Shown here piece by piece: positions 1-64,000 of a stretch of 64,000 nucleotides of DNA. How positions within the stretch are numbered: the stretch's first letter is position 1; the number at the start of each line of letters is the position of its first letter. Where the stretch lies: positions 96,001 to 160,000 of the forward strand of contig CAWJKT010000014.1 in assembly GCA_963843375.1 (NCBI GenBank), written 5' to 3'. The DNA is from an uncultured Pseudomonadota bacterium. Its GTDB lineage: Bacteria; Oederibacteriota; Muellerivitia; Muellerivitales; Muellerivitaceae. The notes under the pieces are model-generated. The model made no database searches. It worked only from the letters and a program-made list of their open reading frames with translations, and was not told the DNA's origin. A program made the position numbers and the translations under genes.

Positions 1-2
1 GA

Positions 3-491
3 GAGAAAGAACCCTCCGATGAACCGGTTGATAACAATAACCAGGCCATTATTCTTTTGACTGATGGGGGGAATAATGCGGGTGCGGTAGATCCCTTGAC
101 TGCCGCTAAAATCGCGGCTAGCCGGGGAGTGAAAATCTATACGATTGGTATGGGAGCCAAGCATAGTGTCCCGGCCCTCTTTGAGTATCCCGATGGCCAT
201 TTGGCTCCGGCCATTGACCCCAGAACTGGACAAATCGCCATGAGTGATCCCGTCGACATGGCCCTTTTGACAGAAATTGCAAGAATCACCGGGGCAAAGG
301 CCTATGCCGCTACGGATAACCACGCCTTTCAGGCGATCTTGGATGAAATTGCTCGTTTAGAAAAAAGGGATGTTTCGGTCACAACCCACTGGGAATATAA
401 CGAACTTGCGTCTTATTTTTTATTAGCGGCTTTTTTGATCCTGTCGCTGGACATCGGGTTGGAAACAACGGTTCTCAGGACATTGCCCTAG
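3..491 (+). CDS. BatA-like vWA domain protein, C-terminal part (starts before window)
   Basis: Frame open from base 3; AIILLTDGGNNAG...AAKIA..GVKIYTIGMG, L.EIARITG motifs and C-terminal TM ending LRTLP typical of BatA. Confidence 0.85.
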   Translation, partial: EKEPSDEPVDNNNQAIILLTDGGNNAGAVDPLTAAKIAASRGVKIYTIGMGAKHSVPALFEYPDGHLAPAIDPRTGQIAMSDPVDMALLTEIARITGAKAYAATDNHAFQAILDEIARLEKRDVSVTTHWEYNELASYFLLAAFLILSLDIGLETTVLRTLP

Positions 492-583
492 AAAAACAGT
501 TATGGGTAAACCGAATGGGATAAGTTTCAAGACAGCGGTCCAAGGTCAGAGCAAACCGTTGAAAGTTGATTTTTGAGGTGAAA

Positions 584-1574
584 ATGCATATCGCGAATGA
601 CGACTGGTTACTGTACCTCGCTCCGCTTTTCCTGGTGTGGGCAGTGGCTACCTTTTATACCTTTTGGCGGGACAAGAGGGATTTAGACCTATTGGGAAAC
701 CATAACTTGGTTTTGGCCCCGGGGATTGTCTGGGTCCGGCGGATGGTAAAAGGGATTTTAATCCTCGCGGGTTTTTTCCTTATCTTTTTGGGGGCGGTGC
801 GTTTGCAGGGAAAACCGGTTCCTGGGGATTTGAACTTAAGGGGTATTGACGTCATGGTGGTTTTGGATGTTTCTAAAAGCATGCTCACCCAGGATATGGT
901 GCCCAATCGCCTGGAAGCCGCCAAAAAAGCAGTTCTCAATTGGCTTCAAAACGAGGACGGGGACAGGGTGGGAGTCGTTATTTTCGCGGGAGAAGCCCTG
1001 GTCCAGGTTCCTTTGACGATGGATTTGGAGGCTGTTTCCCTGGTGCTTTCAAAGGCGGATGTGGATTCTGTCGATCGGGGCGGCACGGATATTGGGGAAG
1101 GCATCAAGACCGCCTTGGCGGCTTTCGATAAGGACGACCAGACTAAACGTGGCAAGGCTATTTTGTTGATTACCGACGGGGAGACGACGGAAGGGGCCTC
1201 GGACGTGACCGAAGCTTGCCGTCATGGCCAAGGATAAAAATATCCCCGTATTAGCCGTGGGTATCGGAACGCCCCAAGGAAAGCCCATACCGGACGGGGT
1301 TTCATTTTGGGGAGAGTCCATTTATAAAAAAGATCATTCTGGAAACATCCATATAAGCCATCTGGATGAGGGCACTTTGAAAAAAATCGCGGGTCTTACC
1401 GATGGGGTTTTTGTCCAGGGTGACAATGATGAGGGTCTCGCGTCCATTAAGGATCATCTGAATCAATTGCAGAAAACGGAAATGAAGGGGAAGGGAACGA
1501 TGAGGCGGGAAGAACTGGCTCCCGCCCTGGCCGCTGGGTCAGCCTTCACTCTTTTGCTTTCGTTTCTTTTATAG
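584..1574 (+). CDS. BatB-like vWA membrane protein (one apparent frameshift at ~1216)
   Basis: LDVSKSM MIDAS motif, PNRLEAAK, GGTDIG, LLITDGE; removing one T at 1216-1217 gives DVTEAAVMAKDKNIPV and joins ORFs 566-1237 and 1224-1574. Confidence 0.8.
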
Positions 1575-1580
1575 GAGTTA

Positions 1581-2615
1581 ATGGTGTTTTTTCTGAAAAG
1601 GGATCATCAACGGAACCTGCCGCTTGGGATGGTTTTGGGCGCTGGGTTACTTCTAGTTCTTGGCGGACTTTCCCGGGTCCTGGCAGAGTCCCCGGGAGAA
1701 GAGGCCTATGACCAAAAGGATTATGAGGCGGCCGAAAAATACTATGGTGACAAGGCGCAATCCGGATCCGGCACCGCAACGGATGCCTATGACTGGGGAA
1801 ATGTCCTTTACCAGATGAAAAAATATGACGAATCTGAGAAGGCTTTCGGGATGGCCATCCAAAAAAAACCGAATTTGGAACAGGGATGGTACAACCTCGG
1901 AAATTCGGTTTTTCAACAGGAACGGTACCGAGATTCCATTTCGGATTATCAAAAGGCCTTGCAATTAAATCCCGATGATGAGGATGCCAAGTTTAATATG
2001 GCCCTGGCCGAAAAATTACTGAAGAAAAACCCCAAAAAGGACAAAAGCAAAACGCCCCCAAACCAGGATCAACAAAATGACAAAAAGAATCAACAGCAAA
2101 ACCAAAACCAGCAACAGAACCAACAACAAAGCCGGCAACAGAATCAAAAGCAAAACCAGCAACAAAACCAGCAGCCGAATCAGCAGCAAAGCCAACAACA
2201 AAATCAGCAGCAAAATCAGTCGTCCCCAAAAAATGAAACGCCTCAAAACCAACAGGGTCAAAATCCGGGTCAAAAAAGCAATCCTTCCGGCAATCCGAAC
2301 CCCCAACAGCAACCCTCGGACCAGAACCAGCAAAAACAAGCTAACGCCGCTTCACAGGAACGGCAGGAAGACCAAAAACGGCAGGAACAAGCGAAAAAAG
2401 AATTGAAACTCACTGATAAACAAATTAAAGATCTAATGGCCCAACTGCAGAAACAGGAGGAAAGTAGCCAGCAGTATTACTCGGCTAATCCGAAGAAGGA
2501 GCAGCAAGATCAGGATCCGATGTGGAATTTTATGCCAAAAGAACAGCAAGAATTCATGAGGCGTTTTATGGGACAGCCGTCCAAGGGGGATGACAAAGTT
2601 CCGGAGGATTGGTAA
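1581..2615 (+). CDS. BatC-like TPR protein with long Gln/Asn-rich linker
   Basis: TPRs (WYNLGN, YQKALQLNPDDEDAKFN), Q-rich tract, C-terminal EDW typical of BatC. Confidence 0.8.
   Translation: MVFFLKRDHQRNLPLGMVLGAGLLLVLGGLSRVLAESPGEEAYDQKDYEAAEKYYGDKAQSGSGTATDAYDWGNVLYQMKKYDESEKAFGMAIQKKPNLEQGWYNLGNSVFQQERYRDSISDYQKALQLNPDDEDAKFNMALAEKLLKKNPKKDKSKTPPNQDQQNDKKNQQQNQNQQQNQQQSRQQNQKQNQQQNQQPNQQQSQQQNQQQNQSSPKNETPQNQQGQNPGQKSNPSGNPNPQQQPSDQNQQKQANAASQERQEDQKRQEQAKKELKLTDKQIKDLMAQLQKQEESSQQYYSANPKKEQQDQDPMWNFMPKEQQEFMRRFMGQPSKGDDKVPEDW
2060..2400 (+). repeat. Low-complexity QQNQ-coding tandem repeats within BatC-like gene
   Basis: Repeated CAA/CAG/AAC codons encoding QQNQ units. Confidence 0.75.
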
Positions 2616-2680
2616 TGGCTTTGGTTTTAGGGTCGATTTTGGTATTTTGAGGGCCGTTTAAAACGGCAAAAGGTAAGAAA

Positions 2681-3658
2681 ATGAAAAAGAACTTCAGGAT
2701 GTTCGGCTTTTTCGCGGTGGCCTTTTGGGGGAGCCTCGGGGTGTCACCTGTCATGGCTCAACAACAGGGGGACACCATTGGCTTACGGATGGATGTGGAT
2801 AAACGTCAGGTGGAAGTGGGGGACCATTTGACGGTGAGCGTCGAGTTCAAGCAGGTTGGAATAGGCGGCAACTCCGCGACAGGAGAGCCCTCCATTTCAA
2901 CGCCCGAGCATTTCGAGATTCAGGGCCAATCCTCCTCGACACAAGTCACCATTATCAATCAGCAGGAAGCCATGGTTTCCACCACCCGCTTGAATCTGGT
3001 AGCCACCAAAGCCGGGGATGAAACCTTAGGACCGGCATTGTTGATCTACCAGGATCCGCAGGGTCAAAAACATGAAATAAAATCCAATGTGGTTTCCGTC
3101 ACCGTGGTTGAAAAAACGGGATTTTCCCTCTTTGGCAAGAAAAAGAGTGAACCCACCCCGACGCCCGAATCCACTCCTCAGGTAACGGATGAACCGCGGG
3201 ATTTGAAGCCCCTTTTGAACGATTCCCATTCGGGTCTTCGAGTGGCTTTTTGGATTTTAGTTGCGATTTTGGTGGCCGGATTTTTATGGTGGCATTTCCG
3301 CGACAAGAGTCCGGGGACCAGTTCTCCGATTGTTCCCCTTGGGAAGGCGGCCCAATTGAGGGATAGCTGGAAGAAGCTATCGAATGAGGACCTATCCTCG
3401 AAAGAGTTTTGCTTGGGTCTGTCGAGCTTGATCCGAGAATGTCTTCAATACCGATTCAACTTTTCGGCGATTGATTATACGACCGAGGAAATTCTTAAGG
3501 AATTGTCCAAGGCTAAGATTTCTGATGACGATAAAATTGCTGTGGAAAAGTGTCTTAAGACCTGCGATCGGGTACTTTACGCCGATGGTAACCTTACGGG
3601 CCGGGATAATCTGCGAACGCTGTGTTCGCCGCTTCTGCCAAAGGCGCCCAAATCATAA
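2681..3658 (+). CDS. BatD-like membrane protein
   Basis: Signal peptide, VDKRQVEVGD Ig-like BatD start, single TM, C-terminal TTEEIL...CDRVLYA helical domain; position in Bat cluster. Confidence 0.7.
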   Translation: MKKNFRMFGFFAVAFWGSLGVSPVMAQQQGDTIGLRMDVDKRQVEVGDHLTVSVEFKQVGIGGNSATGEPSISTPEHFEIQGQSSSTQVTIINQQEAMVSTTRLNLVATKAGDETLGPALLIYQDPQGQKHEIKSNVVSVTVVEKTGFSLFGKKKSEPTPTPESTPQVTDEPRDLKPLLNDSHSGLRVAFWILVAILVAGFLWWHFRDKSPGTSSPIVPLGKAAQLRDSWKKLSNEDLSSKEFCLGLSSLIRECLQYRFNFSAIDYTTEEILKELSKAKISDDDKIAVEKCLKTCDRVLYADGNLTGRDNLRTLCSPLLPKAPKS

Positions 3659-3703
3659 GTGGTTGTCTTCAGTCAATGACTAGAGGTTAAAAAGGAGAAA
3701 CAA

Positions 3704-4693
3704 ATGCCTACGCAAAACGAGGAATTGACACAAGAAGGTCAGCGGCTCAGTGAGCAGTTCGCGAAAGTCCGAGAAGAAGTTTCGAAAGTCATTGTTGGGC
3801 AGGATGGCCTTCTTGACCGCTTGCTGCTGGGGCTTTTGGCCCGGGGTCATTTGCTTTTAGAAGGTTTGCCCGGTTTGGCCAAAACCTTGGCCATTCGAAC
3901 GCTTTCCGAAGCCCTGGGCATATCCTTTAGCCGTATTCAATTCACTCCCGATCTTTTGCCGGCCGACCTTTTGGGGACAAGGATCTATATGCCCGCTAAG
4001 GGCGACTTCAAAACCCAAAAGGGGCCTGTTTTTGCTAATTTGGTTCTGGCGGATGAAATTAACCGAGCTCCCGCTAAAGTCCAATCGGCGCTTTTGGAAG
4101 CTATGCAGGAACACCAGGTAACCATTGGCCCTGATACCTTCAAACTGGAAGAGCCCTTTTTCGTGATGGCCACCCAAAATCCAATTGAACATGAAGGGAC
4201 CTATCCTCTTCCCGAAGCCCAAGTCGACCGATTTTTCATGAAAGTCCAGGTAACTTATCCCGAATTTGAGGATGAAAAAGAAATCATCACTCGCATGACC
4301 GGTGGGAGTGATATCAAAACTAAAGAAATTCTTTCCTCTCAAGCCATTCTCAAAGCCCAGAATATCGTGGATGGTATTTTCGTCAGCGAGCATCTGAAGG
4401 ATTACATCGTCCATTTGGTCACCGCCACTCGGAAACCCAAAGACTATCAATTGGATAAATTGACTTCTCTAATTGAGTATGGAGCCAGCCCCAGGGCTTC
4501 CATCGGCTTGACCGTCGCCGCTAAGGCCCACGCCTTTTTAAGTGGCCGGGGTTATGCCACTCCCGAGGATGTGAAAGCCTTGGCGCCGGATGTCATCCGC
4601 CACCGTTTGATTCTGACCTATGAAGCCGAAGCCCAGAACTTGAAGACCGATGATCTGATAGCCCAAATCCTCCAAAAAGTGCCGGTGCCTTGA
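3704..4693 (+). CDS. moxR: MoxR-family AAA+ ATPase
   Basis: GLPGLAKT Walker A, RIQFTPDLLP, LADEINRAPAKVQSALLEAM, YGASPR; RBS AGGAG. Confidence 0.95.
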   Translation: MPTQNEELTQEGQRLSEQFAKVREEVSKVIVGQDGLLDRLLLGLLARGHLLLEGLPGLAKTLAIRTLSEALGISFSRIQFTPDLLPADLLGTRIYMPAKGDFKTQKGPVFANLVLADEINRAPAKVQSALLEAMQEHQVTIGPDTFKLEEPFFVMATQNPIEHEGTYPLPEAQVDRFFMKVQVTYPEFEDEKEIITRMTGGSDIKTKEILSSQAILKAQNIVDGIFVSEHLKDYIVHLVTATRKPKDYQLDKLTSLIEYGASPRASIGLTVAAKAHAFLSGRGYATPEDVKALAPDVIRHRLILTYEAEAQNLKTDDLIAQILQKVPVP

Positions 4694-4758
4694 AAACCGG
4701 CCTGAAGGTAAGGGTTTGCGCTACTCCCTCAAAGGTTTTTGAAAAAAAAACGTCAACC

Positions 4759-5718
4759 ATGGGGCGCCAACTGCGAAATTGTTTTTGGGTTTTGGTTTTG
4801 GTACTTTCGGCTGGCTGCAGGACAAAGTCCCAGTTCGTTGGAAATACCCTGCCGCTTCCACCTGCCGCCGACAGCGGGGTTTATGACGGTCAATTCATTC
4901 AAACGGATTATGGATTCGCATTTCCCCTGCCGCCCAAGTTGAATTGGTTGAAGCTCTCCGCGGAACAGGAAGTGGACGAAGTGGCCCGTTTTTTTGACAG
5001 TACGCAAGATATTCTTGTGCGGGTTACAGTCCAAGTTCTAGGGGATTCCCAATCCCTATCCAAGAAGGGATGGGAGGAGTCCGCCCAGCAGGATTTGAAA
5101 AACCACCTGTATAAAATTCAAAAAATGGATTCTGCCCAAGAGTGGAAAACGGAGGATTCGAATCCTTGGATCGAGGTTCCCTTTCTTCTTGCCGATTCCA
5201 GGGGCGGCTTATGGAGCGATCAAGAGTGGGCTTTGAACAAAGGTGACCTTTTGATCGGCGTGCACGCCATGATGCCTCAAAAGACTGCGGAGTCGGATGC
5301 CGGTAAAAAACTTTTCAAGAATTTGCCCGGAGTTTTATCCCAAATCCATTGGTATATGCCCATCGGATCCCGGGGCATTTCCATTGACCGGTTTGAATTG
5401 GGGAAATTCACTGAAGAATTCCAAAACGCTTTAAAAAGCCGCTCCGCATCAAGGGTTAGCGCCTATTTTGACGATATGTACCCGGACCGGGCCAAATGGG
5501 ATAGTTGGTATCAACAGGCGGTTTCCGGCGATCCCAAAACGTTCGAGCTTAAAGCCGACCTTTCAGGATTGGTGATCAACGGGGATTATGCCACCGCCTC
5601 CTTTATACTGACCCGCAAAGATTCGAATGATGCCCGTTCGGGCAAGTTCGAGAGGAGTTTTAAGCTTTCCAAGAAAGAAGGGGCCTGGAAGATCACGGCT
5701 TCACTGGACAAGAATTAA
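4759..5718 (+). CDS. Hypothetical lipoprotein, possibly with C-terminal NTF2-like domain
   Basis: Lipobox LSAGC after hydrophobic stretch; C-terminal GDYATA...LSKKEGAWKI pattern; start could be 4690. Confidence 0.6.
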   Translation: MGRQLRNCFWVLVLVLSAGCRTKSQFVGNTLPLPPAADSGVYDGQFIQTDYGFAFPLPPKLNWLKLSAEQEVDEVARFFDSTQDILVRVTVQVLGDSQSLSKKGWEESAQQDLKNHLYKIQKMDSAQEWKTEDSNPWIEVPFLLADSRGGLWSDQEWALNKGDLLIGVHAMMPQKTAESDAGKKLFKNLPGVLSQIHWYMPIGSRGISIDRFELGKFTEEFQNALKSRSASRVSAYFDDMYPDRAKWDSWYQQAVSGDPKTFELKADLSGLVINGDYATASFILTRKDSNDARSGKFERSFKLSKKEGAWKITASLDKN

Positions 5719-5733
5719 CACCAAGGGGGAAGT

Positions 5734-6606
5734 ATGCGCAGCATGACCGGTTTCGGACGCGGTGTCGGACAAAATAAATCCGTCCATGTAGTTGCTGAAA
5801 TTAAAACGGTCAATCACAAATATCATGATTTAGCCGTGAAATTGCCTTCCGCCTACCAATCGTTGGAATCGGAAGTCCGGGATCAGATCCTGGCTTCGGT
5901 TACCCGCGGAAAAGTTGATTTTTTCCTGAAGGATCTTTCGCCCGCCCGCCCCAAAACGGTCCAGGTGAACGACCCTCTCATTACGGAATACTTAAAGGCT
6001 GCGAAAAAAACCGCCGGTCATTTCAAGTTGAAGGGTGAACTTTCGATTGAAACCATTCTTAAAATGCCTGATGTGCTTTCCGTGGAAGAGGAAGAGCGTT
6101 CGGAAGCCGACCAGAAGAAAGCGGTGAATGAGGCGCTCCTGGAGGCATTAAAGGCTTTGGAAAAAATGCGACAATCTGAAGGAATGCGTCTGGGCAAGGA
6201 CATGCTGGAGCGTTCCCGGGACATCACTGCGGTTGTCCAACAACTCCGCCAGCGCCATAAAACCATCATGGCTGAAAAATTGAAGGCTTTCCGGGAAAAA
6301 ATCGCCGAATTCCTACCCGAACCTCTCCAGGACCAAATGCGACTTTCCACCGAAGAAAGCGTCATGATCCAGAGGCATGATATCGCGGAAGAATTAACCC
6401 GGCTGGAAAGCCATTTGGAGGCTCTCCAGGAAACCTTAAAAGAAAAGAACAGCGTGGGTCGAAAGCTGGACTTCCTGATCCAGGAAATGAATCGGGAAGC
6501 AAATACGGTCGGTTCCAAGTCCGCCGACTCCAAGATGGCCCAAAACGTGGTCCGGTTGAAGGAGTTGCTTGAGCAGCTCCGTGAACAAATCCAAAATATT
6601 GAATAG
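5734..6606 (+). CDS. yicC: YicC/YloC family endoribonuclease
   Basis: MRSMTGFG, EIKTVNH, GRKLDFLIQEMNREANT, REQIQNIE; conserved position before gmk. Confidence 0.95.
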   Translation: MRSMTGFGRGVGQNKSVHVVAEIKTVNHKYHDLAVKLPSAYQSLESEVRDQILASVTRGKVDFFLKDLSPARPKTVQVNDPLITEYLKAAKKTAGHFKLKGELSIETILKMPDVLSVEEEERSEADQKKAVNEALLEALKALEKMRQSEGMRLGKDMLERSRDITAVVQQLRQRHKTIMAEKLKAFREKIAEFLPEPLQDQMRLSTEESVMIQRHDIAEELTRLESHLEALQETLKEKNSVGRKLDFLIQEMNREANTVGSKSADSKMAQNVVRLKELLEQLREQIQNIE

Positions 6607-6628
6607 CGACGGACCGGCACAGGTCGAC

Positions 6629-7210
6629 ATGAATAAACACAATCATAAAAAAGGCCTTTTGATCGTCTTGTCTTCGCCCTCGGGCGGAGGAAAAACGACA
6701 ATCGCGGAGCGTCTTTTGAAACGTGACAAGAACATTATCCGGTCCGTCTCCTGCACCACCCGAAAGCCCCGCTCGGGAGAAAAGAGCGGTCGCGATTATT
6801 TTTTCGTCACCCCCGCCCGTTTTAAGGCCATGGCTGGAAAAAACCAATTCCTTGAGTGGGCCCGGGTGCACCAAAACTTTTATGGCACGCCCCGTCACTG
6901 GGTCGAAGGACAACTTGAAAAGGGAATGGATGTTTTGTTCGTCATTGATGTCCAGGGTGGTAAATCCATTAAAAGAGGGGAACCGGGGGCCCTGTTGATT
7001 TTCTTGAAACCACCATCCTTCAGCGTCCTCAAAAAGCGTCTTTTAGAGCGTCAAAGCGAGGATGAAGCCGGGTTGAAGGTCCGTCTTAAAGACGCCAAAT
7101 GGGAATTAGCTCAAAGCCGGTATTATGACTATCAAGTCGTGAATGACCGTTTAGCCACGGCGGTTTCGGATGTTTTGAAAATTATCAGGAAAAGACGGGA
7201 AACCCTGTAA
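6629..7210 (+). CDS. gmk: Guanylate kinase
   Basis: SSPSGGGKTT, SCTTRKPR, DYFF, FLEWA, NFYGT, IDVQG. Confidence 0.95.
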   Translation: MNKHNHKKGLLIVLSSPSGGGKTTIAERLLKRDKNIIRSVSCTTRKPRSGEKSGRDYFFVTPARFKAMAGKNQFLEWARVHQNFYGTPRHWVEGQLEKGMDVLFVIDVQGGKSIKRGEPGALLIFLKPPSFSVLKKRLLERQSEDEAGLKVRLKDAKWELAQSRYYDYQVVNDRLATAVSDVLKIIRKRRETL

Positions 7211-7293
7211 AATATTCCTGTTTTGCCGTTACGCTTTTGGGCGGTTTTGAGTATAATCCAGCCTCTTTGAATCGATCTGAATGAGGAGTTGTC

Positions 7294-7524
7294 ATGACTG
7301 AAGAGAAAAAGCCCCAAACAATGGAATCCATTGATAACAAATATATGTCCGTTTTGGCGGCTTCCAAAAGGGCCCGTCAATTATTGGACCGGGCTGAAAA
7401 GCATAATCTGACCGTGGATACCGAAAAGGTGATTCTCCAGGCTTTGAACGAGTTCATGAGCGGCAAAGTCACTTATACCAATCACCCAGTTCCCCCCAAG
7501 AAGAGAAGAAAAGAAGAAGACTAA
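7294..7524 (+). CDS. rpoZ: RNA polymerase omega subunit
   Basis: NKY..V..ASKRARQL motif, between gmk and coaBC, RBS GAGGAG. Confidence 0.85.
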   Translation: MTEEKKPQTMESIDNKYMSVLAASKRARQLLDRAEKHNLTVDTEKVILQALNEFMSGKVTYTNHPVPPKKRRKEED

Positions 7525-7583
7525 TTAGTTAGTCCTCGGCTGTCATTCTTTGGTTGTCGGCTAGGACCAACAGCTGAGGTTCG

Positions 7584-8810
7584 ATGAATTCGTTCCGCCC
7601 CAAACCCCGAGTTCTTTTAGGTGTTACCGGAAGCATTGCCGCTTATAAAGCCGTTTCCTTAATCCGATTCCTTAAAAAGTTTTCCGAGGTCAAGGTAGTT
7701 TTGACTTCCGCAGGCTCCCATCTCGTGGCTGAAAAACCCTTGGCCAAAGCCTCCGGTTCGCCCGTTTGGACCAGCTTGTTTAAGGGCTCAAAGCCGATAC
7801 CTCCAGGAACACCCAGCGGGAGCCACCCCTTGGCGTTCGTCCCCCACATTGAATACGCCAAAGGCGCGGATTTGGTTTTGATCGCGCCGGCCTCGGCCGA
7901 TATCCTTTCCAAACTCGCAATGGGAATTGCGGACGATCTGCTTTCGACTTTGTGTCTTTACGCTATCTGCCCCCTTTGGGTCGCGCCCGCCATGAACGTG
8001 AAGATGTGGAACCACCCGGCAGTTGTCCAAAATCGGAAAATATTGAGCGGCCGTGGAATCCGTTTTCTGGGACCGGAGAGCGGCCATTTGGCTTGCGGGG
8101 AAGTGGGGGACGGCCGCTTCGCCGAACCGGCGGAGATTTCCTTTCAGGTGGAAAGTTATTTCCGGAATTTCGGGGTTTGGCGCGGAAAAACCGTTTTGGT
8201 CACCGCCGGGCCCACCCAAGAACCCATTGACCCAGTTCGGATGATTACCAATCATTCCAGCGGCAAAATGGGTTATGCCTTAGCCCAAGCCGCTTTGAAC
8301 CGGGGCGCGGAGGTCATCCTGATTACTGGGCCCACGAAAATTATTCCCCCGCCCGCCGGAAAAGTCATTGGAGTTGAGACAGCCAAGGAAATGCATCGTC
8401 AGGTTTTAAAATTCATGGGGCGTGCCGATGTGATTGTCATGGCCGCTGCCGTCGCTGATTACCGGGTTAAAACCGTATCTAAAACCAAGATCAAGAAAAA
8501 CAAAAAAGAATTGGCCATTCTGCTTGAAAAAAACCCCGATATATTAAGGGACGTCCTGAAAAGAAAAAAAACCTCTCAGGTTGTTTTGGGTTTCGCGGCC
8601 GAAACGGACCATCTCGAAAAGAACGCATTGGCGAAATGGAAGGAAAAACCATGTGACCTGTTGGTGGCTAATCAGGTAGGAAAAGTCGGTGTCGGATTTG
8701 ATGGTGACCAAAATGAACTGCTGGTTTTTAAAAAAAATCTTAAAAAACCCATCTTCTTTTCGAGAGACTTTAAAAGCCGTTTAGCGGAAAAGTTATTGGA
8801 TTTAGTTTAA
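7584..8810 (+). CDS. coaBC: Phosphopantothenoylcysteine decarboxylase/ligase
   Basis: GVTGSIAAYK, APAMN..MW, LACGEVGDGR, TAGPTQEPIDPVR..NHSSGKMG, GFAAET. Confidence 0.95.
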   Translation: MNSFRPKPRVLLGVTGSIAAYKAVSLIRFLKKFSEVKVVLTSAGSHLVAEKPLAKASGSPVWTSLFKGSKPIPPGTPSGSHPLAFVPHIEYAKGADLVLIAPASADILSKLAMGIADDLLSTLCLYAICPLWVAPAMNVKMWNHPAVVQNRKILSGRGIRFLGPESGHLACGEVGDGRFAEPAEISFQVESYFRNFGVWRGKTVLVTAGPTQEPIDPVRMITNHSSGKMGYALAQAALNRGAEVILITGPTKIIPPPAGKVIGVETAKEMHRQVLKFMGRADVIVMAAAVADYRVKTVSKTKIKKNKKELAILLEKNPDILRDVLKRKKTSQVVLGFAAETDHLEKNALAKWKEKPCDLLVANQVGKVGVGFDGDQNELLVFKKNLKKPIFFSRDFKSRLAEKLLDLV

Positions 8811-8848
8811 ACGAATATACCTGGAACTATATTAAGAGGCTTAAACGA

Positions 8849-10627
8849 ATGCGCCTGAAAAAAATGATTCTTCTATTGCTTTTGATCTTTTGTGGGTTTG
8901 TTTTCCCGGCTTCGGCAAAAGTCCCGAGTCTTTCCGGTAAGGAAGTCTTTGTTCCGGGTGAAATCATCGTCCGATTTAAAGAGGGCGTTTCCCCTGATGA
9001 TCGGGGCAAGGCTCTCTCTGCCATGGGAGCTGCCCGCGCCTTAAACCATCCTAATTTTTATAAGATCAAGTTAAAACCGGGCATGGATGTGCGAAACGCA
9101 GTCGATCAAATGGGGAAGGATCCATCGGTTCAATATGCCCAACCCAATTACCGATATTATGCCTTAGGGTCGGTTTGTACATTGCCCGGGGATGTTTATG
9201 ACGAGGGTTATACGACGGTGGCGAGTTGGCCCTTCCTCAAGATCCAGATGGATAAGGCCGTCACGGTTTTTGACGGTTGGACTACTTGCCCGCCAAACGG
9301 GAGCGCTTCTGTGACGGTGGCGGTTCTTGATTCAGGAATTTCGCGCAATCATCCCGATCTGAAACAGGTGCCTTTGATTGGTTATAACGCCATATGTGAT
9401 GTTCAGGAAGAGGATGCTTCGTGCGTTTGCAACGCTCAAGTTACCGATGGAGCCGGTGTAACGGCCAGTATGGATGATTTTGGACACGGGACTTATGTTT
9501 CGGGAATTGTTGGAGCGGTATGGAACGCTACCACGCCCAATACTGAAACGGGTTCCTGTAATTTCAGTATTACTTCAGGTGTTGCAGGCGTGGCGCCTGG
9601 TAGCATCTTGCTGGCCGTAAAGGTTTTGGACTGCACCGGGTCTGGTACCACCGACAGCATTGTCTCCGGCACCGATTATGCCGTTGCCCACGGGGCGAAG
9701 GTTTTGAATTTTTCCCTTGGATCCAGTCCGTCCGGAGGGCTTGATCCTGCCGAACAAGAGGCCTTGGACAACGCTTTGGCCAACGGGTGCGTAATTGTGG
9801 CGGCCGCGGGCAATGAATCCAACCTCCCCCAGACCCTCGCTCCGCTCGATTATCCTGCGGCCTATCCGCCCGTGGTTTCTGTCGGGGCGACCGACCCTAG
9901 TGACCAGGTTGCCTTTTATTCCAATGGCGGGCCTAATTTGGAACTAGTGGCACCTGGAGGCTTTGGCACCGGAGTTTACCAGCCCGCTCTTGACGTATTC
10001 AGTTCGTTTCTTTGTCCGCTTTCCTCTGCGGCGATATCAGAGGGTGGATTTTCGGCTTTGACCAGTGATTCGAATTTTGGCACGGCTGCCGGGACGTCCG
10101 CCGCAACTCCATTTGTCTCCGCAACTGCGGCATTGATCTTTTCCCTCTACCCCAACCTCACTAATACCCAAGTCGTTCAAGCCATCATCAATAACACCGA
10201 CAGTTTGGATGGAAATACCGGGTGGAATTCTAAAACCGGTTATGGGCGGCTTAATGTTTATCAAGCGCTTCTGAACGCCGGGAACGGCGGGGGACAAATT
10301 ACGGATTATATCCAGACCTTCAACAGCCCCAATCCTTTTTATACCGAACTTACAGGGACGACCAATATCACCCTGGCCATTTCTCAGCCCGCGCCTGTGG
10401 AATTGACCATTTATGATTCCTCGGGGGAATTGGTTTTTCATCATAATTACAATGCTTCCGAACTTAATAACAATCCATCCAATCCGCAATTCAAGTCTTA
10501 TTACATACCCTGGGATGGACGTAACGGCTCGGGGCAACAGGTTGTTACCGGAATTTATTTTTACAGTGTGAAGGTGAACGGCCAAGCCGGGAGAAACAAG
10601 ATCGCCCTTATCCAGGGAACGAAATGA
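8849..10627 (+). CDS. Secreted S8 subtilisin-like peptidase with FlgD-Ig/T9SS-like CTD
   Basis: Signal peptide, prodomain, triad VAVLDSG / GHGT / GTSAATP, AAAGNE; CTD SPNPF...WDGRN...GIYFY. Confidence 0.9.
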   Translation: MRLKKMILLLLLIFCGFVFPASAKVPSLSGKEVFVPGEIIVRFKEGVSPDDRGKALSAMGAARALNHPNFYKIKLKPGMDVRNAVDQMGKDPSVQYAQPNYRYYALGSVCTLPGDVYDEGYTTVASWPFLKIQMDKAVTVFDGWTTCPPNGSASVTVAVLDSGISRNHPDLKQVPLIGYNAICDVQEEDASCVCNAQVTDGAGVTASMDDFGHGTYVSGIVGAVWNATTPNTETGSCNFSITSGVAGVAPGSILLAVKVLDCTGSGTTDSIVSGTDYAVAHGAKVLNFSLGSSPSGGLDPAEQEALDNALANGCVIVAAAGNESNLPQTLAPLDYPAAYPPVVSVGATDPSDQVAFYSNGGPNLELVAPGGFGTGVYQPALDVFSSFLCPLSSAAISEGGFSALTSDSNFGTAAGTSAATPFVSATAALIFSLYPNLTNTQVVQAIINNTDSLDGNTGWNSKTGYGRLNVYQALLNAGNGGGQITDYIQTFNSPNPFYTELTGTTNITLAISQPAPVELTIYDSSGELVFHHNYNASELNNNPSNPQFKSYYIPWDGRNGSGQQVVTGIYFYSVKVNGQAGRNKIALIQGTK

Positions 10628-11649
10628 AATTCCTCCCACTTGGAGGCCGTGGCGGTGAATGGAGAGGCTTTAATAGCCCTTCTGCCCGGAAACTCTTTAA
10701 TCTCCGGATTTTTCTCTGTCTCAGCTTGTCTTTGGGGTTATTAGGAAAGCGGTCTTTTGCCGATCAACAGGGAGGCCAGCGACCGGCGGCTTATTTGGAA
10801 TACGGGGCGGGTGGAGTGGAAAATGCCATGGGCGGGGCGGATACCGCGGGGCGTGGCGACGCGGCGAATGGATTTTGGAACCCGGCGGGACTGAGCGGTT
10901 TAAGAGGTTTTCAATTAGAAAACCAATACACCCTAATGTCCCTGGGACAAGAATTAAATTTTGCCGCTTTCGCTAACGGTTACCGCGATATGTTTTTTTA
11001 CGGTCTTTCATGGTTTCTTTATAGCGCGGGAGGGGACATTGAGGCGAGGACGGGGCCATCCCTGGAGCCGGATAGTATTTTTGGCGACATGGAGATGACT
11101 TTCCTGGCTTCCATAGCCTTTAAGCTGGACCCCCAATGGTCCATCGGGTGGAACATAAAAATATTGACCCAAACCTTCAACAGTTATTCGGGATTTGGAT
11201 TGGGGGAGGATATGGGGATTCAATTGCGCCTCACCCAATTTGAAACCATCGGCTTGATGATCCAGGACCCGTTCACATTTATGAACTTTGACAATTCGAT
11301 CACCGATTATGTCCCTCCCACTTTTAAGGCGGGTTTTGCCGAACGAGATGTGGCTCTTAACGCGAAACTTCATTTTGACCTGGACTGGAGCCCGGATTTG
11401 GGATTGGAACCCCATTTGGGGGTGGAGTGGCGGCCGAATGATGTGCTGGCTTTGAGAGTTGGAGGTTGGATGGAAAACTTGACAGCTGGGACTTCGGGAG
11501 GAGCTGTCTTGATCGATCCGACTGCGGGGTTTGGAATTTATGTTCCAATGGGAGAAAGTCAGCTTGAATTGGATTATGTCATTTTGAATGATCGTGTTGA
11601 TCAAGGGAATTTTCTGCACCAGATTTCCATCACCGGTAAATTTCTTTGA
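10624..11649 (+). CDS. PorV/UPF0164-like outer-membrane beta-barrel
   Basis: AAYLEYGAG...AMGGA...FWNPAGL N-terminal motif, alternating beta strands, C-terminal GKFL; overlaps S8 stop (ATGA); exact start uncertain. Confidence 0.75.
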   Translation: MKFLPLGGRGGEWRGFNSPSARKLFNLRIFLCLSLSLGLLGKRSFADQQGGQRPAAYLEYGAGGVENAMGGADTAGRGDAANGFWNPAGLSGLRGFQLENQYTLMSLGQELNFAAFANGYRDMFFYGLSWFLYSAGGDIEARTGPSLEPDSIFGDMEMTFLASIAFKLDPQWSIGWNIKILTQTFNSYSGFGLGEDMGIQLRLTQFETIGLMIQDPFTFMNFDNSITDYVPPTFKAGFAERDVALNAKLHFDLDWSPDLGLEPHLGVEWRPNDVLALRVGGWMENLTAGTSGGAVLIDPTAGFGIYVPMGESQLELDYVILNDRVDQGNFLHQISITGKFL

Positions 11650-11704
11650 TGATATCCTTTAATCGGTTGTAATGAATTATCGGTTCGGATTAAAACGAGG
11701 TTTT

Positions 11705-12532
11705 ATGCAAAATTCTCAAAAATTGAAATCCCGACTTGAACTTTGCCGTCGTTTGGGAATTCGTTACGTTACTCTAAGTGTTCCGGCTGACGAGGAAATC
11801 CCGGGTTACTCGCCTAAAGTTACTTCAAATCCATCCCCTTCCGTCGAAACGATTTCCGATACAAATGAACGGGAAGAGGCTTCGGCGTCTCCCGTGAAGC
11901 AAGGGATACCTGGCGCCGATCAGATGACGCCCAATTGGTTGACGGCCTTTCCTGAGTCGATCCAAGCGATGGAACTTTTGGCTTTCAATCGGGACATTTG
12001 CGAATGCCAAAATTGCCCCTTGGGAAAAACACGCCAAAAATTTGTTTTTGGAAGCGGCAGTCCCCGCGCTGAGGTCATGTTTGTAGGGGAAGCCCCAGGG
12101 GCGGATGAAGACGCCCAAGGTCTGCCATTCGTGGGTAAAGCCGGCCAACTGTTGACCAAGATCATCGAGTCGACCAAAATCTGGAAAAGATCCGATGTTT
12201 TTATCTGCAATGTCCTCAAGTGCCGTCCCCCTGGAAACCGGACACCCCAACCCGAAGAAGTGGAACAGTGTCGACCTTACTTGGAAGAACAAATCCGCAT
12301 TCTTAAGCCCAAATTCATCATGGCTTTGGGGGCCAGTGCGGCTCAGGCGCTTTTGAAAACTAAGGATTCGGTGGGAAAACTCCGCAATAAATGGCATGAT
12401 TTTAACGGAATTCAACTCCGGGTGACCTATCACCCAGCCGCCCTTTTAAGGTTCGACGGGTATAAGAAGGACGTCTGGGAGGATATGAAAGAATTGACAA
12501 CCAAGTATTTGGAAATAAAGAACGGTCAATAA
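11705..12532 (+). CDS. Family-4 uracil-DNA glycosylase (4Fe-4S)
   Basis: [45 protein letters not shown]. Confidence 0.93.
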
Positions 12533-12640
12533 CTCGCCCTTTCTTGGAATTTAAACAAAAATATAACCTCTTCTAAAATAACGTTTTCAGTGGATTTTTA
12601 GTCAAGCCAAGGATGGGCTGAATCTTGGTATACTTTGCGC

Positions 12641-15600
12641 ATGAAAAAGGCCTCTTTTCTTGGAGTTAAAGTACTTTCCCAACGATTAGGACGACTAGTT
12701 CCACTGTTCGTTTTTCCAATTCTGCTTACTTCCTCATGTTTTTTAACCATAGTGAAACAAGCCAATGCCGCTATTACCTTTGATGCGGCGGATTCCACCA
12801 GGGCCAATACGCAGAGTGTGACGTTTGACCACACGGTTAGTGGCCAAGAAACCTTGTTAATTCTCCAAGCGGATATCAGATATGGTTTCGGCGGGGCAGT
12901 TTCTGTCATCTCGGCGAATTATGGGGGGGTACCACTAACCCTTGTGCTTTCCGATCAGGATACGACATTTAATGACTTGGAGACTTGGTACCTGTTGTCT
13001 CCCGCAAGTGGTCCGAGCAGCGTCGTTGTAAACTTAACTGGAACCCCGACCGCCGGGAATTATGGAATCCTCAGTTACGATGGTGTTGATCAAACAACTC
13101 CGTTGGGAGTTACGTTTTTCGCCGCCAATGCCGCCAATACTTCGCAAACATTTAATGTCACCAGCACAACGGCCAATAGTGTTTTGCTTTCGAATTTTCT
13201 TTGGAATTCAAATTCCGTCAATATAAACGAATTTGGCGCGGGGCAAACCCAGAGATGGTCTGAAAGCAGTTCCCGTAGCTCAGAGGGAGACGATTTTTTT
13301 ACAACCACGGTCGGGTCGAATTCAATGAGTTATACTCTTTCCGGTTCCGTAGCTGCCGATGGTGAAATAGTTGAAATCATACCGGCTCCAACACAGACCC
13401 CGACGAATACCGCAACCAACACCACGACGGATACGGTTACGTCAACCCCGACGGTGACTCTCTCGCCCACAAGTACCCCGACGGATACGGCAAGCTATAC
13501 AACAACGGAAACGACGACGAATACGGCGACTTTGACCCCGACGGCGACACCTCAGCCGCGGCTGATTCTATCGTGGAATAACGAACCGGCGTCCCAGGCC
13601 TATTTATATAACCAGGCGAATGTGACAGGAATTCAGGTGGTACTGAAGGCGTTTGGACAGGAGCCGGTATCGGTAAGCCAACTGGCTTTTGGATTGGGTG
13701 GAACCCTGGGGTATACGGAAGTGTTAACAGGAACTGTGGCATTGTACCCGGATGCAGGGACGAATGAGACGTTGGGGGTTTATAACGGGGCACCCAGCCC
13801 GACACCGATTGCGACTGGAAGCTTTTCGGTCAACGGGTCAGTTACCTTTGGCGGATTGGCAAATTTAGCAGTGAATCCAGCAACGGGGCCCCAAACTCTG
13901 CTTTTGGTTTTTAGCCTCCAAGCCAATGGTGGAGAGACCTTTAACAATACGATTAGCCCTTCATCGATTGTGGCTGCGGGTGTAACGACGGGGACGCCTG
14001 CTTTGGTTTTGGGATCATTGATCAACGGAAATACGTTTACGGTCACGGGTCCCACGGCAACGCCAACCGCAACGCCAACGAATACGGCGACCAACACGGC
14101 AACCTTGACTGCGACGGTAACAGCGACGAACAGCCCGACTTTCACCACAACCCCGACCCCAACCAACACGCCGGTCAATCCCCCGGTAACGGTAGCTCTG
14201 TCGGTACCAACAGTAAGCCTGACAGTGATCCCGGGGACTGCCGGGGTGACGGTGATACAGTTGCAAGTGACCAACAATAGCGCAACTGAGGGAGTATCAC
14301 TGTTATCAATTGTTTTAGATGGTACCAGTTTTAACGACTCAGCCGGAATAGCTCAGGTAAATCTTTATGATTCAACGGGCTTGGTAACGAGCGGGACATT
14401 TAAGGCTTCGGGAGCGCCCTTGACTTTGGTTTTGGCCCCACTCGAAACCTTGGGGGCCTCGGGGTCGGCCACTGCGACACAATCCTTTGTGGTTACCTAT
14501 GATTTCTCTAACGACCAGGTAGCGACCAACTACAGTTTGGGGTTAGGCATCGGTAGTTTGACTGGTACCGGGGTTTTGAGTGGAAAGCCGATTACTGTTA
14601 CGGGATTGCCGCTGGGTGGAAACACAATCACTGTGGTTTTGCCGACCTCAACCCTCACCAATACAGCCACGAACAGCGCGACGAGTACGGCAACCCCTAC
14701 GGCGACCTTCACGACAACGGACACTCCCACGGATACGGCAAGCTATACAGCGACGGAAACAGCGACGAACACGACGACCTTAACGCCCACAGTGACGCCC
14801 CAATCCCGGTTGGTACTATCGTGGAATAACGAACCGGCGTCCCAGGCCTATTTTTACAATCAGGCCAATGTGACGGGAATCCAGGTGGTATTGAAGGCGC
14901 TTGGACAGGAGCCGGTTTCAGTGACCCAAATTTCCTTTGGATTGGGCGGAACGCTTTTGAGCGGGGAGGTAGTGACAGGAAGCGTGGCATTGTTCCCAGA
15001 TACAGGTACGGGCGGAGATGATGGAGGAGGAAACGGGCTCTATACAGGTGGTGGGAGCGCATTGGCAACCGGGAGTTTTACGGGTGGAGCGGTAACTTTT
15101 GGGGGAATGACGAATTTGGTGGTGAATCCGACGGGAGCGCCCCAAACTCTGCTGTTGGTGTTTACCCTTCAAGCCAACGGCGGGGAGACTTTTAACAATA
15201 CGATTAGCGGCAATTCGATTACGGCGGTGAGTGCGGATTCGGGGCTCCCGGTTTCGGTTTTTGGGACATTAATCAACGGGAATACTTTTACGGTAACGGG
15301 TCCAACGGCGACGCCTTCATTCACTCCGACCAATACGGCGACGAATACGGCGACGAATAGCGCAACGAATACCGCGACGAATACGGCGACATCAACCCCT
15401 ACAGAAACATTCACGACGACGAACACCCCGACGGATACGGCGACCAATACGGTGACGAATACGGCTACCGCTACGACCACAAATACGCCCACAGATAGCG
15501 CGACGAATACCGCAACCAATACGGCGACCTTCACGACAACGAACACCCCGACAGATACGGCGACCAATACGGCGACGAATACGACTTCCGCTACGACTAC

Positions 15601-18600
15601 TGATACAGCCACGAACAGCGCGACGAGTACGGCAACCCCTACGGCGACCTTCACGACAACGGACACTCCCACGGATACGGCAAGCTATACAGCGACGGAA
15701 ACAGCGACGAACACGACGACCTTAACGCCCACAGTGACGCCCCAATCCCGGTTGGTACTATCGTGGAATAACGAACCGGCGTCCCAGGCCTATTTTTACA
15801 ATCAGGCCAATGTGACGGGAATCCAGGTGGTATTGAAGGCGCTTGGACAGGAGCCGGTTTCAGTGACCCAAATTTCCTTTGGATTGGGCGGAACGCTTTT
15901 GAGCGGGGAGGTAGTGACAGGAAGCGTGGCATTGTTCCCAGATACAGGTACGGGCGGAGATGATGGAGGAGGAAACGGGCTCTATACAGGTGGTGGGAGC
16001 GCATTGGCAACCGGGAGTTTTACGGGTGGAGCGGTAACTTTTGGGGGAATGACGAATTTGGTGGTGAATCCGACGGGAGCGCCCCAAACTCTGCTGTTGG
16101 TGTTTACCCTTCAAGCCAACGGCGGGGAGACTTTTAACAATACGATTAGCGGCAATTCGATTACGGCGGTGAGTGCGGATTCGGGGCTCCCGGTTTCGGT
16201 TTTTGGGACATTAATCAACGGGAATACTTTTACGGTAACGGGTCCAACGGCGACGCCTTCATTCACTCCGACCAATACGGCGACGAATACGGCGACGAAT
16301 ACGGCTACCTCTACAACCACAAATACAGCTACGTCAACCCCGACTCAAACAGCTACATTCACCACCACCAGCACCCCCACGAACACCGCGAGCAGTACTC
16401 CCTCTGCCACCCCGACGGCTACCTTTTCAACACCTGATGTAAGTGTTGCCCTGTTTGGCGGTTTGGGGCCATCCACTCAAATTCCGGGAGCATCCAACAT
16501 TCCGGACTTAGAAGTGGTGGTTAGTAACAATAGTGCCGAAGGAATTAGTTTGGTCGATATAGTGTTTTCGTCAAATGGCCCGGGAAATGCGGGGATAACA
16601 CTTGTAAGTTTATATAGAGGTAGTGGCGATGCTCCGGCAAGTCTTGTGCAAAGCGGTCCTTATAGCGCCAGCAATACGGTTACATTGGGTTTGCCGCTCC
16701 TGGACAATATTCCATCCGGCCAGGCACAAACCTATACCGTCGCATTTGATTTCTCGAATACAGCCCCGCCAGGGGCCTATGCGGCGATATTGACAAGTTT
16801 GCAAGGGGTCGGACAGACATCGGGTTTTCCGCTCCAAGTTACGGGAGAGCCCGTGACAGGAGTGACGATTACTATTGCCGATTCAACTTTTACTCCAACA
16901 TCTACGGCTACCAACACAACCTCTAACACTCCGACCAACACTGCCACGAATACCGCAACCAATACGGCGACTAACACGGCTACAAATACCCCCACGTACA
17001 CAACCACCAATACTGCGACTAATACAGGTACATCTACCGCTACGAATACGACGACATCGACGACTACCCCTACTCCCACTAACACAACCACTAACACACC
17101 CACGAATACAGCGACGAATACGGCTACACCTACACCTGTTGATCCCCCTGTAGAAGTGGTGCAGTTGCTGACTCCAGTGACTATTGGAGTAATCCCCGGC
17201 ACAGCCGGGGTAACAGTGATGCAGTTTGCGGTGACGAATACCAGCACAACGGAAGGGGTATCTCTATTGTCTCTGACGCTCACGGGGACAACCACGGGAA
17301 CAGCAAGCGATATTAACGGGATAACGCAAGTAAAGCTTTACGACCCTTCAGGTCAGATAACAGGAGATACCTATGAATCGAGCTTTTTGACCCTGGGGTT
17401 GGCACCGGAGATAATGCTGGGAATAGCGGGATCGCCTTCTGCGGCGCAGACTTTCTACGTGACCTATGACTTTTCAGTGTCCCAATTAAGTGGGAACTAC
17501 GCGGTGACGGTCTTGGCCGGAGGATTGACGGGGACAGGAACTTCGACCGGAAAACCAATAATGGTTACAGGATTGCCGGTAGGAGGGAATCTGGTCACGG
17601 AGTCCCTGCCGACGGCTACGCCAACAAACACAGCAACGAATACGGACACGAGCACCGCCACCAATACCCCGACCAATACCGCGACCAATACGACTACCTA
17701 TACCTCCACGAGCACTCCTACTCTAACTCCTACGGAAACCACCACCAACACGCCCACTAACACAGCCACTAGTACATCCACGAACACGACCACGGCCACG
17801 ACTACCAATACCGCGACCAATACGGTTACGAATACCACAACCAATACAGCTTCAAATACCGCAACCTACACAACCACCCTCACCGCAACGATGACTCCCA
17901 CTTCAACGGCGACACCTTATCCCCCATACACTTTGGCTTTCCAGACGCCTTTCCCATCATTTATAGCCGGCGCATCGACTGGTCCCCTGACGATCCAGGT
18001 TCAAAATTCACTGGGTGGTCCAGCGACTTTCCCGACGGCGATAACTTTGGATCTTTCGGCTACGACCACCGGCGATTACAATTTCTCGCTCACTCAGGGA
18101 GGGGGGGCGGTTACCTCCTGTACTCTCCCCTCTGGAACCTCAAGCCAAGTTGTCTATTACACGGGCTTTAAGGCGGAGGTTCAGTCCTTGAATGTGACCG
18201 CCCTTGCCGCCATCCCAACTCCCTCAGTTTCCCAGGCTGCGACTGTTTTCCCGGCTGCTTACAGCAAGTTGCAAGTGCTGTTTCCAAATCAAAGTTCGGA
18301 CCCTGGAAAACCTAACACCAATAATACGGGACGAATCGGCCTTCCCAATTCGGTCGCGTCTGGCAACCCCGTGACCGCCACCGTAAACGCTGTCGATACT
18401 TTCTTCAATCCCGTCACGGTCAATATCAGCGGTCATCCGGTGACATTTAAGACTACGGATGGAACTCCGCAGAACTCCGCGGTCTTTACATCCGACACGG
18501 TCAATGCCCCTATCATATTTATCAACCCTGGTCCCCAAACTTTGACTGCTGGTGATTCGGAGACCACTTTTACCGGAAATAGCGATCAAATTACGATCTT

Positions 18601-19402
18601 GCAAGGGACGAACAGCGACGAATTAAACGTCGTCCACGGCATGCCGAACCTGTCCACGGTCATCTTGGGCCAAACGGGCGTGGAGGTACTCACTTTCAAT
18701 TTGAATGTCGAGAACGGAACCCATAACATCAAAATCAACAACTTGACCATAAATGCCCTGGATCAGGCGGGACCCTCGGGGTCGGGGGTGACCCTTGATA
18801 CCGCTTTCGAATCCTTGATCCTGGAAGGGCCATCCACGGTTCTCTCCCAACCGATCACCTTGGACGTTTCAGGATCCGGTTCGACCTCCGCCGTATTCCC
18901 GGGTCCCATCACCCTAGTGAACGGTTCCTCTCTGCCCTTGACTCTGCTTGCTGATATCCTGCCCAACGCCACGGTCAATACAGTCCTTTTATCTCTAGGA
19001 CAAAATGGGATTTCCGCCAATGACTCAACCAGCGGTGTGACGGTTGTATCCACCTGCTTCGGTGATTCCACCTGTTTCCCAATGGATTCAAATCTGATGC
19101 TGTTTAGGACTGGTGACATCGCGAGCACCTATGGCAACTATCCCAACCCTTTCCACCCCGAAATGGGCGATACAACGATTGAGTTTAATCTGTCGACTCC
19201 CCTGTCCTATACCTTGGGAATTTATGACATCCTTGGGAGGAAAGTGAAAATTTTCCAGAGCAACGGTCCACAATCCGGACTTCAACAATTGTCATGGGAT
19301 GGAAAAAACGACGCCGGTGTTTATGTCTTGAGTGGGATTTACTATGCCCAATTGAACGTGAGCGGCAATAAATATCTTCTGAAAATAGCGGTGGTGAAAT
19401 AA
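12641..19402 (+). CDS. Giant (~2250 aa) modular surface protein/adhesin with Thr-rich linkers and FlgD-Ig/T9SS-like CTD
   Basis: Signal peptide, repeated beta-sandwich modules separated by TNTA/TPT tracts, CTD NYPNPF...WDGKN...GIYY...KIAVVK. Confidence 0.85.
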   Translation: MKKASFLGVKVLSQRLGRLVPLFVFPILLTSSCFLTIVKQANAAITFDAADSTRANTQSVTFDHTVSGQETLLILQADIRYGFGGAVSVISANYGGVPLTLVLSDQDTTFNDLETWYLLSPASGPSSVVVNLTGTPTAGNYGILSYDGVDQTTPLGVTFFAANAANTSQTFNVTSTTANSVLLSNFLWNSNSVNINEFGAGQTQRWSESSSRSSEGDDFFTTTVGSNSMSYTLSGSVAADGEIVEIIPAPTQTPTNTATNTTTDTVTSTPTVTLSPTSTPTDTASYTTTETTTNTATLTPTATPQPRLILSWNNEPASQAYLYNQANVTGIQVVLKAFGQEPVSVSQLAFGLGGTLGYTEVLTGTVALYPDAGTNETLGVYNGAPSPTPIATGSFSVNGSVTFGGLANLAVNPATGPQTLLLVFSLQANGGETFNNTISPSSIVAAGVTTGTPALVLGSLINGNTFTVTGPTATPTATPTNTATNTATLTATVTATNSPTFTTTPTPTNTPVNPPVTVALSVPTVSLTVIPGTAGVTVIQLQVTNNSATEGVSLLSIVLDGTSFNDSAGIAQVNLYDSTGLVTSGTFKASGAPLTLVLAPLETLGASGSATATQSFVVTYDFSNDQVATNYSLGLGIGSLTGTGVLSGKPITVTGLPLGGNTITVVLPTSTLTNTATNSATSTATPTATFTTTDTPTDTASYTATETATNTTTLTPTVTPQSRLVLSWNNEPASQAYFYNQANVTGIQVVLKALGQEPVSVTQISFGLGGTLLSGEVVTGSVALFPDTGTGGDDGGGNGLYTGGGSALATGSFTGGAVTFGGMTNLVVNPTGAPQTLLLVFTLQANGGETFNNTISGNSITAVSADSGLPVSVFGTLINGNTFTVTGPTATPSFTPTNTATNTATNSATNTATNTATSTPTETFTTTNTPTDTATNTVTNTATATTTNTPTDSATNTATNTATFTTTNTPTDTATNTATNTTSATTTDTATNSATSTATPTATFTTTDTPTDTASYTATETATNTTTLTPTVTPQSRLVLSWNNEPASQAYFYNQANVTGIQVVLKALGQEPVSVTQISFGLGGTLLSGEVVTGSVALFPDTGTGGDDGGGNGLYTGGGSALATGSFTGGAVTFGGMTNLVVNPTGAPQTLLLVFTLQANGGETFNNTISGNSITAVSADSGLPVSVFGTLINGNTFTVTGPTATPSFTPTNTATNTATNTATSTTTNTATSTPTQTATFTTTSTPTNTASSTPSATPTATFSTPDVSVALFGGLGPSTQIPGASNIPDLEVVVSNNSAEGISLVDIVFSSNGPGNAGITLVSLYRGSGDAPASLVQSGPYSASNTVTLGLPLLDNIPSGQAQTYTVAFDFSNTAPPGAYAAILTSLQGVGQTSGFPLQVTGEPVTGVTITIADSTFTPTSTATNTTSNTPTNTATNTATNTATNTATNTPTYTTTNTATNTGTSTATNTTTSTTTPTPTNTTTNTPTNTATNTATPTPVDPPVEVVQLLTPVTIGVIPGTAGVTVMQFAVTNTSTTEGVSLLSLTLTGTTTGTASDINGITQVKLYDPSGQITGDTYESSFLTLGLAPEIMLGIAGSPSAAQTFYVTYDFSVSQLSGNYAVTVLAGGLTGTGTSTGKPIMVTGLPVGGNLVTESLPTATPTNTATNTDTSTATNTPTNTATNTTTYTSTSTPTLTPTETTTNTPTNTATSTSTNTTTATTTNTATNTVTNTTTNTASNTATYTTTLTATMTPTSTATPYPPYTLAFQTPFPSFIAGASTGPLTIQVQNSLGGPATFPTAITLDLSATTTGDYNFSLTQGGGAVTSCTLPSGTSSQVVYYTGFKAEVQSLNVTALAAIPTPSVSQAATVFPAAYSKLQVLFPNQSSDPGKPNTNNTGRIGLPNSVASGNPVTATVNAVDTFFNPVTVNISGHPVTFKTTDGTPQNSAVFTSDTVNAPIIFINPGPQTLTAGDSETTFTGNSDQITILQGTNSDELNVVHGMPNLSTVILGQTGVEVLTFNLNVENGTHNIKINNLTINALDQAGPSGSGVTLDTAFESLILEGPSTVLSQPITLDVSGSGSTSAVFPGPITLVNGSSLPLTLLADILPNATVNTVLLSLGQNGISANDSTSGVTVVSTCFGDSTCFPMDSNLMLFRTGDIASTYGNYPNPFHPEMGDTTIEFNLSTPLSYTLGIYDILGRKVKIFQSNGPQSGLQQLSWDGKNDAGVYVLSGIYYAQLNVSGNKYLLKIAVVK
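14661..16301 (+). repeat. Identical-looking ~699-bp direct repeat (14661-15359 and 15603-16301, offset 942)
   Basis: Sequences match by eye; ORF track shows identical antisense ORFs 942 bp apart; diverged third copy at ~13480-14090. Confidence 0.92.
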
Positions 19403-21089
19403 TGATCAAGGAACGCCGCGCGACTTTAGCTGGAATTCCGCTAAAGGCCCACTGTGGACATATCGCAGCTCTTTTCCTAGGTATGTTCACGTTTGCTGCC
19501 CTTTCCGCAACCATGGCACAGACTTTGAGTACGGGCGGGGTGGAATCTCCTTTTGAACTGGGAGGATCCGCTTGGGCCCAGGGAATGGGTGGGGCTGTCG
19601 CTGCGGTCTCGGGTTATGGGGATAGTTTTTTCGAGAATCCCGCGTCCCTCGCGACGGTCCAGGATCACGAAATCCTGACGTTCCACGCGCCCTTGTTCCT
19701 CGACACCCTTTATGATTCGGTTGGTTATGTCCAGCCAGTCGGCCGTAATACCAGTTTCGGTTTAGCTTTGAATCGATTGGGGGTTTCAAACATTTTGGAA
19801 ACCACCACCAACATCCAGGCCCTCTCCAACTTTTCTTTTGCGGAGTATGAGGGGCTTTTGGGTTATGGATTCCGCCCGTTACCGAATTTGGATTTTGGAG
19901 GCAACGTAAAATTCGTCTTTGAACAATTGGGAAGTTACCAGGGAAGCGGCGGAGGCTTGGATCTGGGCCTTTTGTATCACTTTTCCACTACCCGGGCGGA
20001 TTTTAATCTGGTCGGGGTGCGGAATATCACTCTGGGGTTCTCAGTTTCCAACGTTCTTCAACCGCAAACCAAGCTATTCCAACTGGCGGATAATCCGGCC
20101 CGTGTTTATCGTCCGGCCTTCGCTTACTATTATGAATTTCCTGGATCCCAAAGCGATTTGTGGGCAACGGTTGAGGGTGAAATTCCGGACAGCGGTGAAA
20201 AGCTCGTCCGCGGGGGGGTGCAATACGGATGGAAGAAAATGATTTTCGTCCGTGCGGGTTTTGATGGGGTGGGCCCAACTGCGGGTGCGGGATTACGTTA
20301 TTATGATTTTGAGTTTGATTACGCTTATGATCAGCAGGATTTGGGAGCCTTGAACCAGTTTTCTCTGACTTACCGTTTTGGACATTATGTGGACCCGCTG
20401 GAAGCTCAAAAAATTGACCTGTTAAAATGGGTGGCCCAAAGTTACACCAAAGACAATGATTTTGACCCGGCCATCAAAGCCTGGCAAAACGTACAGCGTG
20501 AATTTCCAGACGACACGGAAGCTTCCCGGGCCATCCGGGAAATCCAACAACAACGAAAAGACCTGGTTCAGGATCAACTCAAGATGGCGCGATCTGCCAT
20601 GAACCGGGGCGATTTTGAGAAGGCGGTTCCGCTGATTGCCAAGGTGTTAAGTTTGGACCCGGGAATTCCGAGGCCAAAGCGCTCTTAAGCCAAGTCGATA
20701 AAAAAACGTTGATTTCGACCAATTATACCCGCGGGGTTGAGGCTTATAGCCGTGAAGATTATGGCTTGGCGATTCAATACTTGGAAATGGTCTACGAAGT
20801 GGATACCCATTACCGGGATGTCAATTTCCTTTATCACGACGCCCAAAGCCATTATCTTCCCCTGGAGTCCATGCCAAAGGATTTAACCGAGCTTTATGCC
20901 CAGGGAGTGAATTACTATATAAGCGGTGATTACCAGAAAGCCATTGAGTCTTGGGAGAAAGTGTTGGACAAGAGCCCCAAAAATTTTCTTGTTCGTCGTA
21001 ACATCGAGGAAGCGCGAAGCCGCTTAAAGGACAAGGCGATTCCGGGATCTTCCCCCGCCGGAGATCAGGAGCCTATTAACAAACCATGA
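19402..21089 (+). CDS. PorV-like beta-barrel fused to C-terminal TPRs (frameshift at ~20664)
   Basis: GGSAWAQGMGGA...ENPASL, barrel end FDYAY...SLTYRFG, then TPRs; adding one A in GGGAATTCC gives DPGNSEAKALLSQVDKKTLISTNY, joining 20709-21089. Confidence 0.8.
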
Positions 21090-23479
21090 ACTTAAACCCT
21101 TTTATTTATCGAATTCTTTCGCGCCTTCCTTTCGAACCCAAACGGCGACTTTTTCGCCTGGAAGTGGAAGCTAAAGACATTGAGCTCCTGACGGTCAAAG
21201 ATTTTGTCCAAAGGGTTTGTGATTCGGCGGGTTGTACCCCTAAGGAAACCTCCAATATCAAGCTTGCAATTGATGAGGCCTGCAGCAATATCATCCGTCA
21301 CGCCTACAAGGATAAAGCTGACGGGAAAATCGTCTTGGAGATGGGAATCGGTTTTGCCGACTTGATGATCAAAGTCATTGATTACGGCAAGCCGTTCGAT
21401 TTCCGGGGGGTCAAAGATCCGGACCTGAATCATTACGTTGACATCGGAAAAAAAGGCGGGCTTGGAATATGGCTCATCAAGAAAGTCATGACCGATGTTC
21501 GTTATACGGCTTTTCCGGATCACAATGAGCTGATACTTTATCGCCTTCTTTCAAAAGCCCCGCCCAAGGAATTGGGCCTCAAAAAGGGAAGTTACTCGAT
21601 TTCGACGAAGTTCTCCTTGGGATCGATTGTTTTGATATTTTTCATCATCGCCTCGGCTTTCTTTTATCTCAATAAACAACAGCAAGCGCGGGTTTTTCAA
21701 CAACAAAGGGAAAACGTGGTGGCGACTCTTCAGACCATGTCTTCTGAAGCTGGCATTTTTATGGCACGCAAAAGCGACCTTGAGTTGGACCGTTTGATTC
21801 GGGAGGTGCTCCGGGGGGACAAAGACAGGGTTTTAAGTTATGCCTTTTTCGTCAGTCCTGAGGGCAGGTATCTGGCGCATTCCGATTTAAACCAACTTTT
21901 TAAGGTTTATTCGCCGCCACCTGATGTTCAAATGACCCGGAATCCGGGCATTCAAATCTTCCGAATAAAGAAAACCGAGGGTGTCCTGACGGATTATGCC
22001 ACAGCCGTTTATTATCACGGACAATGGATGGGTGAGGTCCACTTGGGTGAAAGCGACGCCGCCATCCAGCAAATAGCCTCCAGGGTGAAAATCGATTTGG
22101 CGAAACTGATGGGATTAATCGTTCTTGTCAGCGTTATCGGCCTTTATTTCCTTTCTCGCATTTTCATTAAGCCTTTCCATAAAATTTTGGAAGGGGTCCA
22201 TGCCATGAGCATGGGCAATTTAAACGCAAAAATCGACGTGGAAAGCCAGGACGAATTCGGCCAATTGGCCAATATATTCAACGACATGACTACTAAAATC
22301 CAGGATTCCCAGAAGGGAATGGTGGAAAACGAGAGAATGCAAAAGGAAATGCAGGTGGCCCAGGAAATCCAGCATACCCTTTTGCCTGGTGAGTTTCCTC
22401 AAATCGAAGGCTACGAGATTGGGGCCACCTATCGGGCTGCCAAGGAAGTCGGGGGGGACTATTATGACTTTTTTTGGGTCGACCCGACCACGCTTGGAAT
22501 CGTAGTAGCGGACGTTTCGGGCAAGGGCGTGCCCGGCTCGCTGGTCATGACCATGATCCGGACGGCCATGCGTCTGGAATCGCGGGGAAACCGGTCATCG
22601 TCAAGTGTTTTGGCCAAAGTTAACCAGCATGTCACTGCGGACATGAAGCGGGGGATGTTCGTGACGATGTTTTATATCATTTTGGATTCCCGAAACCGCT
22701 CGATCAATTTTTCCAGCGCCGGGCACAATCCCATGATCCTATACCGGGGAAAAACGAAGGAAGTTTACTTTCTGAAGCCCAAGGGTTTTCCGGTGGGGAT
22801 TGATCTTCCGGAAGAGGATATGTTTGTGAAAAACATGGCGCTTCAAAAGGTCAGCCTCGAGAAAAACGACATGCTTGTGATTTATACCGACGGAATTACG
22901 GAAGCCATGAATCCCGAAAGCGAGCAGTTCGGCGAGGACAGGCTCATTAAGGTCATAAAGGAAAATTCTCATCTCACTCCGGCGGAGTTCGTGGATAAAC
23001 TTAATGAGGCCATCGCCCAATTCACCCGTGGAGCGGAGCAGAACGATGACATTACGATTGTGGCCATTAAAGAAAAAATGAAGGCCGAGAACGTGGAGTT
23101 CAAGTTCCGGAAAAAACTCTTGGATTTGGTCGAAAAGAAAGGTTTGTCCGTGGCGGAGGCCTGCCGACAAATGAACACATCCACTAATACCTATTACCGG
23201 TTCAAGAAAATATTTGTGGAGAAGGGAAAAGATGGATTGAAGCCGGTAAAAAATAAAAAGCGAGGGGAAATTGGGGAACTTCCTCTTCCCCAGCAGCAAG
23301 CGGTGATGGCGATGGTTCGGGAGCACCCGGAATACGGGGCAAAGCTGATCATGGAAGCGATCGAGAAAAGTTCTAATCCTCCCATGAAGGTCGATCAAAA
23401 GTTGGTTTCGGAGTTCTTGAAGCGAAAAGGGCTAATGGATGTGAAGGCTCGCGAAGCGCTTCGGCACCAACGAGGTTGA
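21086..23479 (+). CDS. Fusion: RsbW-like anti-sigma kinase + 2 TM/periplasmic domain + HAMP + SpoIIE/PP2C phosphatase + C-terminal HTH
   Basis: LAIDEACSNIIRHAY, DYG, GGLGIWLI; DEFGQLANIFNDM; EVGGDYYD, ADVSGKG, YTDGITEA, DDIT; SVAEACRQM..STNTYYRF. Confidence 0.9.
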   Translation: MNLNPFIYRILSRLPFEPKRRLFRLEVEAKDIELLTVKDFVQRVCDSAGCTPKETSNIKLAIDEACSNIIRHAYKDKADGKIVLEMGIGFADLMIKVIDYGKPFDFRGVKDPDLNHYVDIGKKGGLGIWLIKKVMTDVRYTAFPDHNELILYRLLSKAPPKELGLKKGSYSISTKFSLGSIVLIFFIIASAFFYLNKQQQARVFQQQRENVVATLQTMSSEAGIFMARKSDLELDRLIREVLRGDKDRVLSYAFFVSPEGRYLAHSDLNQLFKVYSPPPDVQMTRNPGIQIFRIKKTEGVLTDYATAVYYHGQWMGEVHLGESDAAIQQIASRVKIDLAKLMGLIVLVSVIGLYFLSRIFIKPFHKILEGVHAMSMGNLNAKIDVESQDEFGQLANIFNDMTTKIQDSQKGMVENERMQKEMQVAQEIQHTLLPGEFPQIEGYEIGATYRAAKEVGGDYYDFFWVDPTTLGIVVADVSGKGVPGSLVMTMIRTAMRLESRGNRSSSSVLAKVNQHVTADMKRGMFVTMFYIILDSRNRSINFSSAGHNPMILYRGKTKEVYFLKPKGFPVGIDLPEEDMFVKNMALQKVSLEKNDMLVIYTDGITEAMNPESEQFGEDRLIKVIKENSHLTPAEFVDKLNEAIAQFTRGAEQNDDITIVAIKEKMKAENVEFKFRKKLLDLVEKKGLSVAEACRQMNTSTNTYYRFKKIFVEKGKDGLKPVKNKKRGEIGELPLPQQQAVMAMVREHPEYGAKLIMEAIEKSSNPPMKVDQKLVSEFLKRKGLMDVKAREALRHQRG

Positions 23480-23504
23480 CAGGGTTTAAGGCTAAAGTGA
23501 TAAT
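23476..23504 (+). promoter_or_regulatory. Putative sigma70 promoter for the STAS gene
   Basis: TTGACA-17 bp-GATAAT, 33 bp upstream of ATG 23538. Confidence 0.5.
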
Positions 23505-23537
23505 AAGCCCGCGGAGGGCCCAATATTCGGAGGAAGT

Positions 23538-23900
23538 ATGGAAAATATTTCGGTAAGTGTATCAGAACATCCCCAAAATAAAGAAATCACCCTCCTGGCC
23601 GTTAAAGGTTTTATCGATACGACCACGGCTCCGGAGTTTGAGAAGAAGTTTCTTACGGTATTGGGCGAAAAGAAATTCAAGTTCGTTGTTGATTTAAAGG
23701 ATGTCAATTACATCAGCAGCGCGGGTTGGGGCATTTTTATCAGTGAGATTAAACGAATTCGGAACCAAAAAGGGGATTTGGTGCTGGTCGGCATGAATCC
23801 CGAGGTCTCGGAGGTTTTCGAGCTTTTGGAATTTAACACCATTTTAAAGTCTTTTCCAAATGTCGAAACCGCCATTAAGAAAGGTTTTGAAAAACCGTAA
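23538..23900 (+). CDS. STAS anti-sigma factor antagonist (RsbV/SpoIIAA-like)
   Basis: GFIDTTTAP, VDLKDVNYISSAG phosphoacceptor motif; RBS GGAGG. Confidence 0.92.
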   Translation: MENISVSVSEHPQNKEITLLAVKGFIDTTTAPEFEKKFLTVLGEKKFKFVVDLKDVNYISSAGWGIFISEIKRIRNQKGDLVLVGMNPEVSEVFELLEFNTILKSFPNVETAIKKGFEKP

Positions 23901-23939
23901 TCCAAAGGATTTGAAGATCCGAAAGTCGGAAAAAAAGAT

Positions 23940-25079
23940 ATGGAATCGGCTGCATTAACCTCCCTCATTGAAATTGAGGGAAAAAACTTCACCATTGAAA
24001 CCTCTCCTATAACGGGTAAGAATCGTCTATCCTCCCTGATTCAATTGGGTGGACGGACTCTTTCTCAGCGTGATTTTGAATTACCTGAGGGGCTGGATGA
24101 AGATGGATTCAAGCATTATCTGCAGGAAACCCATCGCGTTCGTTCGGTCGAATTGGAATCCCTATTTCGTTTGAGCCGAAAAATCGAGGAAAAACCTACG
24201 GCCGATGCTTGTTGGAAAATCGGGGTGATTTTCCTTTCAAACGGTTTTTACGAGGATTCACGCCAGAAATTTCAAAAAGCCCTCGAGATGGAACCCAGGC
24301 ATTTACAAGCCATTAAAAGCTACGGAATCACACTGACCCTTCTGGAAGATTTTGACGGCGCCTTGGCTTCCCTGAATCAAGCGAGGGAATTGGGGCCTTC
24401 GTTTGCGGATATTTATTACCATCTGGGCAATGTTCACTTGTACAAACGCGAACTGGATGAATCGGTTCAATGCTATCTGCAAGCCCTTCAAATCAACCCC
24501 CGTTATGCGGACGCTCGTTTAAGATTGGCCACGGCTTGTGTGGGTTATTTGGCCCAATCTTCCAATCAATTAACGGAGCCTAAAGTAATAGAGTTGTCCG
24601 AAAGGACCAGGACAGAAGCGGAAACGGCGGCCACACTCAACCCAAAAGTTCGAAACCGGGCCTATATGATGGCTATGGATTTTTTGAGAAGTAAAAAATA
24701 TTCACAAGCTTTTCAATCTTTTATTGAAGTTCGTCCGCGTTATGTACCCCGAATAGGCGATGAGATTATTTTTTTCTTTACCTTAACCCTGTTATACGGA
24801 AGCGAAGGTATAGATCAACAGATGACGGATCAATATGTCGATAAATTGTGCAGGGTGATCGAAGAATTTCCTCATTACGCTGATCTGCATCACCATTTGG
24901 GTACCGCTTATTTGATTAAATGCCGCTTTGACGTGAACCGGTCACTGAAGGAGTTCAAAAAAGCCCTGGAAATTAATCCACAATTTCAAAAAGCTATGAC
25001 TAATTCGGCCGACACGGAGGATTTGCATAAGAAAGTATTGACCGTTTTGAAAAAAGCTATTATGCCGCAGGGAAATTAA
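23940..25079 (+). CDS. Cytoplasmic TPR protein
   Basis: Multiple TPRs (YYHLGNV, ALQINPRYADA, ALEINPQF); no signal peptide. Confidence 0.8.
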   Translation: MESAALTSLIEIEGKNFTIETSPITGKNRLSSLIQLGGRTLSQRDFELPEGLDEDGFKHYLQETHRVRSVELESLFRLSRKIEEKPTADACWKIGVIFLSNGFYEDSRQKFQKALEMEPRHLQAIKSYGITLTLLEDFDGALASLNQARELGPSFADIYYHLGNVHLYKRELDESVQCYLQALQINPRYADARLRLATACVGYLAQSSNQLTEPKVIELSERTRTEAETAATLNPKVRNRAYMMAMDFLRSKKYSQAFQSFIEVRPRYVPRIGDEIIFFFTLTLLYGSEGIDQQMTDQYVDKLCRVIEEFPHYADLHHHLGTAYLIKCRFDVNRSLKEFKKALEINPQFQKAMTNSADTEDLHKKVLTVLKKAIMPQGN

Positions 25080-25232
25080 ACACATCCAGCCGAAAAAATT
25101 AGAACCACTGAAATTATCAAGGAAGTTAAAAGTATTTTGTCTTAAAACCTATAGAAGTTTTCGTTTTCAGCTTTTGGGGTGGCCCGGGTAAAGGGTTAAG
25201 GAAACCGTGGTTAAACTTTGGTTTAAGACGGT

Positions 25233-25616
25233 TTAGGTTTCGGATGGAGGAGTCAGCGAGTAGTTAGTTTCCAAAAACTTAATATGTTCGGAAGTGACCT
25301 TTTCGAAATTCACGCCATAAGCGTATCTGCCCATGGTTTTCATGGGGTTCTTACGGGCCCAAACGACCTTACCCATATAAACGACGCTATGACTTCCGTC
25401 CAATGAGTCCAATTCAAGGATAATGTCGTTATTATTGTCGAGGGTCTTATTGGAATAGATTTGGGCCCCTGTGGAACTGACGTTGACAAGTTGGGCGCGA
25501 AAGACAGCCCCGTCCCTGGAGGGATCTGCAAGACGTCCTTTGATTGTTTTCACCATGACGACTCGGCGGTTGGTCCTCAAATTGCCTTTGGATTGAGGAC
25601 GAACTGTTTTTTTCAT
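25233..25616 (-). CDS. PilZ domain protein
   Basis: RTNRR (RxxxR) and NVSSTG (D/NxSxxG) motifs, GKVVW, YGVNF. Confidence 0.85.
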   Translation of the reverse strand: MKKTVRPQSKGNLRTNRRVVMVKTIKGRLADPSRDGAVFRAQLVNVSSTGAQIYSNKTLDNNNDIILELDSLDGSHSVVYMGKVVWARKNPMKTMGRYAYGVNFEKVTSEHIKFLETNYSLTPPSET

Positions 25617-25753
25617 GGGATATCCCCTTAAGGTGGGTTAAACGACTATAGCATAACACCATCTTCCGCGAGGCGGAAGAAAAACATCCCGCTTTTTGCG
25701 GGTTCAAATGAAATGGGCGAGCACAAACATCTGGAAAAAGAGGTTCTAAAGCA

Positions 25754-27229
25754 ATGACTTCGGTTCGAGTTCGATTTGCCCCGAGTCCGACAGGTTTCCT
25801 CCACGTGGGAGGGGCCCGGACGGCGCTTTTTAATTGGCTCTTTGCCCGCCATTCAGGCGGGAAATTTATTCTTCGAATTGAGGATACCGATCGGGAGAGA
25901 TCCAAGCCCGAATACGAAGAAGCCATCATCCGAGATTTACAATGGCTGGGATTAGATTGGGACGAAGGGCCCGCAATCGGTGGTTCCGATGGGCCTTATC
26001 GTCAGACAGAACGGGCGGCTTTATACCGAGTGCAATTGAAAAAGTTGATTTCTTTGGGGAATGCTTATTATTGTTTTTGCAGTCACAAAGAATTGGAAGC
26101 GGAACGGGCAGCTGTTCAACTTTTGGGTAAAAGTTTTCGATATTCCGGCAAGTGCCGGGATTTGACCCAAGAGGAAGCGGACGCCAGACGAAAAGCCGGG
26201 CAACCCTTTTCCGTGAGACTCAAAGTTCCCGAGGGGACGACCACTGTCAACGATTTGATTAGAGGTCAGGTTATGGTTGACCATTCGGAAATCGACGATT
26301 TTATCCTGGTGCGAAGCGGGGGAGAACCGACCTACAATTTTGTGGCTGCAGTGGACGACGCTCTGATGAGGATATCCCACGTTATCCGAGGCGACGACCA
26401 CCTTTCCAATACGCCTAAACAAATTCTGATTTACCAGGCTCTTGGGTTTGCCCTGCCTCAATTTGCTCACATTCCCTTGATCCTTGGAGCCGATCGAACC
26501 CCACTTTCCAAGCGTCATGGGGCAAATTCGGTTGGAGAATTTAAGCGCCATGGCTATCTTCCGGAAGCCATGATGAACTACCTGGCCTTGTTAGGTTGGT
26601 CTTTTGACGGAAAAACCGAGATTTTCTCCAAAGATGACCTGATTAAGCATTTTGGCCTTGAACGGGTGATTAAAAGCCCGGCTTGTTTTGACTATGACAA
26701 ACTCCAATGGTTAAACGGTCATTATATTCGCGAAGCGGACGAGGAGCGGATATACCAACTTTGCCTGGAATATCTTTGGGATGCGGACGCGATTAATGCC
26801 GATTTTATGCGGGAAGGCGGGCCAGCCCTTAAAAGAATGGTGGGAACGGTCAAGAATAGTCTTAAAACAATTTCGGATGTTGGCGAACAATTAACCTACT
26901 TTTTAGGAGAAGTTCACTCTTACGATCCCCGAGCCTTGGAAAAATACCTGATCCCCCAAACGGTTCCTGTTTTAGAAGAAGCGGTTTGGGTTTTAGAAGA
27001 TTCGGTTGATTTCACCGCGATGACTTTAGAAGAGCGGTTCCGTCAAAATGCGGTAAAAAAAGGAAGAAAATTCGCGGAATATGTCCATCCCATGCGCCTT
27101 GCAATCACGGGAAAATCGGCAAGCCCGAATTTATTTGAGTTAATCGAAATTTTGGGCAAAGGACGTTGTATCGTGCGTTTGATGCGGTTTGTACAAATGA
27201 TCAAACATTCAAAAACGCAAATGGTTTGA
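25754..27229 (+). CDS. gltX: Glutamate--tRNA ligase
   Basis: RFAPSPTGFLHVGG, LRIEDTD, HVIRGDDH, LSKRHG. Confidence 0.96.
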   Translation: MTSVRVRFAPSPTGFLHVGGARTALFNWLFARHSGGKFILRIEDTDRERSKPEYEEAIIRDLQWLGLDWDEGPAIGGSDGPYRQTERAALYRVQLKKLISLGNAYYCFCSHKELEAERAAVQLLGKSFRYSGKCRDLTQEEADARRKAGQPFSVRLKVPEGTTTVNDLIRGQVMVDHSEIDDFILVRSGGEPTYNFVAAVDDALMRISHVIRGDDHLSNTPKQILIYQALGFALPQFAHIPLILGADRTPLSKRHGANSVGEFKRHGYLPEAMMNYLALLGWSFDGKTEIFSKDDLIKHFGLERVIKSPACFDYDKLQWLNGHYIREADEERIYQLCLEYLWDADAINADFMREGGPALKRMVGTVKNSLKTISDVGEQLTYFLGEVHSYDPRALEKYLIPQTVPVLEEAVWVLEDSVDFTAMTLEERFRQNAVKKGRKFAEYVHPMRLAITGKSASPNLFELIEILGKGRCIVRLMRFVQMIKHSKTQMV

Positions 27230-27353
27230 GGGCGATACGGCTATGATTTTCAAAATATTTGAAAATGAAAATAAAGCTTGGGACAATTCTTTGGCCCACT
27301 TAAAATAATGTAGAGAGAACATAAGAGCGAAAAATGTTTGAAAGGAATAGTCC

Positions 27354-27921
27354 ATGGCAACCCATATTATTGATTTTGTGTTTCAACCGAGGTGAGAAAA
27401 AGGGGCGCTTAAGACCAGTCAGTCGCAAGGATTGGGGACAAATCGTGGGTTGGTGGAATGACCCGGATGTTCGACGTCTTTTCGACGTCCATTTCGTGGA
27501 CCAAACCTTCTCCGATGCCGAAAAATGGTTTGCCAAAAATGGCTCGGGTGAGGACGAGAAACTTCCGCGGTCTTTTGTCATTGAAGTGGATGACGATGGA
27601 AAGTGGCTGCCTGTTGGCACTGCTGAATTTTATAGTGAAAGGCCTTCCCATAAGACGGCCGAATTCGGATTCCTTATCGGGGATAAGCAATGGTGGGGCA
27701 AAGGTATCGGCACCGAAACTGCCAAACGGATGGTGATATATGGCCTGGAGGAGTTGGGATATAAGCGAATTGGGGCCGTTTCGGCCGCTTATAACGTACG
27801 TTCCCTCAATGCCCTTCAAAAAGCGGGTTTTCAAATCGAAGGCATCCGAAAAAGTTATGTATTCCGCGATGGTCAGCATCATGACCAAACCGTCATGTCA
27901 ATCATTCGGCCTGAAAAATAA
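27354..27921 (+). CDS. RimJ/RimL-type GNAT N-acetyltransferase (probable frameshift at ~27388)
   Basis: AEFGFLIGDKQWWGKGIGTE, NVRS...KAGFQIEG; GAAAGGA RBS precedes ATG 27354 and removing one C gives MATHIIDFVFQRGEKKGRLRP; otherwise start 27334. Confidence 0.8.
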
Positions 27922-28008
27922 AGCTCCAAAAGTCCCTTTTGAAATTACCAAAAATAAGGGGCCTGTGTTAAAATTCGACCCCTTATCCGATACCTTTCCT
28001 CTTTTCAT

Positions 28009-28082
28009 TGGGAGATCGTCTAATGGTAGGACAGCAGACTCTGACTCTGCTTATCTTGGTTCGAATCCAAGTCTCCCAGCCA
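28009..28082 (+). tRNA. tRNA-Gln (anticodon CTG)
   Basis: TGGGAGA/TCTCCCA acceptor stem, GCAGA-CTCTGAC-TCTGC anticodon arm, GGTTCGAATCC, encoded CCA. Confidence 0.96.
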
Positions 28083-28170
28083 TTTTCAAAAAATCTGTTC
28101 CCAGCACATTTTTAAAAGCTTTTGTTTGCAAGAGTTTCACAACCTGAGCGAACAAGGGCCTTTTTTTTGA

Positions 28171-28245
28171 AATACCGGTCAATGCCGGTTAGAGACGGTT
28201 AAAATCGGTAAAAAACGGATTCAAATGACACGAATGTGACGCGAG
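28171..28245. repeat. Five 10-bp-period CGG units followed by TGACAC/TGACGC direct repeat; possible att/arm-site remnant
   Basis: AATACCGGTC AATGCCGGTT AGAGACGGTT AAAATCGGTA AAAAACGGAT then TGACACGAATGTGACGCG, ~90 bp after tRNA-Gln. Confidence 0.5.
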
Positions 28246-28403
28246 TTTTACCGAACAACTTTCTGAATTTCCAATGTGAATTTAAAAACGGAAGTGGAAG
28301 TGGGGCGCGAAGATGGGGGGATAGGTGTTTTCGGGGAATGATCCCTGGGCTATAATGAATAAAATTCTGGTAGCCTGTTCGTTGAAAATCTTGAGGTAAT
28401 CTC

Positions 28404-28727
28404 GTGGGAATCAGCGAAGACGTCTTAAAAAAAATAGTCCGGCGTATTCTCAAGGTTTACAAAGCCGACAAGATAATTTTGTTTGGTTCCGCCGCAACGG
28501 ACCGCATGACCTCAGACAGTGACATTGATCTATTGATCGTCAAGAAGGGCGTTAAGGACAGGCACGCTGAAAGCGTCAAAATCCACTCCGCTTTGGATGG
28601 TTTGGGATACCCTTTTGATGTCATCGTAATGCCCCTTGAACGGTTCGAGGAAACCAAGAACTATATCGGTGGCCTTGCTTACCCTGCCAACAAGTACGGC
28701 AAAGTTATTTATGCCAAAACAGCCTGA
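28404..28727 (+). CDS. Minimal nucleotidyltransferase (MNT) antitoxin-like protein
   Basis: ILFGSAA...DSDIDLLIV motif, ~107 aa, GTG start after GAGG. Confidence 0.9.
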   Translation: MGISEDVLKKIVRRILKVYKADKIILFGSAATDRMTSDSDIDLLIVKKGVKDRHAESVKIHSALDGLGYPFDVIVMPLERFEETKNYIGGLAYPANKYGKVIYAKTA

Positions 28728-29129
28728 TCGGATCACCCAAAAGCTTGTCAAAGAATGGCTTCAAAAAGCTGATCCCGATATTCGGCTAGCGGAATTCCTC
28801 TTGACCGAAAACACCCCCTTTTTGGATGCCGCAGCCTTCCATTGCCAACAAGCTGTTGAAAAGTATTTAAAAGCCTTTCTTATAGCCATCAAATAGAATT
28901 TCCGAAGACACATAATATCCGTGAATTACTTGGTTTCGTTGCGAGTGTTTATAAAAAACTCGCCGAATACCTGAAGCCATCTACGATTTTGTCACCATAT
29001 GGGGTGCTGGTTCGTTATCCAGATGACGCCCAGTGCGTCGATCCCAAGAAGGCGACTATAGCTGTAGGATTGGCCCAAAAAGTCGAGAAAAGCATAAAAA
29101 AGAAATTAAAACAGTTTTCAAAAGAATAG
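28711..29129 (+). pseudogene. HEPN domain protein, frameshifted at ~28883 (real inactivation or sequencing error)
   Basis: EWLQKA..D, FHCQQAVEKYLKAFL; shifted frame continues HQIEFPKTHNIRELL...VRYP...KE*. Confidence 0.8.
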
Positions 29130-29200
29130 AAAGCTTAGAATGAATCTCCCTGCTGTAATACCCCGCCCGTTTGTAGATTTCAGCTTTTATAATCTTTTGC

Positions 29201-31621
29201 CTATCGGATCAAAAGTAACCTTTTCAATTTTTGACTGAAAGGTTCTACGAGATAGAGGATGTAAACCCCGCTGGCGCATTTATCCCCATATTTGTTGGTG
29301 CCGTCCCAATGATAGGACTGGCTGAAGGGGGCGCTTAAAACCTGGTTATCCAGGGTCTTGATATGTTCTCCCGCGCTGTTATAAATCCACAGACTGTAAT
29401 TCCCTGGAAATTGAGAGTATTGAACAAATATGGAAACCGGACTGTCATTCGTGGCGTTATAGACGTTTTGCGCCACATAGAAGGTGTCGATATTAGGGAT
29501 CGGTGTAGGTGTTAGGGTGGGGGTAAATGTAATGGTGGCGGTAGCTGTATTCGTTGGTGTTTGGGTTGGAGTGCTGGTGATTTTCGGCGTAGGTGATGGG
29601 GTGGCGGTAGGAGTTTGGGTGGGTGTGCTGGTTATACATCCACTGTTGACCGTAAGGTTGACCGAGTTGGATTGAACCGTTGAAACCCCGCCGTCACCCG
29701 TCACGTCAGCAACATTAACGGATGTACCGCAGGTGACGACCGCCGACAAGGTAATGGCCCCGGTTAGATTGTAAGTGGTCACCGGATGAGTTCCGCCCAA
29801 GTCCCATTCCAGGTAATTGCCAGTTTCCTGGGTGGGGGACTGTGGGGTAGAGGAAACAAAGGTTTCGGCTGTGGGGAGAGTATCCCAAAGGCGGGGATTT
29901 ACAACTGGCGAGGGTCCATAAAGTTTCAGGTTCGAATAATAGTCCGTTGAAGCTGTTCCATCCGCCTGCCAGCCCATTTGGTAAGTTCCACCGTCAATCG
30001 GGGTGCAGGGAAGAGGACTCGAGTCGTTGACGTTGATGCTCCAGGTAGTCGGTTCGGGAGCGCTTTGAGGCCACACCTTTGCCTGGAAGTTCAGGACGCC
30101 GGCGTTGTAGGTAACCAAAACTTTTACCGTATACCAAACTCCGTACGTGATTGTGGTGCCGATCGATGAATCACATGGTGTGGCAGGGAAAGTAACGGTT
30201 CCCGTCTCGGAACTGTTTTTTTGAATGAATAAATTCCCTGGACCGCAATCTATGGAAATCCCAACCATATATGCGTCGTTGACTCCAGGGGCCTTCAAAT
30301 TATCGGCGATGACCATGGTGGCGTCGGCGCCTGGGGCGGCACCGGTAGGGATATACATACTGCCTTCCACCATGAAATTGTTGCAAAGATTGACGACGGG
30401 GAGATTCCGAAGCAGTGTTGGAAAATTATTCACAGTGGTGCCTGAGTTACAGGTGCTATAAGCGCAAGCCTGGATAGCGTTGTTTCCGGAACCAGCTGGG
30501 TCAGGTTCGACCGTAAAACCGCCCATCCCTCCGGTGTTGGTGTAGGTGTACCCAGTTCCGTCATATCCTTGTATGGACCCGTTGGAAGTTCCTGTTGTCT
30601 GGTTGTCATAGTTGTCGTCAACCTGGAGACTTTCCCCGCTGACCTGGTAACTAAGGGTATAAGTCACGGTTTGGCCGCTGCTCAAAGAGGTTTCGGATTC
30701 ACTTTTTAATAATGTAAAACCCCCAACCCCGATGTTGACCTGGGCTTCATTTGAGGTTACTGTTCCGGCCGTCGAGGAAGTAGCGGTGGCGGTGTTCGTG
30801 ATAATTGTACCGGAGGCAACGCCGCTATTTACTTTGGTTAAAAACCAGACCGCGCCCGATTGCGGCGACAAAGTCGCCGGCAGGACCCAGGTAATAGTGC
30901 TCCCGTTTAAGGTGCCACCGGGACTGATAGAACCTGAGGTGGCCGCCAAAGCGGTTCCTCCAGGGATGGTTTCGGTAATGGTCACCGGTCCTGTGTTGAC
31001 ATAAGTGTAATTAACATTGAAAAGCACCAGGTCCCCGGGATTGGCCGAACTCCCGTCCGCTACATCTACCAATGTGATATTAGCCGGAGGATAGGGAAGA
31101 GTCACGGTAGTGGTGGCGGTGGAAAGGACCCCGCCAGCGCATTGGACATAATAGGCTCCAGCGGAAATATCCAGGTTGTAAGTTCCCCCGCTTAGATTGG
31201 TGGGGATGGTGACGTTAAAAACTTGGGTATAGGGGCAAGGTGGTGGGGTATTGGGAACCGGCACGCCTGCCCAACCATTCCCCCCCGGATCCGAAGCGTC
31301 ATCCTGACTGGATGAAACACTACTGACACCGGTTGGCGTCGTACCGCCATCTACTAAAAGAACCTGGTTAGCCGCCGGACAGGATTGAATGGTGGTGGAA
31401 CTTGAGTTTAAAGCTACAAGCCAGTAAGGCGTCACGTTTGCGTTGGCGCAATAAACCACCGTAACGGCGACCACCGAACCTGGAGCGGGGTTGTTATTGG
31501 AAATGGAAATACTATTAATAGTTACTTGGGCTAGGGCAAAATGGGCCATTAAGTAGAATGGAAAGAAGTAAAGAAAACTTTTTTTGAAACGTTTTAAATT
31601 AAACAAAGGGCCTTGGATCAA
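29201..31621 (-). CDS. Secreted protein with DUF11-like repeats, TPT linker and FlgD-Ig-like CTD
   Basis: Signal peptide, PGDLVLFNVNY/ITETIPGGT DUF11-like motifs, CTD IYNSAGEHIKTL...WDGTNKYG...SGVY. Confidence 0.8.
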   Translation of the reverse strand: MIQGPLFNLKRFKKSFLYFFPFYLMAHFALAQVTINSISISNNNPAPGSVVAVTVVYCANANVTPYWLVALNSSSTTIQSCPAANQVLLVDGGTTPTGVSSVSSSQDDASDPGGNGWAGVPVPNTPPPCPYTQVFNVTIPTNLSGGTYNLDISAGAYYVQCAGGVLSTATTTVTLPYPPANITLVDVADGSSANPGDLVLFNVNYTYVNTGPVTITETIPGGTALAATSGSISPGGTLNGSTITWVLPATLSPQSGAVWFLTKVNSGVASGTIITNTATATSSTAGTVTSNEAQVNIGVGGFTLLKSESETSLSSGQTVTYTLSYQVSGESLQVDDNYDNQTTGTSNGSIQGYDGTGYTYTNTGGMGGFTVEPDPAGSGNNAIQACAYSTCNSGTTVNNFPTLLRNLPVVNLCNNFMVEGSMYIPTGAAPGADATMVIADNLKAPGVNDAYMVGISIDCGPGNLFIQKNSSETGTVTFPATPCDSSIGTTITYGVWYTVKVLVTYNAGVLNFQAKVWPQSAPEPTTWSINVNDSSPLPCTPIDGGTYQMGWQADGTASTDYYSNLKLYGPSPVVNPRLWDTLPTAETFVSSTPQSPTQETGNYLEWDLGGTHPVTTYNLTGAITLSAVVTCGTSVNVADVTGDGGVSTVQSNSVNLTVNSGCITSTPTQTPTATPSPTPKITSTPTQTPTNTATATITFTPTLTPTPIPNIDTFYVAQNVYNATNDSPVSIFVQYSQFPGNYSLWIYNSAGEHIKTLDNQVLSAPFSQSYHWDGTNKYGDKCASGVYILYLVEPFSQKLKRLLLIR

Positions 31622-31672
31622 CAGGGAACCTCCAGAAACTGGTGAAGAGGGCGCCGGTAAAGCAAAAGTTGC

Positions 31673-33011
31673 TTAGCGAATCAGCATTATTCTCTTAAGT
31701 TTAACGCCAAACGGCTCGACGAGGTAAAAAATATATATTCCACTGGCACATCTTTCATTGTACTTGTTGGTCCCGTCCCATAAGTACGATTTAACAATGG
31801 GATTACCGAGATTTTGAGAATCCAGGGTTTTAATATGTTCTCCCGCCGAATTGTAGACCATTAAAGAATAGTTACCGGGATAAAGCGCATAAGCTACAAA
31901 AATGGAAACGGGGCCATTAGCAGGGTTGAAAGCGTTTTCCGAAACATAAAAGGTATCGGCCGGAGTGGGGGTTGGGGTGCAAGTATTACCGGGATATCCG
32001 CAAGGAGTGGGGGTTGAAGTAGGAGTAAAAGTGTTCGTGGGGGTAAAAGTATTGGTTGGAGTGAAGGTATTGGTGGGGGTATTGGTAAGAGTTGGGGTGC
32101 TGGGTGGGCGTGCTGGAGGAAGTCGGTGTTGCCGTTAAGGTGGGAGTAAAAGTGTTGGTCGGGGTAAAAGTGAAAGTGGGACTGAGCGTATTGGTTGGCG
32201 TATAGGTGATGGTGGGTGTATTGGTGAATGTAAAAGTGGTAGTGAGGGTTGGGGTCAGGGTTGGGGTAAAAGTCGGGGTTAAAGTGAAGGTCGAGGTTGG
32301 GGTTGGGGTAAAAGTGGGTGTTGGTATGGTAATTAATTCTCTCCAGTAGAGAATTCCGCAAGATCCCGGCACATTTCCCGAGGCGTTATAGGAAACAGGC
32401 GGAATTAAAGCGCCCGTGATGGGATTATATATAAACGGGGCAAAAGTGGTGCCTGTTACAGGGGCTCCTGTTTCCGTAAAGGGGCTGGATACGGGATTAT
32501 ATAGGTAGGAAAACCAAGGATTGCCACTGCCGTCCACGGTCGGCGGGGCTGCGCCTGCGCCCGAACAGCTGGATCCGGCTCCCGCTCCATTAGGGTCAAA
32601 ATAAAGGGGGATCGTGGGATAGGTTTGGCTGGAGATCACCCACTGGAATCCACTGGTGCAGGTTATTTCCAGTTCCCAAGCGCTGAATACTAGGTCGGGA
32701 TTGATGTTGTCCGTTTCAACGGCAAGGAGCACATTTTGGCCCTCATCGAAATCAGAAGTTGGAACCGGCACAGGGGTTGGCACGCATCCGGAGCCGCAGT
32801 ATGGAAAAGTGACTCCTGAGGTGGTGTTGGTCACGGGGAATCCATTGACCCAGGCGTAAGTATTGTCATCCCCCGATTCGAGAAATTGGGCCGAGGCAGG
32901 AGTGCATTGGGCCTGGGTCGAATGTGGGATTGAAAATAATAATGCGCAACCCGTCAAAAGGAATAGGTGAAAATATCCTTTCCGTTCGGATTTCAATTTT
33001 TTCCTCGGCAA
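31673..33011 (-). CDS. Secreted Cys-containing protein with TPT linker and FlgD-Ig-like CTD (frameshift at ~32103)
   Basis: Signal peptide; removing one base at ~32103 restores TPT repeats and joins DTFYVSENAFNP...YNSAGEHIKTL...WDGTNKY CTD paralogous to neighbour. Confidence 0.75.
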
Positions 33012-33182
33012 GGTTTTTCCTTTGGATGGCTTATTTATAAGGTTTGAAATTAAACAACAGGTTGGAAAAAATTCAAAGCCAGTTCCTCTTAAATTATTTT
33101 ACCGCATTTTTTAAATCTATAACTAAAACCCTTTAAACCATGCAATTGAAAGCGGTCCCATTGGCGTAATACGTAGCGGGGT

Positions 33183-34705
33183 TTATAACCACCCCTCATT
33201 CATCAAGATACTTTGGAGTTGAGGATCGTTTGCGGATAAGGGAGGGAGCCATACTCCTAAATCCCTTCTTTCCCACCATTGGCCATTGGGATGGCTTAAT
33301 GGAGCGAATTGATAGCGGAAAAGACGGATGCGTATATAAGTGGGCGCTTCACCGGGAAAAGGATTCCCCGCCAAAAGGGTTAGGGCCAACGGGTCGTTAT
33401 GGAGGAGTTTCCAAACAAGATTATAAACCCATGGATATTGGTTAGGTTCGGACATTGCGGCAAACCAGACCTGCCAGTCCAGGCGATATTGATAAGGCGA
33501 ACAGACACATGGTCGCCGATAAAGATTTCCCGGCTGGCATTTGAAATCATAGGGAATCCAAACGGTTTCCGGGGTTACGACCTGGGCGGTCGTCCCTTCC
33601 AAGACCAACTGAAGGCGTTCCCGGCCTACCGATCCAAAGGCCCCATAGGTGTTCACGAGGTGCAGGGATTCAAAGGACGTGTTCATTGCCTGATTGGAAG
33701 AAAATAAATTCAAGACGGGATTTACGCTTAAAAAGGCGATTAAAGCCGTGAGGCCCCAGGCGGCAAATTGGGAAGAGGGGCTTTTTTTGGATTTATAGAT
33801 TGCGATGTGGGCTTTCTCCACCAGGGGGCGTGGCAAAAGGTGATTCCAGAATCCGTCATCAAAACAACTCAGAATTGGAACCAGGGTCAACCAGTTTAAA
33901 AATGAAAGGTTACCACTCAAAATAAGGATGATTTGAAAGGCAGCCATGAGACATCCCGCTGCCGTGCGGATACGCCCCCCGAGGAGGACGCCCCAAGGCG
34001 CAATGAGTTCCGCCAAAAAATTGTAAAGGACTCCGGCTTTGTGGAACCAAAGGGGCATGAAATGAAAATAAGGGCTTAAGGGGTTGGGTATGGGTTGGGT
34101 TTCGTAATGGTACTTCAAGCAGGTCAAATCCCTCCAACAGGAATCACCCCTTATTTTTTGATAAGTCCGGAACCCAGCATGATCCGGAATATAAGCCACC
34201 GGAAAAGCCAGATGACCTGTAAGGGTGGAGGGGATTTAGGAAAGGGGCGCCCGTCGATAATGGGAACCAAAAATATGGCGAGAAAGCCGGTTTCCAATAA
34301 TTGAATTTCCCAGCCATAACCGTACCACTCCTGCCCGATATGCACGAAGGAAAGGTACAGGGCCCAGAGGAATAACAATAAAAGGCCGTTGGCGAAACCC
34401 GCTAATACCAAAAATGAAAAAAGGACACCGACCCAAGCGGCTACTACCATAAAACCATCCGTGTGCCAAAACCAGAAGAGGGATGGCAAATGAAGGAAAC
34501 CTTGACCCAAGGAGCCTGCTTCCGCTTGGAATCGCGAAAGGAAGATCAGGGCGGGAGTGAGTCCTTTTTCCCCTATGAGCGCTTTCAACTGTTGAGCGAG
34601 GGAAAGAAAGGCAACGAAATAAACGAGTCCCAACAGCCGCAGAATCATGAAGCGGGTCAACCAGTACGTCGGTTTGGTTGATGGGAATTTGAATTCGTCC
34701 ACCAT
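33183..34705 (-). CDS. Lipase maturation factor (LMF) family membrane protein (frameshift at ~34155)
   Basis: LRLLGLVY..AF, YGYGWEIQLLETGF, GLIK|IRGD..WRDLT..YHYETQPIP, YRLDWQVWF; break in an A-run. Confidence 0.85.
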
Positions 34706-34748
34706 GGTTTATTATTTTACTTCAAACTTAAACGATAGCGAGGGAAGG

Positions 34749-34766
34749 CTATACCGAATCTTTACC
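34749..34766 (+). promoter_or_regulatory. 11-bp-period direct-repeat box CTATACCGAATCTTTACC (OmpR/PhoB-type)
   Basis: Same motif at 40130, 40152, 46772 and reversed at 46611; ~105 bp upstream of 34873 operon. Confidence 0.6.
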
Positions 34767-34872
34767 TTATTTGGCACCGCTTTTTTTCCCGAATTTGTAT
34801 GCCGGGACGTGATATGGAATCATGTGATAGGATAAAACCATTAAGCAGGGCCGATTTAAACTAAGGGTATTT

Positions 34873-36057
34873 ATGCGATTTTGCTGTGAAATTTCAAAAT
34901 TGAAGCTGGTTTTTTTTCTAACTTTAGGATTTATAACCCCGTTTTTTGCCTGGGCTCAGTGTCCTAATAATCCTGCCCTCACCCCGACCGCTTGGGCTGG
35001 AGCCGGAGTCACCGCCAATTATTCTGGCGGGGATTACACGGTCGTTGGCACCGGAGAAAATGAGTATGGTCAGGATTATGAAACTGGATACACTGATTCA
35101 ATAACTATGGTGGGAGATGGACAAATACAGACAGAGGTCACAAGCATTACGGGCTATATGAATTTTGACACTTCATCCGGGATTTTTATCCGAGGTGGTA
35201 CTAACGCCGGCGCGGATGGAGGTCTCCTATGGATAGGAGGGTCGTCAAGTTCCCAATATCAATTGGCTGAGAGGATCAATGATCAGGCTTTAACCCAAAT
35301 CCAGTCCGGATCTGCTTCTCTCCCTTATTGGCTTCGTCTACAAAATTCGGGAGGGATCCTCTATCCCTCGATTTCCACTAACGGGAGTACTTGGACCTCC
35401 TTGCCGGTTTTGAACCTAATTGGCGATTCTGAATTTGCCGCGGGCAGTACCTTGACTTACGGATTAATGGTCTGGAGTGGAAGTGTCAGTGCCAGTCAAC
35501 CTACCACGGCTATTTTTGAAAATGTTTGCGTGACCTCCATCTCTCCGATCCCCACTTACACCCCGATTCAAACGATCACTTCCACCAGCACTTTCACTCC
35601 GAGCTTCACCTCGACTTTGACACCGGTCCAAACCTTCACTCCCACTTCAACTTTCACGTCCAGCTTTACCTTTTCCGCGACCAATTCACCCACTATCACC
35701 AACACGCCTACGATTACTCCCAGTCCCACCAATACCCTAAGCCCCCAACCTACCGAGACGCCCACCATTACGGCCACTCCTCCTCCCGGTGTTAAGGTCT
35801 GGCCAAATCCCTTCACGCCCTTGCTTCCCACTAACACCATCACCCATTTCTTTTTGCCCGCCAATCATGGCGCGGGACAGTTGTTGATAGCTGACTTGAA
35901 AAGGAAATTGGTTCGTTCATTGGATTTTGGGGCGGTGGTGGATGTTCAATGGGACGGTAAAGATAATGGGGGCAATGTCGTTCCATCGGGAGTTTATCTT
36001 TATCTTTTGGAATCGAGCGGAACGGTTCAACGGGGAACCATCACCGTGATGCGATGA
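34873..36057 (+). CDS. Secreted protein: beta-sandwich (lectin-like) domain, TPT linker, FlgD-Ig-like CTD
   Basis: Signal peptide; PYWLRL...STNGSTW jelly-roll-like motif; VWPNPF...WDGKD...SGVYLY. Confidence 0.8.
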   Translation: MRFCCEISKLKLVFFLTLGFITPFFAWAQCPNNPALTPTAWAGAGVTANYSGGDYTVVGTGENEYGQDYETGYTDSITMVGDGQIQTEVTSITGYMNFDTSSGIFIRGGTNAGADGGLLWIGGSSSSQYQLAERINDQALTQIQSGSASLPYWLRLQNSGGILYPSISTNGSTWTSLPVLNLIGDSEFAAGSTLTYGLMVWSGSVSASQPTTAIFENVCVTSISPIPTYTPIQTITSTSTFTPSFTSTLTPVQTFTPTSTFTSSFTFSATNSPTITNTPTITPSPTNTLSPQPTETPTITATPPPGVKVWPNPFTPLLPTNTITHFFLPANHGAGQLLIADLKRKLVRSLDFGAVVDVQWDGKDNGGNVVPSGVYLYLLESSGTVQRGTITVMR

Positions 36058-37904
36058 AATTTAAAACTCAATCCAACGCCAAGACAGCAAGACGCCAGGA
36101 AAACCTGAAGGTGTTTTGTTTTTGTATGAGAATTGAATTTCTTTTTTTTCTCGTTTTCATCCTGATGAATATTTTTACAATGCCGTTGTGGGCGGCGTTT
36201 TTGGATTTCAGCCCGCCCGCCCGGGAAGCGGCCTTGGGCGGGAACGGGGTGGCTTTGCCGGAAGGTACTTCCAGTTTGGCTTTTAATCCAGCGGGACTTG
36301 GCGATGAAAGCCGTTTCGAGATATCCGCCCGTTATGAGAACCTTTTTTCGGGAATTGAGGGCGACAACCTTTCCACCGGGAACTTGTCGGCGGTTTTTCC
36401 TTTAGAAGTAGGGGATGGGTTAGGTTTTTCCGTGGACCACTTTGGCGCCAATACCCTCCAGCAAGACCAGTTGCAAGCGGCTTTCGGTAAAAGTTTTGAC
36501 ACCAACTCCATTTTCTATCATTTGCGTTTGGGTGTTGATTTGTGCTACTTGCGCCAGCAATTTACCCTTTTGGCTCCATTGGCCGGCGTAAATCCCGCAA
36601 ATGTATCGGCGGGAGCTTTTTCGGTCGGGGCCGGGGCTCTTTACGATATTTTCAAATGGGGAACCCTTGGAATTTCCGTTGAGAACTTAAACCAGCCCAA
36701 CCTCGGGGTGGTGGGCCTTGACATGATCCCTATTCTGCTTCGTTATGGGGTTGCGGTTCGACCGAAGGTTGGGGAGGACCGATTAGCCATCACCCTCGCC
36801 CAATCCTTGAGCGCTGGTTCATTGGATACCCAGGGAGGGGCCGAATGGAATATCACCCGGTGGGGGGTGTCCATAAGAGCTGGAGGCGATGCCAATATGG
36901 GAGTAGCCGGATTTGGATGGCGGACCAATGGATTGACAATTGATTACGCCTACCAATTTTCCTGGAATCAAGCGCCATCCCTCAATGGGGTGGGCCTGCC
37001 CGGAAGCAGTCTTTTAGAAGTTGGATTTAGCTGGGAAAACACCTCGCGGGAAGAAAAGGTTTTCGACGAATTGCTTTTTAAAGGCCGGGAAGCTTTAAAG
37101 CTACAGCAGTGGAAAGACGCTTTTTGGGATTTTCAGCAGGCTTATCTGCTGAACCCCTCCGAACCTTCCGTACTTCAAGGCCGCTCGGAAGCCTTGAAAC
37201 AATACAACCTCCAACGCGCGGATGCTTATTTTCAAGCGGGGGTGAATGCCGAGAACCATGGATATTTCCCGGAAGCCCAAAGGGATTATGATTGGGCCGC
37301 CTCTTTGGCCCCGCAAGAAGGAAGGTATTCGGAAGCTGGGGAGCGGGTAAGAAAATCTTTGACCCAAGGAGCCTTAGAGGATCCAAGGGTAGGGGATATA
37401 CTGGAGAAATCAGTGGCTTTCATGAAATTGGGTGAAAATGGAGCTGCGGTGAAAAAAATCAATGAGGCTCTCGTTCTTTATCCTCGGGACGCTTTTCTCC
37501 AATTTGTCGCCAAGGCCTTCGCCCGAAAAGCCGTACCCGTGGCTGAACGGGAGGATAAAAAATTAGAGCAATTGGCGGCGGAAGCGGAAATTTTCCGGAG
37601 TAAAGGGCGTCTAGACCTGGCCCAGCAAACTTGGCAAGAGATACTTAAAGCGGATCCCAACAATGCGATGGCACGCGAAAACATAGCGGCTAACACCTCA
37701 ACGAGCCCCGCTCAAAACCTTACCGATTCCCAAAAAAACCAGATCCAGGCCCTTTTGCAAAAGGGATTGAAAGATTATGCCAACGGGGACACGGAAGCCG
37801 CTGAAAAGAATTGGGAGTCGGTTCTTCAGATTGACCCTCTCAATGTAAACGCCCTAAATAACTTGACCCGCGTCAAAATGGAGGAAGGTGGCGATCGAAA
37901 GTGA
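36054..37904 (+). CDS. PorV-like beta-barrel fused to C-terminal TPRs
   Basis: PAREAALGG...FNPAGL, ENLNQP, IDYAY, LEVGFSW barrel end, then several TPRs (ILKADPNN, VLQIDPLN); true start may be a later Met. Confidence 0.8.
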   Translation: MKFKTQSNAKTARRQENLKVFCFCMRIEFLFFLVFILMNIFTMPLWAAFLDFSPPAREAALGGNGVALPEGTSSLAFNPAGLGDESRFEISARYENLFSGIEGDNLSTGNLSAVFPLEVGDGLGFSVDHFGANTLQQDQLQAAFGKSFDTNSIFYHLRLGVDLCYLRQQFTLLAPLAGVNPANVSAGAFSVGAGALYDIFKWGTLGISVENLNQPNLGVVGLDMIPILLRYGVAVRPKVGEDRLAITLAQSLSAGSLDTQGGAEWNITRWGVSIRAGGDANMGVAGFGWRTNGLTIDYAYQFSWNQAPSLNGVGLPGSSLLEVGFSWENTSREEKVFDELLFKGREALKLQQWKDAFWDFQQAYLLNPSEPSVLQGRSEALKQYNLQRADAYFQAGVNAENHGYFPEAQRDYDWAASLAPQEGRYSEAGERVRKSLTQGALEDPRVGDILEKSVAFMKLGENGAAVKKINEALVLYPRDAFLQFVAKAFARKAVPVAEREDKKLEQLAAEAEIFRSKGRLDLAQQTWQEILKADPNNAMARENIAANTSTSPAQNLTDSQKNQIQALLQKGLKDYANGDTEAAEKNWESVLQIDPLNVNALNNLTRVKMEEGGDRK

Positions 37905-39313
37905 AGCTGACGACCAAATTTTTCCTTAGCCACGGCGGAGTCGTGGTGGTGTCACTCCTTGTCAGTTTCTTCCTAATATACGAAGGATCCCGTATTCTTT
38001 ATCAGAGACAGGCGAAAATGAGCCAAGCACAGGAAATATCCGATTTCGCCCTGGCTGCCAAGGAGGCCTTGATCCAACATGAGGATGTGGCCGTTTTGAA
38101 CTTCATGCGGACCGTTGTGAAAAATCCTATCGTTGCTTATGCGGCCTATTCGAATCCCTCTTCGGGCACCCATATTGTATTACCGGCTTTATTCCAAAAA
38201 GAATCATTTCCTTCGGAAGAAGAAAAATACGCTTCACCCAATTACCCTTTCCATCGCCGTTTTCAAAGCGGTCTGGAAACACTTGAGTGGACTGCTTCGG
38301 TGCGCTTGGAGAATGGAATTGCGGGCAGGGTCTGGCTGGGTTATTCCCAATCGGCGCTGGAAAAGGATTTGAAAGAACAAACGACAAAGTGGATGGATGT
38401 GGAAATGGAAGCTGGGGCTGCGGCCCTAATGATTGGTTTGTTGGTGTCACTATGGCTGGGCCGTCAAATGGCCTCGCCTTTGAGAAAAATCCGGGATGGC
38501 ACTCATCTTGTCCGTTTTGGAAAACTTGATTCGCTGGTGGAGGTTAATCGCAGGGATGAGATCGGAGATCTTGCCAGGGATTTTAATTCTATGGTGGTGC
38601 AGTTAAAGGAACTGGATGAAATGAAACGGGATTTCGTGTCGGGGGTCACACACGATCTGGGAACGCCCCTTCACGCCATTCGAAGCGCCATTAACTACCT
38701 TCAAGCCGGGGACGCTGGACCTCTAACGGAAAAACAATCCGACTACCTTTTGATGGTTGCCAATAGTACCGCCAACCTGACCGCTTTCATTAACAACCTT
38801 TTAACCACCGCGCGTATCGAAGCCGGCAAGGTCGATCCCTATCCGGAGCCCGTGGACGTTTTCGCCTTGATCAAAGAATTAGTGGATCTTTACCAGCCCC
38901 AAGCCCGGGAAAAAGGGGTCAAACTTACCTTAGCCCGGAAAACCCAGTACATTTCATTAGTCGCCGACGTGACCATGTTCCGCCAAATCGTATTGAATCT
39001 CCTTTCCAATGCCTTGAAATTCACTAACCAGGGTGAAGTGGGTATTTTTTTATCAGAGGAGGATGGAGATTTTCTTTTGGAAGTTCGAGACACGGGTATT
39101 GGAATCGATCCCCAGCACCATCAACTTATTTTCGATAAATTTTATCGGGTTCACCAACCTTCGGGAACTCCCGCTCGCCAGGGAAGCGGTTTGGGGTTGA
39201 CCATTGTTAAGGGCTTAGCCGAGTCCCACGGTGGGAAGGTGACGGTTGAAAGCGCTTTAAACAAGGGAAGTGTATTCAAAGTCGTTCTGCCCAAACAGCC
39301 AAGGCGGTTTTAA
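37901..39313 (+). CDS. HAMP sensor histidine kinase
   Basis: 2 TM, DEIGDLARDFNSM HAMP, THDLGTPL H-box, NLLSNALKF, DTGIG, GSGLGL. Confidence 0.95.
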   Translation: MKLTTKFFLSHGGVVVVSLLVSFFLIYEGSRILYQRQAKMSQAQEISDFALAAKEALIQHEDVAVLNFMRTVVKNPIVAYAAYSNPSSGTHIVLPALFQKESFPSEEEKYASPNYPFHRRFQSGLETLEWTASVRLENGIAGRVWLGYSQSALEKDLKEQTTKWMDVEMEAGAAALMIGLLVSLWLGRQMASPLRKIRDGTHLVRFGKLDSLVEVNRRDEIGDLARDFNSMVVQLKELDEMKRDFVSGVTHDLGTPLHAIRSAINYLQAGDAGPLTEKQSDYLLMVANSTANLTAFINNLLTTARIEAGKVDPYPEPVDVFALIKELVDLYQPQAREKGVKLTLARKTQYISLVADVTMFRQIVLNLLSNALKFTNQGEVGIFLSEEDGDFLLEVRDTGIGIDPQHHQLIFDKFYRVHQPSGTPARQGSGLGLTIVKGLAESHGGKVTVESALNKGSVFKVVLPKQPRRF

Positions 39314-39415
39314 AGAAAAATAAAAAACTGAATAAAATCGGCTGATGATTTTATTCTGAAACGTTTATTCTGAAAAAAGTTTATCTTAATTAAATCCGAA
39401 TTTCTGGAAGTGAAA

Positions 39416-40108
39416 ATGAAACATCCGTCGATTCTCATGATCGAAGACGATCTGTCCGTATCCACCTTGACTCGGGACCTTTTTTCGAAGGAAGGATATG
39501 AGATAAAGACGGTTTCGAACGGTTCGGACGGTTGGAATGCCCTCCAACGAGAGGAGTTTGACCTTTTGGTGTTGGACTTGGGTTTGCCCGACATGAATGG
39601 ATTGGATCTTTGCGCTCGTATTAAGAGGGATCCGGTACATGGCAAATTGCCTGTTTTTATCTTGACGGCTCTGGGTTCTTCTGAGGATATTGTTAGGGGT
39701 CTGGAAGCGGGTGCCGAGGATTATCTTCCCAAGCCCTTTAATGAGCGGGAGTTTCTCGCCCGAGCCAGAGCTATCCTCAGACGTCGGAAGCCCTCAGCGA
39801 CCCAGGATGAACCCCTCGTTTCTGGAAAGATCAAATTATCCCTATCGTCCCATGAAGCCTGGTGTTCGGAAAACCCAATCCAACTTACTTTGCGAGAGTT
39901 TGATATTCTCAGGATATTTCTGGGTAATCCCAGTAAAGCTCTGACGAGGGAGGAGATCGTGAAAATGGCCTGGGGCCCTGCCACAGCCATTGTTCCCAAA
40001 GTCGTTGACGTTCATATCGGCCATTTGAGGTTAAAACTGGGAACGGAAGGTAAAAGAATCGAAACCGTTCCCCAGGTTGGCTATAAGCTCATTCCCCCCA
40101 AGAAATAA
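39416..40108 (+). CDS. OmpR/PhoB-family response regulator
   Basis: IEDD, LDLGLPDMNG, YLPKPF, LTLREF, VDVHIGHLRLKL, GYK. Confidence 0.95.
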   Translation: MKHPSILMIEDDLSVSTLTRDLFSKEGYEIKTVSNGSDGWNALQREEFDLLVLDLGLPDMNGLDLCARIKRDPVHGKLPVFILTALGSSEDIVRGLEAGAEDYLPKPFNEREFLARARAILRRRKPSATQDEPLVSGKIKLSLSSHEAWCSENPIQLTLREFDILRIFLGNPSKALTREEIVKMAWGPATAIVPKVVDVHIGHLRLKLGTEGKRIETVPQVGYKLIPPKK

Positions 40109-40129
40109 TCGTGCCCTGAGGTTAATTTC

Positions 40130-40169
40130 CTATACGGTTTCTTTACCGGTTATATACCGTCTTTTTACC
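40130..40169 (+). promoter_or_regulatory. Four half-sites at exact 11-bp spacing (TATACG, TTTACC, TATACC, TTTACC)
   Basis: Half-sites start at 40131, 40142, 40153, 40164. Confidence 0.65.
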
Positions 40170-40268
40170 CCTCTCGAACTCTTTCAAAAGCTATTTTAAT
40201 TTATCTGTTTTTTGCAAACCGTTAGGTGGTTTGCTGTTTGCTTTTTAATGGAAAGCAAGGACTTTTTT

Positions 40269-40424
40269 ATGGAAGAGAAAAAAATGGTTGAGTTACCTGT
40301 TTGGTCTGAAGAACAGTGGGAAACATGGTTATATTCCTTTGTTCGTGAAATGGAAAACAGTGTACCCCAATATTCCTCTCTCCCTGATGATATACCGACG
40401 AATCAGGTTCCTGCTAGCGAGTGA
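40269..40424 (+). CDS. Small acidic hypothetical protein (51 aa)
   Basis: ATG after AAGG, fills gap before AraC gene; no recognised motif. Confidence 0.4.
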   Translation: MEEKKMVELPVWSEEQWETWLYSFVREMENSVPQYSSLPDDIPTNQVPASE

Positions 40425-40462
40425 TTTTATTGAAGTTTTATTCCCTAGAGGAGGGGTTAATT

Positions 40463-41248
40463 TTGAATAACTTAAAATTAAAATTGATGGAAAACAATAC
40501 AGCCGAACTTATCCCATCGATAGCAAGGTCGCAACAAACGGACAAAATCACGATTGGTGTCAGTCAGAAAGGCTTGGAAAAACAAGCGTTCATTTTTTAT
40601 CAGTTGTCCAAAGACCTTTGCCTAGCCTATGTTCGAACCAACGAGGATGAAATGGATTCGGCTCGTCACAGGTTCATTCAAGCCATCTTGGAACAAAGCT
40701 ATAGCAACCAGGATTCGGTGAAGCTTCATTTTCAATATGCCATAGCCCAAATTGTCGACGCTTATGGGAAGAGGTTAGGCATTTATGGTAAAGAACTTTA
40801 TTCTACTCAGGAATCCTTCGATAAAAATATACAAAAGACGGCTGATATCGATGATTTGATGAGGATTTTTCAAGAAACCTTGAAAAATCTATTGGCCCTT
40901 ACGCTAAAGCCGGCCCAAGTTTCCCAAACAATTCGGATGGAGGGAGTAAGAAAATATATCGAGGAGAATTTTAGCCAAGCCCTTCGATTGGAAGAAACAG
41001 CACGGGAAAATGGATTTTCGGTCCCGGTTTTTGGGAGGGTTTTCAAGAAAAACTTCGCAATGAGTTTTTCCGCCTACCTAAGGAAAGTCCGCTTGGAACA
41101 GGCCAAAAAACTTCTTGTTTCTACTCGCCTCCCGATTTCCCAAGTTATCCAAGAATGCGGCTTTAGTAATCAGCAATATTTTTTCGACCTGTTCAAACGT
41201 TCGGTTGGATATACGCCTCAAAAATTCAGGGATTCATTTGATAGGTAG
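40463..41248 (+). CDS. AraC-family transcriptional regulator
   Basis: YIEENFS...FGRVFKK...RLEQAKKLL...ECGFSNQQYF...GYTPQKFR; TTG start after GGAGG. Confidence 0.9.
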   Translation: MNNLKLKLMENNTAELIPSIARSQQTDKITIGVSQKGLEKQAFIFYQLSKDLCLAYVRTNEDEMDSARHRFIQAILEQSYSNQDSVKLHFQYAIAQIVDAYGKRLGIYGKELYSTQESFDKNIQKTADIDDLMRIFQETLKNLLALTLKPAQVSQTIRMEGVRKYIEENFSQALRLEETARENGFSVPVFGRVFKKNFAMSFSAYLRKVRLEQAKKLLVSTRLPISQVIQECGFSNQQYFFDLFKRSVGYTPQKFRDSFDR

Positions 41249-41295
41249 AAAGGGTTTGGCGGAAGAAGAGGCGGGTTAAGGGGTTGCGCCCCTAA

Positions 41296-42300
41296 TCAAT
41301 GTTCATCCAAAACCCCATACCGCAGCCTAGTTATTTTCCCGGATGAATCAAAAAAAACTTCAAGCTTGTCATCGAAATCCAATCCTCGGTCGTGCTTAAA
41401 CTTAATGGTGCTCCCATTTTCCCCGTCATCCTCGCCGTCATACAAATAATATGGACAATCCAAAACGTTCTTCGCCTCGTTGGCAGAAGATTGGAAGGAA
41501 AATCCCCCGGTTAGGAGTATCTCGAAATCATTCGGTTGGGCGGGCTGTCTGATCTCGAAAATACCTCGATCCCGGTTTTGGTAGCGAAGGAGAGACATAT
41601 TACGGATGATCCATCGCCACCGGGCATGGCCATCGGGAGCCCTTTTTTCTAAAGTTTTTTCGACTGGCCAATCTCGAGCAATTGCCAAGTTATAAAGCTC
41701 GGAGATGCGATATCGGGCGCCTTTGTTCCAAATCTCACCATTGACCCAGTCAAGTACCAGGAGATTTTCTTTGCCCGATTCGGTTTTGGCTAATTCTTCG
41801 GATTTTTGCGCTGATTCGAGTCGTTCAACCGTTTCGTCCGGCTGTGTTTCTTTTCCCCCCTGTTTTTCCACTTGGAGACGTAAGGTTTCGATATCCAATT
41901 CTTGCTTTTCTAAACGGGAATTCAAATTCGTGGAAGAGATGAGGTCAGGGGTGGGCGAAAAAACTGGTGTTTCCGCGCTTTCAGGAGCTTTTTCACTTAA
42001 AAAGTCAACCATCTGGCTGAGCAGGGGATTGTCGGGGTTCAAGGCTAAAGCTTTCTCATACTGGGTCAGGGCTTCCGCCTTTTTTCCGATCCTTAATTCG
42101 CAATTCCCCAAGGCTTGGTAGGCTTCCGTAAAATCAGGATCTGTTTGAATGGCGTCCCGATAATAAGCCGCCGCCTGGGCATAATTCTTGGCGCCATAGG
42201 CCATATTTCCCTCCAGCAGTAATGAGGAAGCGGTTTGTGAATATGTTGGAGTGTAAACAATCCAAATCATTAGGAATATCAGTGAAAGACATTTTAAAAT
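41296..42300 (-). CDS. Exported TPR protein (possible ATT start at 42300; first ATG 42270)
   Basis: N-terminal TPRs (AYQALGNC, YEKALALNPDN), coiled segment, unknown C-terminal domain; AAGGAG 8 nt before in-frame ATT. Confidence 0.7.
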   Translation of the reverse strand: MLKCLSLIFLMIWIVYTPTYSQTASSLLLEGNMAYGAKNYAQAAAYYRDAIQTDPDFTEAYQALGNCELRIGKKAEALTQYEKALALNPDNPLLSQMVDFLSEKAPESAETPVFSPTPDLISSTNLNSRLEKQELDIETLRLQVEKQGGKETQPDETVERLESAQKSEELAKTESGKENLLVLDWVNGEIWNKGARYRISELYNLAIARDWPVEKTLEKRAPDGHARWRWIIRNMSLLRYQNRDRGIFEIRQPAQPNDFEILLTGGFSFQSSANEAKNVLDCPYYLYDGEDDGENGSTIKFKHDRGLDFDDKLEVFFDSSGKITRLRYGVLDEH

Positions 42301-42395
42301 GGCGGTTTCTCCTTCTTTGATGATCCGTTTCCGATTTTATATCAAAGTTGAAGCATCCTGTGGAGACTTCCGGTTTCTCATTGCCCGGCGTGAGT

Positions 42396-43592
42396 CTAAA
42401 ACGAATAACGCAAATCCGCTTCGGTCAGAGTAACAATACCGGCGTTAGTACTAGACTGGAATGCGATACCGTTTCCCGGTTCGAAATTATTGAGGGATGT
42501 TTCTAGGGAACGCACGAGGACCCTAGTATCTAAGATCCAATTTTCCCAACGGAAGCCCGCTCCAACACTGAAAACTGCAGTATTGGGAATGGTCGGATCG
42601 TAAGTAATGCCGCTTGAGACTTGCTGGTCGAAAATTGACTTAAAAAGCCCTGCCCGCAGGATCAGCCAAGGGGTAAGCGAGTCCTCGACACTGCCGTTCC
42701 AGCCGATACTCCAATTGGATTGGCTATCTCCGCCGGTGCCATCAACCACGAAACCTGTCGAAACAAGCCCATTCCCGCCATGAACCTCGTGATTTAGGGC
42801 AAGGCCAAAGGTGGCCAGGGTTTGAGTTGTGTCCAAACCGGAAGTATCCTGGTATTGATCCAACCCCAAATCGCCGAACAACCTTAAATTGTCCTGCGGA
42901 CTCATATCATGCTGTAAAAGGGAGCCTAGGCTAAGGGAAAAGATCCCGTTGCTCCTGACGCCGGTGTCGCCGTTTTGGAATGTCCCGAAGGTATAACCGG
43001 CATGAAAGTCGGCCTCACTAAAGGCCCCGCCACCTTTGAATCCTATTCCCATTTCTGCGCCCAAGGTGCGGGCATAATCGGTGCCGCTGTTTTGCATGTC
43101 ACCATAGTTCAACCGGATGCCGAAGTCCGAGGAACCAAAGGATTGGGCCCAGAATAGATCCACCTTGTTCGCTGGCATAGAGGTGGACCCCCAGGGTGTT
43201 GTACCCCCCACCGGACGCCAGTATTCCCCGTACACCGTATAATAAAGGGGAGTGAATGGTCGGTTCACGTAAGCGCCGAGGACCCCAATGTCCTGTTGCT
43301 TGCCGTCGATAACGCCGCCCCATTCATATTGTTCGGAAGTGGAGGTGTCGGCGTTATAACTTCCAAAACCGCTGGGGTTGCCCTTGGTCTCTGATGCCCC
43401 ATTATTCAACTGAAAATCCGTTGTGTCCTGGTATTGGATTACCTTTTGGGGATACATCCAAATCAAGTCCAAGTCCTCAGTCATACGTGGGTCGGAACTC
43501 AAAGAATCGATGCGAGGATCTCCATAAAGCTTGGAACCTAAAACCATTGTCAGGATTCCCAACATAACAGCCCTGGAAGTTTTTTTTATCAT
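42396..43592 (-). CDS. Outer-membrane beta-barrel of unknown family
   Basis: Signal peptide, alternating hydrophobic strands, PWLILRAG, C-terminal LRYSF. Confidence 0.7.
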   Translation of the reverse strand: MIKKTSRAVMLGILTMVLGSKLYGDPRIDSLSSDPRMTEDLDLIWMYPQKVIQYQDTTDFQLNNGASETKGNPSGFGSYNADTSTSEQYEWGGVIDGKQQDIGVLGAYVNRPFTPLYYTVYGEYWRPVGGTTPWGSTSMPANKVDLFWAQSFGSSDFGIRLNYGDMQNSGTDYARTLGAEMGIGFKGGGAFSEADFHAGYTFGTFQNGDTGVRSNGIFSLSLGSLLQHDMSPQDNLRLFGDLGLDQYQDTSGLDTTQTLATFGLALNHEVHGGNGLVSTGFVVDGTGGDSQSNWSIGWNGSVEDSLTPWLILRAGLFKSIFDQQVSSGITYDPTIPNTAVFSVGAGFRWENWILDTRVLVRSLETSLNNFEPGNGIAFQSSTNAGIVTLTEADLRYSF

Positions 43593-43623
43593 TTTTCTTT
43601 CACCGTTTTTAATGGCAAATCTT

Positions 43624-46455
43624 TTAGTTCATGATCAATTCTTTGAAAATATAGCGGTTTTCCTGACCACCTGCTACAACTTCTAATACCACATAATATA
43701 GGCCGTTGGAAAAATTAGCTGTCGGCAAGTCAAGGGTATAGGTGTGGTTCCCGGCGGAGGTCGGCAAGGAAGAGTTTTGAAAAACCCGACGGAATGCGGT
43801 GGTGAAGACCTTCACTTCGACGCTCTCGGAGGTTTGGGCTAGGAAATAATTAAGGTGGAGAAGTTGAGCCCCCCCGGTGGGGTTGGGAAAAATCGATGGT
43901 CCGCTGGCGGTCACTTGGGTATTTGTGAAAGTTGGGGTAAAGGTGACCGTGGGGGTGTTCGTGAACGTGCGTGTATTAGTGGCTGTCGCGGTCGGGGTGG
44001 GGGTATAAGTAATAGTAGGTGTGTTCGTGATGGTCGGAGTGAAAGTGATCGTTGGCGTAAATGTGATCGTAGGGGTGTTGGTAACCGTGGGGGTGTTTGT
44101 GACCGTTGGGCTGGGCGTGGGGGAAGGCCCGAATTTGGCGATAAAAGCGTCCGGAAGGAACTCATCTGAAGTGTTATTCAAGTTGGTTTGTGGAGCTCCA
44201 GGTGTAGTCGGCATGTTGGCGTCTTCGGTTTCTCCCACGATATATACGCCTCCCATCATATCAATGGCGAGAGCTGTACCGATCTCGTAACCGGTGTTTG
44301 CGACGCTTCCGAAACAAGTCGACCATACCAACGCAGTTCCTGATGCATTGAACTGGGACACAAAAGCCTCACTGGCTGGCGTGGTATAAGGATAATGGGC
44401 CACTGCGTAGTCGCTGGTCGTTCCGGTTACCGGGAAATCGTTTGAGGCGCTGAGTCCCCCTACGTAGGCGTTGTCATTCCCATCCACCGCGATGCCTCGG
44501 CCTTGATCCTCGTTGCTTCCGCCAAGGAAAGTGGAATAGACCAAGGCCGTTCCAGAAGAGTTTAATTTGGAAAGGAAGCCGTCGCTATCCGTTGTGTTAT
44601 TACCCATGTTGATAACAGTGTAGGGAGCTCCGTTGGTTGTCCAGAAATTCGGGGAGAAAGTCAAACCGGTCACATAGGCATTCCCGTCCGAATCCAATGC
44701 GATAGCATTGCCTTGGTCATACACGTTCCCCCCCAAGAAGGTGGAATAGATCAGTGCCGATCCCGAAGGGTTCAATTTCGTCACGAAAGCATTGGTAGCC
44801 CCGGTAGCGCCAAGCGAGGGTTGGAAAGGTGTTCCGGGCCCTGATTCGGTGACGGGGAAATTAGCCGAGGATGCCTCCCCGGTCACGTAGGCGTTCCCGT
44901 TTCCATCCACGGCGATGGCATAACCCATATCACCGTTGGTTCCCCCGTTCCCGCCCAGAAAAGTGGAATAAACCAAAGAGGAGGTTCCGCTCTGGTTCAT
45001 GTTCAATTTGGCCACAAAGGCGTTGGTGGCGTTGGTTGCGCCGAGAGCCGTTTGGTAGGCGCCGTTAGTTATCGGAAAATCGGTGGAGTTGGTTTGACCC
45101 GTCACGTAAACGAAATCGGCTGAGTCAAGCGCCAAGGCGTAAGCGAGATCATTCCCGCCGCTTCCCCCTAAAAAGGTGGAATAAAGCAATTCCGAACCTG
45201 TGGGATCCAGCTCGCTGATGTAAGCATCGGAGCCTCCGCTGGAAGTGGTCTGATAGGCATTCGTGACAGGAAAGGTATTTGTATTGGGGGAGTCGGAGGG
45301 GGGACTGGTCGGCCCGTCCACGTAACAATTCCCGCTTCCGTCAACCGCAATGCCCATATTGAATTCCGCAGGGTTATATTCGGTGCCGTTTCCTCCCAAG
45401 TAAGTGACATAGTCCCATGCCGTACCCGAAGAATTGATTTTGGCGACAAAAGCGTCGGCGGTACCGGTAAAGGTAGTTTGGTAAGATCCGGTGGTTGTCG
45501 GAAAATCAGTAGAAAATGTGTGGCCCGTGAAAAAAGCATCACCCGATGAATCCACGGCCACGCCAAAAGCCCCGTCGTGGTTGCTACCGCCCAGATAAGT
45601 GGAGTAATCCAAGACTGGATCGATAACCAGGGGCCTCGTCTTATCATAGGATGGCACATCAAATCCGACTTCTTTTGTGCCGGTTAACTTGTACCGGCCC
45701 AGTACCGGCTTGCGGACAGTTCCCTGGTTTTGGTATAGGACCGGTGCTTTGAACACCAAGCTGCCCAAGGAAGTTTTCAGGGCAAGGCTTCCGTCGGTGC
45801 CAATGTCCACCGAATCCGCTCCTTCAAAGGATAAGCGAATGACGTCGATATCGGACCCAGGTTGAACTTTAAAATCATATTCCAAACGCCCTTGGCTCCC
45901 GTAATATTCGATATTGATTCCTGGATAAACTCCCTGAATTCCAACTCGAGCATATTGAGGAATATGGGTATGCCAATGGGCGGGTTGATTGCCAATGAAG
46001 TAATTGCTGATTCCCGGAAGCTTTTCCATGCCTTCCGGGGAAAGATTTGAAATAGTTCCTTCCAATTTCATCCTTAAGACGGCTTTCTGGATCGCAGGCG
46101 GGCTTGGCCGATTACCCTTGCCCTTTGGAAATTTTCCAGGCGGTAGTGTGGAAGAAATTTTTTGGAGCACCAAGAAGGCGTCCAGAGATGTAAGAAAGAA
46201 AATGTATCCGGGACCGCGTGAAATGAACTTCGCCCGGGGATTTGTCTGGCCCTCATTGGGTTCAAAATAAAGGGGTAATTGGCTGGAGGAAAATGATAGA
46301 GCGGGCTGAGGGGGCGTTCCCTTTTGGAAAAATAAAGGAGCTTTTAAAGGGCTAAATGCTGGGACTCCACTTTGGGCCCAATCCGCCGATGATTGAAAAA
46401 ACAAATAACTTAAGATGAAGCTCATAAACCATAAATATTTTTTCAGGGACTGCAT
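43624..46455 (-). CDS. SBBP beta-propeller repeat surface protein with TPT linker and CTD
   Basis: LYFEPNEGQ, LVIDPVLDYSTYLGG, repeated IAVD..GNAYVTG.T.S.DFP / YSTFLGG; IFPNP...NGLYY CTD; start 46455 or 46482. Confidence 0.9.
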   Translation of the reverse strand: MQSLKKYLWFMSFILSYLFFQSSADWAQSGVPAFSPLKAPLFFQKGTPPQPALSFSSSQLPLYFEPNEGQTNPRAKFISRGPGYIFFLTSLDAFLVLQKISSTLPPGKFPKGKGNRPSPPAIQKAVLRMKLEGTISNLSPEGMEKLPGISNYFIGNQPAHWHTHIPQYARVGIQGVYPGINIEYYGSQGRLEYDFKVQPGSDIDVIRLSFEGADSVDIGTDGSLALKTSLGSLVFKAPVLYQNQGTVRKPVLGRYKLTGTKEVGFDVPSYDKTRPLVIDPVLDYSTYLGGSNHDGAFGVAVDSSGDAFFTGHTFSTDFPTTTGSYQTTFTGTADAFVAKINSSGTAWDYVTYLGGNGTEYNPAEFNMGIAVDGSGNCYVDGPTSPPSDSPNTNTFPVTNAYQTTSSGGSDAYISELDPTGSELLYSTFLGGSGGNDLAYALALDSADFVYVTGQTNSTDFPITNGAYQTALGATNATNAFVAKLNMNQSGTSSLVYSTFLGGNGGTNGDMGYAIAVDGNGNAYVTGEASSANFPVTESGPGTPFQPSLGATGATNAFVTKLNPSGSALIYSTFLGGNVYDQGNAIALDSDGNAYVTGLTFSPNFWTTNGAPYTVINMGNNTTDSDGFLSKLNSSGTALVYSTFLGGSNEDQGRGIAVDGNDNAYVGGLSASNDFPVTGTTSDYAVAHYPYTTPASEAFVSQFNASGTALVWSTCFGSVANTGYEIGTALAIDMMGGVYIVGETEDANMPTTPGAPQTNLNNTSDEFLPDAFIAKFGPSPTPSPTVTNTPTVTNTPTITFTPTITFTPTITNTPTITYTPTPTATATNTRTFTNTPTVTFTPTFTNTQVTASGPSIFPNPTGGAQLLHLNYFLAQTSESVEVKVFTTAFRRVFQNSSLPTSAGNHTYTLDLPTANFSNGLYYVVLEVVAGGQENRYIFKELIMN

Positions 46456-46610
46456 GACTTCCTTCGCTTGACAATGAATCATCGTGTGTTTCGTTTCTAA
46501 GAAGAACTTAGAATTTATTTCTATTGGTCAAAATCATAACACTTAATAACTTCAGATCAGGTTCTCGGGAAACCTCGATAAAATCGTCAATGTTTTAAGG
46601 TCAATTTGGA

Positions 46611-46628
46611 TGTAAAGAATCAGTAAAG
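46611..46628 (-). promoter_or_regulatory. 11-bp-period box (CTTTACTGATTCTTTACA on minus strand) upstream of SBBP gene
   Basis: TGTAAAGAATCAGTAAAG on plus strand; matches motif at 34749/40130. Confidence 0.55.
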
Positions 46629-46696
46629 ACTTTTACCCCTTTCCCATCGGATTGCTGGTAGCGCTTTTATCCCCTCGTGCAAATAACGATTTTAGA

Positions 46697-46714
46697 AATT
46701 GAACCGGTTCAATT
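46697..46714. promoter_or_regulatory. Perfect 18-bp palindrome AATTGAACCGGTTCAATT, LacI-type operator candidate
   Basis: Exact self-complementarity, central CG, in divergent intergenic region. Confidence 0.55.
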
Positions 46715-46771
46715 GGTTGATTTTAGTAAGACAGGAGATCGAATCCGATCTTGTCTTTGAAGCCTGATTTT

Positions 46772-46789
46772 CTTTACTTCTTCTTTACC
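46772..46789 (+). promoter_or_regulatory. 11-bp-period box CTTTACTTCTTCTTTACC upstream of the 47084 gene
   Basis: Matches motif consensus, oriented with the downstream plus-strand gene. Confidence 0.5.
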
Positions 46790-47083
46790 GTCTTTAAGGA
46801 ATTAATTTCTATTAAAGTGCAGGTAGTTAATAAAGCATATCAAGTTGTTAAAATGTTTTAGATATTCCGTCAGTCTTTAATTTGGGAAACGATGGAAAAG
46901 AGAGATTATAAAACCGATATAAAGTCGGTTTCGAAGGCTGTATGAATGTCATTCTGAAGAAGAAGGCTAAAAATAAAATTCTTCTGTAAGGGAGACGCCT
47001 TTTCTCTTACGAGGATAATTTTCTTGTGCCCGCAAACGAAAGGTCGGTGATTATGGTCAACGGTTCCCTCGCAAGCCGGATTC

Positions 47084-50000
47084 TTGAATCGAAGTTCATT
47101 TCGATTCGCTTTTCTGCTTTGTCTTTACGTCCTTTTCTTTGCCGGTGTTGGCACAGGTCGTGCCTGGACAAACGGCAGCTTTACCGCCGGGTTGACGGGC
47201 TGGGCGACTTCTTTCGCCAATCCAGGACTTGCGAATGGTTGTGGTAACCCTTCGGCGACAGTGGTCAACGCCACCACGGCCTCGGCTGTTGGTACGGGGG
47301 TTGCTCCCAACACGGATGGATTGCTACCAGACCATCCGGCTTGCAGTCCGGACGCAGTTCAACTATGGCCATCCCATGGAGATGCCAACCACGGGGATTG
47401 GGTTCAAATTGAGCAAACCGATACGGTGCCCACCAATGGCGACACCTGTTTCACTTTCTATTTCGCAGGCGTCTTTGAGAATTATCATTATTTACAGGGC
47501 GAAACCGCCAACAATTCAGACGCCTACATGCTGGTTAATATGATCGTTGGCGGCGCCGTGGTGGCCACCCTCAATTATAGTTGGGAAACCACCCTGCCCC
47601 AAATTATCCAACTCACCAACGCCCAGGTTCCGGCCGTCGGAGATGGCACCGTGTGTGATATTGACGGAACCCCAAACAATTGGGGTTACGTGCCCTGGAC
47701 TCAATACACCATCAACCTTTGCAAATATGCCGGACAGCAAGTCACCTTTCAGGCCATTTTTTACGATTGCGACGCGGGCGGCCATTATGGTTTTGGTTAT
47801 ATTAGTTGCCTAAACTGGGAATCGTGCCCGCCTCCCGCCATGACCATCACCAAAACCAATGTACCATCAGGCTTGGTGTCACCAGGCGAAGTCATCGACT
47901 ATACCTTGACCTACAAGAACAACGGTACTGGTCCCGCGGATGGAGTCGTTATCAACGACACAATTCCAACGGGTACCACCTTGGTGGCCGGATCGATTAC
48001 TAGCAATCCTATAGCCTTTTTCACAAGCGAGGTGGGAAACGACATTGTGTGGGATGTGGGATATGTGGCAGCCGGAGCTTCCGGCACTCTTTCGTTTCAA
48101 GTCACGGCCCCCGACAGTAAATGCGTAACCTTCACCAATGTCGCACAGGAGACGGATCTCACGGTGGCTTGTGGCACCACTCCGCCCCAATCCAATCCCG
48201 TGACGAATTGGTTGGGAGGATGCACGCCTACGCCCTCGCCGACCTATACCGCTTCAGACACAGCCACAGCCACGAACACAAAGACGCCATCGCCAACTTA
48301 TACGGCATCGGATACGACCACGAGTACAGCATCCCCAACGAACACAAAAACCGCAACATATACGCCAACTCCCACCAACACAAATACCGATACCGTTACG
48401 CCGACCAATACTCCTTCAGTTACCAACACCCCCACCCCAACGAACACAAAAACCAACACAGTTACACCAACCAACACTCCTACCAATACCAATACTCCCA
48501 CGCCTACAAATACTCCCTTACCAACCAATACTCCCACTAATACGAGCACAAGCACCGAGATTTTTACATCGACAAGCACTAATACGTCTACCTACACCAA
48601 TACACCCACGAATACGTCTACTGGTACCAACACCTCCACCAATACCGTTATGCCGACCAATACTCCCACCCTCACGAATACTTCGACCCCCACCAATACA
48701 CCCACTAGTACTAATACGCCGATAAACACGATAATATCCACCGTCGTGGTAGCCCCAAGCAATACACCTACCAACCCCACACCTATAAACACTATTATTT
48801 CCACTGTGGTGACAGGACCCAGCAACACACCCACAGTTGATCCCACACCTATAAACACGATCGTTTCTACAATAGTATCGGCACCAACGAATACACCCAC
48901 CATTGACCCAACACCGATGAACTCTTTTACTGTAACTGAAACCCCTACGATTTCGGATACACCGATCTTCACGAATACTACGACATTCACTTATACATCC
49001 ACCAATAGCTTTTCCCCGACGAACACATCGACAGAAAGTTGTACTCGCACCCCAACAAATACTCAAGTCGCCACTAATACCAAAACCGCGACCCTCACCA
49101 ATACGGATACGCGTACTTCCACCACCACTTTTACCTTTACGGCTACCCCGACATTAACCCTTACTCCAACGCCGATGTCGACCGTTCAGGTTTCGATGAA
49201 CAAGACTGTGTCTTCATCCACGGCGGTATCAGGGAACATATTGACATACACCTTGAGCCTTGTCGTAACGGGGAATATGGTCTCTGGAGTGGTGGTGATG
49301 GATACTCTTCCAGATTACGTGACTTATGTGGGTAGCGGAATTAATAATCCTTCGACGCTTCCTACGCCTGTTTTTCAACCAACTATTGGTCAATTGATCT
49401 GGACTTTGCCACCCCTTAATCCGGGGGCTTATCAGCTTTCTTATCAAACCCAAGTAAATAATCTCGTGCCAGGTGAAACGCAACTCATCAATAGGGCGGT
49501 AATGACTTATCCGGGGTCGGGTCCAGTGACAAGCGTCGCGCCCGTGATCGTGGTTGGGGAATATTTAGTAAATATTGGGGTTTATAACGAAGCGGGTGAA
49601 TTGGTGGAGCAGTTATTTTCCGAAGAGCTATCGCAACCTATCGAATCTATAGCATTTGGAGCCAGCAACACCATCACGGCCATAAACAGCCCTGGTGGAG
49701 CGGTGACCGTCTATTTCGCGGACCAACCGATAGCGGTTTGGAACGGCAGTAATTCCGTTGGAAACCCGGTGACTAACGGAACTTACCTGATTAAAGCGGA
49801 AAATATCAACAACAGCAATAATATGGTTACAACCACCACCCTAGAAGCGATTGTCAGCCGGACTCTTTACCAGATAACGGTCCTGATCTATAACGAAGCT
49901 GGGGAAGTGGTGAGACATCTTTATGCCTATGTATCTAACCCTGGGGAGACTTCCGTATCAAATATGAGTCTTTCAGCTTCGATGATAGCACCATCCGAAA

Positions 50001-50476
50001 TAGGCGCATCGGTTACACCCTCTCAATTGAACATCCTATTGAGTAATGGGACCACGATCATTTGGGACGGGAAGAGCGATAGCGGAAGTTTCGTACAAAA
50101 TGGTGTGTATCTCGTGGAAGTCCAAGCTGGCACGGGCACTGGGGCTCTTATAGTCCAGCAGGTATCGGTAGAGGGCAACAACAGCTCCTCGGGAGCAGGA
50201 GTGGTGACGGCTTGGCCAAACGTCTTGAACGGTTCTATTGGCCCCATGGTAACGACATTACACACGAACTCCTCTTTAAGCCTAACTTTGAAGGCCTCCA
50301 TTTACACGGTAGCGGGTGAACTCGTCCACGTGATTGAGGGAAGCCCAGGAAGTAATCAAGTCGTGTGGAATGGTGCCGGAGTGGCTAGCGGGGTCTATTT
50401 AGCTCAAGTGGATGAATTTGATGCGAATGGGGGACTGCTGAACCGACAGGTAATCAAAATCGCCGTGATTCGTTAA
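47084..50476 (+). CDS. Secreted protein with Cys-rich N-domain, DUF11 repeats, ~330-aa Thr/Pro stalk and tandem FlgD-Ig-like C-terminal domains
   Basis: Signal peptide, DCDAGGHYGFGY, PGEVIDYTLTYKN/DTIPTG and DTLPDY DUF11 motifs, YNEAGE...W(N/D)G twice plus AWPN...SGVY; start uncertain. Confidence 0.85.
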   Translation: MNRSSFRFAFLLCLYVLFFAGVGTGRAWTNGSFTAGLTGWATSFANPGLANGCGNPSATVVNATTASAVGTGVAPNTDGLLPDHPACSPDAVQLWPSHGDANHGDWVQIEQTDTVPTNGDTCFTFYFAGVFENYHYLQGETANNSDAYMLVNMIVGGAVVATLNYSWETTLPQIIQLTNAQVPAVGDGTVCDIDGTPNNWGYVPWTQYTINLCKYAGQQVTFQAIFYDCDAGGHYGFGYISCLNWESCPPPAMTITKTNVPSGLVSPGEVIDYTLTYKNNGTGPADGVVINDTIPTGTTLVAGSITSNPIAFFTSEVGNDIVWDVGYVAAGASGTLSFQVTAPDSKCVTFTNVAQETDLTVACGTTPPQSNPVTNWLGGCTPTPSPTYTASDTATATNTKTPSPTYTASDTTTSTASPTNTKTATYTPTPTNTNTDTVTPTNTPSVTNTPTPTNTKTNTVTPTNTPTNTNTPTPTNTPLPTNTPTNTSTSTEIFTSTSTNTSTYTNTPTNTSTGTNTSTNTVMPTNTPTLTNTSTPTNTPTSTNTPINTIISTVVVAPSNTPTNPTPINTIISTVVTGPSNTPTVDPTPINTIVSTIVSAPTNTPTIDPTPMNSFTVTETPTISDTPIFTNTTTFTYTSTNSFSPTNTSTESCTRTPTNTQVATNTKTATLTNTDTRTSTTTFTFTATPTLTLTPTPMSTVQVSMNKTVSSSTAVSGNILTYTLSLVVTGNMVSGVVVMDTLPDYVTYVGSGINNPSTLPTPVFQPTIGQLIWTLPPLNPGAYQLSYQTQVNNLVPGETQLINRAVMTYPGSGPVTSVAPVIVVGEYLVNIGVYNEAGELVEQLFSEELSQPIESIAFGASNTITAINSPGGAVTVYFADQPIAVWNGSNSVGNPVTNGTYLIKAENINNSNNMVTTTTLEAIVSRTLYQITVLIYNEAGEVVRHLYAYVSNPGETSVSNMSLSASMIAPSEIGASVTPSQLNILLSNGTTIIWDGKSDSGSFVQNGVYLVEVQAGTGTGALIVQQVSVEGNNSSSGAGVVTAWPNVLNGSIGPMVTTLHTNSSLSLTLKASIYTVAGELVHVIEGSPGSNQVVWNGAGVASGVYLAQVDEFDANGGLLNRQVIKIAVIR

Positions 50477-50606
50477 ATTCTTATGCTAAGAAAAAAAGTT
50501 TTATTGTTTCTGCTTTGATAATGGTGAGCTTTGCGAGGTTATCACTTGAAACAAATCAATCAGGTGTTTAATTTCTAAAAATCATTTAGAGAAAAAAGTC
50601 CAAACC

Positions 50607-50828
50607 TTGATATCTTATTTATCTCGTGACGAAATGGAAAGCGTATTGCGTGTCATGACGGATCGCTTATGGTGGTCGGAAAGCATCCTTAAGCAAGGTG
50701 CCTTTTCTGGACTGACTTTAAAGGATAACGAAAAACAGGATTTAACTATTTCTTGCCCAACTCTATCGCAAGAAGAGCTGGAAAGCCTTTTGGTTGTCAT
50801 ACTAGACGGTATATTTCTGTTAAATTAG
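50607..50828 (+). CDS. Small hypothetical protein
   Basis: 73-aa ORF filling intergenic gap; no motif recognised. Confidence 0.35.
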   Translation: MISYLSRDEMESVLRVMTDRLWWSESILKQGAFSGLTLKDNEKQDLTISCPTLSQEELESLLVVILDGIFLLN

Positions 50829-50846
50829 AGAAGAAACCGAACGACT

Positions 50847-52673
50847 TCATACAATAAGATTTGTTGCCTCATAAACTTTTACCGGTTCCGAAAATCCCTT
50901 TAGGGGAACAGGCTCCAAGGTTCGCATCTCCACGAGCCCCTTAAGCTTTCGGTACATGGAATCAGAAATTAAAACCTGGCCCGGGGCGGCTTTGGAGCAT
51001 AGCCGGGAAGCCAAGTTGACTTCCTCGCCAATGACCGTGTAATCGGTCCTTTTATCGCTTCCCAGGTTCCCCGACACCACCACCCCCGTATTGATGCCAA
51101 TTCCCATGGTAAGGGGAACCTGATTATTGGTCAGACGCTTCAGGTTGAGTTGTTTTAAAGCGGCTTGCATTTTCAAGGCGCATTTGACAGCTCTTAATTC
51201 CTTATCCTCGAAGGGCACAGGAGCCCCCCAAACCGCCATGAGGGCGTCCCCGATGAACTTGTCCAACGTTCCCTCGTGTTCAAAGACCACATCCACCATT
51301 TGGGTGAAGTACTCGTTGAGCTTGGCAACTAATTTTTCCGGGGCCATGTTCTCGCTGAAAGAAGTGAATCCCCGGATGTCGGTGAACATGATGGCGCATT
51401 CCCGTCTTTCGCCCGAAAGGGTCACTCCTCCCTCGGAGGAAAGAAGTTTTTTTGCCACTTGGGGAGCCACATACTTGCCAAGTAGATTTTTCACCCTTTC
51501 TTTTTCGCTTAAACCCACGATCATTTCATTAAAAGCTTGTCCCAATAGGCCCAATTCGTCCCGGCTTTTGAGATTCACCCTGACGTTCAAATTGCCCTGT
51601 CCGACTTCCTGAACTCCTTTTAAAAGGGTGTTGACGGGGGCGGTAATGCGCTGAGCGATAAAGAGGGCCATGCCAAAAGCAAAAACAGTGCCCAACAGAC
51701 CCAGGAATAGAATTGTTTGTTGGATGGTTTCCTGCACTGCCAGTGCCTTATCCTGGGACCTAAGTAAAACGTAATAACCTGGCTGGTCATTGTTGACGAC
51801 GACAAAAGGTGAGAAAAGACAAAGATAATTTTCATTGTTGAGTTTCACGCTCGCGTTAGTGGCGGCGTCCCCCGGGTTGGTTGGGGAAGAGATGGAAACC
51901 AGAGGGGCTAATGTCTGGGCTAGGGCGGGCATTTGTTGTAGGTTTTTGGTGGCGCCAAAGATTTTACTCGCCACGTTAAAGGTAATTTCACTGTCGGTCA
52001 TGCGGTTCATCCGGGCGGCTAAGTCGTCATCCAGGGCAAATCCTAATAGAAGGGTTCCTAAAACTCGTCCCCGGCTGGAGATAGGAACTGCCACGGTCTG
52101 GAACGCCAAGGAGGTTTCCGATACCTTCGGGTCGTCGGGTTTGAGGGTGTAAAGGAATCCTCCCCGGCTAGTATCCCCCGCCAGGGCCTTTTTGATGTTG
52201 GGCCAGTCGCCAGCGTACTCTTGCAAGGGTTTCTCTTTGGAGGGGTCCGGCTCGCGGCCCTGTAAAAGTGCGAGGTTTATTTCCGGGATGTGAAAACGGT
52301 CAAAAAGCACCCGGCCCGTCTGGTCGGTGACGATGAAAAGGGGAACCCCCACGGTACGATTCAAGTCCATGCAAAGTTCTGTAACAGTGGCCGCAATGGT
52401 ATCGAATTTCGGATCTTTCACGTCCAAAGCGGCGGTTAAACGGGGCAATCCTGCAATAAGGAAAGCTTTTTCAGCCAAATTGTCCGATCTTTCCCGCACG
52501 AAGCTGTTGAAAACAACATTGGTCCTGTCGAGATCCGATTTCAAGGCGTCAATACCGATGGGGTGAAGGCGTGCGTTGAGGGCAACTAGAACACTACCCA
52601 TGAGAACCGCCACTAAAAGTACCACTGCTAAAAGCAACTTGTCGCGAAGACGGATGAAAATAGGACTTCTCAT
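50847..52673 (-). CDS. Membrane class III adenylate cyclase with periplasmic (Cache-like) and HAMP domains
   Basis: FTDIRGFT, DKFIGD, GINTG, DYTVIGEEVNLASRL (K/D purine residues indicate ATP); DELGLLGQAFNEM HAMP. Confidence 0.92.
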   Translation of the reverse strand: MRSPIFIRLRDKLLLAVVLLVAVLMGSVLVALNARLHPIGIDALKSDLDRTNVVFNSFVRERSDNLAEKAFLIAGLPRLTAALDVKDPKFDTIAATVTELCMDLNRTVGVPLFIVTDQTGRVLFDRFHIPEINLALLQGREPDPSKEKPLQEYAGDWPNIKKALAGDTSRGGFLYTLKPDDPKVSETSLAFQTVAVPISSRGRVLGTLLLGFALDDDLAARMNRMTDSEITFNVASKIFGATKNLQQMPALAQTLAPLVSISSPTNPGDAATNASVKLNNENYLCLFSPFVVVNNDQPGYYVLLRSQDKALAVQETIQQTILFLGLLGTVFAFGMALFIAQRITAPVNTLLKGVQEVGQGNLNVRVNLKSRDELGLLGQAFNEMIVGLSEKERVKNLLGKYVAPQVAKKLLSSEGGVTLSGERRECAIMFTDIRGFTSFSENMAPEKLVAKLNEYFTQMVDVVFEHEGTLDKFIGDALMAVWGAPVPFEDKELRAVKCALKMQAALKQLNLKRLTNNQVPLTMGIGINTGVVVSGNLGSDKRTDYTVIGEEVNLASRLCSKAAPGQVLISDSMYRKLKGLVEMRTLEPVPLKGFSEPVKVYEATNLIV

Positions 52674-53413
52674 TTTCTTACCTTGCTTAAAATGAGATTG
52701 ACCTTTTTCGTTCTGCCGGATTTAACCGTCACTATGGAGTCAACGGGCTGCCAAAAATCGTGCCAGGCTTCCAAGGTATAGGTGCCTGGAGGAATACCCT
52801 TTATACGGAAAGGTTCTCCTGGTGTTACCACGGTGAAAAATGGATTTTGCAAGACCAAAATGTTGCTGGTCATCTTCGGGTGGATTTCACAATAAAGTTT
52901 TACCGGAATTTCAACATGGCTGAAGGTTACGGACTTGGTCTCGCCATTTTTGCGGCGTCCTAGATCAAACTTTGGATTTTCCTCGGAGTTGGAAAAAACA
53001 TTATGATAAATGGGGTCGTGATTGGTGAAATCCACGGTTGTTCCGGCCAAGACGGGAAGGACATGGTGAGTAAACCGAGTAAATTTTTGATCCAATTTTG
53101 CGTGTGTATGGGGGGCATCCCAGTGACCGGGAACCTTCTGGAGGTAAACCACTATTTCTTCGGGCAGGGGTGGGGCTTTAGGTAAAGTCTGGCTGTTGTT
53201 ATTGGAACCTCCGTAATCATCGTAGCCGTCTGAAGAGGAATTGTCCTCATCCATTGCATCATGGGTTTCGACTTCCTTGCGGGCGGGAGCGGTCACGCTG
53301 ATGGTGCCTTCGAGAATCCCCGTGGAATGGGCCCAAAGCGGGCCATAGGATACTGTCGCAAGGGCTAAAAGGCTCCAAAAGGTGATGGAACGTTTTTGAA
53401 TCGAGCCTTTCAT
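52670..53413 (-). CDS. Exported cupredoxin-like / carboxypeptidase-regulatory-like domain protein
   Basis: Signal peptide, LDQK...F.NHDPIYHNVFS, YCEIHPKM, PPGTYTLEAWH. Confidence 0.8.
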   Translation of the reverse strand: MKGSIQKRSITFWSLLALATVSYGPLWAHSTGILEGTISVTAPARKEVETHDAMDEDNSSSDGYDDYGGSNNNSQTLPKAPPLPEEIVVYLQKVPGHWDAPHTHAKLDQKFTRFTHHVLPVLAGTTVDFTNHDPIYHNVFSNSEENPKFDLGRRKNGETKSVTFSHVEIPVKLYCEIHPKMTSNILVLQNPFFTVVTPGEPFRIKGIPPGTYTLEAWHDFWQPVDSIVTVKSGRTKKVNLILSKVRK

Positions 53414-53581
53414 GAACTCCCCCTAATGGATTGATTAAAGGCATTTCATTATAGTGGAAAGAAGATAGTTAATGTTACAGCCGATTAAAAAGCCGACCAG
53501 ATTATATAGAAGGAAGTGGAAGTGGTTTCCCTGTCTCAAAACCCTAAGAATGACGAGTTCAGTAACTGGAAGATATAGCTT

Positions 53582-54811
53582 TTAGAATTTAACGTCGACT
53601 TCAGTGGCTAGAGTGTAGCGGTTGGTTCCGGGGCTCGGGTCTATCCCGATGGCAGGTTGGATGAGGGTGATCCAATCATTGTCCCCCTCTATTTTAAAAA
53701 TGGTGTTCTTGCCCAGCTTGTAACCGAGGGCAATGCCGGCACGGGAAAAGGATTCGACGTCGTAGCCAAATTCGGTCGCATTATCGTAATCTCCGCCGAA
53801 CATATAACCTTCATTCTCGTCGAATGTGCCAATGGCACTATAACGGCCGCAAATATAAAGCTCCCTTGTAAAATCAAACTTCGCTTCCCCGAAATAATAG
53901 GTTAGGGTGCGGGCAAAGGGAGCAACATCATTAATATAAACCATTCCAAAGTCGCCCTTCAATTGGAGGGGGCCTAATTTGATACGGCCGTCACCCTGCC
54001 AAGCCTGGAAATCCACCATGGCGCTGGGACTCACGCCCAAGACGGAAGGACTAACTATGGAACCAACTGGCGTAATGTCGACGCTGTCAAAGTTCAAGTT
54101 GGACGCGGCATGGTTTCCGCCATTCATGCCACTTAAAGCGAAATGGAGCCAGTTGGTGGGATTGAAAGTTATCTTGGCATTTAGGGACTTGTCGGTGCTG
54201 TCGTCGTGGTCTAAGAAGGGTGTCGCCAAACCGTCGGTAATCGAAGCTTGCCAGCCTATTGAACCCGAATGGCCGAAGATCAGGACGCCCTGGCTGAAAC
54301 CCCATGGCCATTCGGCGGTTCTCAAGATCATCGGGTTATTGATGGGATATTGCCACAAATACTCATCTCCATAAGGGAGATCGATTCGGCCCACCCGGAG
54401 GGATAAGAGGTTTCCGGTCTGAAGGGGATCCTTGAATTGAACGTAGAGGTCCTTCAAGGTAACCGCTTGGTTGTAAAGAAAAAGCTCGTTGTAGACTGAA
54501 ATGTCATTGTCCACTTGGGCGTTTAGGAAGAGGCCGGCCCCGAAGAGCCTTTCCCCAGCGTAAAAATGCCCATCGGTTTCAGATCCACTCGATCCTGTTT
54601 TCACGTAACCCGCATTGGTAAACCCGCTGAGCTTAAAGTTGTCCGTCCATTGACCTGTTGAGTCATTGGAGGTGGCGACAGGGGTGCCCTGATTGAGCTG
54701 ATTGTCTCCACCTTCGCCGGTGGAGGACTGTCCCCAAAGAGGGACGCTCAGTGGAAAAAGGGAAAGAAAAAAGCAAAAAGGAAAAAGGCGGCTGATTTTG
54801 AAATTTTCCAT
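53582..54811 (-). CDS. Outer-membrane porin-like beta-barrel
   Basis: Signal peptide after GGAGG RBS, LRVGRIDLPYG, beta-strand pattern, C-terminal VDVKF. Confidence 0.75.
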   Translation of the reverse strand: MENFKISRLFPFCFFLSLFPLSVPLWGQSSTGEGGDNQLNQGTPVATSNDSTGQWTDNFKLSGFTNAGYVKTGSSGSETDGHFYAGERLFGAGLFLNAQVDNDISVYNELFLYNQAVTLKDLYVQFKDPLQTGNLLSLRVGRIDLPYGDEYLWQYPINNPMILRTAEWPWGFSQGVLIFGHSGSIGWQASITDGLATPFLDHDDSTDKSLNAKITFNPTNWLHFALSGMNGGNHAASNLNFDSVDITPVGSIVSPSVLGVSPSAMVDFQAWQGDGRIKLGPLQLKGDFGMVYINDVAPFARTLTYYFGEAKFDFTRELYICGRYSAIGTFDENEGYMFGGDYDNATEFGYDVESFSRAGIALGYKLGKNTIFKIEGDNDWITLIQPAIGIDPSPGTNRYTLATEVDVKF

Positions 54812-55092
54812 CCTTTTGAAGCCTCCGTAATCTGACCTGGTAGTGGTATAGTCCCAGTCTTTATTCAGCAAAAACCTGGGCAATTCGCAGGTTAATTATA
54901 TTGTCTTTAATCCACTTTCTCTATTCTGTTCCTTGTTAAAAATCCCCATTCTGTTATTAGGATATTTTTTAAAAAGGCGCGGGGAGATGTCCATTTATCA
55001 GACTTTTTTACCTTCAAGTTATAAAAGCTGGGGTGGTTTTTTGCTTTATCTACTATATAATTCTCCCGCCTTTATCTTTCCTTGGAGAAATT

Positions 55093-56619
55093 ATGTTTTC
55101 AGTGGATTCGACATCAAAAAAATATTTGGCTCTGGCCCGCCTTCTTTTTTGTTAGGAACGGCCATGGGCTGGTCTCAAACCTCCGGAAGTTCAACTGATT
55201 TCAATCTGCCGGTCGTGGAAAAGGTCCTGAAGAACGGTCTTCGGGTTTTGATCGTCGAACGCCCCGGCGTCCCCGTCGTTTCCTTCTCTTTCATGATGCC
55301 CGTGGGGGCGCAGGACGCGCCTAAAGGCAAGACAGGGCTTCCCCACATGCTGGAACACATGATGTTCAAGGGTACGGAAACCATCGGCACCAAGGATTAC
55401 CAGAAGGAAAAGCCCATACTCGAACAAATGGACCGGGTGGCGGTGGAGATGAACGAGGAAAAGGCCAAGCTGGAGCCTTCCCCGGACCAGTTGAAGAAAT
55501 TGGCGGAGGAAATGAAACAACTCGAGGAGAAACACCACATGGTCGTGGTGAAAGACGAGCTTTCCTCCATCTATACCCTTAATGGTGGACAGAGCTTGAA
55601 CGCCTGGACCAGCCAGGACGTGACCGATTATCACATCACCCTGCCCGTCAATAAGGTCTTGCTTTACGCCACGGTCGAGAAAGACCGTTTAAGCCACCCG
55701 GTGTTCCGTGAGTTTTATTCCGAAAGAAACGTGGTGGCCCAGGAGCGCCGGTGGCGAACCGAATCCAGCCCCGAGGGGAAACTGGACGAGGCCTTGGAAT
55801 CCACGGCTTTCATGGCGAGCCCTTATCGTGATCCGGCTATCGGCTGGATGTCGGATATTTTCAAGCTGACCCGGCCCGACGCAGTGGCCTTTTACCGGCA
55901 AACTTATCGCCCCGACCGGGGTGTCTTGGCGATCGTGGGAGGAATTAAGGCCGCCGAAATCATTCCCGATCCTGGAAAAGACATTGGGAACCGTACCTAA
56001 TCCTAAAGTTGCCCCTCTCAAGCAGGATTGGACCCAGGAACCTCCACAAGAAGGACAAAAGACTGTCCATGTTCAATTCGATTCCGATCCCATCGTCATG
56101 ATGGGCTGGCACATGCCCAACTTCCCCCACAAAGATTCCGTCGCCCTGGATGTTCTCTCGACCATCCTGACGACGGGTAATACCTCCCGCCTCACGAAAG
56201 ACCTGATTTTCTCCAAAAAAATGGTGACTTCGATTTCGGCTTCCACGGGTTATCCCGGCGACCGGAGTCCGAATCTTTTCACGATGGAGTTTACCCCTGC
56301 GCCTAAACAAGATTCGGATGCGGTGATTGCGGCCATTGACGGGGAAATCGCCGATATTCAAGCCAAAGGAGTTCTGCCTGAAGAATTGGAAAGGGCCCGA
56401 CGAAACGCGGAATCTACCTTCCTTTGGGGAAAAACCTCTACTTCGGGTTTGGCCCAGGACTTAGCTTATAACCAGGCGGTACATGGGGATTGGCGTTATC
56501 TGGTGAAATACCTTGAGATGGTTCGTGCACTTACCTCCAAAGACATACAAGACGTTGCCAATCAATACCTAGTTTCCAAGAACCGGACGATTGCTTACCT
56601 TGAAAGGTCCGCCAAATGA
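55093..56619 (+). CDS. M16B zinc peptidase, catalytic subunit (frameshifts at ~55137 and ~55965)
   Basis: HMLEHMMFKG (HXXEH), NAWTSQD, ERNVVAQER; removing one C at each site gives signal peptide MFSVDSTSKKYLALAAFFFLLG and IIPILEKTLG junction. Confidence 0.85.
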
Positions 56620-58037
56620 GAAACCCAGTCATCCGGTGTTTTGTTTTCTCGGTAGCTCTTTTATTTTGCGGTGAAAATAATAATGTTTTCGCAAAACCTC
56701 CAATTGTTCCGGAAACGGCTCCGTTGGAGATCCCAATACCCCATTTTGACGTCAAGACGCTTTCTTGCGGTTTAAAAGTTTTATTTTTAAAAAATGACGA
56801 GATGCCCTTGGTGTCCGTCAACCTTTCGGTTCCGGGTGGGGATTCGATGGATCCGGAAGGGAAGGAGGGGTTGGTGGCCCTGATGAACGCGACAATGCGC
56901 GATGGGGGAGCTGGAAATCTTTCTCCCGAGGAATTTGATGAAGCATTAGAAAATCGCGCCGCTTCTATGACGGCTTCAGCCGACCACGAATCCTTCACAG
57001 CTGGATTTAATTGCCTGGCGGGCGACTTTTCAGAAATCCTCAAGCTTTTCGCCGATATGGTGCTTCATCCCCGGTTTGATTTAAAACGCATGGAAACCTC
57101 CCGATTGGACGCCATCGACGGCCTCCAGCGCCTGGAAGGGACGCCCGATGAATTAACCCGTGTCACTTTTGTGAAGGCCTTGTTCAGCGATAGTCCCTAT
57201 GGTCGGTGGGCCAGCCCCGCCAGCGTCCAAAAAATCACGCGGGATGACATGGTGAGCTATTACCAAAGTCATTACGGGCCCCAGGGTTCGGTTTTGACGG
57301 TCGCCGGAAACTTTGATGAAGCAGAGGTTTTGAAACAGTTGGAATCCCTCTTCTCGGATTGGAAAAAACAAGAGGCTGTTCCCTCAATGGCCGATTCGAA
57401 ACCCTTAGGGCCGACCATTTATTTCTTCCCGAAGGACGTAAGCCAGGTATTCATTCGTTATGGAGTCCTGGGATTGAAACGTCATGATCCCCGGGATATT
57501 CCTCTTCAGGTGGCTAATTACATTCTTGGCGGATCGGGCTTTACCTCCCGTCTAATGCATCAAATTCGTTCGGATCGAGGCTTGGCTTATTTCGTGGACA
57601 GCGTTGTGTTGCCCTATAACATTAAGGGTTTGTTTGAAGTTATCGGCGGTACTCGGCCTGATTCCGTAAAAGAGTTTCTCACAGTTATGTTTCAAGTGCT
57701 GGGGGATTTCGCTAAGGATGGTCCAACCCAAGAAGAGTTGGCCCAGGCCCAGCGGTCCATGGTGGAAGAATTTGCCTATAACTTCGAGTCGCCTTACACC
57801 TTGGCGACCTTCAAAGCGTCCCTGGATTTTCACGGCTACCCAGACGATTATCTTTCCACCTACCGTAAACAGGTGAAGGATGTCACTCGGGAAGAAGCTA
57901 CCCGGGCCGCTAGCGATATTCTTTCCGAAAAGGAATGGGTCTTGGTGGTTTGCGGTCCCGCGGCTTTGGAACCGGAATTGTCCAACTTTGGAAAAGTCGT
58001 CAAAGTGAACAACATCTTTGAACCCCTTGGGAAATAA
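56616..58037 (+). CDS. M16B peptidase non-catalytic partner subunit
   Basis: No HXXEH; ILGGSGFTSRL...IRSDRGLAY motif; ATGA overlap. Confidence 0.88.
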   Translation: MRNPVIRCFVFSVALLFCGENNNVFAKPPIVPETAPLEIPIPHFDVKTLSCGLKVLFLKNDEMPLVSVNLSVPGGDSMDPEGKEGLVALMNATMRDGGAGNLSPEEFDEALENRAASMTASADHESFTAGFNCLAGDFSEILKLFADMVLHPRFDLKRMETSRLDAIDGLQRLEGTPDELTRVTFVKALFSDSPYGRWASPASVQKITRDDMVSYYQSHYGPQGSVLTVAGNFDEAEVLKQLESLFSDWKKQEAVPSMADSKPLGPTIYFFPKDVSQVFIRYGVLGLKRHDPRDIPLQVANYILGGSGFTSRLMHQIRSDRGLAYFVDSVVLPYNIKGLFEVIGGTRPDSVKEFLTVMFQVLGDFAKDGPTQEELAQAQRSMVEEFAYNFESPYTLATFKASLDFHGYPDDYLSTYRKQVKDVTREEATRAASDILSEKEWVLVVCGPAALEPELSNFGKVVKVNNIFEPLGK

Positions 58038-58090
58038 GCCCTTTTCAAATTAACCCTAATTCATTAAAATCAGCGTCCTTCAAAGGTAGT

Positions 58091-58165
58091 GGCCCCATCG
58101 TCTAACGGTTAGGACGGATGGTTCTCAGCCATTAAATCGGGGTTCGATTCCCCGTGGGGCTACCA
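58091..58165 (+). tRNA. tRNA-Glu (anticodon CTC)
   Basis: GGCCCCA/TGGGGCT acceptor, GATGG-TTCTCAG-CCATT anticodon arm, GGTTCGATTCC, encoded CCA. Confidence 0.95.
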
Positions 58166-58927
58166 TTATTTTGAAGCCGGGTAATGATTTTGGAAGGTGA
58201 GAGCTCTAAATCTAATCCTGATCTAACGTTCTTTCCTTGGATTAAGGGTTCTCTTAATAAATAGTTTCTTCATTTTGCCCACTTTTTAAATCCTACGTGT
58301 CGTTACCCTAGTTGGTCATATATATAGATAGAAATAGCAAAATTTTGACCGATTTTTTTCCTTAGTCTTCCTTTTGATCTAAATTTTATTCTAAAACAAT
58401 ATATTTTGAAGGTCTTTTTTAAAGTCTCCCCTCATTTACACTTATTAAGACATGATATTTAAACCTGATTTTGACTAGGTTACGCTTGGAATAGTTAGTT
58501 GAATAACCAAAAAAAGCTTGTTAATTCCTCTTGTTACACTTCGGTCGAAGCATAATGGCTATAACTAAGATTCCAATCTATTTTTGATCTAATATTTTTG
58601 TTCTAATCTCATTTTGAGCCATTACCGCTTGGGTTAAAAACGCGTTAAGTAACCGTTATCCACGACGAGGCCCGGATTGGATTGAAAGTGTAGAATGCTG
58701 ACTCTGATTCGTAGGTTGAATTACTGATAGAGACACACTTTGGCGCAATGAAATTAACCCTTTTTGGGTGGGTTTGGAGATGGTTATTATTTTTGGGTTC
58801 TTTATTGCAATTCCTGTCAGGATCAATCAGAATCCCGCTCAAGTTTTTAAAGAAGACCGTTGCCGCGGTCCGGCGATCATTAAATTAAATTCATTGGTTT
58901 GAGTTTTAACTTAATCGGGTGTTCGAA

Positions 58928-61900
58928 ATGCTCTGCGACTCAAAAACCGATCCTCTCCCTTATCGTCCGTATCCTTTCGTAAATTTTTTTTTCGCCGTAC
59001 TTTTATTTTATGTTTTATTCATCCCCCGCCTCCTTTTCGCTCAAACCGCTCCCGTCACGGTCAATAGTATCAGTGGGGGCACGGGGACAGGAACCTTCAA
59101 CGATTCCTTCAACGCCATTAACGCCCAGAGCGGCGGCGGAACCATTCAGCTGAATCTTCCCTATAGTTCCAACCTCATTGTGGAAAGCCTTCAATGGGCT
59201 CCGGTCACCCAAAACCTTACCCTCTTGACCACGTCTCCCGTGATCGTGGAAACGGGAGGAATCAACTTAAACGGTAACAGTTTCCTCAGTTTCGGCAATT
59301 TGACGGTGGGATCGGGCATTACTTTTACCTTCTCCAACCTAGATGCCGCCACCAACGGCAATCCCCAAAACGTCATCAGCGATTCCGCTTCCTTAACTTT
59401 GACCTCCCTTACTTTAAACTCAGGTTCAGCTTTTGGGATTGAATACGGGGCGGAAGGCGATGGAGCGACTGGGCAGCCGGGCGATACGGGGGCCTTTGGC
59501 GGATCAGCCTTTGTCACCGTGAGTGGCGGTGTGAGCGTCAATTCGGGTTCTGAATTTTATGACGTCGCCGGAACTGGCGGGGACGGCGGAGGAGCCGCCG
59601 TGGGTAACGGCGGCAACGCTGGAAACGGCGGTAACTCAAGTCTGGGGGCGGGTTCCATGTTCGTCCAAGGATCGGGCGCGGTGGCGGTCATCCAGGGTGG
59701 TGATGGTGGTCCTGGGGGGGACCCAGGCGTAGGTTTTGTCAGCGGCACCGGTGGTAGCGGCGGGTCAGCTTCGGCAACGGTGGGTTCACTCAACATCGCC
59801 CAGGGCGGGTCGGTGAGTGTCATTGGTGGCACGGGCGGAAATTCCTACAACGAAGGAAACACGGGTGCGGGGGGTTGGGCAAGTCTTGCGGATAATTCGG
59901 TTTCCGTCGGTCAGGCGACGCTGGAAGTTCAGGGCGGTGCCGGCGCCGACAATGGGTATGGAGGTTCCAACGGGGGATCGGCGACCCTGGTGGTTTCGGG
60001 TGCGATCAGCGTGAGCGGCTCCTTGGTAAGCGTATCCGGGGGTAGCGGCGGCAACGGCGAAAGCAACCCGGGGGGCGGTTACAATGGCTCCAACGGCGGG
60101 ACCGCCTCCGCTTCGGCGGGCTCTCTCGTTTTGCAAAGTTCTTCCTTCGATGTGCTGGGTGGGCAAGGCGGTTCGGGCGGCAATGGCCCCGAAGGCAATT
60201 CCCCCACGGGAACCAACGGCAATAGCGGTGGCGACGGCGGAGCCGGAGGAGCAGGCGGCTCGGGCGCTAACGCAAGCGTGAGTCTGGGTACTTTGACAAC
60301 GAGCGGTTCCGGAGTCACTTTGGAGGTCATTGGTGGCACCGGAGGAAATGGTGCAACCGGCGGCGGCGGCGGCAACGGCGATTCGGGTGATTCAGGAGGA
60401 GATTCCAACGGTCTTTCCGGTTCCGGATCAGGGAGTCCCGGTGGCGGCGGCGGAACTGGCGGCGGCGGCGGCAACAGCGGTGCCGGGGGAAACGCCGCAT
60501 TAACGGCAACTACCTTCACTCTTAATTCCACAAATTCATTTTTTGATATCCAGGGTGGCAATGGCGGTAACGGAGGTGTTGGGGGACAGGGAGGATCCGG
60601 GGGATTGGGCGGCAATGGAGGCAGCGGTTCGGGAGGTTATGGCGGCAGTAACGGCGCTTCAAGTGGAAATGGTAATTGGGGCGGAGTTGGAGGCTATGGG
60701 GCGGGAGCTGGGAACGCCTCCGTGAGCCTGGTTTCCTTCACCATGTCCGGGGCGGGAGACGAGTTTTCGGTTACCGGAGGCAATGGCGGCAATGCGGCGC
60801 AAAGTGGCGCCGGTGGAAACGAGCCGTCCAACAATGGGTCAACGATTTATGACTCAGGAGGCAACGCCGGGGGTGCCTTTGTAAACGGCGGCGAAGGTGC
60901 ATCCGCCGGCACGGCGGGAAACGGTAATGTCGCACAGGATGGCGGCGACGGTGGCAGCGCTTTGGTCACCATGGGTTCCATCACCCTTGGAACGGCGGGA
61001 GTGACGACCGCCACTCTCTTCAACGTCATCGGCGGCAACGGCGGTTCCAACGGCATCGGCAGCAATGGCGGTGACGCCTCTGTTGCTTACGGGGGAAATT
61101 CCGGCAATGACAACGCCACACTCAGCAATGGATTCCAGGGAGGAACCGGTGGTAATGGCGGAGCGGGGGGGGCCGGGGCCGGTGACGACGATTTCGGCCT
61201 GGGTGGAAATGCCTCCGTGGTTTCTGGCAGCATCACCCTTTTTTCGGGGGCGGATTTCAACGTTCAGGGTGGGGCAGGGGGAGTAGTCACGACAATCGGT
61301 GGGGCGACTATTGTCGAAAGTGGCGGCGCAGGTGGCTACGCCGGAACGGCCGGTACGGGCGGCGGCGGTAGCTGGCTTTATGGCGCTTGCGACACTTGTC
61401 AAACGGGCAATGGGGGTGATGGCGGCTCAGCGCAAGGGGGCGGCGCGGGCGGCGATGGCAGTGACGGAGGAAGTGCGGCGGTTTCAGCGGGAAGTTTACA
61501 AATGGCCTCAGCGGTCACTTTTACGGTGATTGGGGGAGAAGGTGGATGGGGTGGACAGGGAGGCAATGGCGGCGTTGGCGGCGCGGGCGGCGCGGCTGGT
61601 GGAATGGGTTCGGCCACGGACAGCTATGGTGGAAACGGGGCATCGGGTTCCTCAGGAGGTTACGGGAATCTCGGCGGCGAGGGTGGAGCAGGGGGCGCGG
61701 CGGCGTTGGCCCTTGGAAACCTAAGCCTGGGTGCATCGGACAGTATCGCGATTCAGGGCGGAAGCGGAGGCAATGGTGGCGGGGGTGGAGCTGGCTACGC
61801 CGGTGGCGCGGGCGCTGATGGGGCAAGTGCCTCCAGTACCGGTCAAGGCGGAGGTGACGGTGGCAACGGCGGTGCGGGCGGATCCGGTGCGGGCGGCGGT

Positions 61901-64000
61901 GATGGCGGTGACGGCGGATCGGCGACTTTGCTGGTCACGGGTGCGGTCAGCCTTTCCCAGGGAGACAACTTTTCCATAATAGGTGGCGGGGGCGGTGCCG
62001 GCGGTGCGGGCGGCGAGGGGGGTACCGGTGGAAACGGCGCTAATGGCGGCAATGGAGTTTTAGACACAGCCGGTGCGGGCGGCACGGGTGGAGACGGGGG
62101 TTTTGCCGGTTCTGGCGGTGCTGGCGGTAATGGCGGCGACGCTCTTGTGACGTTGGGTTCCTTGGCGATGGCGGATGGAGGCGTCACACTTACGATCCAG
62201 GGTGGCGTGGGCGGGCAGGGTGGAGTGGCCGGTGCCGCTGGAAGTGCCGGAACCGCAGGTAATCCCGGAGGGGGTTTTGGGAACAACGGGGCCCCTGGCG
62301 GATCGGGTTTATCTCCGGGTAGCGGTATCCCTGGTGGTTACGGAGGCTTCGGTGGCTTCGGTGGCGAAGGGGGAAGCGCCTCCTTAACCGTCGGGTCTCT
62401 CACCGTCGGTCAGGACGACTCGCTGGACATTATGGGAGGAAATGGGGGAGTGGGAGCCAACGGCAATGACGGTACCACTGCTACTGGGGGCTCCAACGCC
62501 ACTCAAAGTTGTTGCCAAGGGGCTTCTGGCGGGACCGGAGGCGATGGCGGTTGGGGAGGTTATGGTGGAGTTCCCGTGACCTATCTTTCCAACGGCCAAA
62601 CCATCACCGAAATAGTATCAGGGGGCGATACTTACCTGGCGGTTTATGGAACGGCCAGCCTGGCTTCCGGCTCGATCGTCAACGTGGTTGGTGGTGCGGG
62701 AGTAACGGGCGGTTCCGGTGGATCAGGCGGTTCCGGCGGATCGGGTGCGAGCGGAGGGACCGGAGGCGACGGTGGCGCAGGCGGCAACGGGGGTCTTGGC
62801 GGGGGCGGCGGAAACGGTGGAAGCGCATCGGTGAGCCTGGGTTCTCTTCAGATGGCAAAGGGCGTGACTTTCAATGTGATTGGCGGGATTGGGGGAGAAG
62901 GCGGAGCCAGCGGTTCCGGGGCTCCCGGTGGAATAGCGGGTGCGGCGGTGACTTCCGGTTCAGGAGCCCAGTGGGTCAATTTAGGATTTACCCTGCTTTC
63001 CCTGGCCTTGGCTGCGACCAATCCCGCAAACGCCGAATTGGTCTTCGCCAATAAAATGATTGGTTACGAATTAAAGGCAGCTCAAAACGCCACCAAACTT
63101 CTCAGCCTGGGCCCTAACAACAATAGTAACCCGGATATCCCCACCAATGGCCCCGGCGGGCCTTGGGGCGGAGGTGGAATCGGCGGCAACGGAGGTGACG
63201 CTTCATTCACTTCGGCCCTGGTGAACATGGATTCGACATCGGCCTCCAATGACGACCTGCTGGTGGTGAAGGCGGGGGATGGTTTCATCGGCGGATATGG
63301 CGGGGGGCCGGGGGTCACGGTCGTGGGTCAAACTCCGGGTTTGACGGGCCCGGGCGGCCAGGGCGGTGACGGTGGGACGGCATCGGTGAGTCTGGGGACC
63401 CTGGAGATGGGAACGGGCTCGGGGGTCAGCGTCATTGGCGGCGATGCGGGTGACGGTGGAGCGGGCTTTTATATCAATTCCGCGAGCGACGCGGTCGGGG
63501 CGGGCGGTCAGGGCGGCGTCGGCGGAGACGCGGACGTGACAGTCGGTTCCCTCATGATGAACGCCGCAGGGATGTGGGTGACTGCGGGAGCGGGTGGAAC
63601 CGGCGGGACGGGTGGAGACGGCAATAATGGCGGGAACGCTTTCGTCGCCCTGGGTTCCCTCAACGCCTCCGGGGGCTCCACGGTCTTAGTGGCTGCGGGA
63701 TCGGGCGGCAACGACAACACCGTGGGCAGCGGCGGTGCGGGTGGATTCAGCGGTTTTAGCGCGGACAGCGTGACCCTTTCCTCCTCCATCCTCAATATGA
63801 TCGGAGGCAGCGGCGGGAGCGCCGTTTCGAATTCCGGCGGTTTAAACGGGGCCGATGGCGGCAGCGCAGCCATGACGGTCGGGCAGACGCTGGTGGTTTC
63901 CAATTCGACCTTGTCAATACAGGGGGGCCAAGGCGGTAACGCCTTCCAATACAACAATGGCACAGGTGGCGTGGGCGGCGGGGCCAGTCTGGCGGCGGCC
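58928..64000 (+). CDS. Very large Gly-rich secreted protein (PGRS-like / possible autotransporter passenger), truncated by window end
   Basis: ATG 58928 with signal peptide ...FFFAVLLFYVLFIPRLLFA-Q; same frame reads GGxGGxGG repeats at every point checked up to 64000; missing from ORF track because no stop codon. Confidence 0.85.
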   Translation, partial: MLCDSKTDPLPYRPYPFVNFFFAVLLFYVLFIPRLLFAQTAPVTVNSISGGTGTGTFNDSFNAINAQSGGGTIQLNLPYSSNLIVESLQWAPVTQNLTLLTTSPVIVETGGINLNGNSFLSFGNLTVGSGITFTFSNLDAATNGNPQNVISDSASLTLTSLTLNSGSAFGIEYGAEGDGATGQPGDTGAFGGSAFVTVSGGVSVNSGSEFYDVAGTGGDGGGAAVGNGGNAGNGGNSSLGAGSMFVQGSGAVAVIQGGDGGPGGDPGVGFVSGTGGSGGSASATVGSLNIAQGGSVSVIGGTGGNSYNEGNTGAGGWASLADNSVSVGQATLEVQGGAGADNGYGGSNGGSATLVVSGAISVSGSLVSVSGGSGGNGESNPGGGYNGSNGGTASASAGSLVLQSSSFDVLGGQGGSGGNGPEGNSPTGTNGNSGGDGGAGGAGGSGANASVSLGTLTTSGSGVTLEVIGGTGGNGATGGGGGNGDSGDSGGDSNGLSGSGSGSPGGGGGTGGGGGNSGAGGNAALTATTFTLNSTNSFFDIQGGNGGNGGVGGQGGSGGLGGNGGSGSGGYGGSNGASSGNGNWGGVGGYGAGAGNASVSLVSFTMSGAGDEFSVTGGNGGNAAQSGAGGNEPSNNGSTIYDSGGNAGGAFVNGGEGASAGTAGNGNVAQDGGDGGSALVTMGSITLGTAGVTTATLFNVIGGNGGSNGIGSNGGDASVAYGGNSGNDNATLSNGFQGGTGGNGGAGGAGAGDDDFGLGGNASVVSGSITLFSGADFNVQGGAGGVVTTIGGATIVESGGAGGYAGTAGTGGGGSWLYGACDTCQTGNGGDGGSAQGGGAGGDGSDGGSAAVSAGSLQMASAVTFTVIGGEGGWGGQGGNGGVGGAGGAAGGMGSATDSYGGNGASGSSGGYGNLGGEGGAGGAAALALGNLSLGASDSIAIQGGSGGNGGGGGAGYAGGAGADGASASSTGQGGGDGGNGGAGGSGAGGGDGGDGGSATLLVTGAVSLSQGDNFSIIGGGGGAGGAGGEGGTGGNGANGGNGVLDTAGAGGTGGDGGFAGSGGAGGNGGDALVTLGSLAMADGGVTLTIQGGVGGQGGVAGAAGSAGTAGNPGGGFGNNGAPGGSGLSPGSGIPGGYGGFGGFGGEGGSASLTVGSLTVGQDDSLDIMGGNGGVGANGNDGTTATGGSNATQSCCQGASGGTGGDGGWGGYGGVPVTYLSNGQTITEIVSGGDTYLAVYGTASLASGSIVNVVGGAGVTGGSGGSGGSGGSGASGGTGGDGGAGGNGGLGGGGGNGGSASVSLGSLQMAKGVTFNVIGGIGGEGGASGSGAPGGIAGAAVTSGSGAQWVNLGFTLLSLALAATNPANAELVFANKMIGYELKAAQNATKLLSLGPNNNSNPDIPTNGPGGPWGGGGIGGNGGDASFTSALVNMDSTSASNDDLLVVKAGDGFIGGYGGGPGVTVVGQTPGLTGPGGQGGDGGTASVSLGTLEMGTGSGVSVIGGDAGDGGAGFYINSASDAVGAGGQGGVGGDADVTVGSLMMNAAGMWVTAGAGGTGGTGGDGNNGGNAFVALGSLNASGGSTVLVAAGSGGNDNTVGSGGAGGFSGFSADSVTLSSSILNMIGGSGGSAVSNSGGLNGADGGSAAMTVGQTLVVSNSTLSIQGGQGGNAFQYNNGTGGVGGGASLAAA

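Follow-up and report, generated by a model that had tools for sequence, protein, structure and literature searches.

The window analysed here, a stretch of 64,000 nucleotides from the genome of an uncultured bacterium, carries two gene cassettes on the forward strand, each made of a secreted protein with a T9SS-like CTD, a PorV-like barrel fused to a TPR tail, a HAMP-containing sensor and an output protein. Cassette 1 opens with a 2253-aa cargo (12641..19402) that has a signal peptide, Thr-rich linkers (22% Thr), repeated domains and a C-terminal CTD. The initial annotation called it a giant adhesin, a label that the sequence gives no support for: a Pfam search of the protein returned no match, and the only features recognised are these linkers, internal repeats and the CTD. 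It is followed by PorV-like barrel-TPR 1 (19402..21089), with a predicted periplasmic tail of ~230 aa; sensor 1 (21086..23479), which reads RsbW-type kinase, transmembrane segment (TM), single Cache domain, TM, HAMP, SpoIIE/PP2C phosphatase and HTH; and a STAS protein (23538..23900) with its serine in a YISSAG motif. Start and stop codons overlap as TAATG at 19402 and ATGA at 21086, and the STAS gene lies 58 bp after sensor 1 with no overlap. Cassette 2 comprises a 394-aa secreted cargo with a Thr-rich linker and CTD (34873..36057), PorV-like barrel-TPR 2 (36054..37904), with its 14-stranded barrel at residues 88-327 and a TPR tail of ~13 helices at residues 332-611, a histidine kinase (37901..39313; TM, single Cache, TM, HAMP, HisKA with H251, HATPase) and an OmpR-family response regulator (39410..40108; D56). 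Here the overlaps are ATGA at 36054 and GTGA at 37901, and the OmpR gene starts 96 bp after the kinase gene with no overlap. Outside the cassettes, on the same strand, an S8 peptidase with a CTD and a TPR-less PorV-like barrel (8849..11649, genes overlapping via ATGA at 10624) have no sensor neighbour and serve as an internal control. The gene order, domains and overlapping codons described by the initial annotation for both cassettes were confirmed on the sequence, as was the stand-alone state of the barrel after the S8 peptidase. The members assigned to the first cassette (12641-23900) also stand, but its end probably lies further on: the gene for a 379-aa cytoplasmic TPR protein (23940..25079, + strand; a TPR match, without a hydrophobic segment) is kept downstream in 16 of 43 loci and is therefore probably a fifth member, its product being a candidate partner of the STAS protein.

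As assembled, barrel-TPR 1 is split into two ORFs (19402-20688 and 20709-21089); near 20657 it lacks a single base relative to an intact 563-aa ortholog from the same genus. The extra base is present in contigs from two of four sequencing runs (two studies), and the other two runs have no depth there. Because of the intact ortholog and the run contigs, the split is an assembly error, and a pseudogene is ruled out.

The window barrels are PorV-like, as had been supposed, by matches to PorV-family profiles that score below the family cut-off and by a structural match to PorV. The NF033709 profile (PorV/PorQ; cut-off 90 bits) gives 82.7 bits for barrel 1 and 53.3 and 53.3 bits for the other two, all under the cut-off, which is passed by 12 among the 24 matches listed in the source genome. 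The TIGR03519 profile (PorP/SprF; cut-off 90.55 bits) gives 32.1 bits for barrel 2, with no listed match for barrel 1, so that neither is placed in that family. The predicted model of barrel 2 (pLDDT 76.5) has 14 strands and an N-terminal hatch; in a structure search, PorV chains 8gl6_F and 6h3i_F ranked 1 and 3, at an rmsd of 4.4-4.8 Å versus 8-12 Å for FadL/TodX, the next matches. A PDB sequence search with barrel 2 yielded TPR matches only. PorV-family profiles match the window barrels more strongly than the FadL profile, and both cassette barrels keep an NPA motif. Genomes hold 19-40 PorV-like paralogs each, and barrel genes lie directly behind CTD genes regardless of passenger type. The two cassette barrels are barely similar to each other (BLASTP E 2e-4) and fall into separate clades, which rules out recent duplication of one cassette and corrects the description of the cassettes as two copies.

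A local iterated profile finds 75 CTD-bearing proteins, identifying them as T9SS-type CTD cargo; matches of the CTDs to Pfam FlgD_ig, CHU_C and TIGR04183 are weak, near or under the cut-off. A putative SprA-like gene is present in all five genomes (TIGR04189, E 1e-22 to 1e-35, frames of ~2000 aa, all under the cut-off) and is split in the source genome. For a full PorU sortase, four genomes of the phylum gave no match over the cut-off, two of them showing partial matches; control genome G044 was over the cut-off. A GldM/PorM search gave matches in 0/5 genomes and no control positive either. Within the family and order, the cargo slot of cassette 1 is filled by CTD proteins, the complete ones 488 to 3065 aa long, and the gene order and overlapping codons are unchanged although cargo size varies six-fold. 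A profile of 24-26 cassette-1 CTDs from other lineages places the cassette-1 CTD of the window first of 75, with the CTD of the S8 peptidase scoring nearly equally. However, a control profile of 28 other CTDs (a few from related cassettes) also puts it first, and the ranking was therefore dropped as evidence of cognate CTD-barrel specificity. The reverse test separated the two sets in part (p 0.002), with overlapping scores and kin that are not independent.

The input domains of both sensors are homologous single Cache domains (92%, E 5.5e-7) joined to different output modules, in agreement with the proposal of interchangeable outputs behind a shared input. Their top structural matches are WalK, CitA and DcuS, and single Cache domains mostly bind small molecules. 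Cassette 1 encodes a partner-switching set of the RsbU/RsbV/RsbW kind, namely a PP2C phosphatase, an RsbW-type kinase and a STAS protein, with catalytic and phospho-acceptor residues present. Kinase residues N68/D99/G124-G127 and phosphatase residues D458/D461/D476/D602/D655 of sensor 1 are invariant in 13/13 sequences; the STAS gene follows the sensor in most loci examined, and the STAS protein is likely the substrate of sensor 1. No cognate sigma factor was found among 25 downstream genes or tails scanned, and a local profile that was also used covered one ECF type only. Cassette 2 has the HisKA histidine, HATPase boxes, receiver aspartate and winged helix of an OmpR-type two-component system. 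A third output, ECF sigma/anti-sigma, occurs beside short-TPR barrels, and the anti-sigma factors next to barrel-TPRs have a CTD-like periplasmic domain of their own.

The linkage of barrel and HAMP sensor that the initial annotation expected is conserved. Of 61 distinct RsbW-HAMP-SpoIIE sensors, 55 have a barrel-TPR gene directly upstream, in about ten phylum-level labels and many chromosomal contexts, and the other six have no barrel in this position. This cross-phylum survey was sensor-first, starting from a sensor alignment; a scan from the barrel alignment gave no conserved pattern, and a metagenome scan contained six full-length sensors in 80 loci. Since the 58 barrels of cassette 1 fall essentially into a single clade, the large counts represent one or few events. 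In one lineage, which keeps barrel-TPR and sensor, RNase R takes the upstream place of the CTD gene. The kinase cassette is limited to the family of the source organism, where its barrel and kinase go together: of 41 genomes, the same 14 hold both, one of them two of each, and the two genes are neighbours in 15 of 16 loci; the OmpR gene follows in 14 of the 16, and the remaining two stop at a contig edge. In a neighbourhood survey of five genomes, a HAMP sensor lies in the next two genes for 9/29 TPR-tailed versus 1/119 other barrels (kin not independent), so TPR-fused barrels do stand beside HAMP sensors more often than TPR-less ones. That every TPR barrel has a HAMP sensor is ruled out by the 20 of 29 without one. 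Among 198 barrels, a HAMP gene follows within two genes at 0/20 OmpA-tailed, 0/13 fn3-tailed and 0/27 tail-less barrels. Five long barrels have a same-strand HAMP gene within 3.5 kb, with ~0.5 expected by chance. Furthermore, TPR and sensor are paired repeatedly, in distinct clades of barrels and also where there is no barrel.

Sister barrels bear OmpA, SPOR, LysM or SH3 tails at the position of the TPR, which argues for a periplasmic TPR tail. Tails range from 156 to 352 aa, and the last TPR is their best-conserved part; in an alignment of 53 tails, Y166, W185 and N195 are conserved positions. The same sensor family is also preceded by TPR proteins that have a signal peptide and the same end motif but no barrel, five of six scoring 50-64 bits on an end-motif profile; six sensor-less TPR barrels also score at least 50, the median being 34 for sensor-less barrels versus 52 for cassette 2. 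At loci L048 and L117, where the barrel has an OmpA-like tail, a stand-alone TPR gene has been inserted ahead of the sensor. Because of these barrel-less proteins and the RNase R lineage without a CTD gene, the TPR-sensor pair may be the core unit.

The reading we favour, at roughly even chances, is a module for signalling across the envelope, built on T9SS-type shuttle barrels. CTD cargo would be exported via the SprA-like translocon and, by analogy with Bacteroidota shuttles, held by its CTD on the adjacently encoded PorV-like barrel. The TPR tail, placed in the periplasm by its topology, would touch the single-Cache domain of the inner-membrane sensor through its conserved last repeat. The state of the barrel (loaded, pulled, correctly placed) could then pass via HAMP to a swappable output, which would be the kinase/phosphatase switch on the STAS protein in cassette 1 and the histidine kinase-OmpR pair in cassette 2. 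Cargo presence is one possible input among others, and the likely job would be feedback on surface-protein display or attachment behaviour. Domain identities, gene linkage and input-domain homology are demonstrated; the contact and the direction of the signal we infer. Linkage counts, the tail-class effect, the periplasmic tail, Cache homology, last-TPR conservation and the SprA-like gene support this module, and it is weakened by the sensor-less TPR barrels, the single barrel clade, the RNase R lineage and the small-molecule-like Cache fold. Moreover, the tail joins the last barrel strand and not the plug, so how a signal from outside would travel is not evident, and a TPR tail of 160-350 aa plus a Cache domain may be too short for a normal periplasm. 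More tentatively, PorV-like shuttle barrels may be a family of cell-surface receptors in about ten mostly uncultured phyla, in which docked T9SS cargo would serve as an exchangeable antenna and a TPR rod would lead to interchangeable inner-membrane outputs (STAS switch, two-component, ECF/anti-sigma, nucleotide cyclases/phosphodiesterases, FliG-MotAB).

The linkage could also reflect biogenesis monitoring, in which the sensor binds unexported CTD cargo or an uninserted barrel-TPR as periplasmic quality control, sending no signal across the outer membrane. Such a sensor need not span the periplasm, and it would suit both the soluble barrel-less TPR proteins upstream of the same sensors and the CTD-like domain of the anti-sigma factors; the PorA CTD is described as binding PorY in the periplasm without need for PorV or Sov (PMC12152298). 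A CTD ligand predicts that tail class is irrelevant, yet tail class matters, and the lineage without an adjacent CTD gene retains barrel-TPR and sensor; we consider this reading rather improbable.

It is common for a sensor gene to cluster with the surface genes that it controls, and under mere co-regulation the sensor would read an unrelated small-molecule cue and control the operon or attachment, with the TPR tail as a structural anchor, like PorE, in T9SS parts or in the cell wall. That most TPR barrels lack a sensor and that the Cache fold is like those of small-molecule sensors both count in its favour, as does the TPR protein described as a scaffold in PorP-PorE type B CTD complexes (PMC9143113). 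It is nonetheless unlikely, as it leaves unexplained the near-absence of sensors at barrels with an OmpA tail, an fn3 tail or none (CTD partners occur there too), the TPR-sensor pairing repeated across barrel clades and without barrels, and the fixed order and overlapping codons despite the six-fold change in cargo size. That the barrels are FadL-like importers, with a TPR tail handing a hydrophobic substrate to the sensor and a CTD neighbour binding or degrading it, is suggested by the FadL/TodX matches, the NPA motif and Treponema FadL-like barrels with TPR tails proposed as importers (PMC8407342), but is very improbable given the closer PorV chains, the stronger PorV-family profiles, the position behind CTD genes whatever the passenger and the SprA-like translocon.

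A cassette of barrel-TPR and sensor was not found in the literature searched. To our knowledge, the shuttles of the T9SS do no more than carry and anchor cargo, and PorA-PorY, the single T9SS signal that we know of, bypasses the shuttle. An outer-membrane protein controls an inner-membrane transducer via a periplasmic domain in FecA-FecR-FecI, YfiBNR, RcsF-IgaA and NlpE-CpxA; FecA is a 22-stranded TonB-dependent barrel whose signalling domain is N-terminal, whereas YfiBNR, RcsF and NlpE involve lipoproteins. The cassettes are not of the FecA type, having instead a 14-stranded shuttle, a C-terminal TPR rod and HAMP or anti-sigma outputs. NlpE and RcsF are also named in a report on PorA-PorY-PorX-SigP (PMC12152298), a system that, as presented there, likewise joins T9SS cargo with a kinase of the inner membrane and an output at the level of transcription. 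In that account, however, the CTD acts in the periplasm independently of PorV and without a barrel-TPR, as one global system, whereas here there are per-locus cassettes.

PorV and PorP/SprF shuttles, as described (PMC12618676, PMC9143113), share the 14 strands, the barrel gene directly behind a CTD gene and the many paralogs. The window barrels differ in their PorV-like rather than PorP-like profile score, fused tails and linked sensors, and their system differs from that of Bacteroidota in that no full PorU was found and the host lies outside that group. The PorP-PorE-PG1035 complex, in the account of PMC9143113, also combines CTD cargo, a dedicated barrel and a periplasmic TPR-containing partner, but PorE is a free-standing lipoprotein with a peptidoglycan-binding OmpA domain at its end, while the cassette TPR is fused, lacks OmpA and is followed by a sensor gene. 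Treponema pallidum TP0548/TP0859/TP0865 (PMC8407342) are described as 14-stranded barrels with an NPA-type hatch and, at the C-terminus, a periplasmic TPR bundle, but the bundle has three helices only, and the barrels are read there as fatty-acid importers, with no cargo or sensor linkage in that description. On the output side, SypE-SypA (PMC8256260) and SiaABC (PMC7647112) resemble cassette 1 in that a kinase/phosphatase switch acts on a STAS protein, there to control biofilm. SiaA, with its two TM segments, HAMP and PP2C, lacks a fused kinase (PMC7647112), SypE is described as a response regulator (PMC8256260), and these accounts give no link to a barrel-TPR or CTD cargo.

In uncultured bacteria, the recurrence of cargo, its own barrel-TPR and an inner-membrane sensor as one unit points to a possible way of sensing the state of exported surface proteins. 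Alongside it, in a host outside the group for which T9SS has been described, stands a T9SS-like system that combines a SprA-like gene with dozens of PorV-like barrels bearing modular tails, and in which no sortase could be recognised. Talk between shuttle barrel and sensor, if true, would define a route by which surfaces or attachment could be sensed, and would give a two-domain interaction, of the last TPR with the Cache domain, easily testable in vitro. If the barrels are receptors, they would constitute a new outside-in signalling class parallel to TonB-dependent signalling.

The pairing of barrel-TPR genes with HAMP sensors, which the initial annotation had proposed from two cassettes in the window, recurs across other genomes. 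In cassette 1 (12641-25079), a giant cargo gene with a C-terminal T9SS-type secretion domain (CTD) is followed by barrel-TPR 1, sensor 1 (RsbW-Cache-HAMP-SpoIIE-HTH), a STAS gene and, as a probable fifth member, a cytoplasmic TPR gene. Sensor 1 has a match in 32 of 41 related genomes (E 1e-60, paralogs counted), and a barrel-TPR gene lies directly upstream of 55 of the 61 distinct RsbW-HAMP-SpoIIE sensors. At the exceptions, the upstream gene is STAS (locus L027) or a TPR gene without a barrel (L047), the barrel-TPR is separated by one gene (L147) or sits close by on the opposite strand (L095), or there is none (L101 and L102). In that scan, SpoIIE proteins with a different architecture mostly lack a barrel. 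Outside the phylum-level relatives, a CTD gene precedes the barrel in 24 of the 26 loci in which that gene was called; at the other two, as at L043 and L044, the position is taken by a gene of about 700 aa, which in L043 is RNase R. A STAS gene follows the sensor in most loci, the remaining downstream genes are variable (ParA-like, GGDEF, TPR), and those scanned included no sigma factor. Titles of sensor-1-type records, as deposited and in some cases possibly wrong, include Latescibacterota, Ignavibacteria, Eisenbacteria, Zixiibacteriota, Omnitrophota, Krumholzibacteriia, Calditrichota, KSB1, Cytophagia, Deferribacteres and Spirochaetia. The closest named relatives of sensor 1 are records titled candidate division FCPU426, others being unlabelled or differently labelled; one source (PMC7031533) equates FCPU426 with Goldbacteria.

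Cassette 2 (34873-40108) comprises a CTD cargo, barrel 2 with its TPR tail, a Cache-HAMP histidine kinase and an OmpR regulator. Barrel 2 is present in 14 and the kinase in 15 of the 41 genomes, all within the family of the genome under study, and neither query found a match in 16 genomes outside it. The two share the same 14 genomes, one of which carries both twice, and the 15th kinase is a contig-end fragment. Barrel 2 adjoins the kinase in 15 of 16 loci, and OmpR comes next in 14 of the 16.

The kinase and phosphatase motifs of sensor 1 are intact. Its periplasmic domain is predicted to fold as a single Cache/PAS domain (pLDDT 93.6) with WalK, CitA and DcuS as top structural matches, and is homologous to the Cache domain of the cassette-2 kinase (92%, E 5.5e-7). 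The TPR tails range from 156 to 352 aa, and the last TPR is their best-conserved part. The same end motif is found in barrel-less, signal-peptide TPR proteins that precede paralogous sensors (five of six at 50-64 bits). End-motif scores, which include a generic TPR consensus component, have medians of 52 for cassette-2 tails and 34 for 20 sensor-less TPR barrels, six of which reach at least 50. Taken together, these features suggest that the core pairing is TPR plus Cache, the barrel being one carrier. In a mechanism to which we give an even chance, the CTD cargo would dock on its own PorV-like barrel, the TPR tail would contact the Cache domain, and HAMP would relay the signal to a swappable output; we infer both the signal and its direction. 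That the sensor detects unexported cargo or barrel inside the periplasm is a reading we doubt but take seriously.

HAMP neighbours are concentrated at TPR-tailed barrels, most of which nevertheless have none. In a hand tally, a HAMP gene was among the next two same-strand genes of 9 of 29 TPR-tailed barrels versus 1 of 119 others, in five genomes not chosen blind and all with sensor matches (G000, the genome under study, and G027, G029, G031 and G036), barrels under 420 aa being entered unread as non-TPR and G026 being excluded since its long barrels were fetched only in part. Coordinates alone, for the 149 barrel matches listed in five genomes from other families (5 unlisted and one fragment excluded), give a same-strand HAMP gene at up to 5.5 kb downstream for 8 of 65 long barrels and for none of 84 short ones. 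Five genomes of other phyla, selected for holding cassette 1, added three barrel-TPR plus sensor loci, and the two tables for them, read by eye, revealed no short barrel with a sensor. In a 198-barrel tree with modest deep support, cassette-1, cassette-2 and ECF-linked barrels occupy separate clades and further sensor-linked cases are scattered; the 58 cassette-1 barrels amount to essentially one event, so P-values for the linkage overstate it. Alongside these counts, co-regulation alone, with a structural role for the TPR tail, strikes us as improbable.

A third output appears in G000, where an ECF sigma factor and an anti-sigma factor stand no more than two genes away from each of three further short-TPR barrels (C16:26862-29552, L317; C12:7102-11191, L316; C11:291140-293825, L315); therefore, five of its six TPR-tailed barrels adjoin a transmembrane signalling unit. 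The periplasmic part of the anti-sigma factor is CTD/FlgD-like in two of these loci, and the third anti-sigma gene is apparently split. The arrangement is conserved across the family: in relatives, a barrel or its short TPR lies within 1.5 kb in 22 of 30 anti-sigma loci (30 fetched of about 60 matches). An anti-sigma factor with a CTD-like domain might mimic a T9SS substrate and so serve as a reporter of secretion activity.

Other neighbourhoods vary further. L272:7712-12614 carries, on one strand, a CTD gene, a barrel-TPR, a FliG_M/FliG_C membrane protein, MotA and MotB, an apparent link of barrel-TPR to a motor-like unit. In L305:3281-5940, L308:3564-6389 and L148:6058-10054, a TPR-TM membrane protein (with HEAT repeats in L305) follows the barrel-TPR, and response regulators adjoin in two of the three. 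A propeller-OmpA protein of PorE-like layout stands between barrel-TPR and Cache-HAMP-SpoIIE sensor in L162:4694-10149 and L103:5936-11488. In L152:4314-11135, the barrel-TPR is followed by an opposite-strand gene and then by sCache-HAMP-HD and HAMP-cyclase genes, possible further outputs.

The proposed kinship with PorV is supported: barrels 1 and 2 and the TPR-less barrel behind the S8 peptidase all match the PorV/PorQ profile, at 82.7, 53.3 and 53.3 bits for the three, under the cut-off of 90. Barrel 2 is modelled with 14 strands and then about 13 helices; PorV chains of the T9SS translocon are its best structural matches and FadL the next, and it is very unlikely that the barrels are FadL-like importers. 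Among 71 tails of at least 60 aa from related genomes, Pfam assigned TPR to 24 and OmpA to 19, the rest being FlgD-Ig, fn3, SPOR (2), LysM (1), SH3 (1) or unassigned; the TPR tail would be periplasmic because peptidoglycan-binding domains occupy the same position in other barrels. ESM Atlas clusters of barrel-TPR proteins are widespread under automatic names (Elusimicrobiota, Zixiibacteriota, Calditrichota, Spirochaetota). A tandem pair of Ig- and fn3-tailed barrels recurs in four genomes (G000 C25:10998-14718, L319; L153; L274; L301) and directly precedes flagellar rod-like genes in G000 and L153.

G000 encodes about 19 PorV-like barrels, 75 CTD proteins and a SprA-like gene scoring below cut-off. 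Among the 75, the cassette-1 CTD came top with a profile built on 24-26 cassette-1 CTDs from other lineages, and equally with a control profile of 28 other CTDs, a few of them from related cassettes. The SprA-like translocon gene (C15:110969-114545, L326) is broken by apparent indels and measures about 2000 aa in four relatives; G003 and G036 have an additional SprA-like match, shorter at about 1100 aa. PorU had no match in G000 (80% complete), and in three other genomes of the same phylum, all near-complete, no match exceeded the cut-off, with a control genome scoring positive.

On re-reading the window, the ORFs, domains and stop/start codon overlaps originally reported were found in place. 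Barrel-TPR 1 is broken by a single base absent near 20657; its ortholog in the same genus is unbroken at 563 aa, and the base is present in contigs from two of four runs (two studies). Frameshift-like splits at 31894-34705, 54933-56619 and 566-1574 affect Thr-rich protein, LMF1 (33183-34705), peptidase-like and vWA-like genes, and the assembly is therefore indel-prone. Soil metagenomes contain DNA nearly identical to the window. Within the giant cargo gene, 14661-15409 and 15603-16351 form a 749-bp internal repeat of 97.9% identity, a recent domain duplication. A Gly-rich, open-ended ORF of more than 1690 aa occupies 58919-64000, with a G+C of 64% versus 49% window-wide. A single operon at 50847-54883 (minus strand) encodes an outer-membrane-type protein with no Pfam match, a cupredoxin/carboxypeptidase-like periplasmic protein and a dCache-HAMP-adenylate cyclase, and is a separate surface-to-sensor arrangement.

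The individual elements are already in print: shuttle-cargo cognate pairs (PMC12618676; PMC9143113), 14-stranded barrels with TPR tails (PMC8407342), CTD-to-kinase signalling (PMC12152298) and STAS switches (PMC8256260; PMC7647112). No paper combining them was found in the literature searched, which was mostly non-subscription and without supplements, and among the papers listed for T9SS with SpoIIE/STAS, none contained both. The cassette family is real and conserved, and apparently undescribed. We infer that it works like cell-surface signalling; it does not belong to the FecA type, and its window barrels fall short of the PorV family cut-off.
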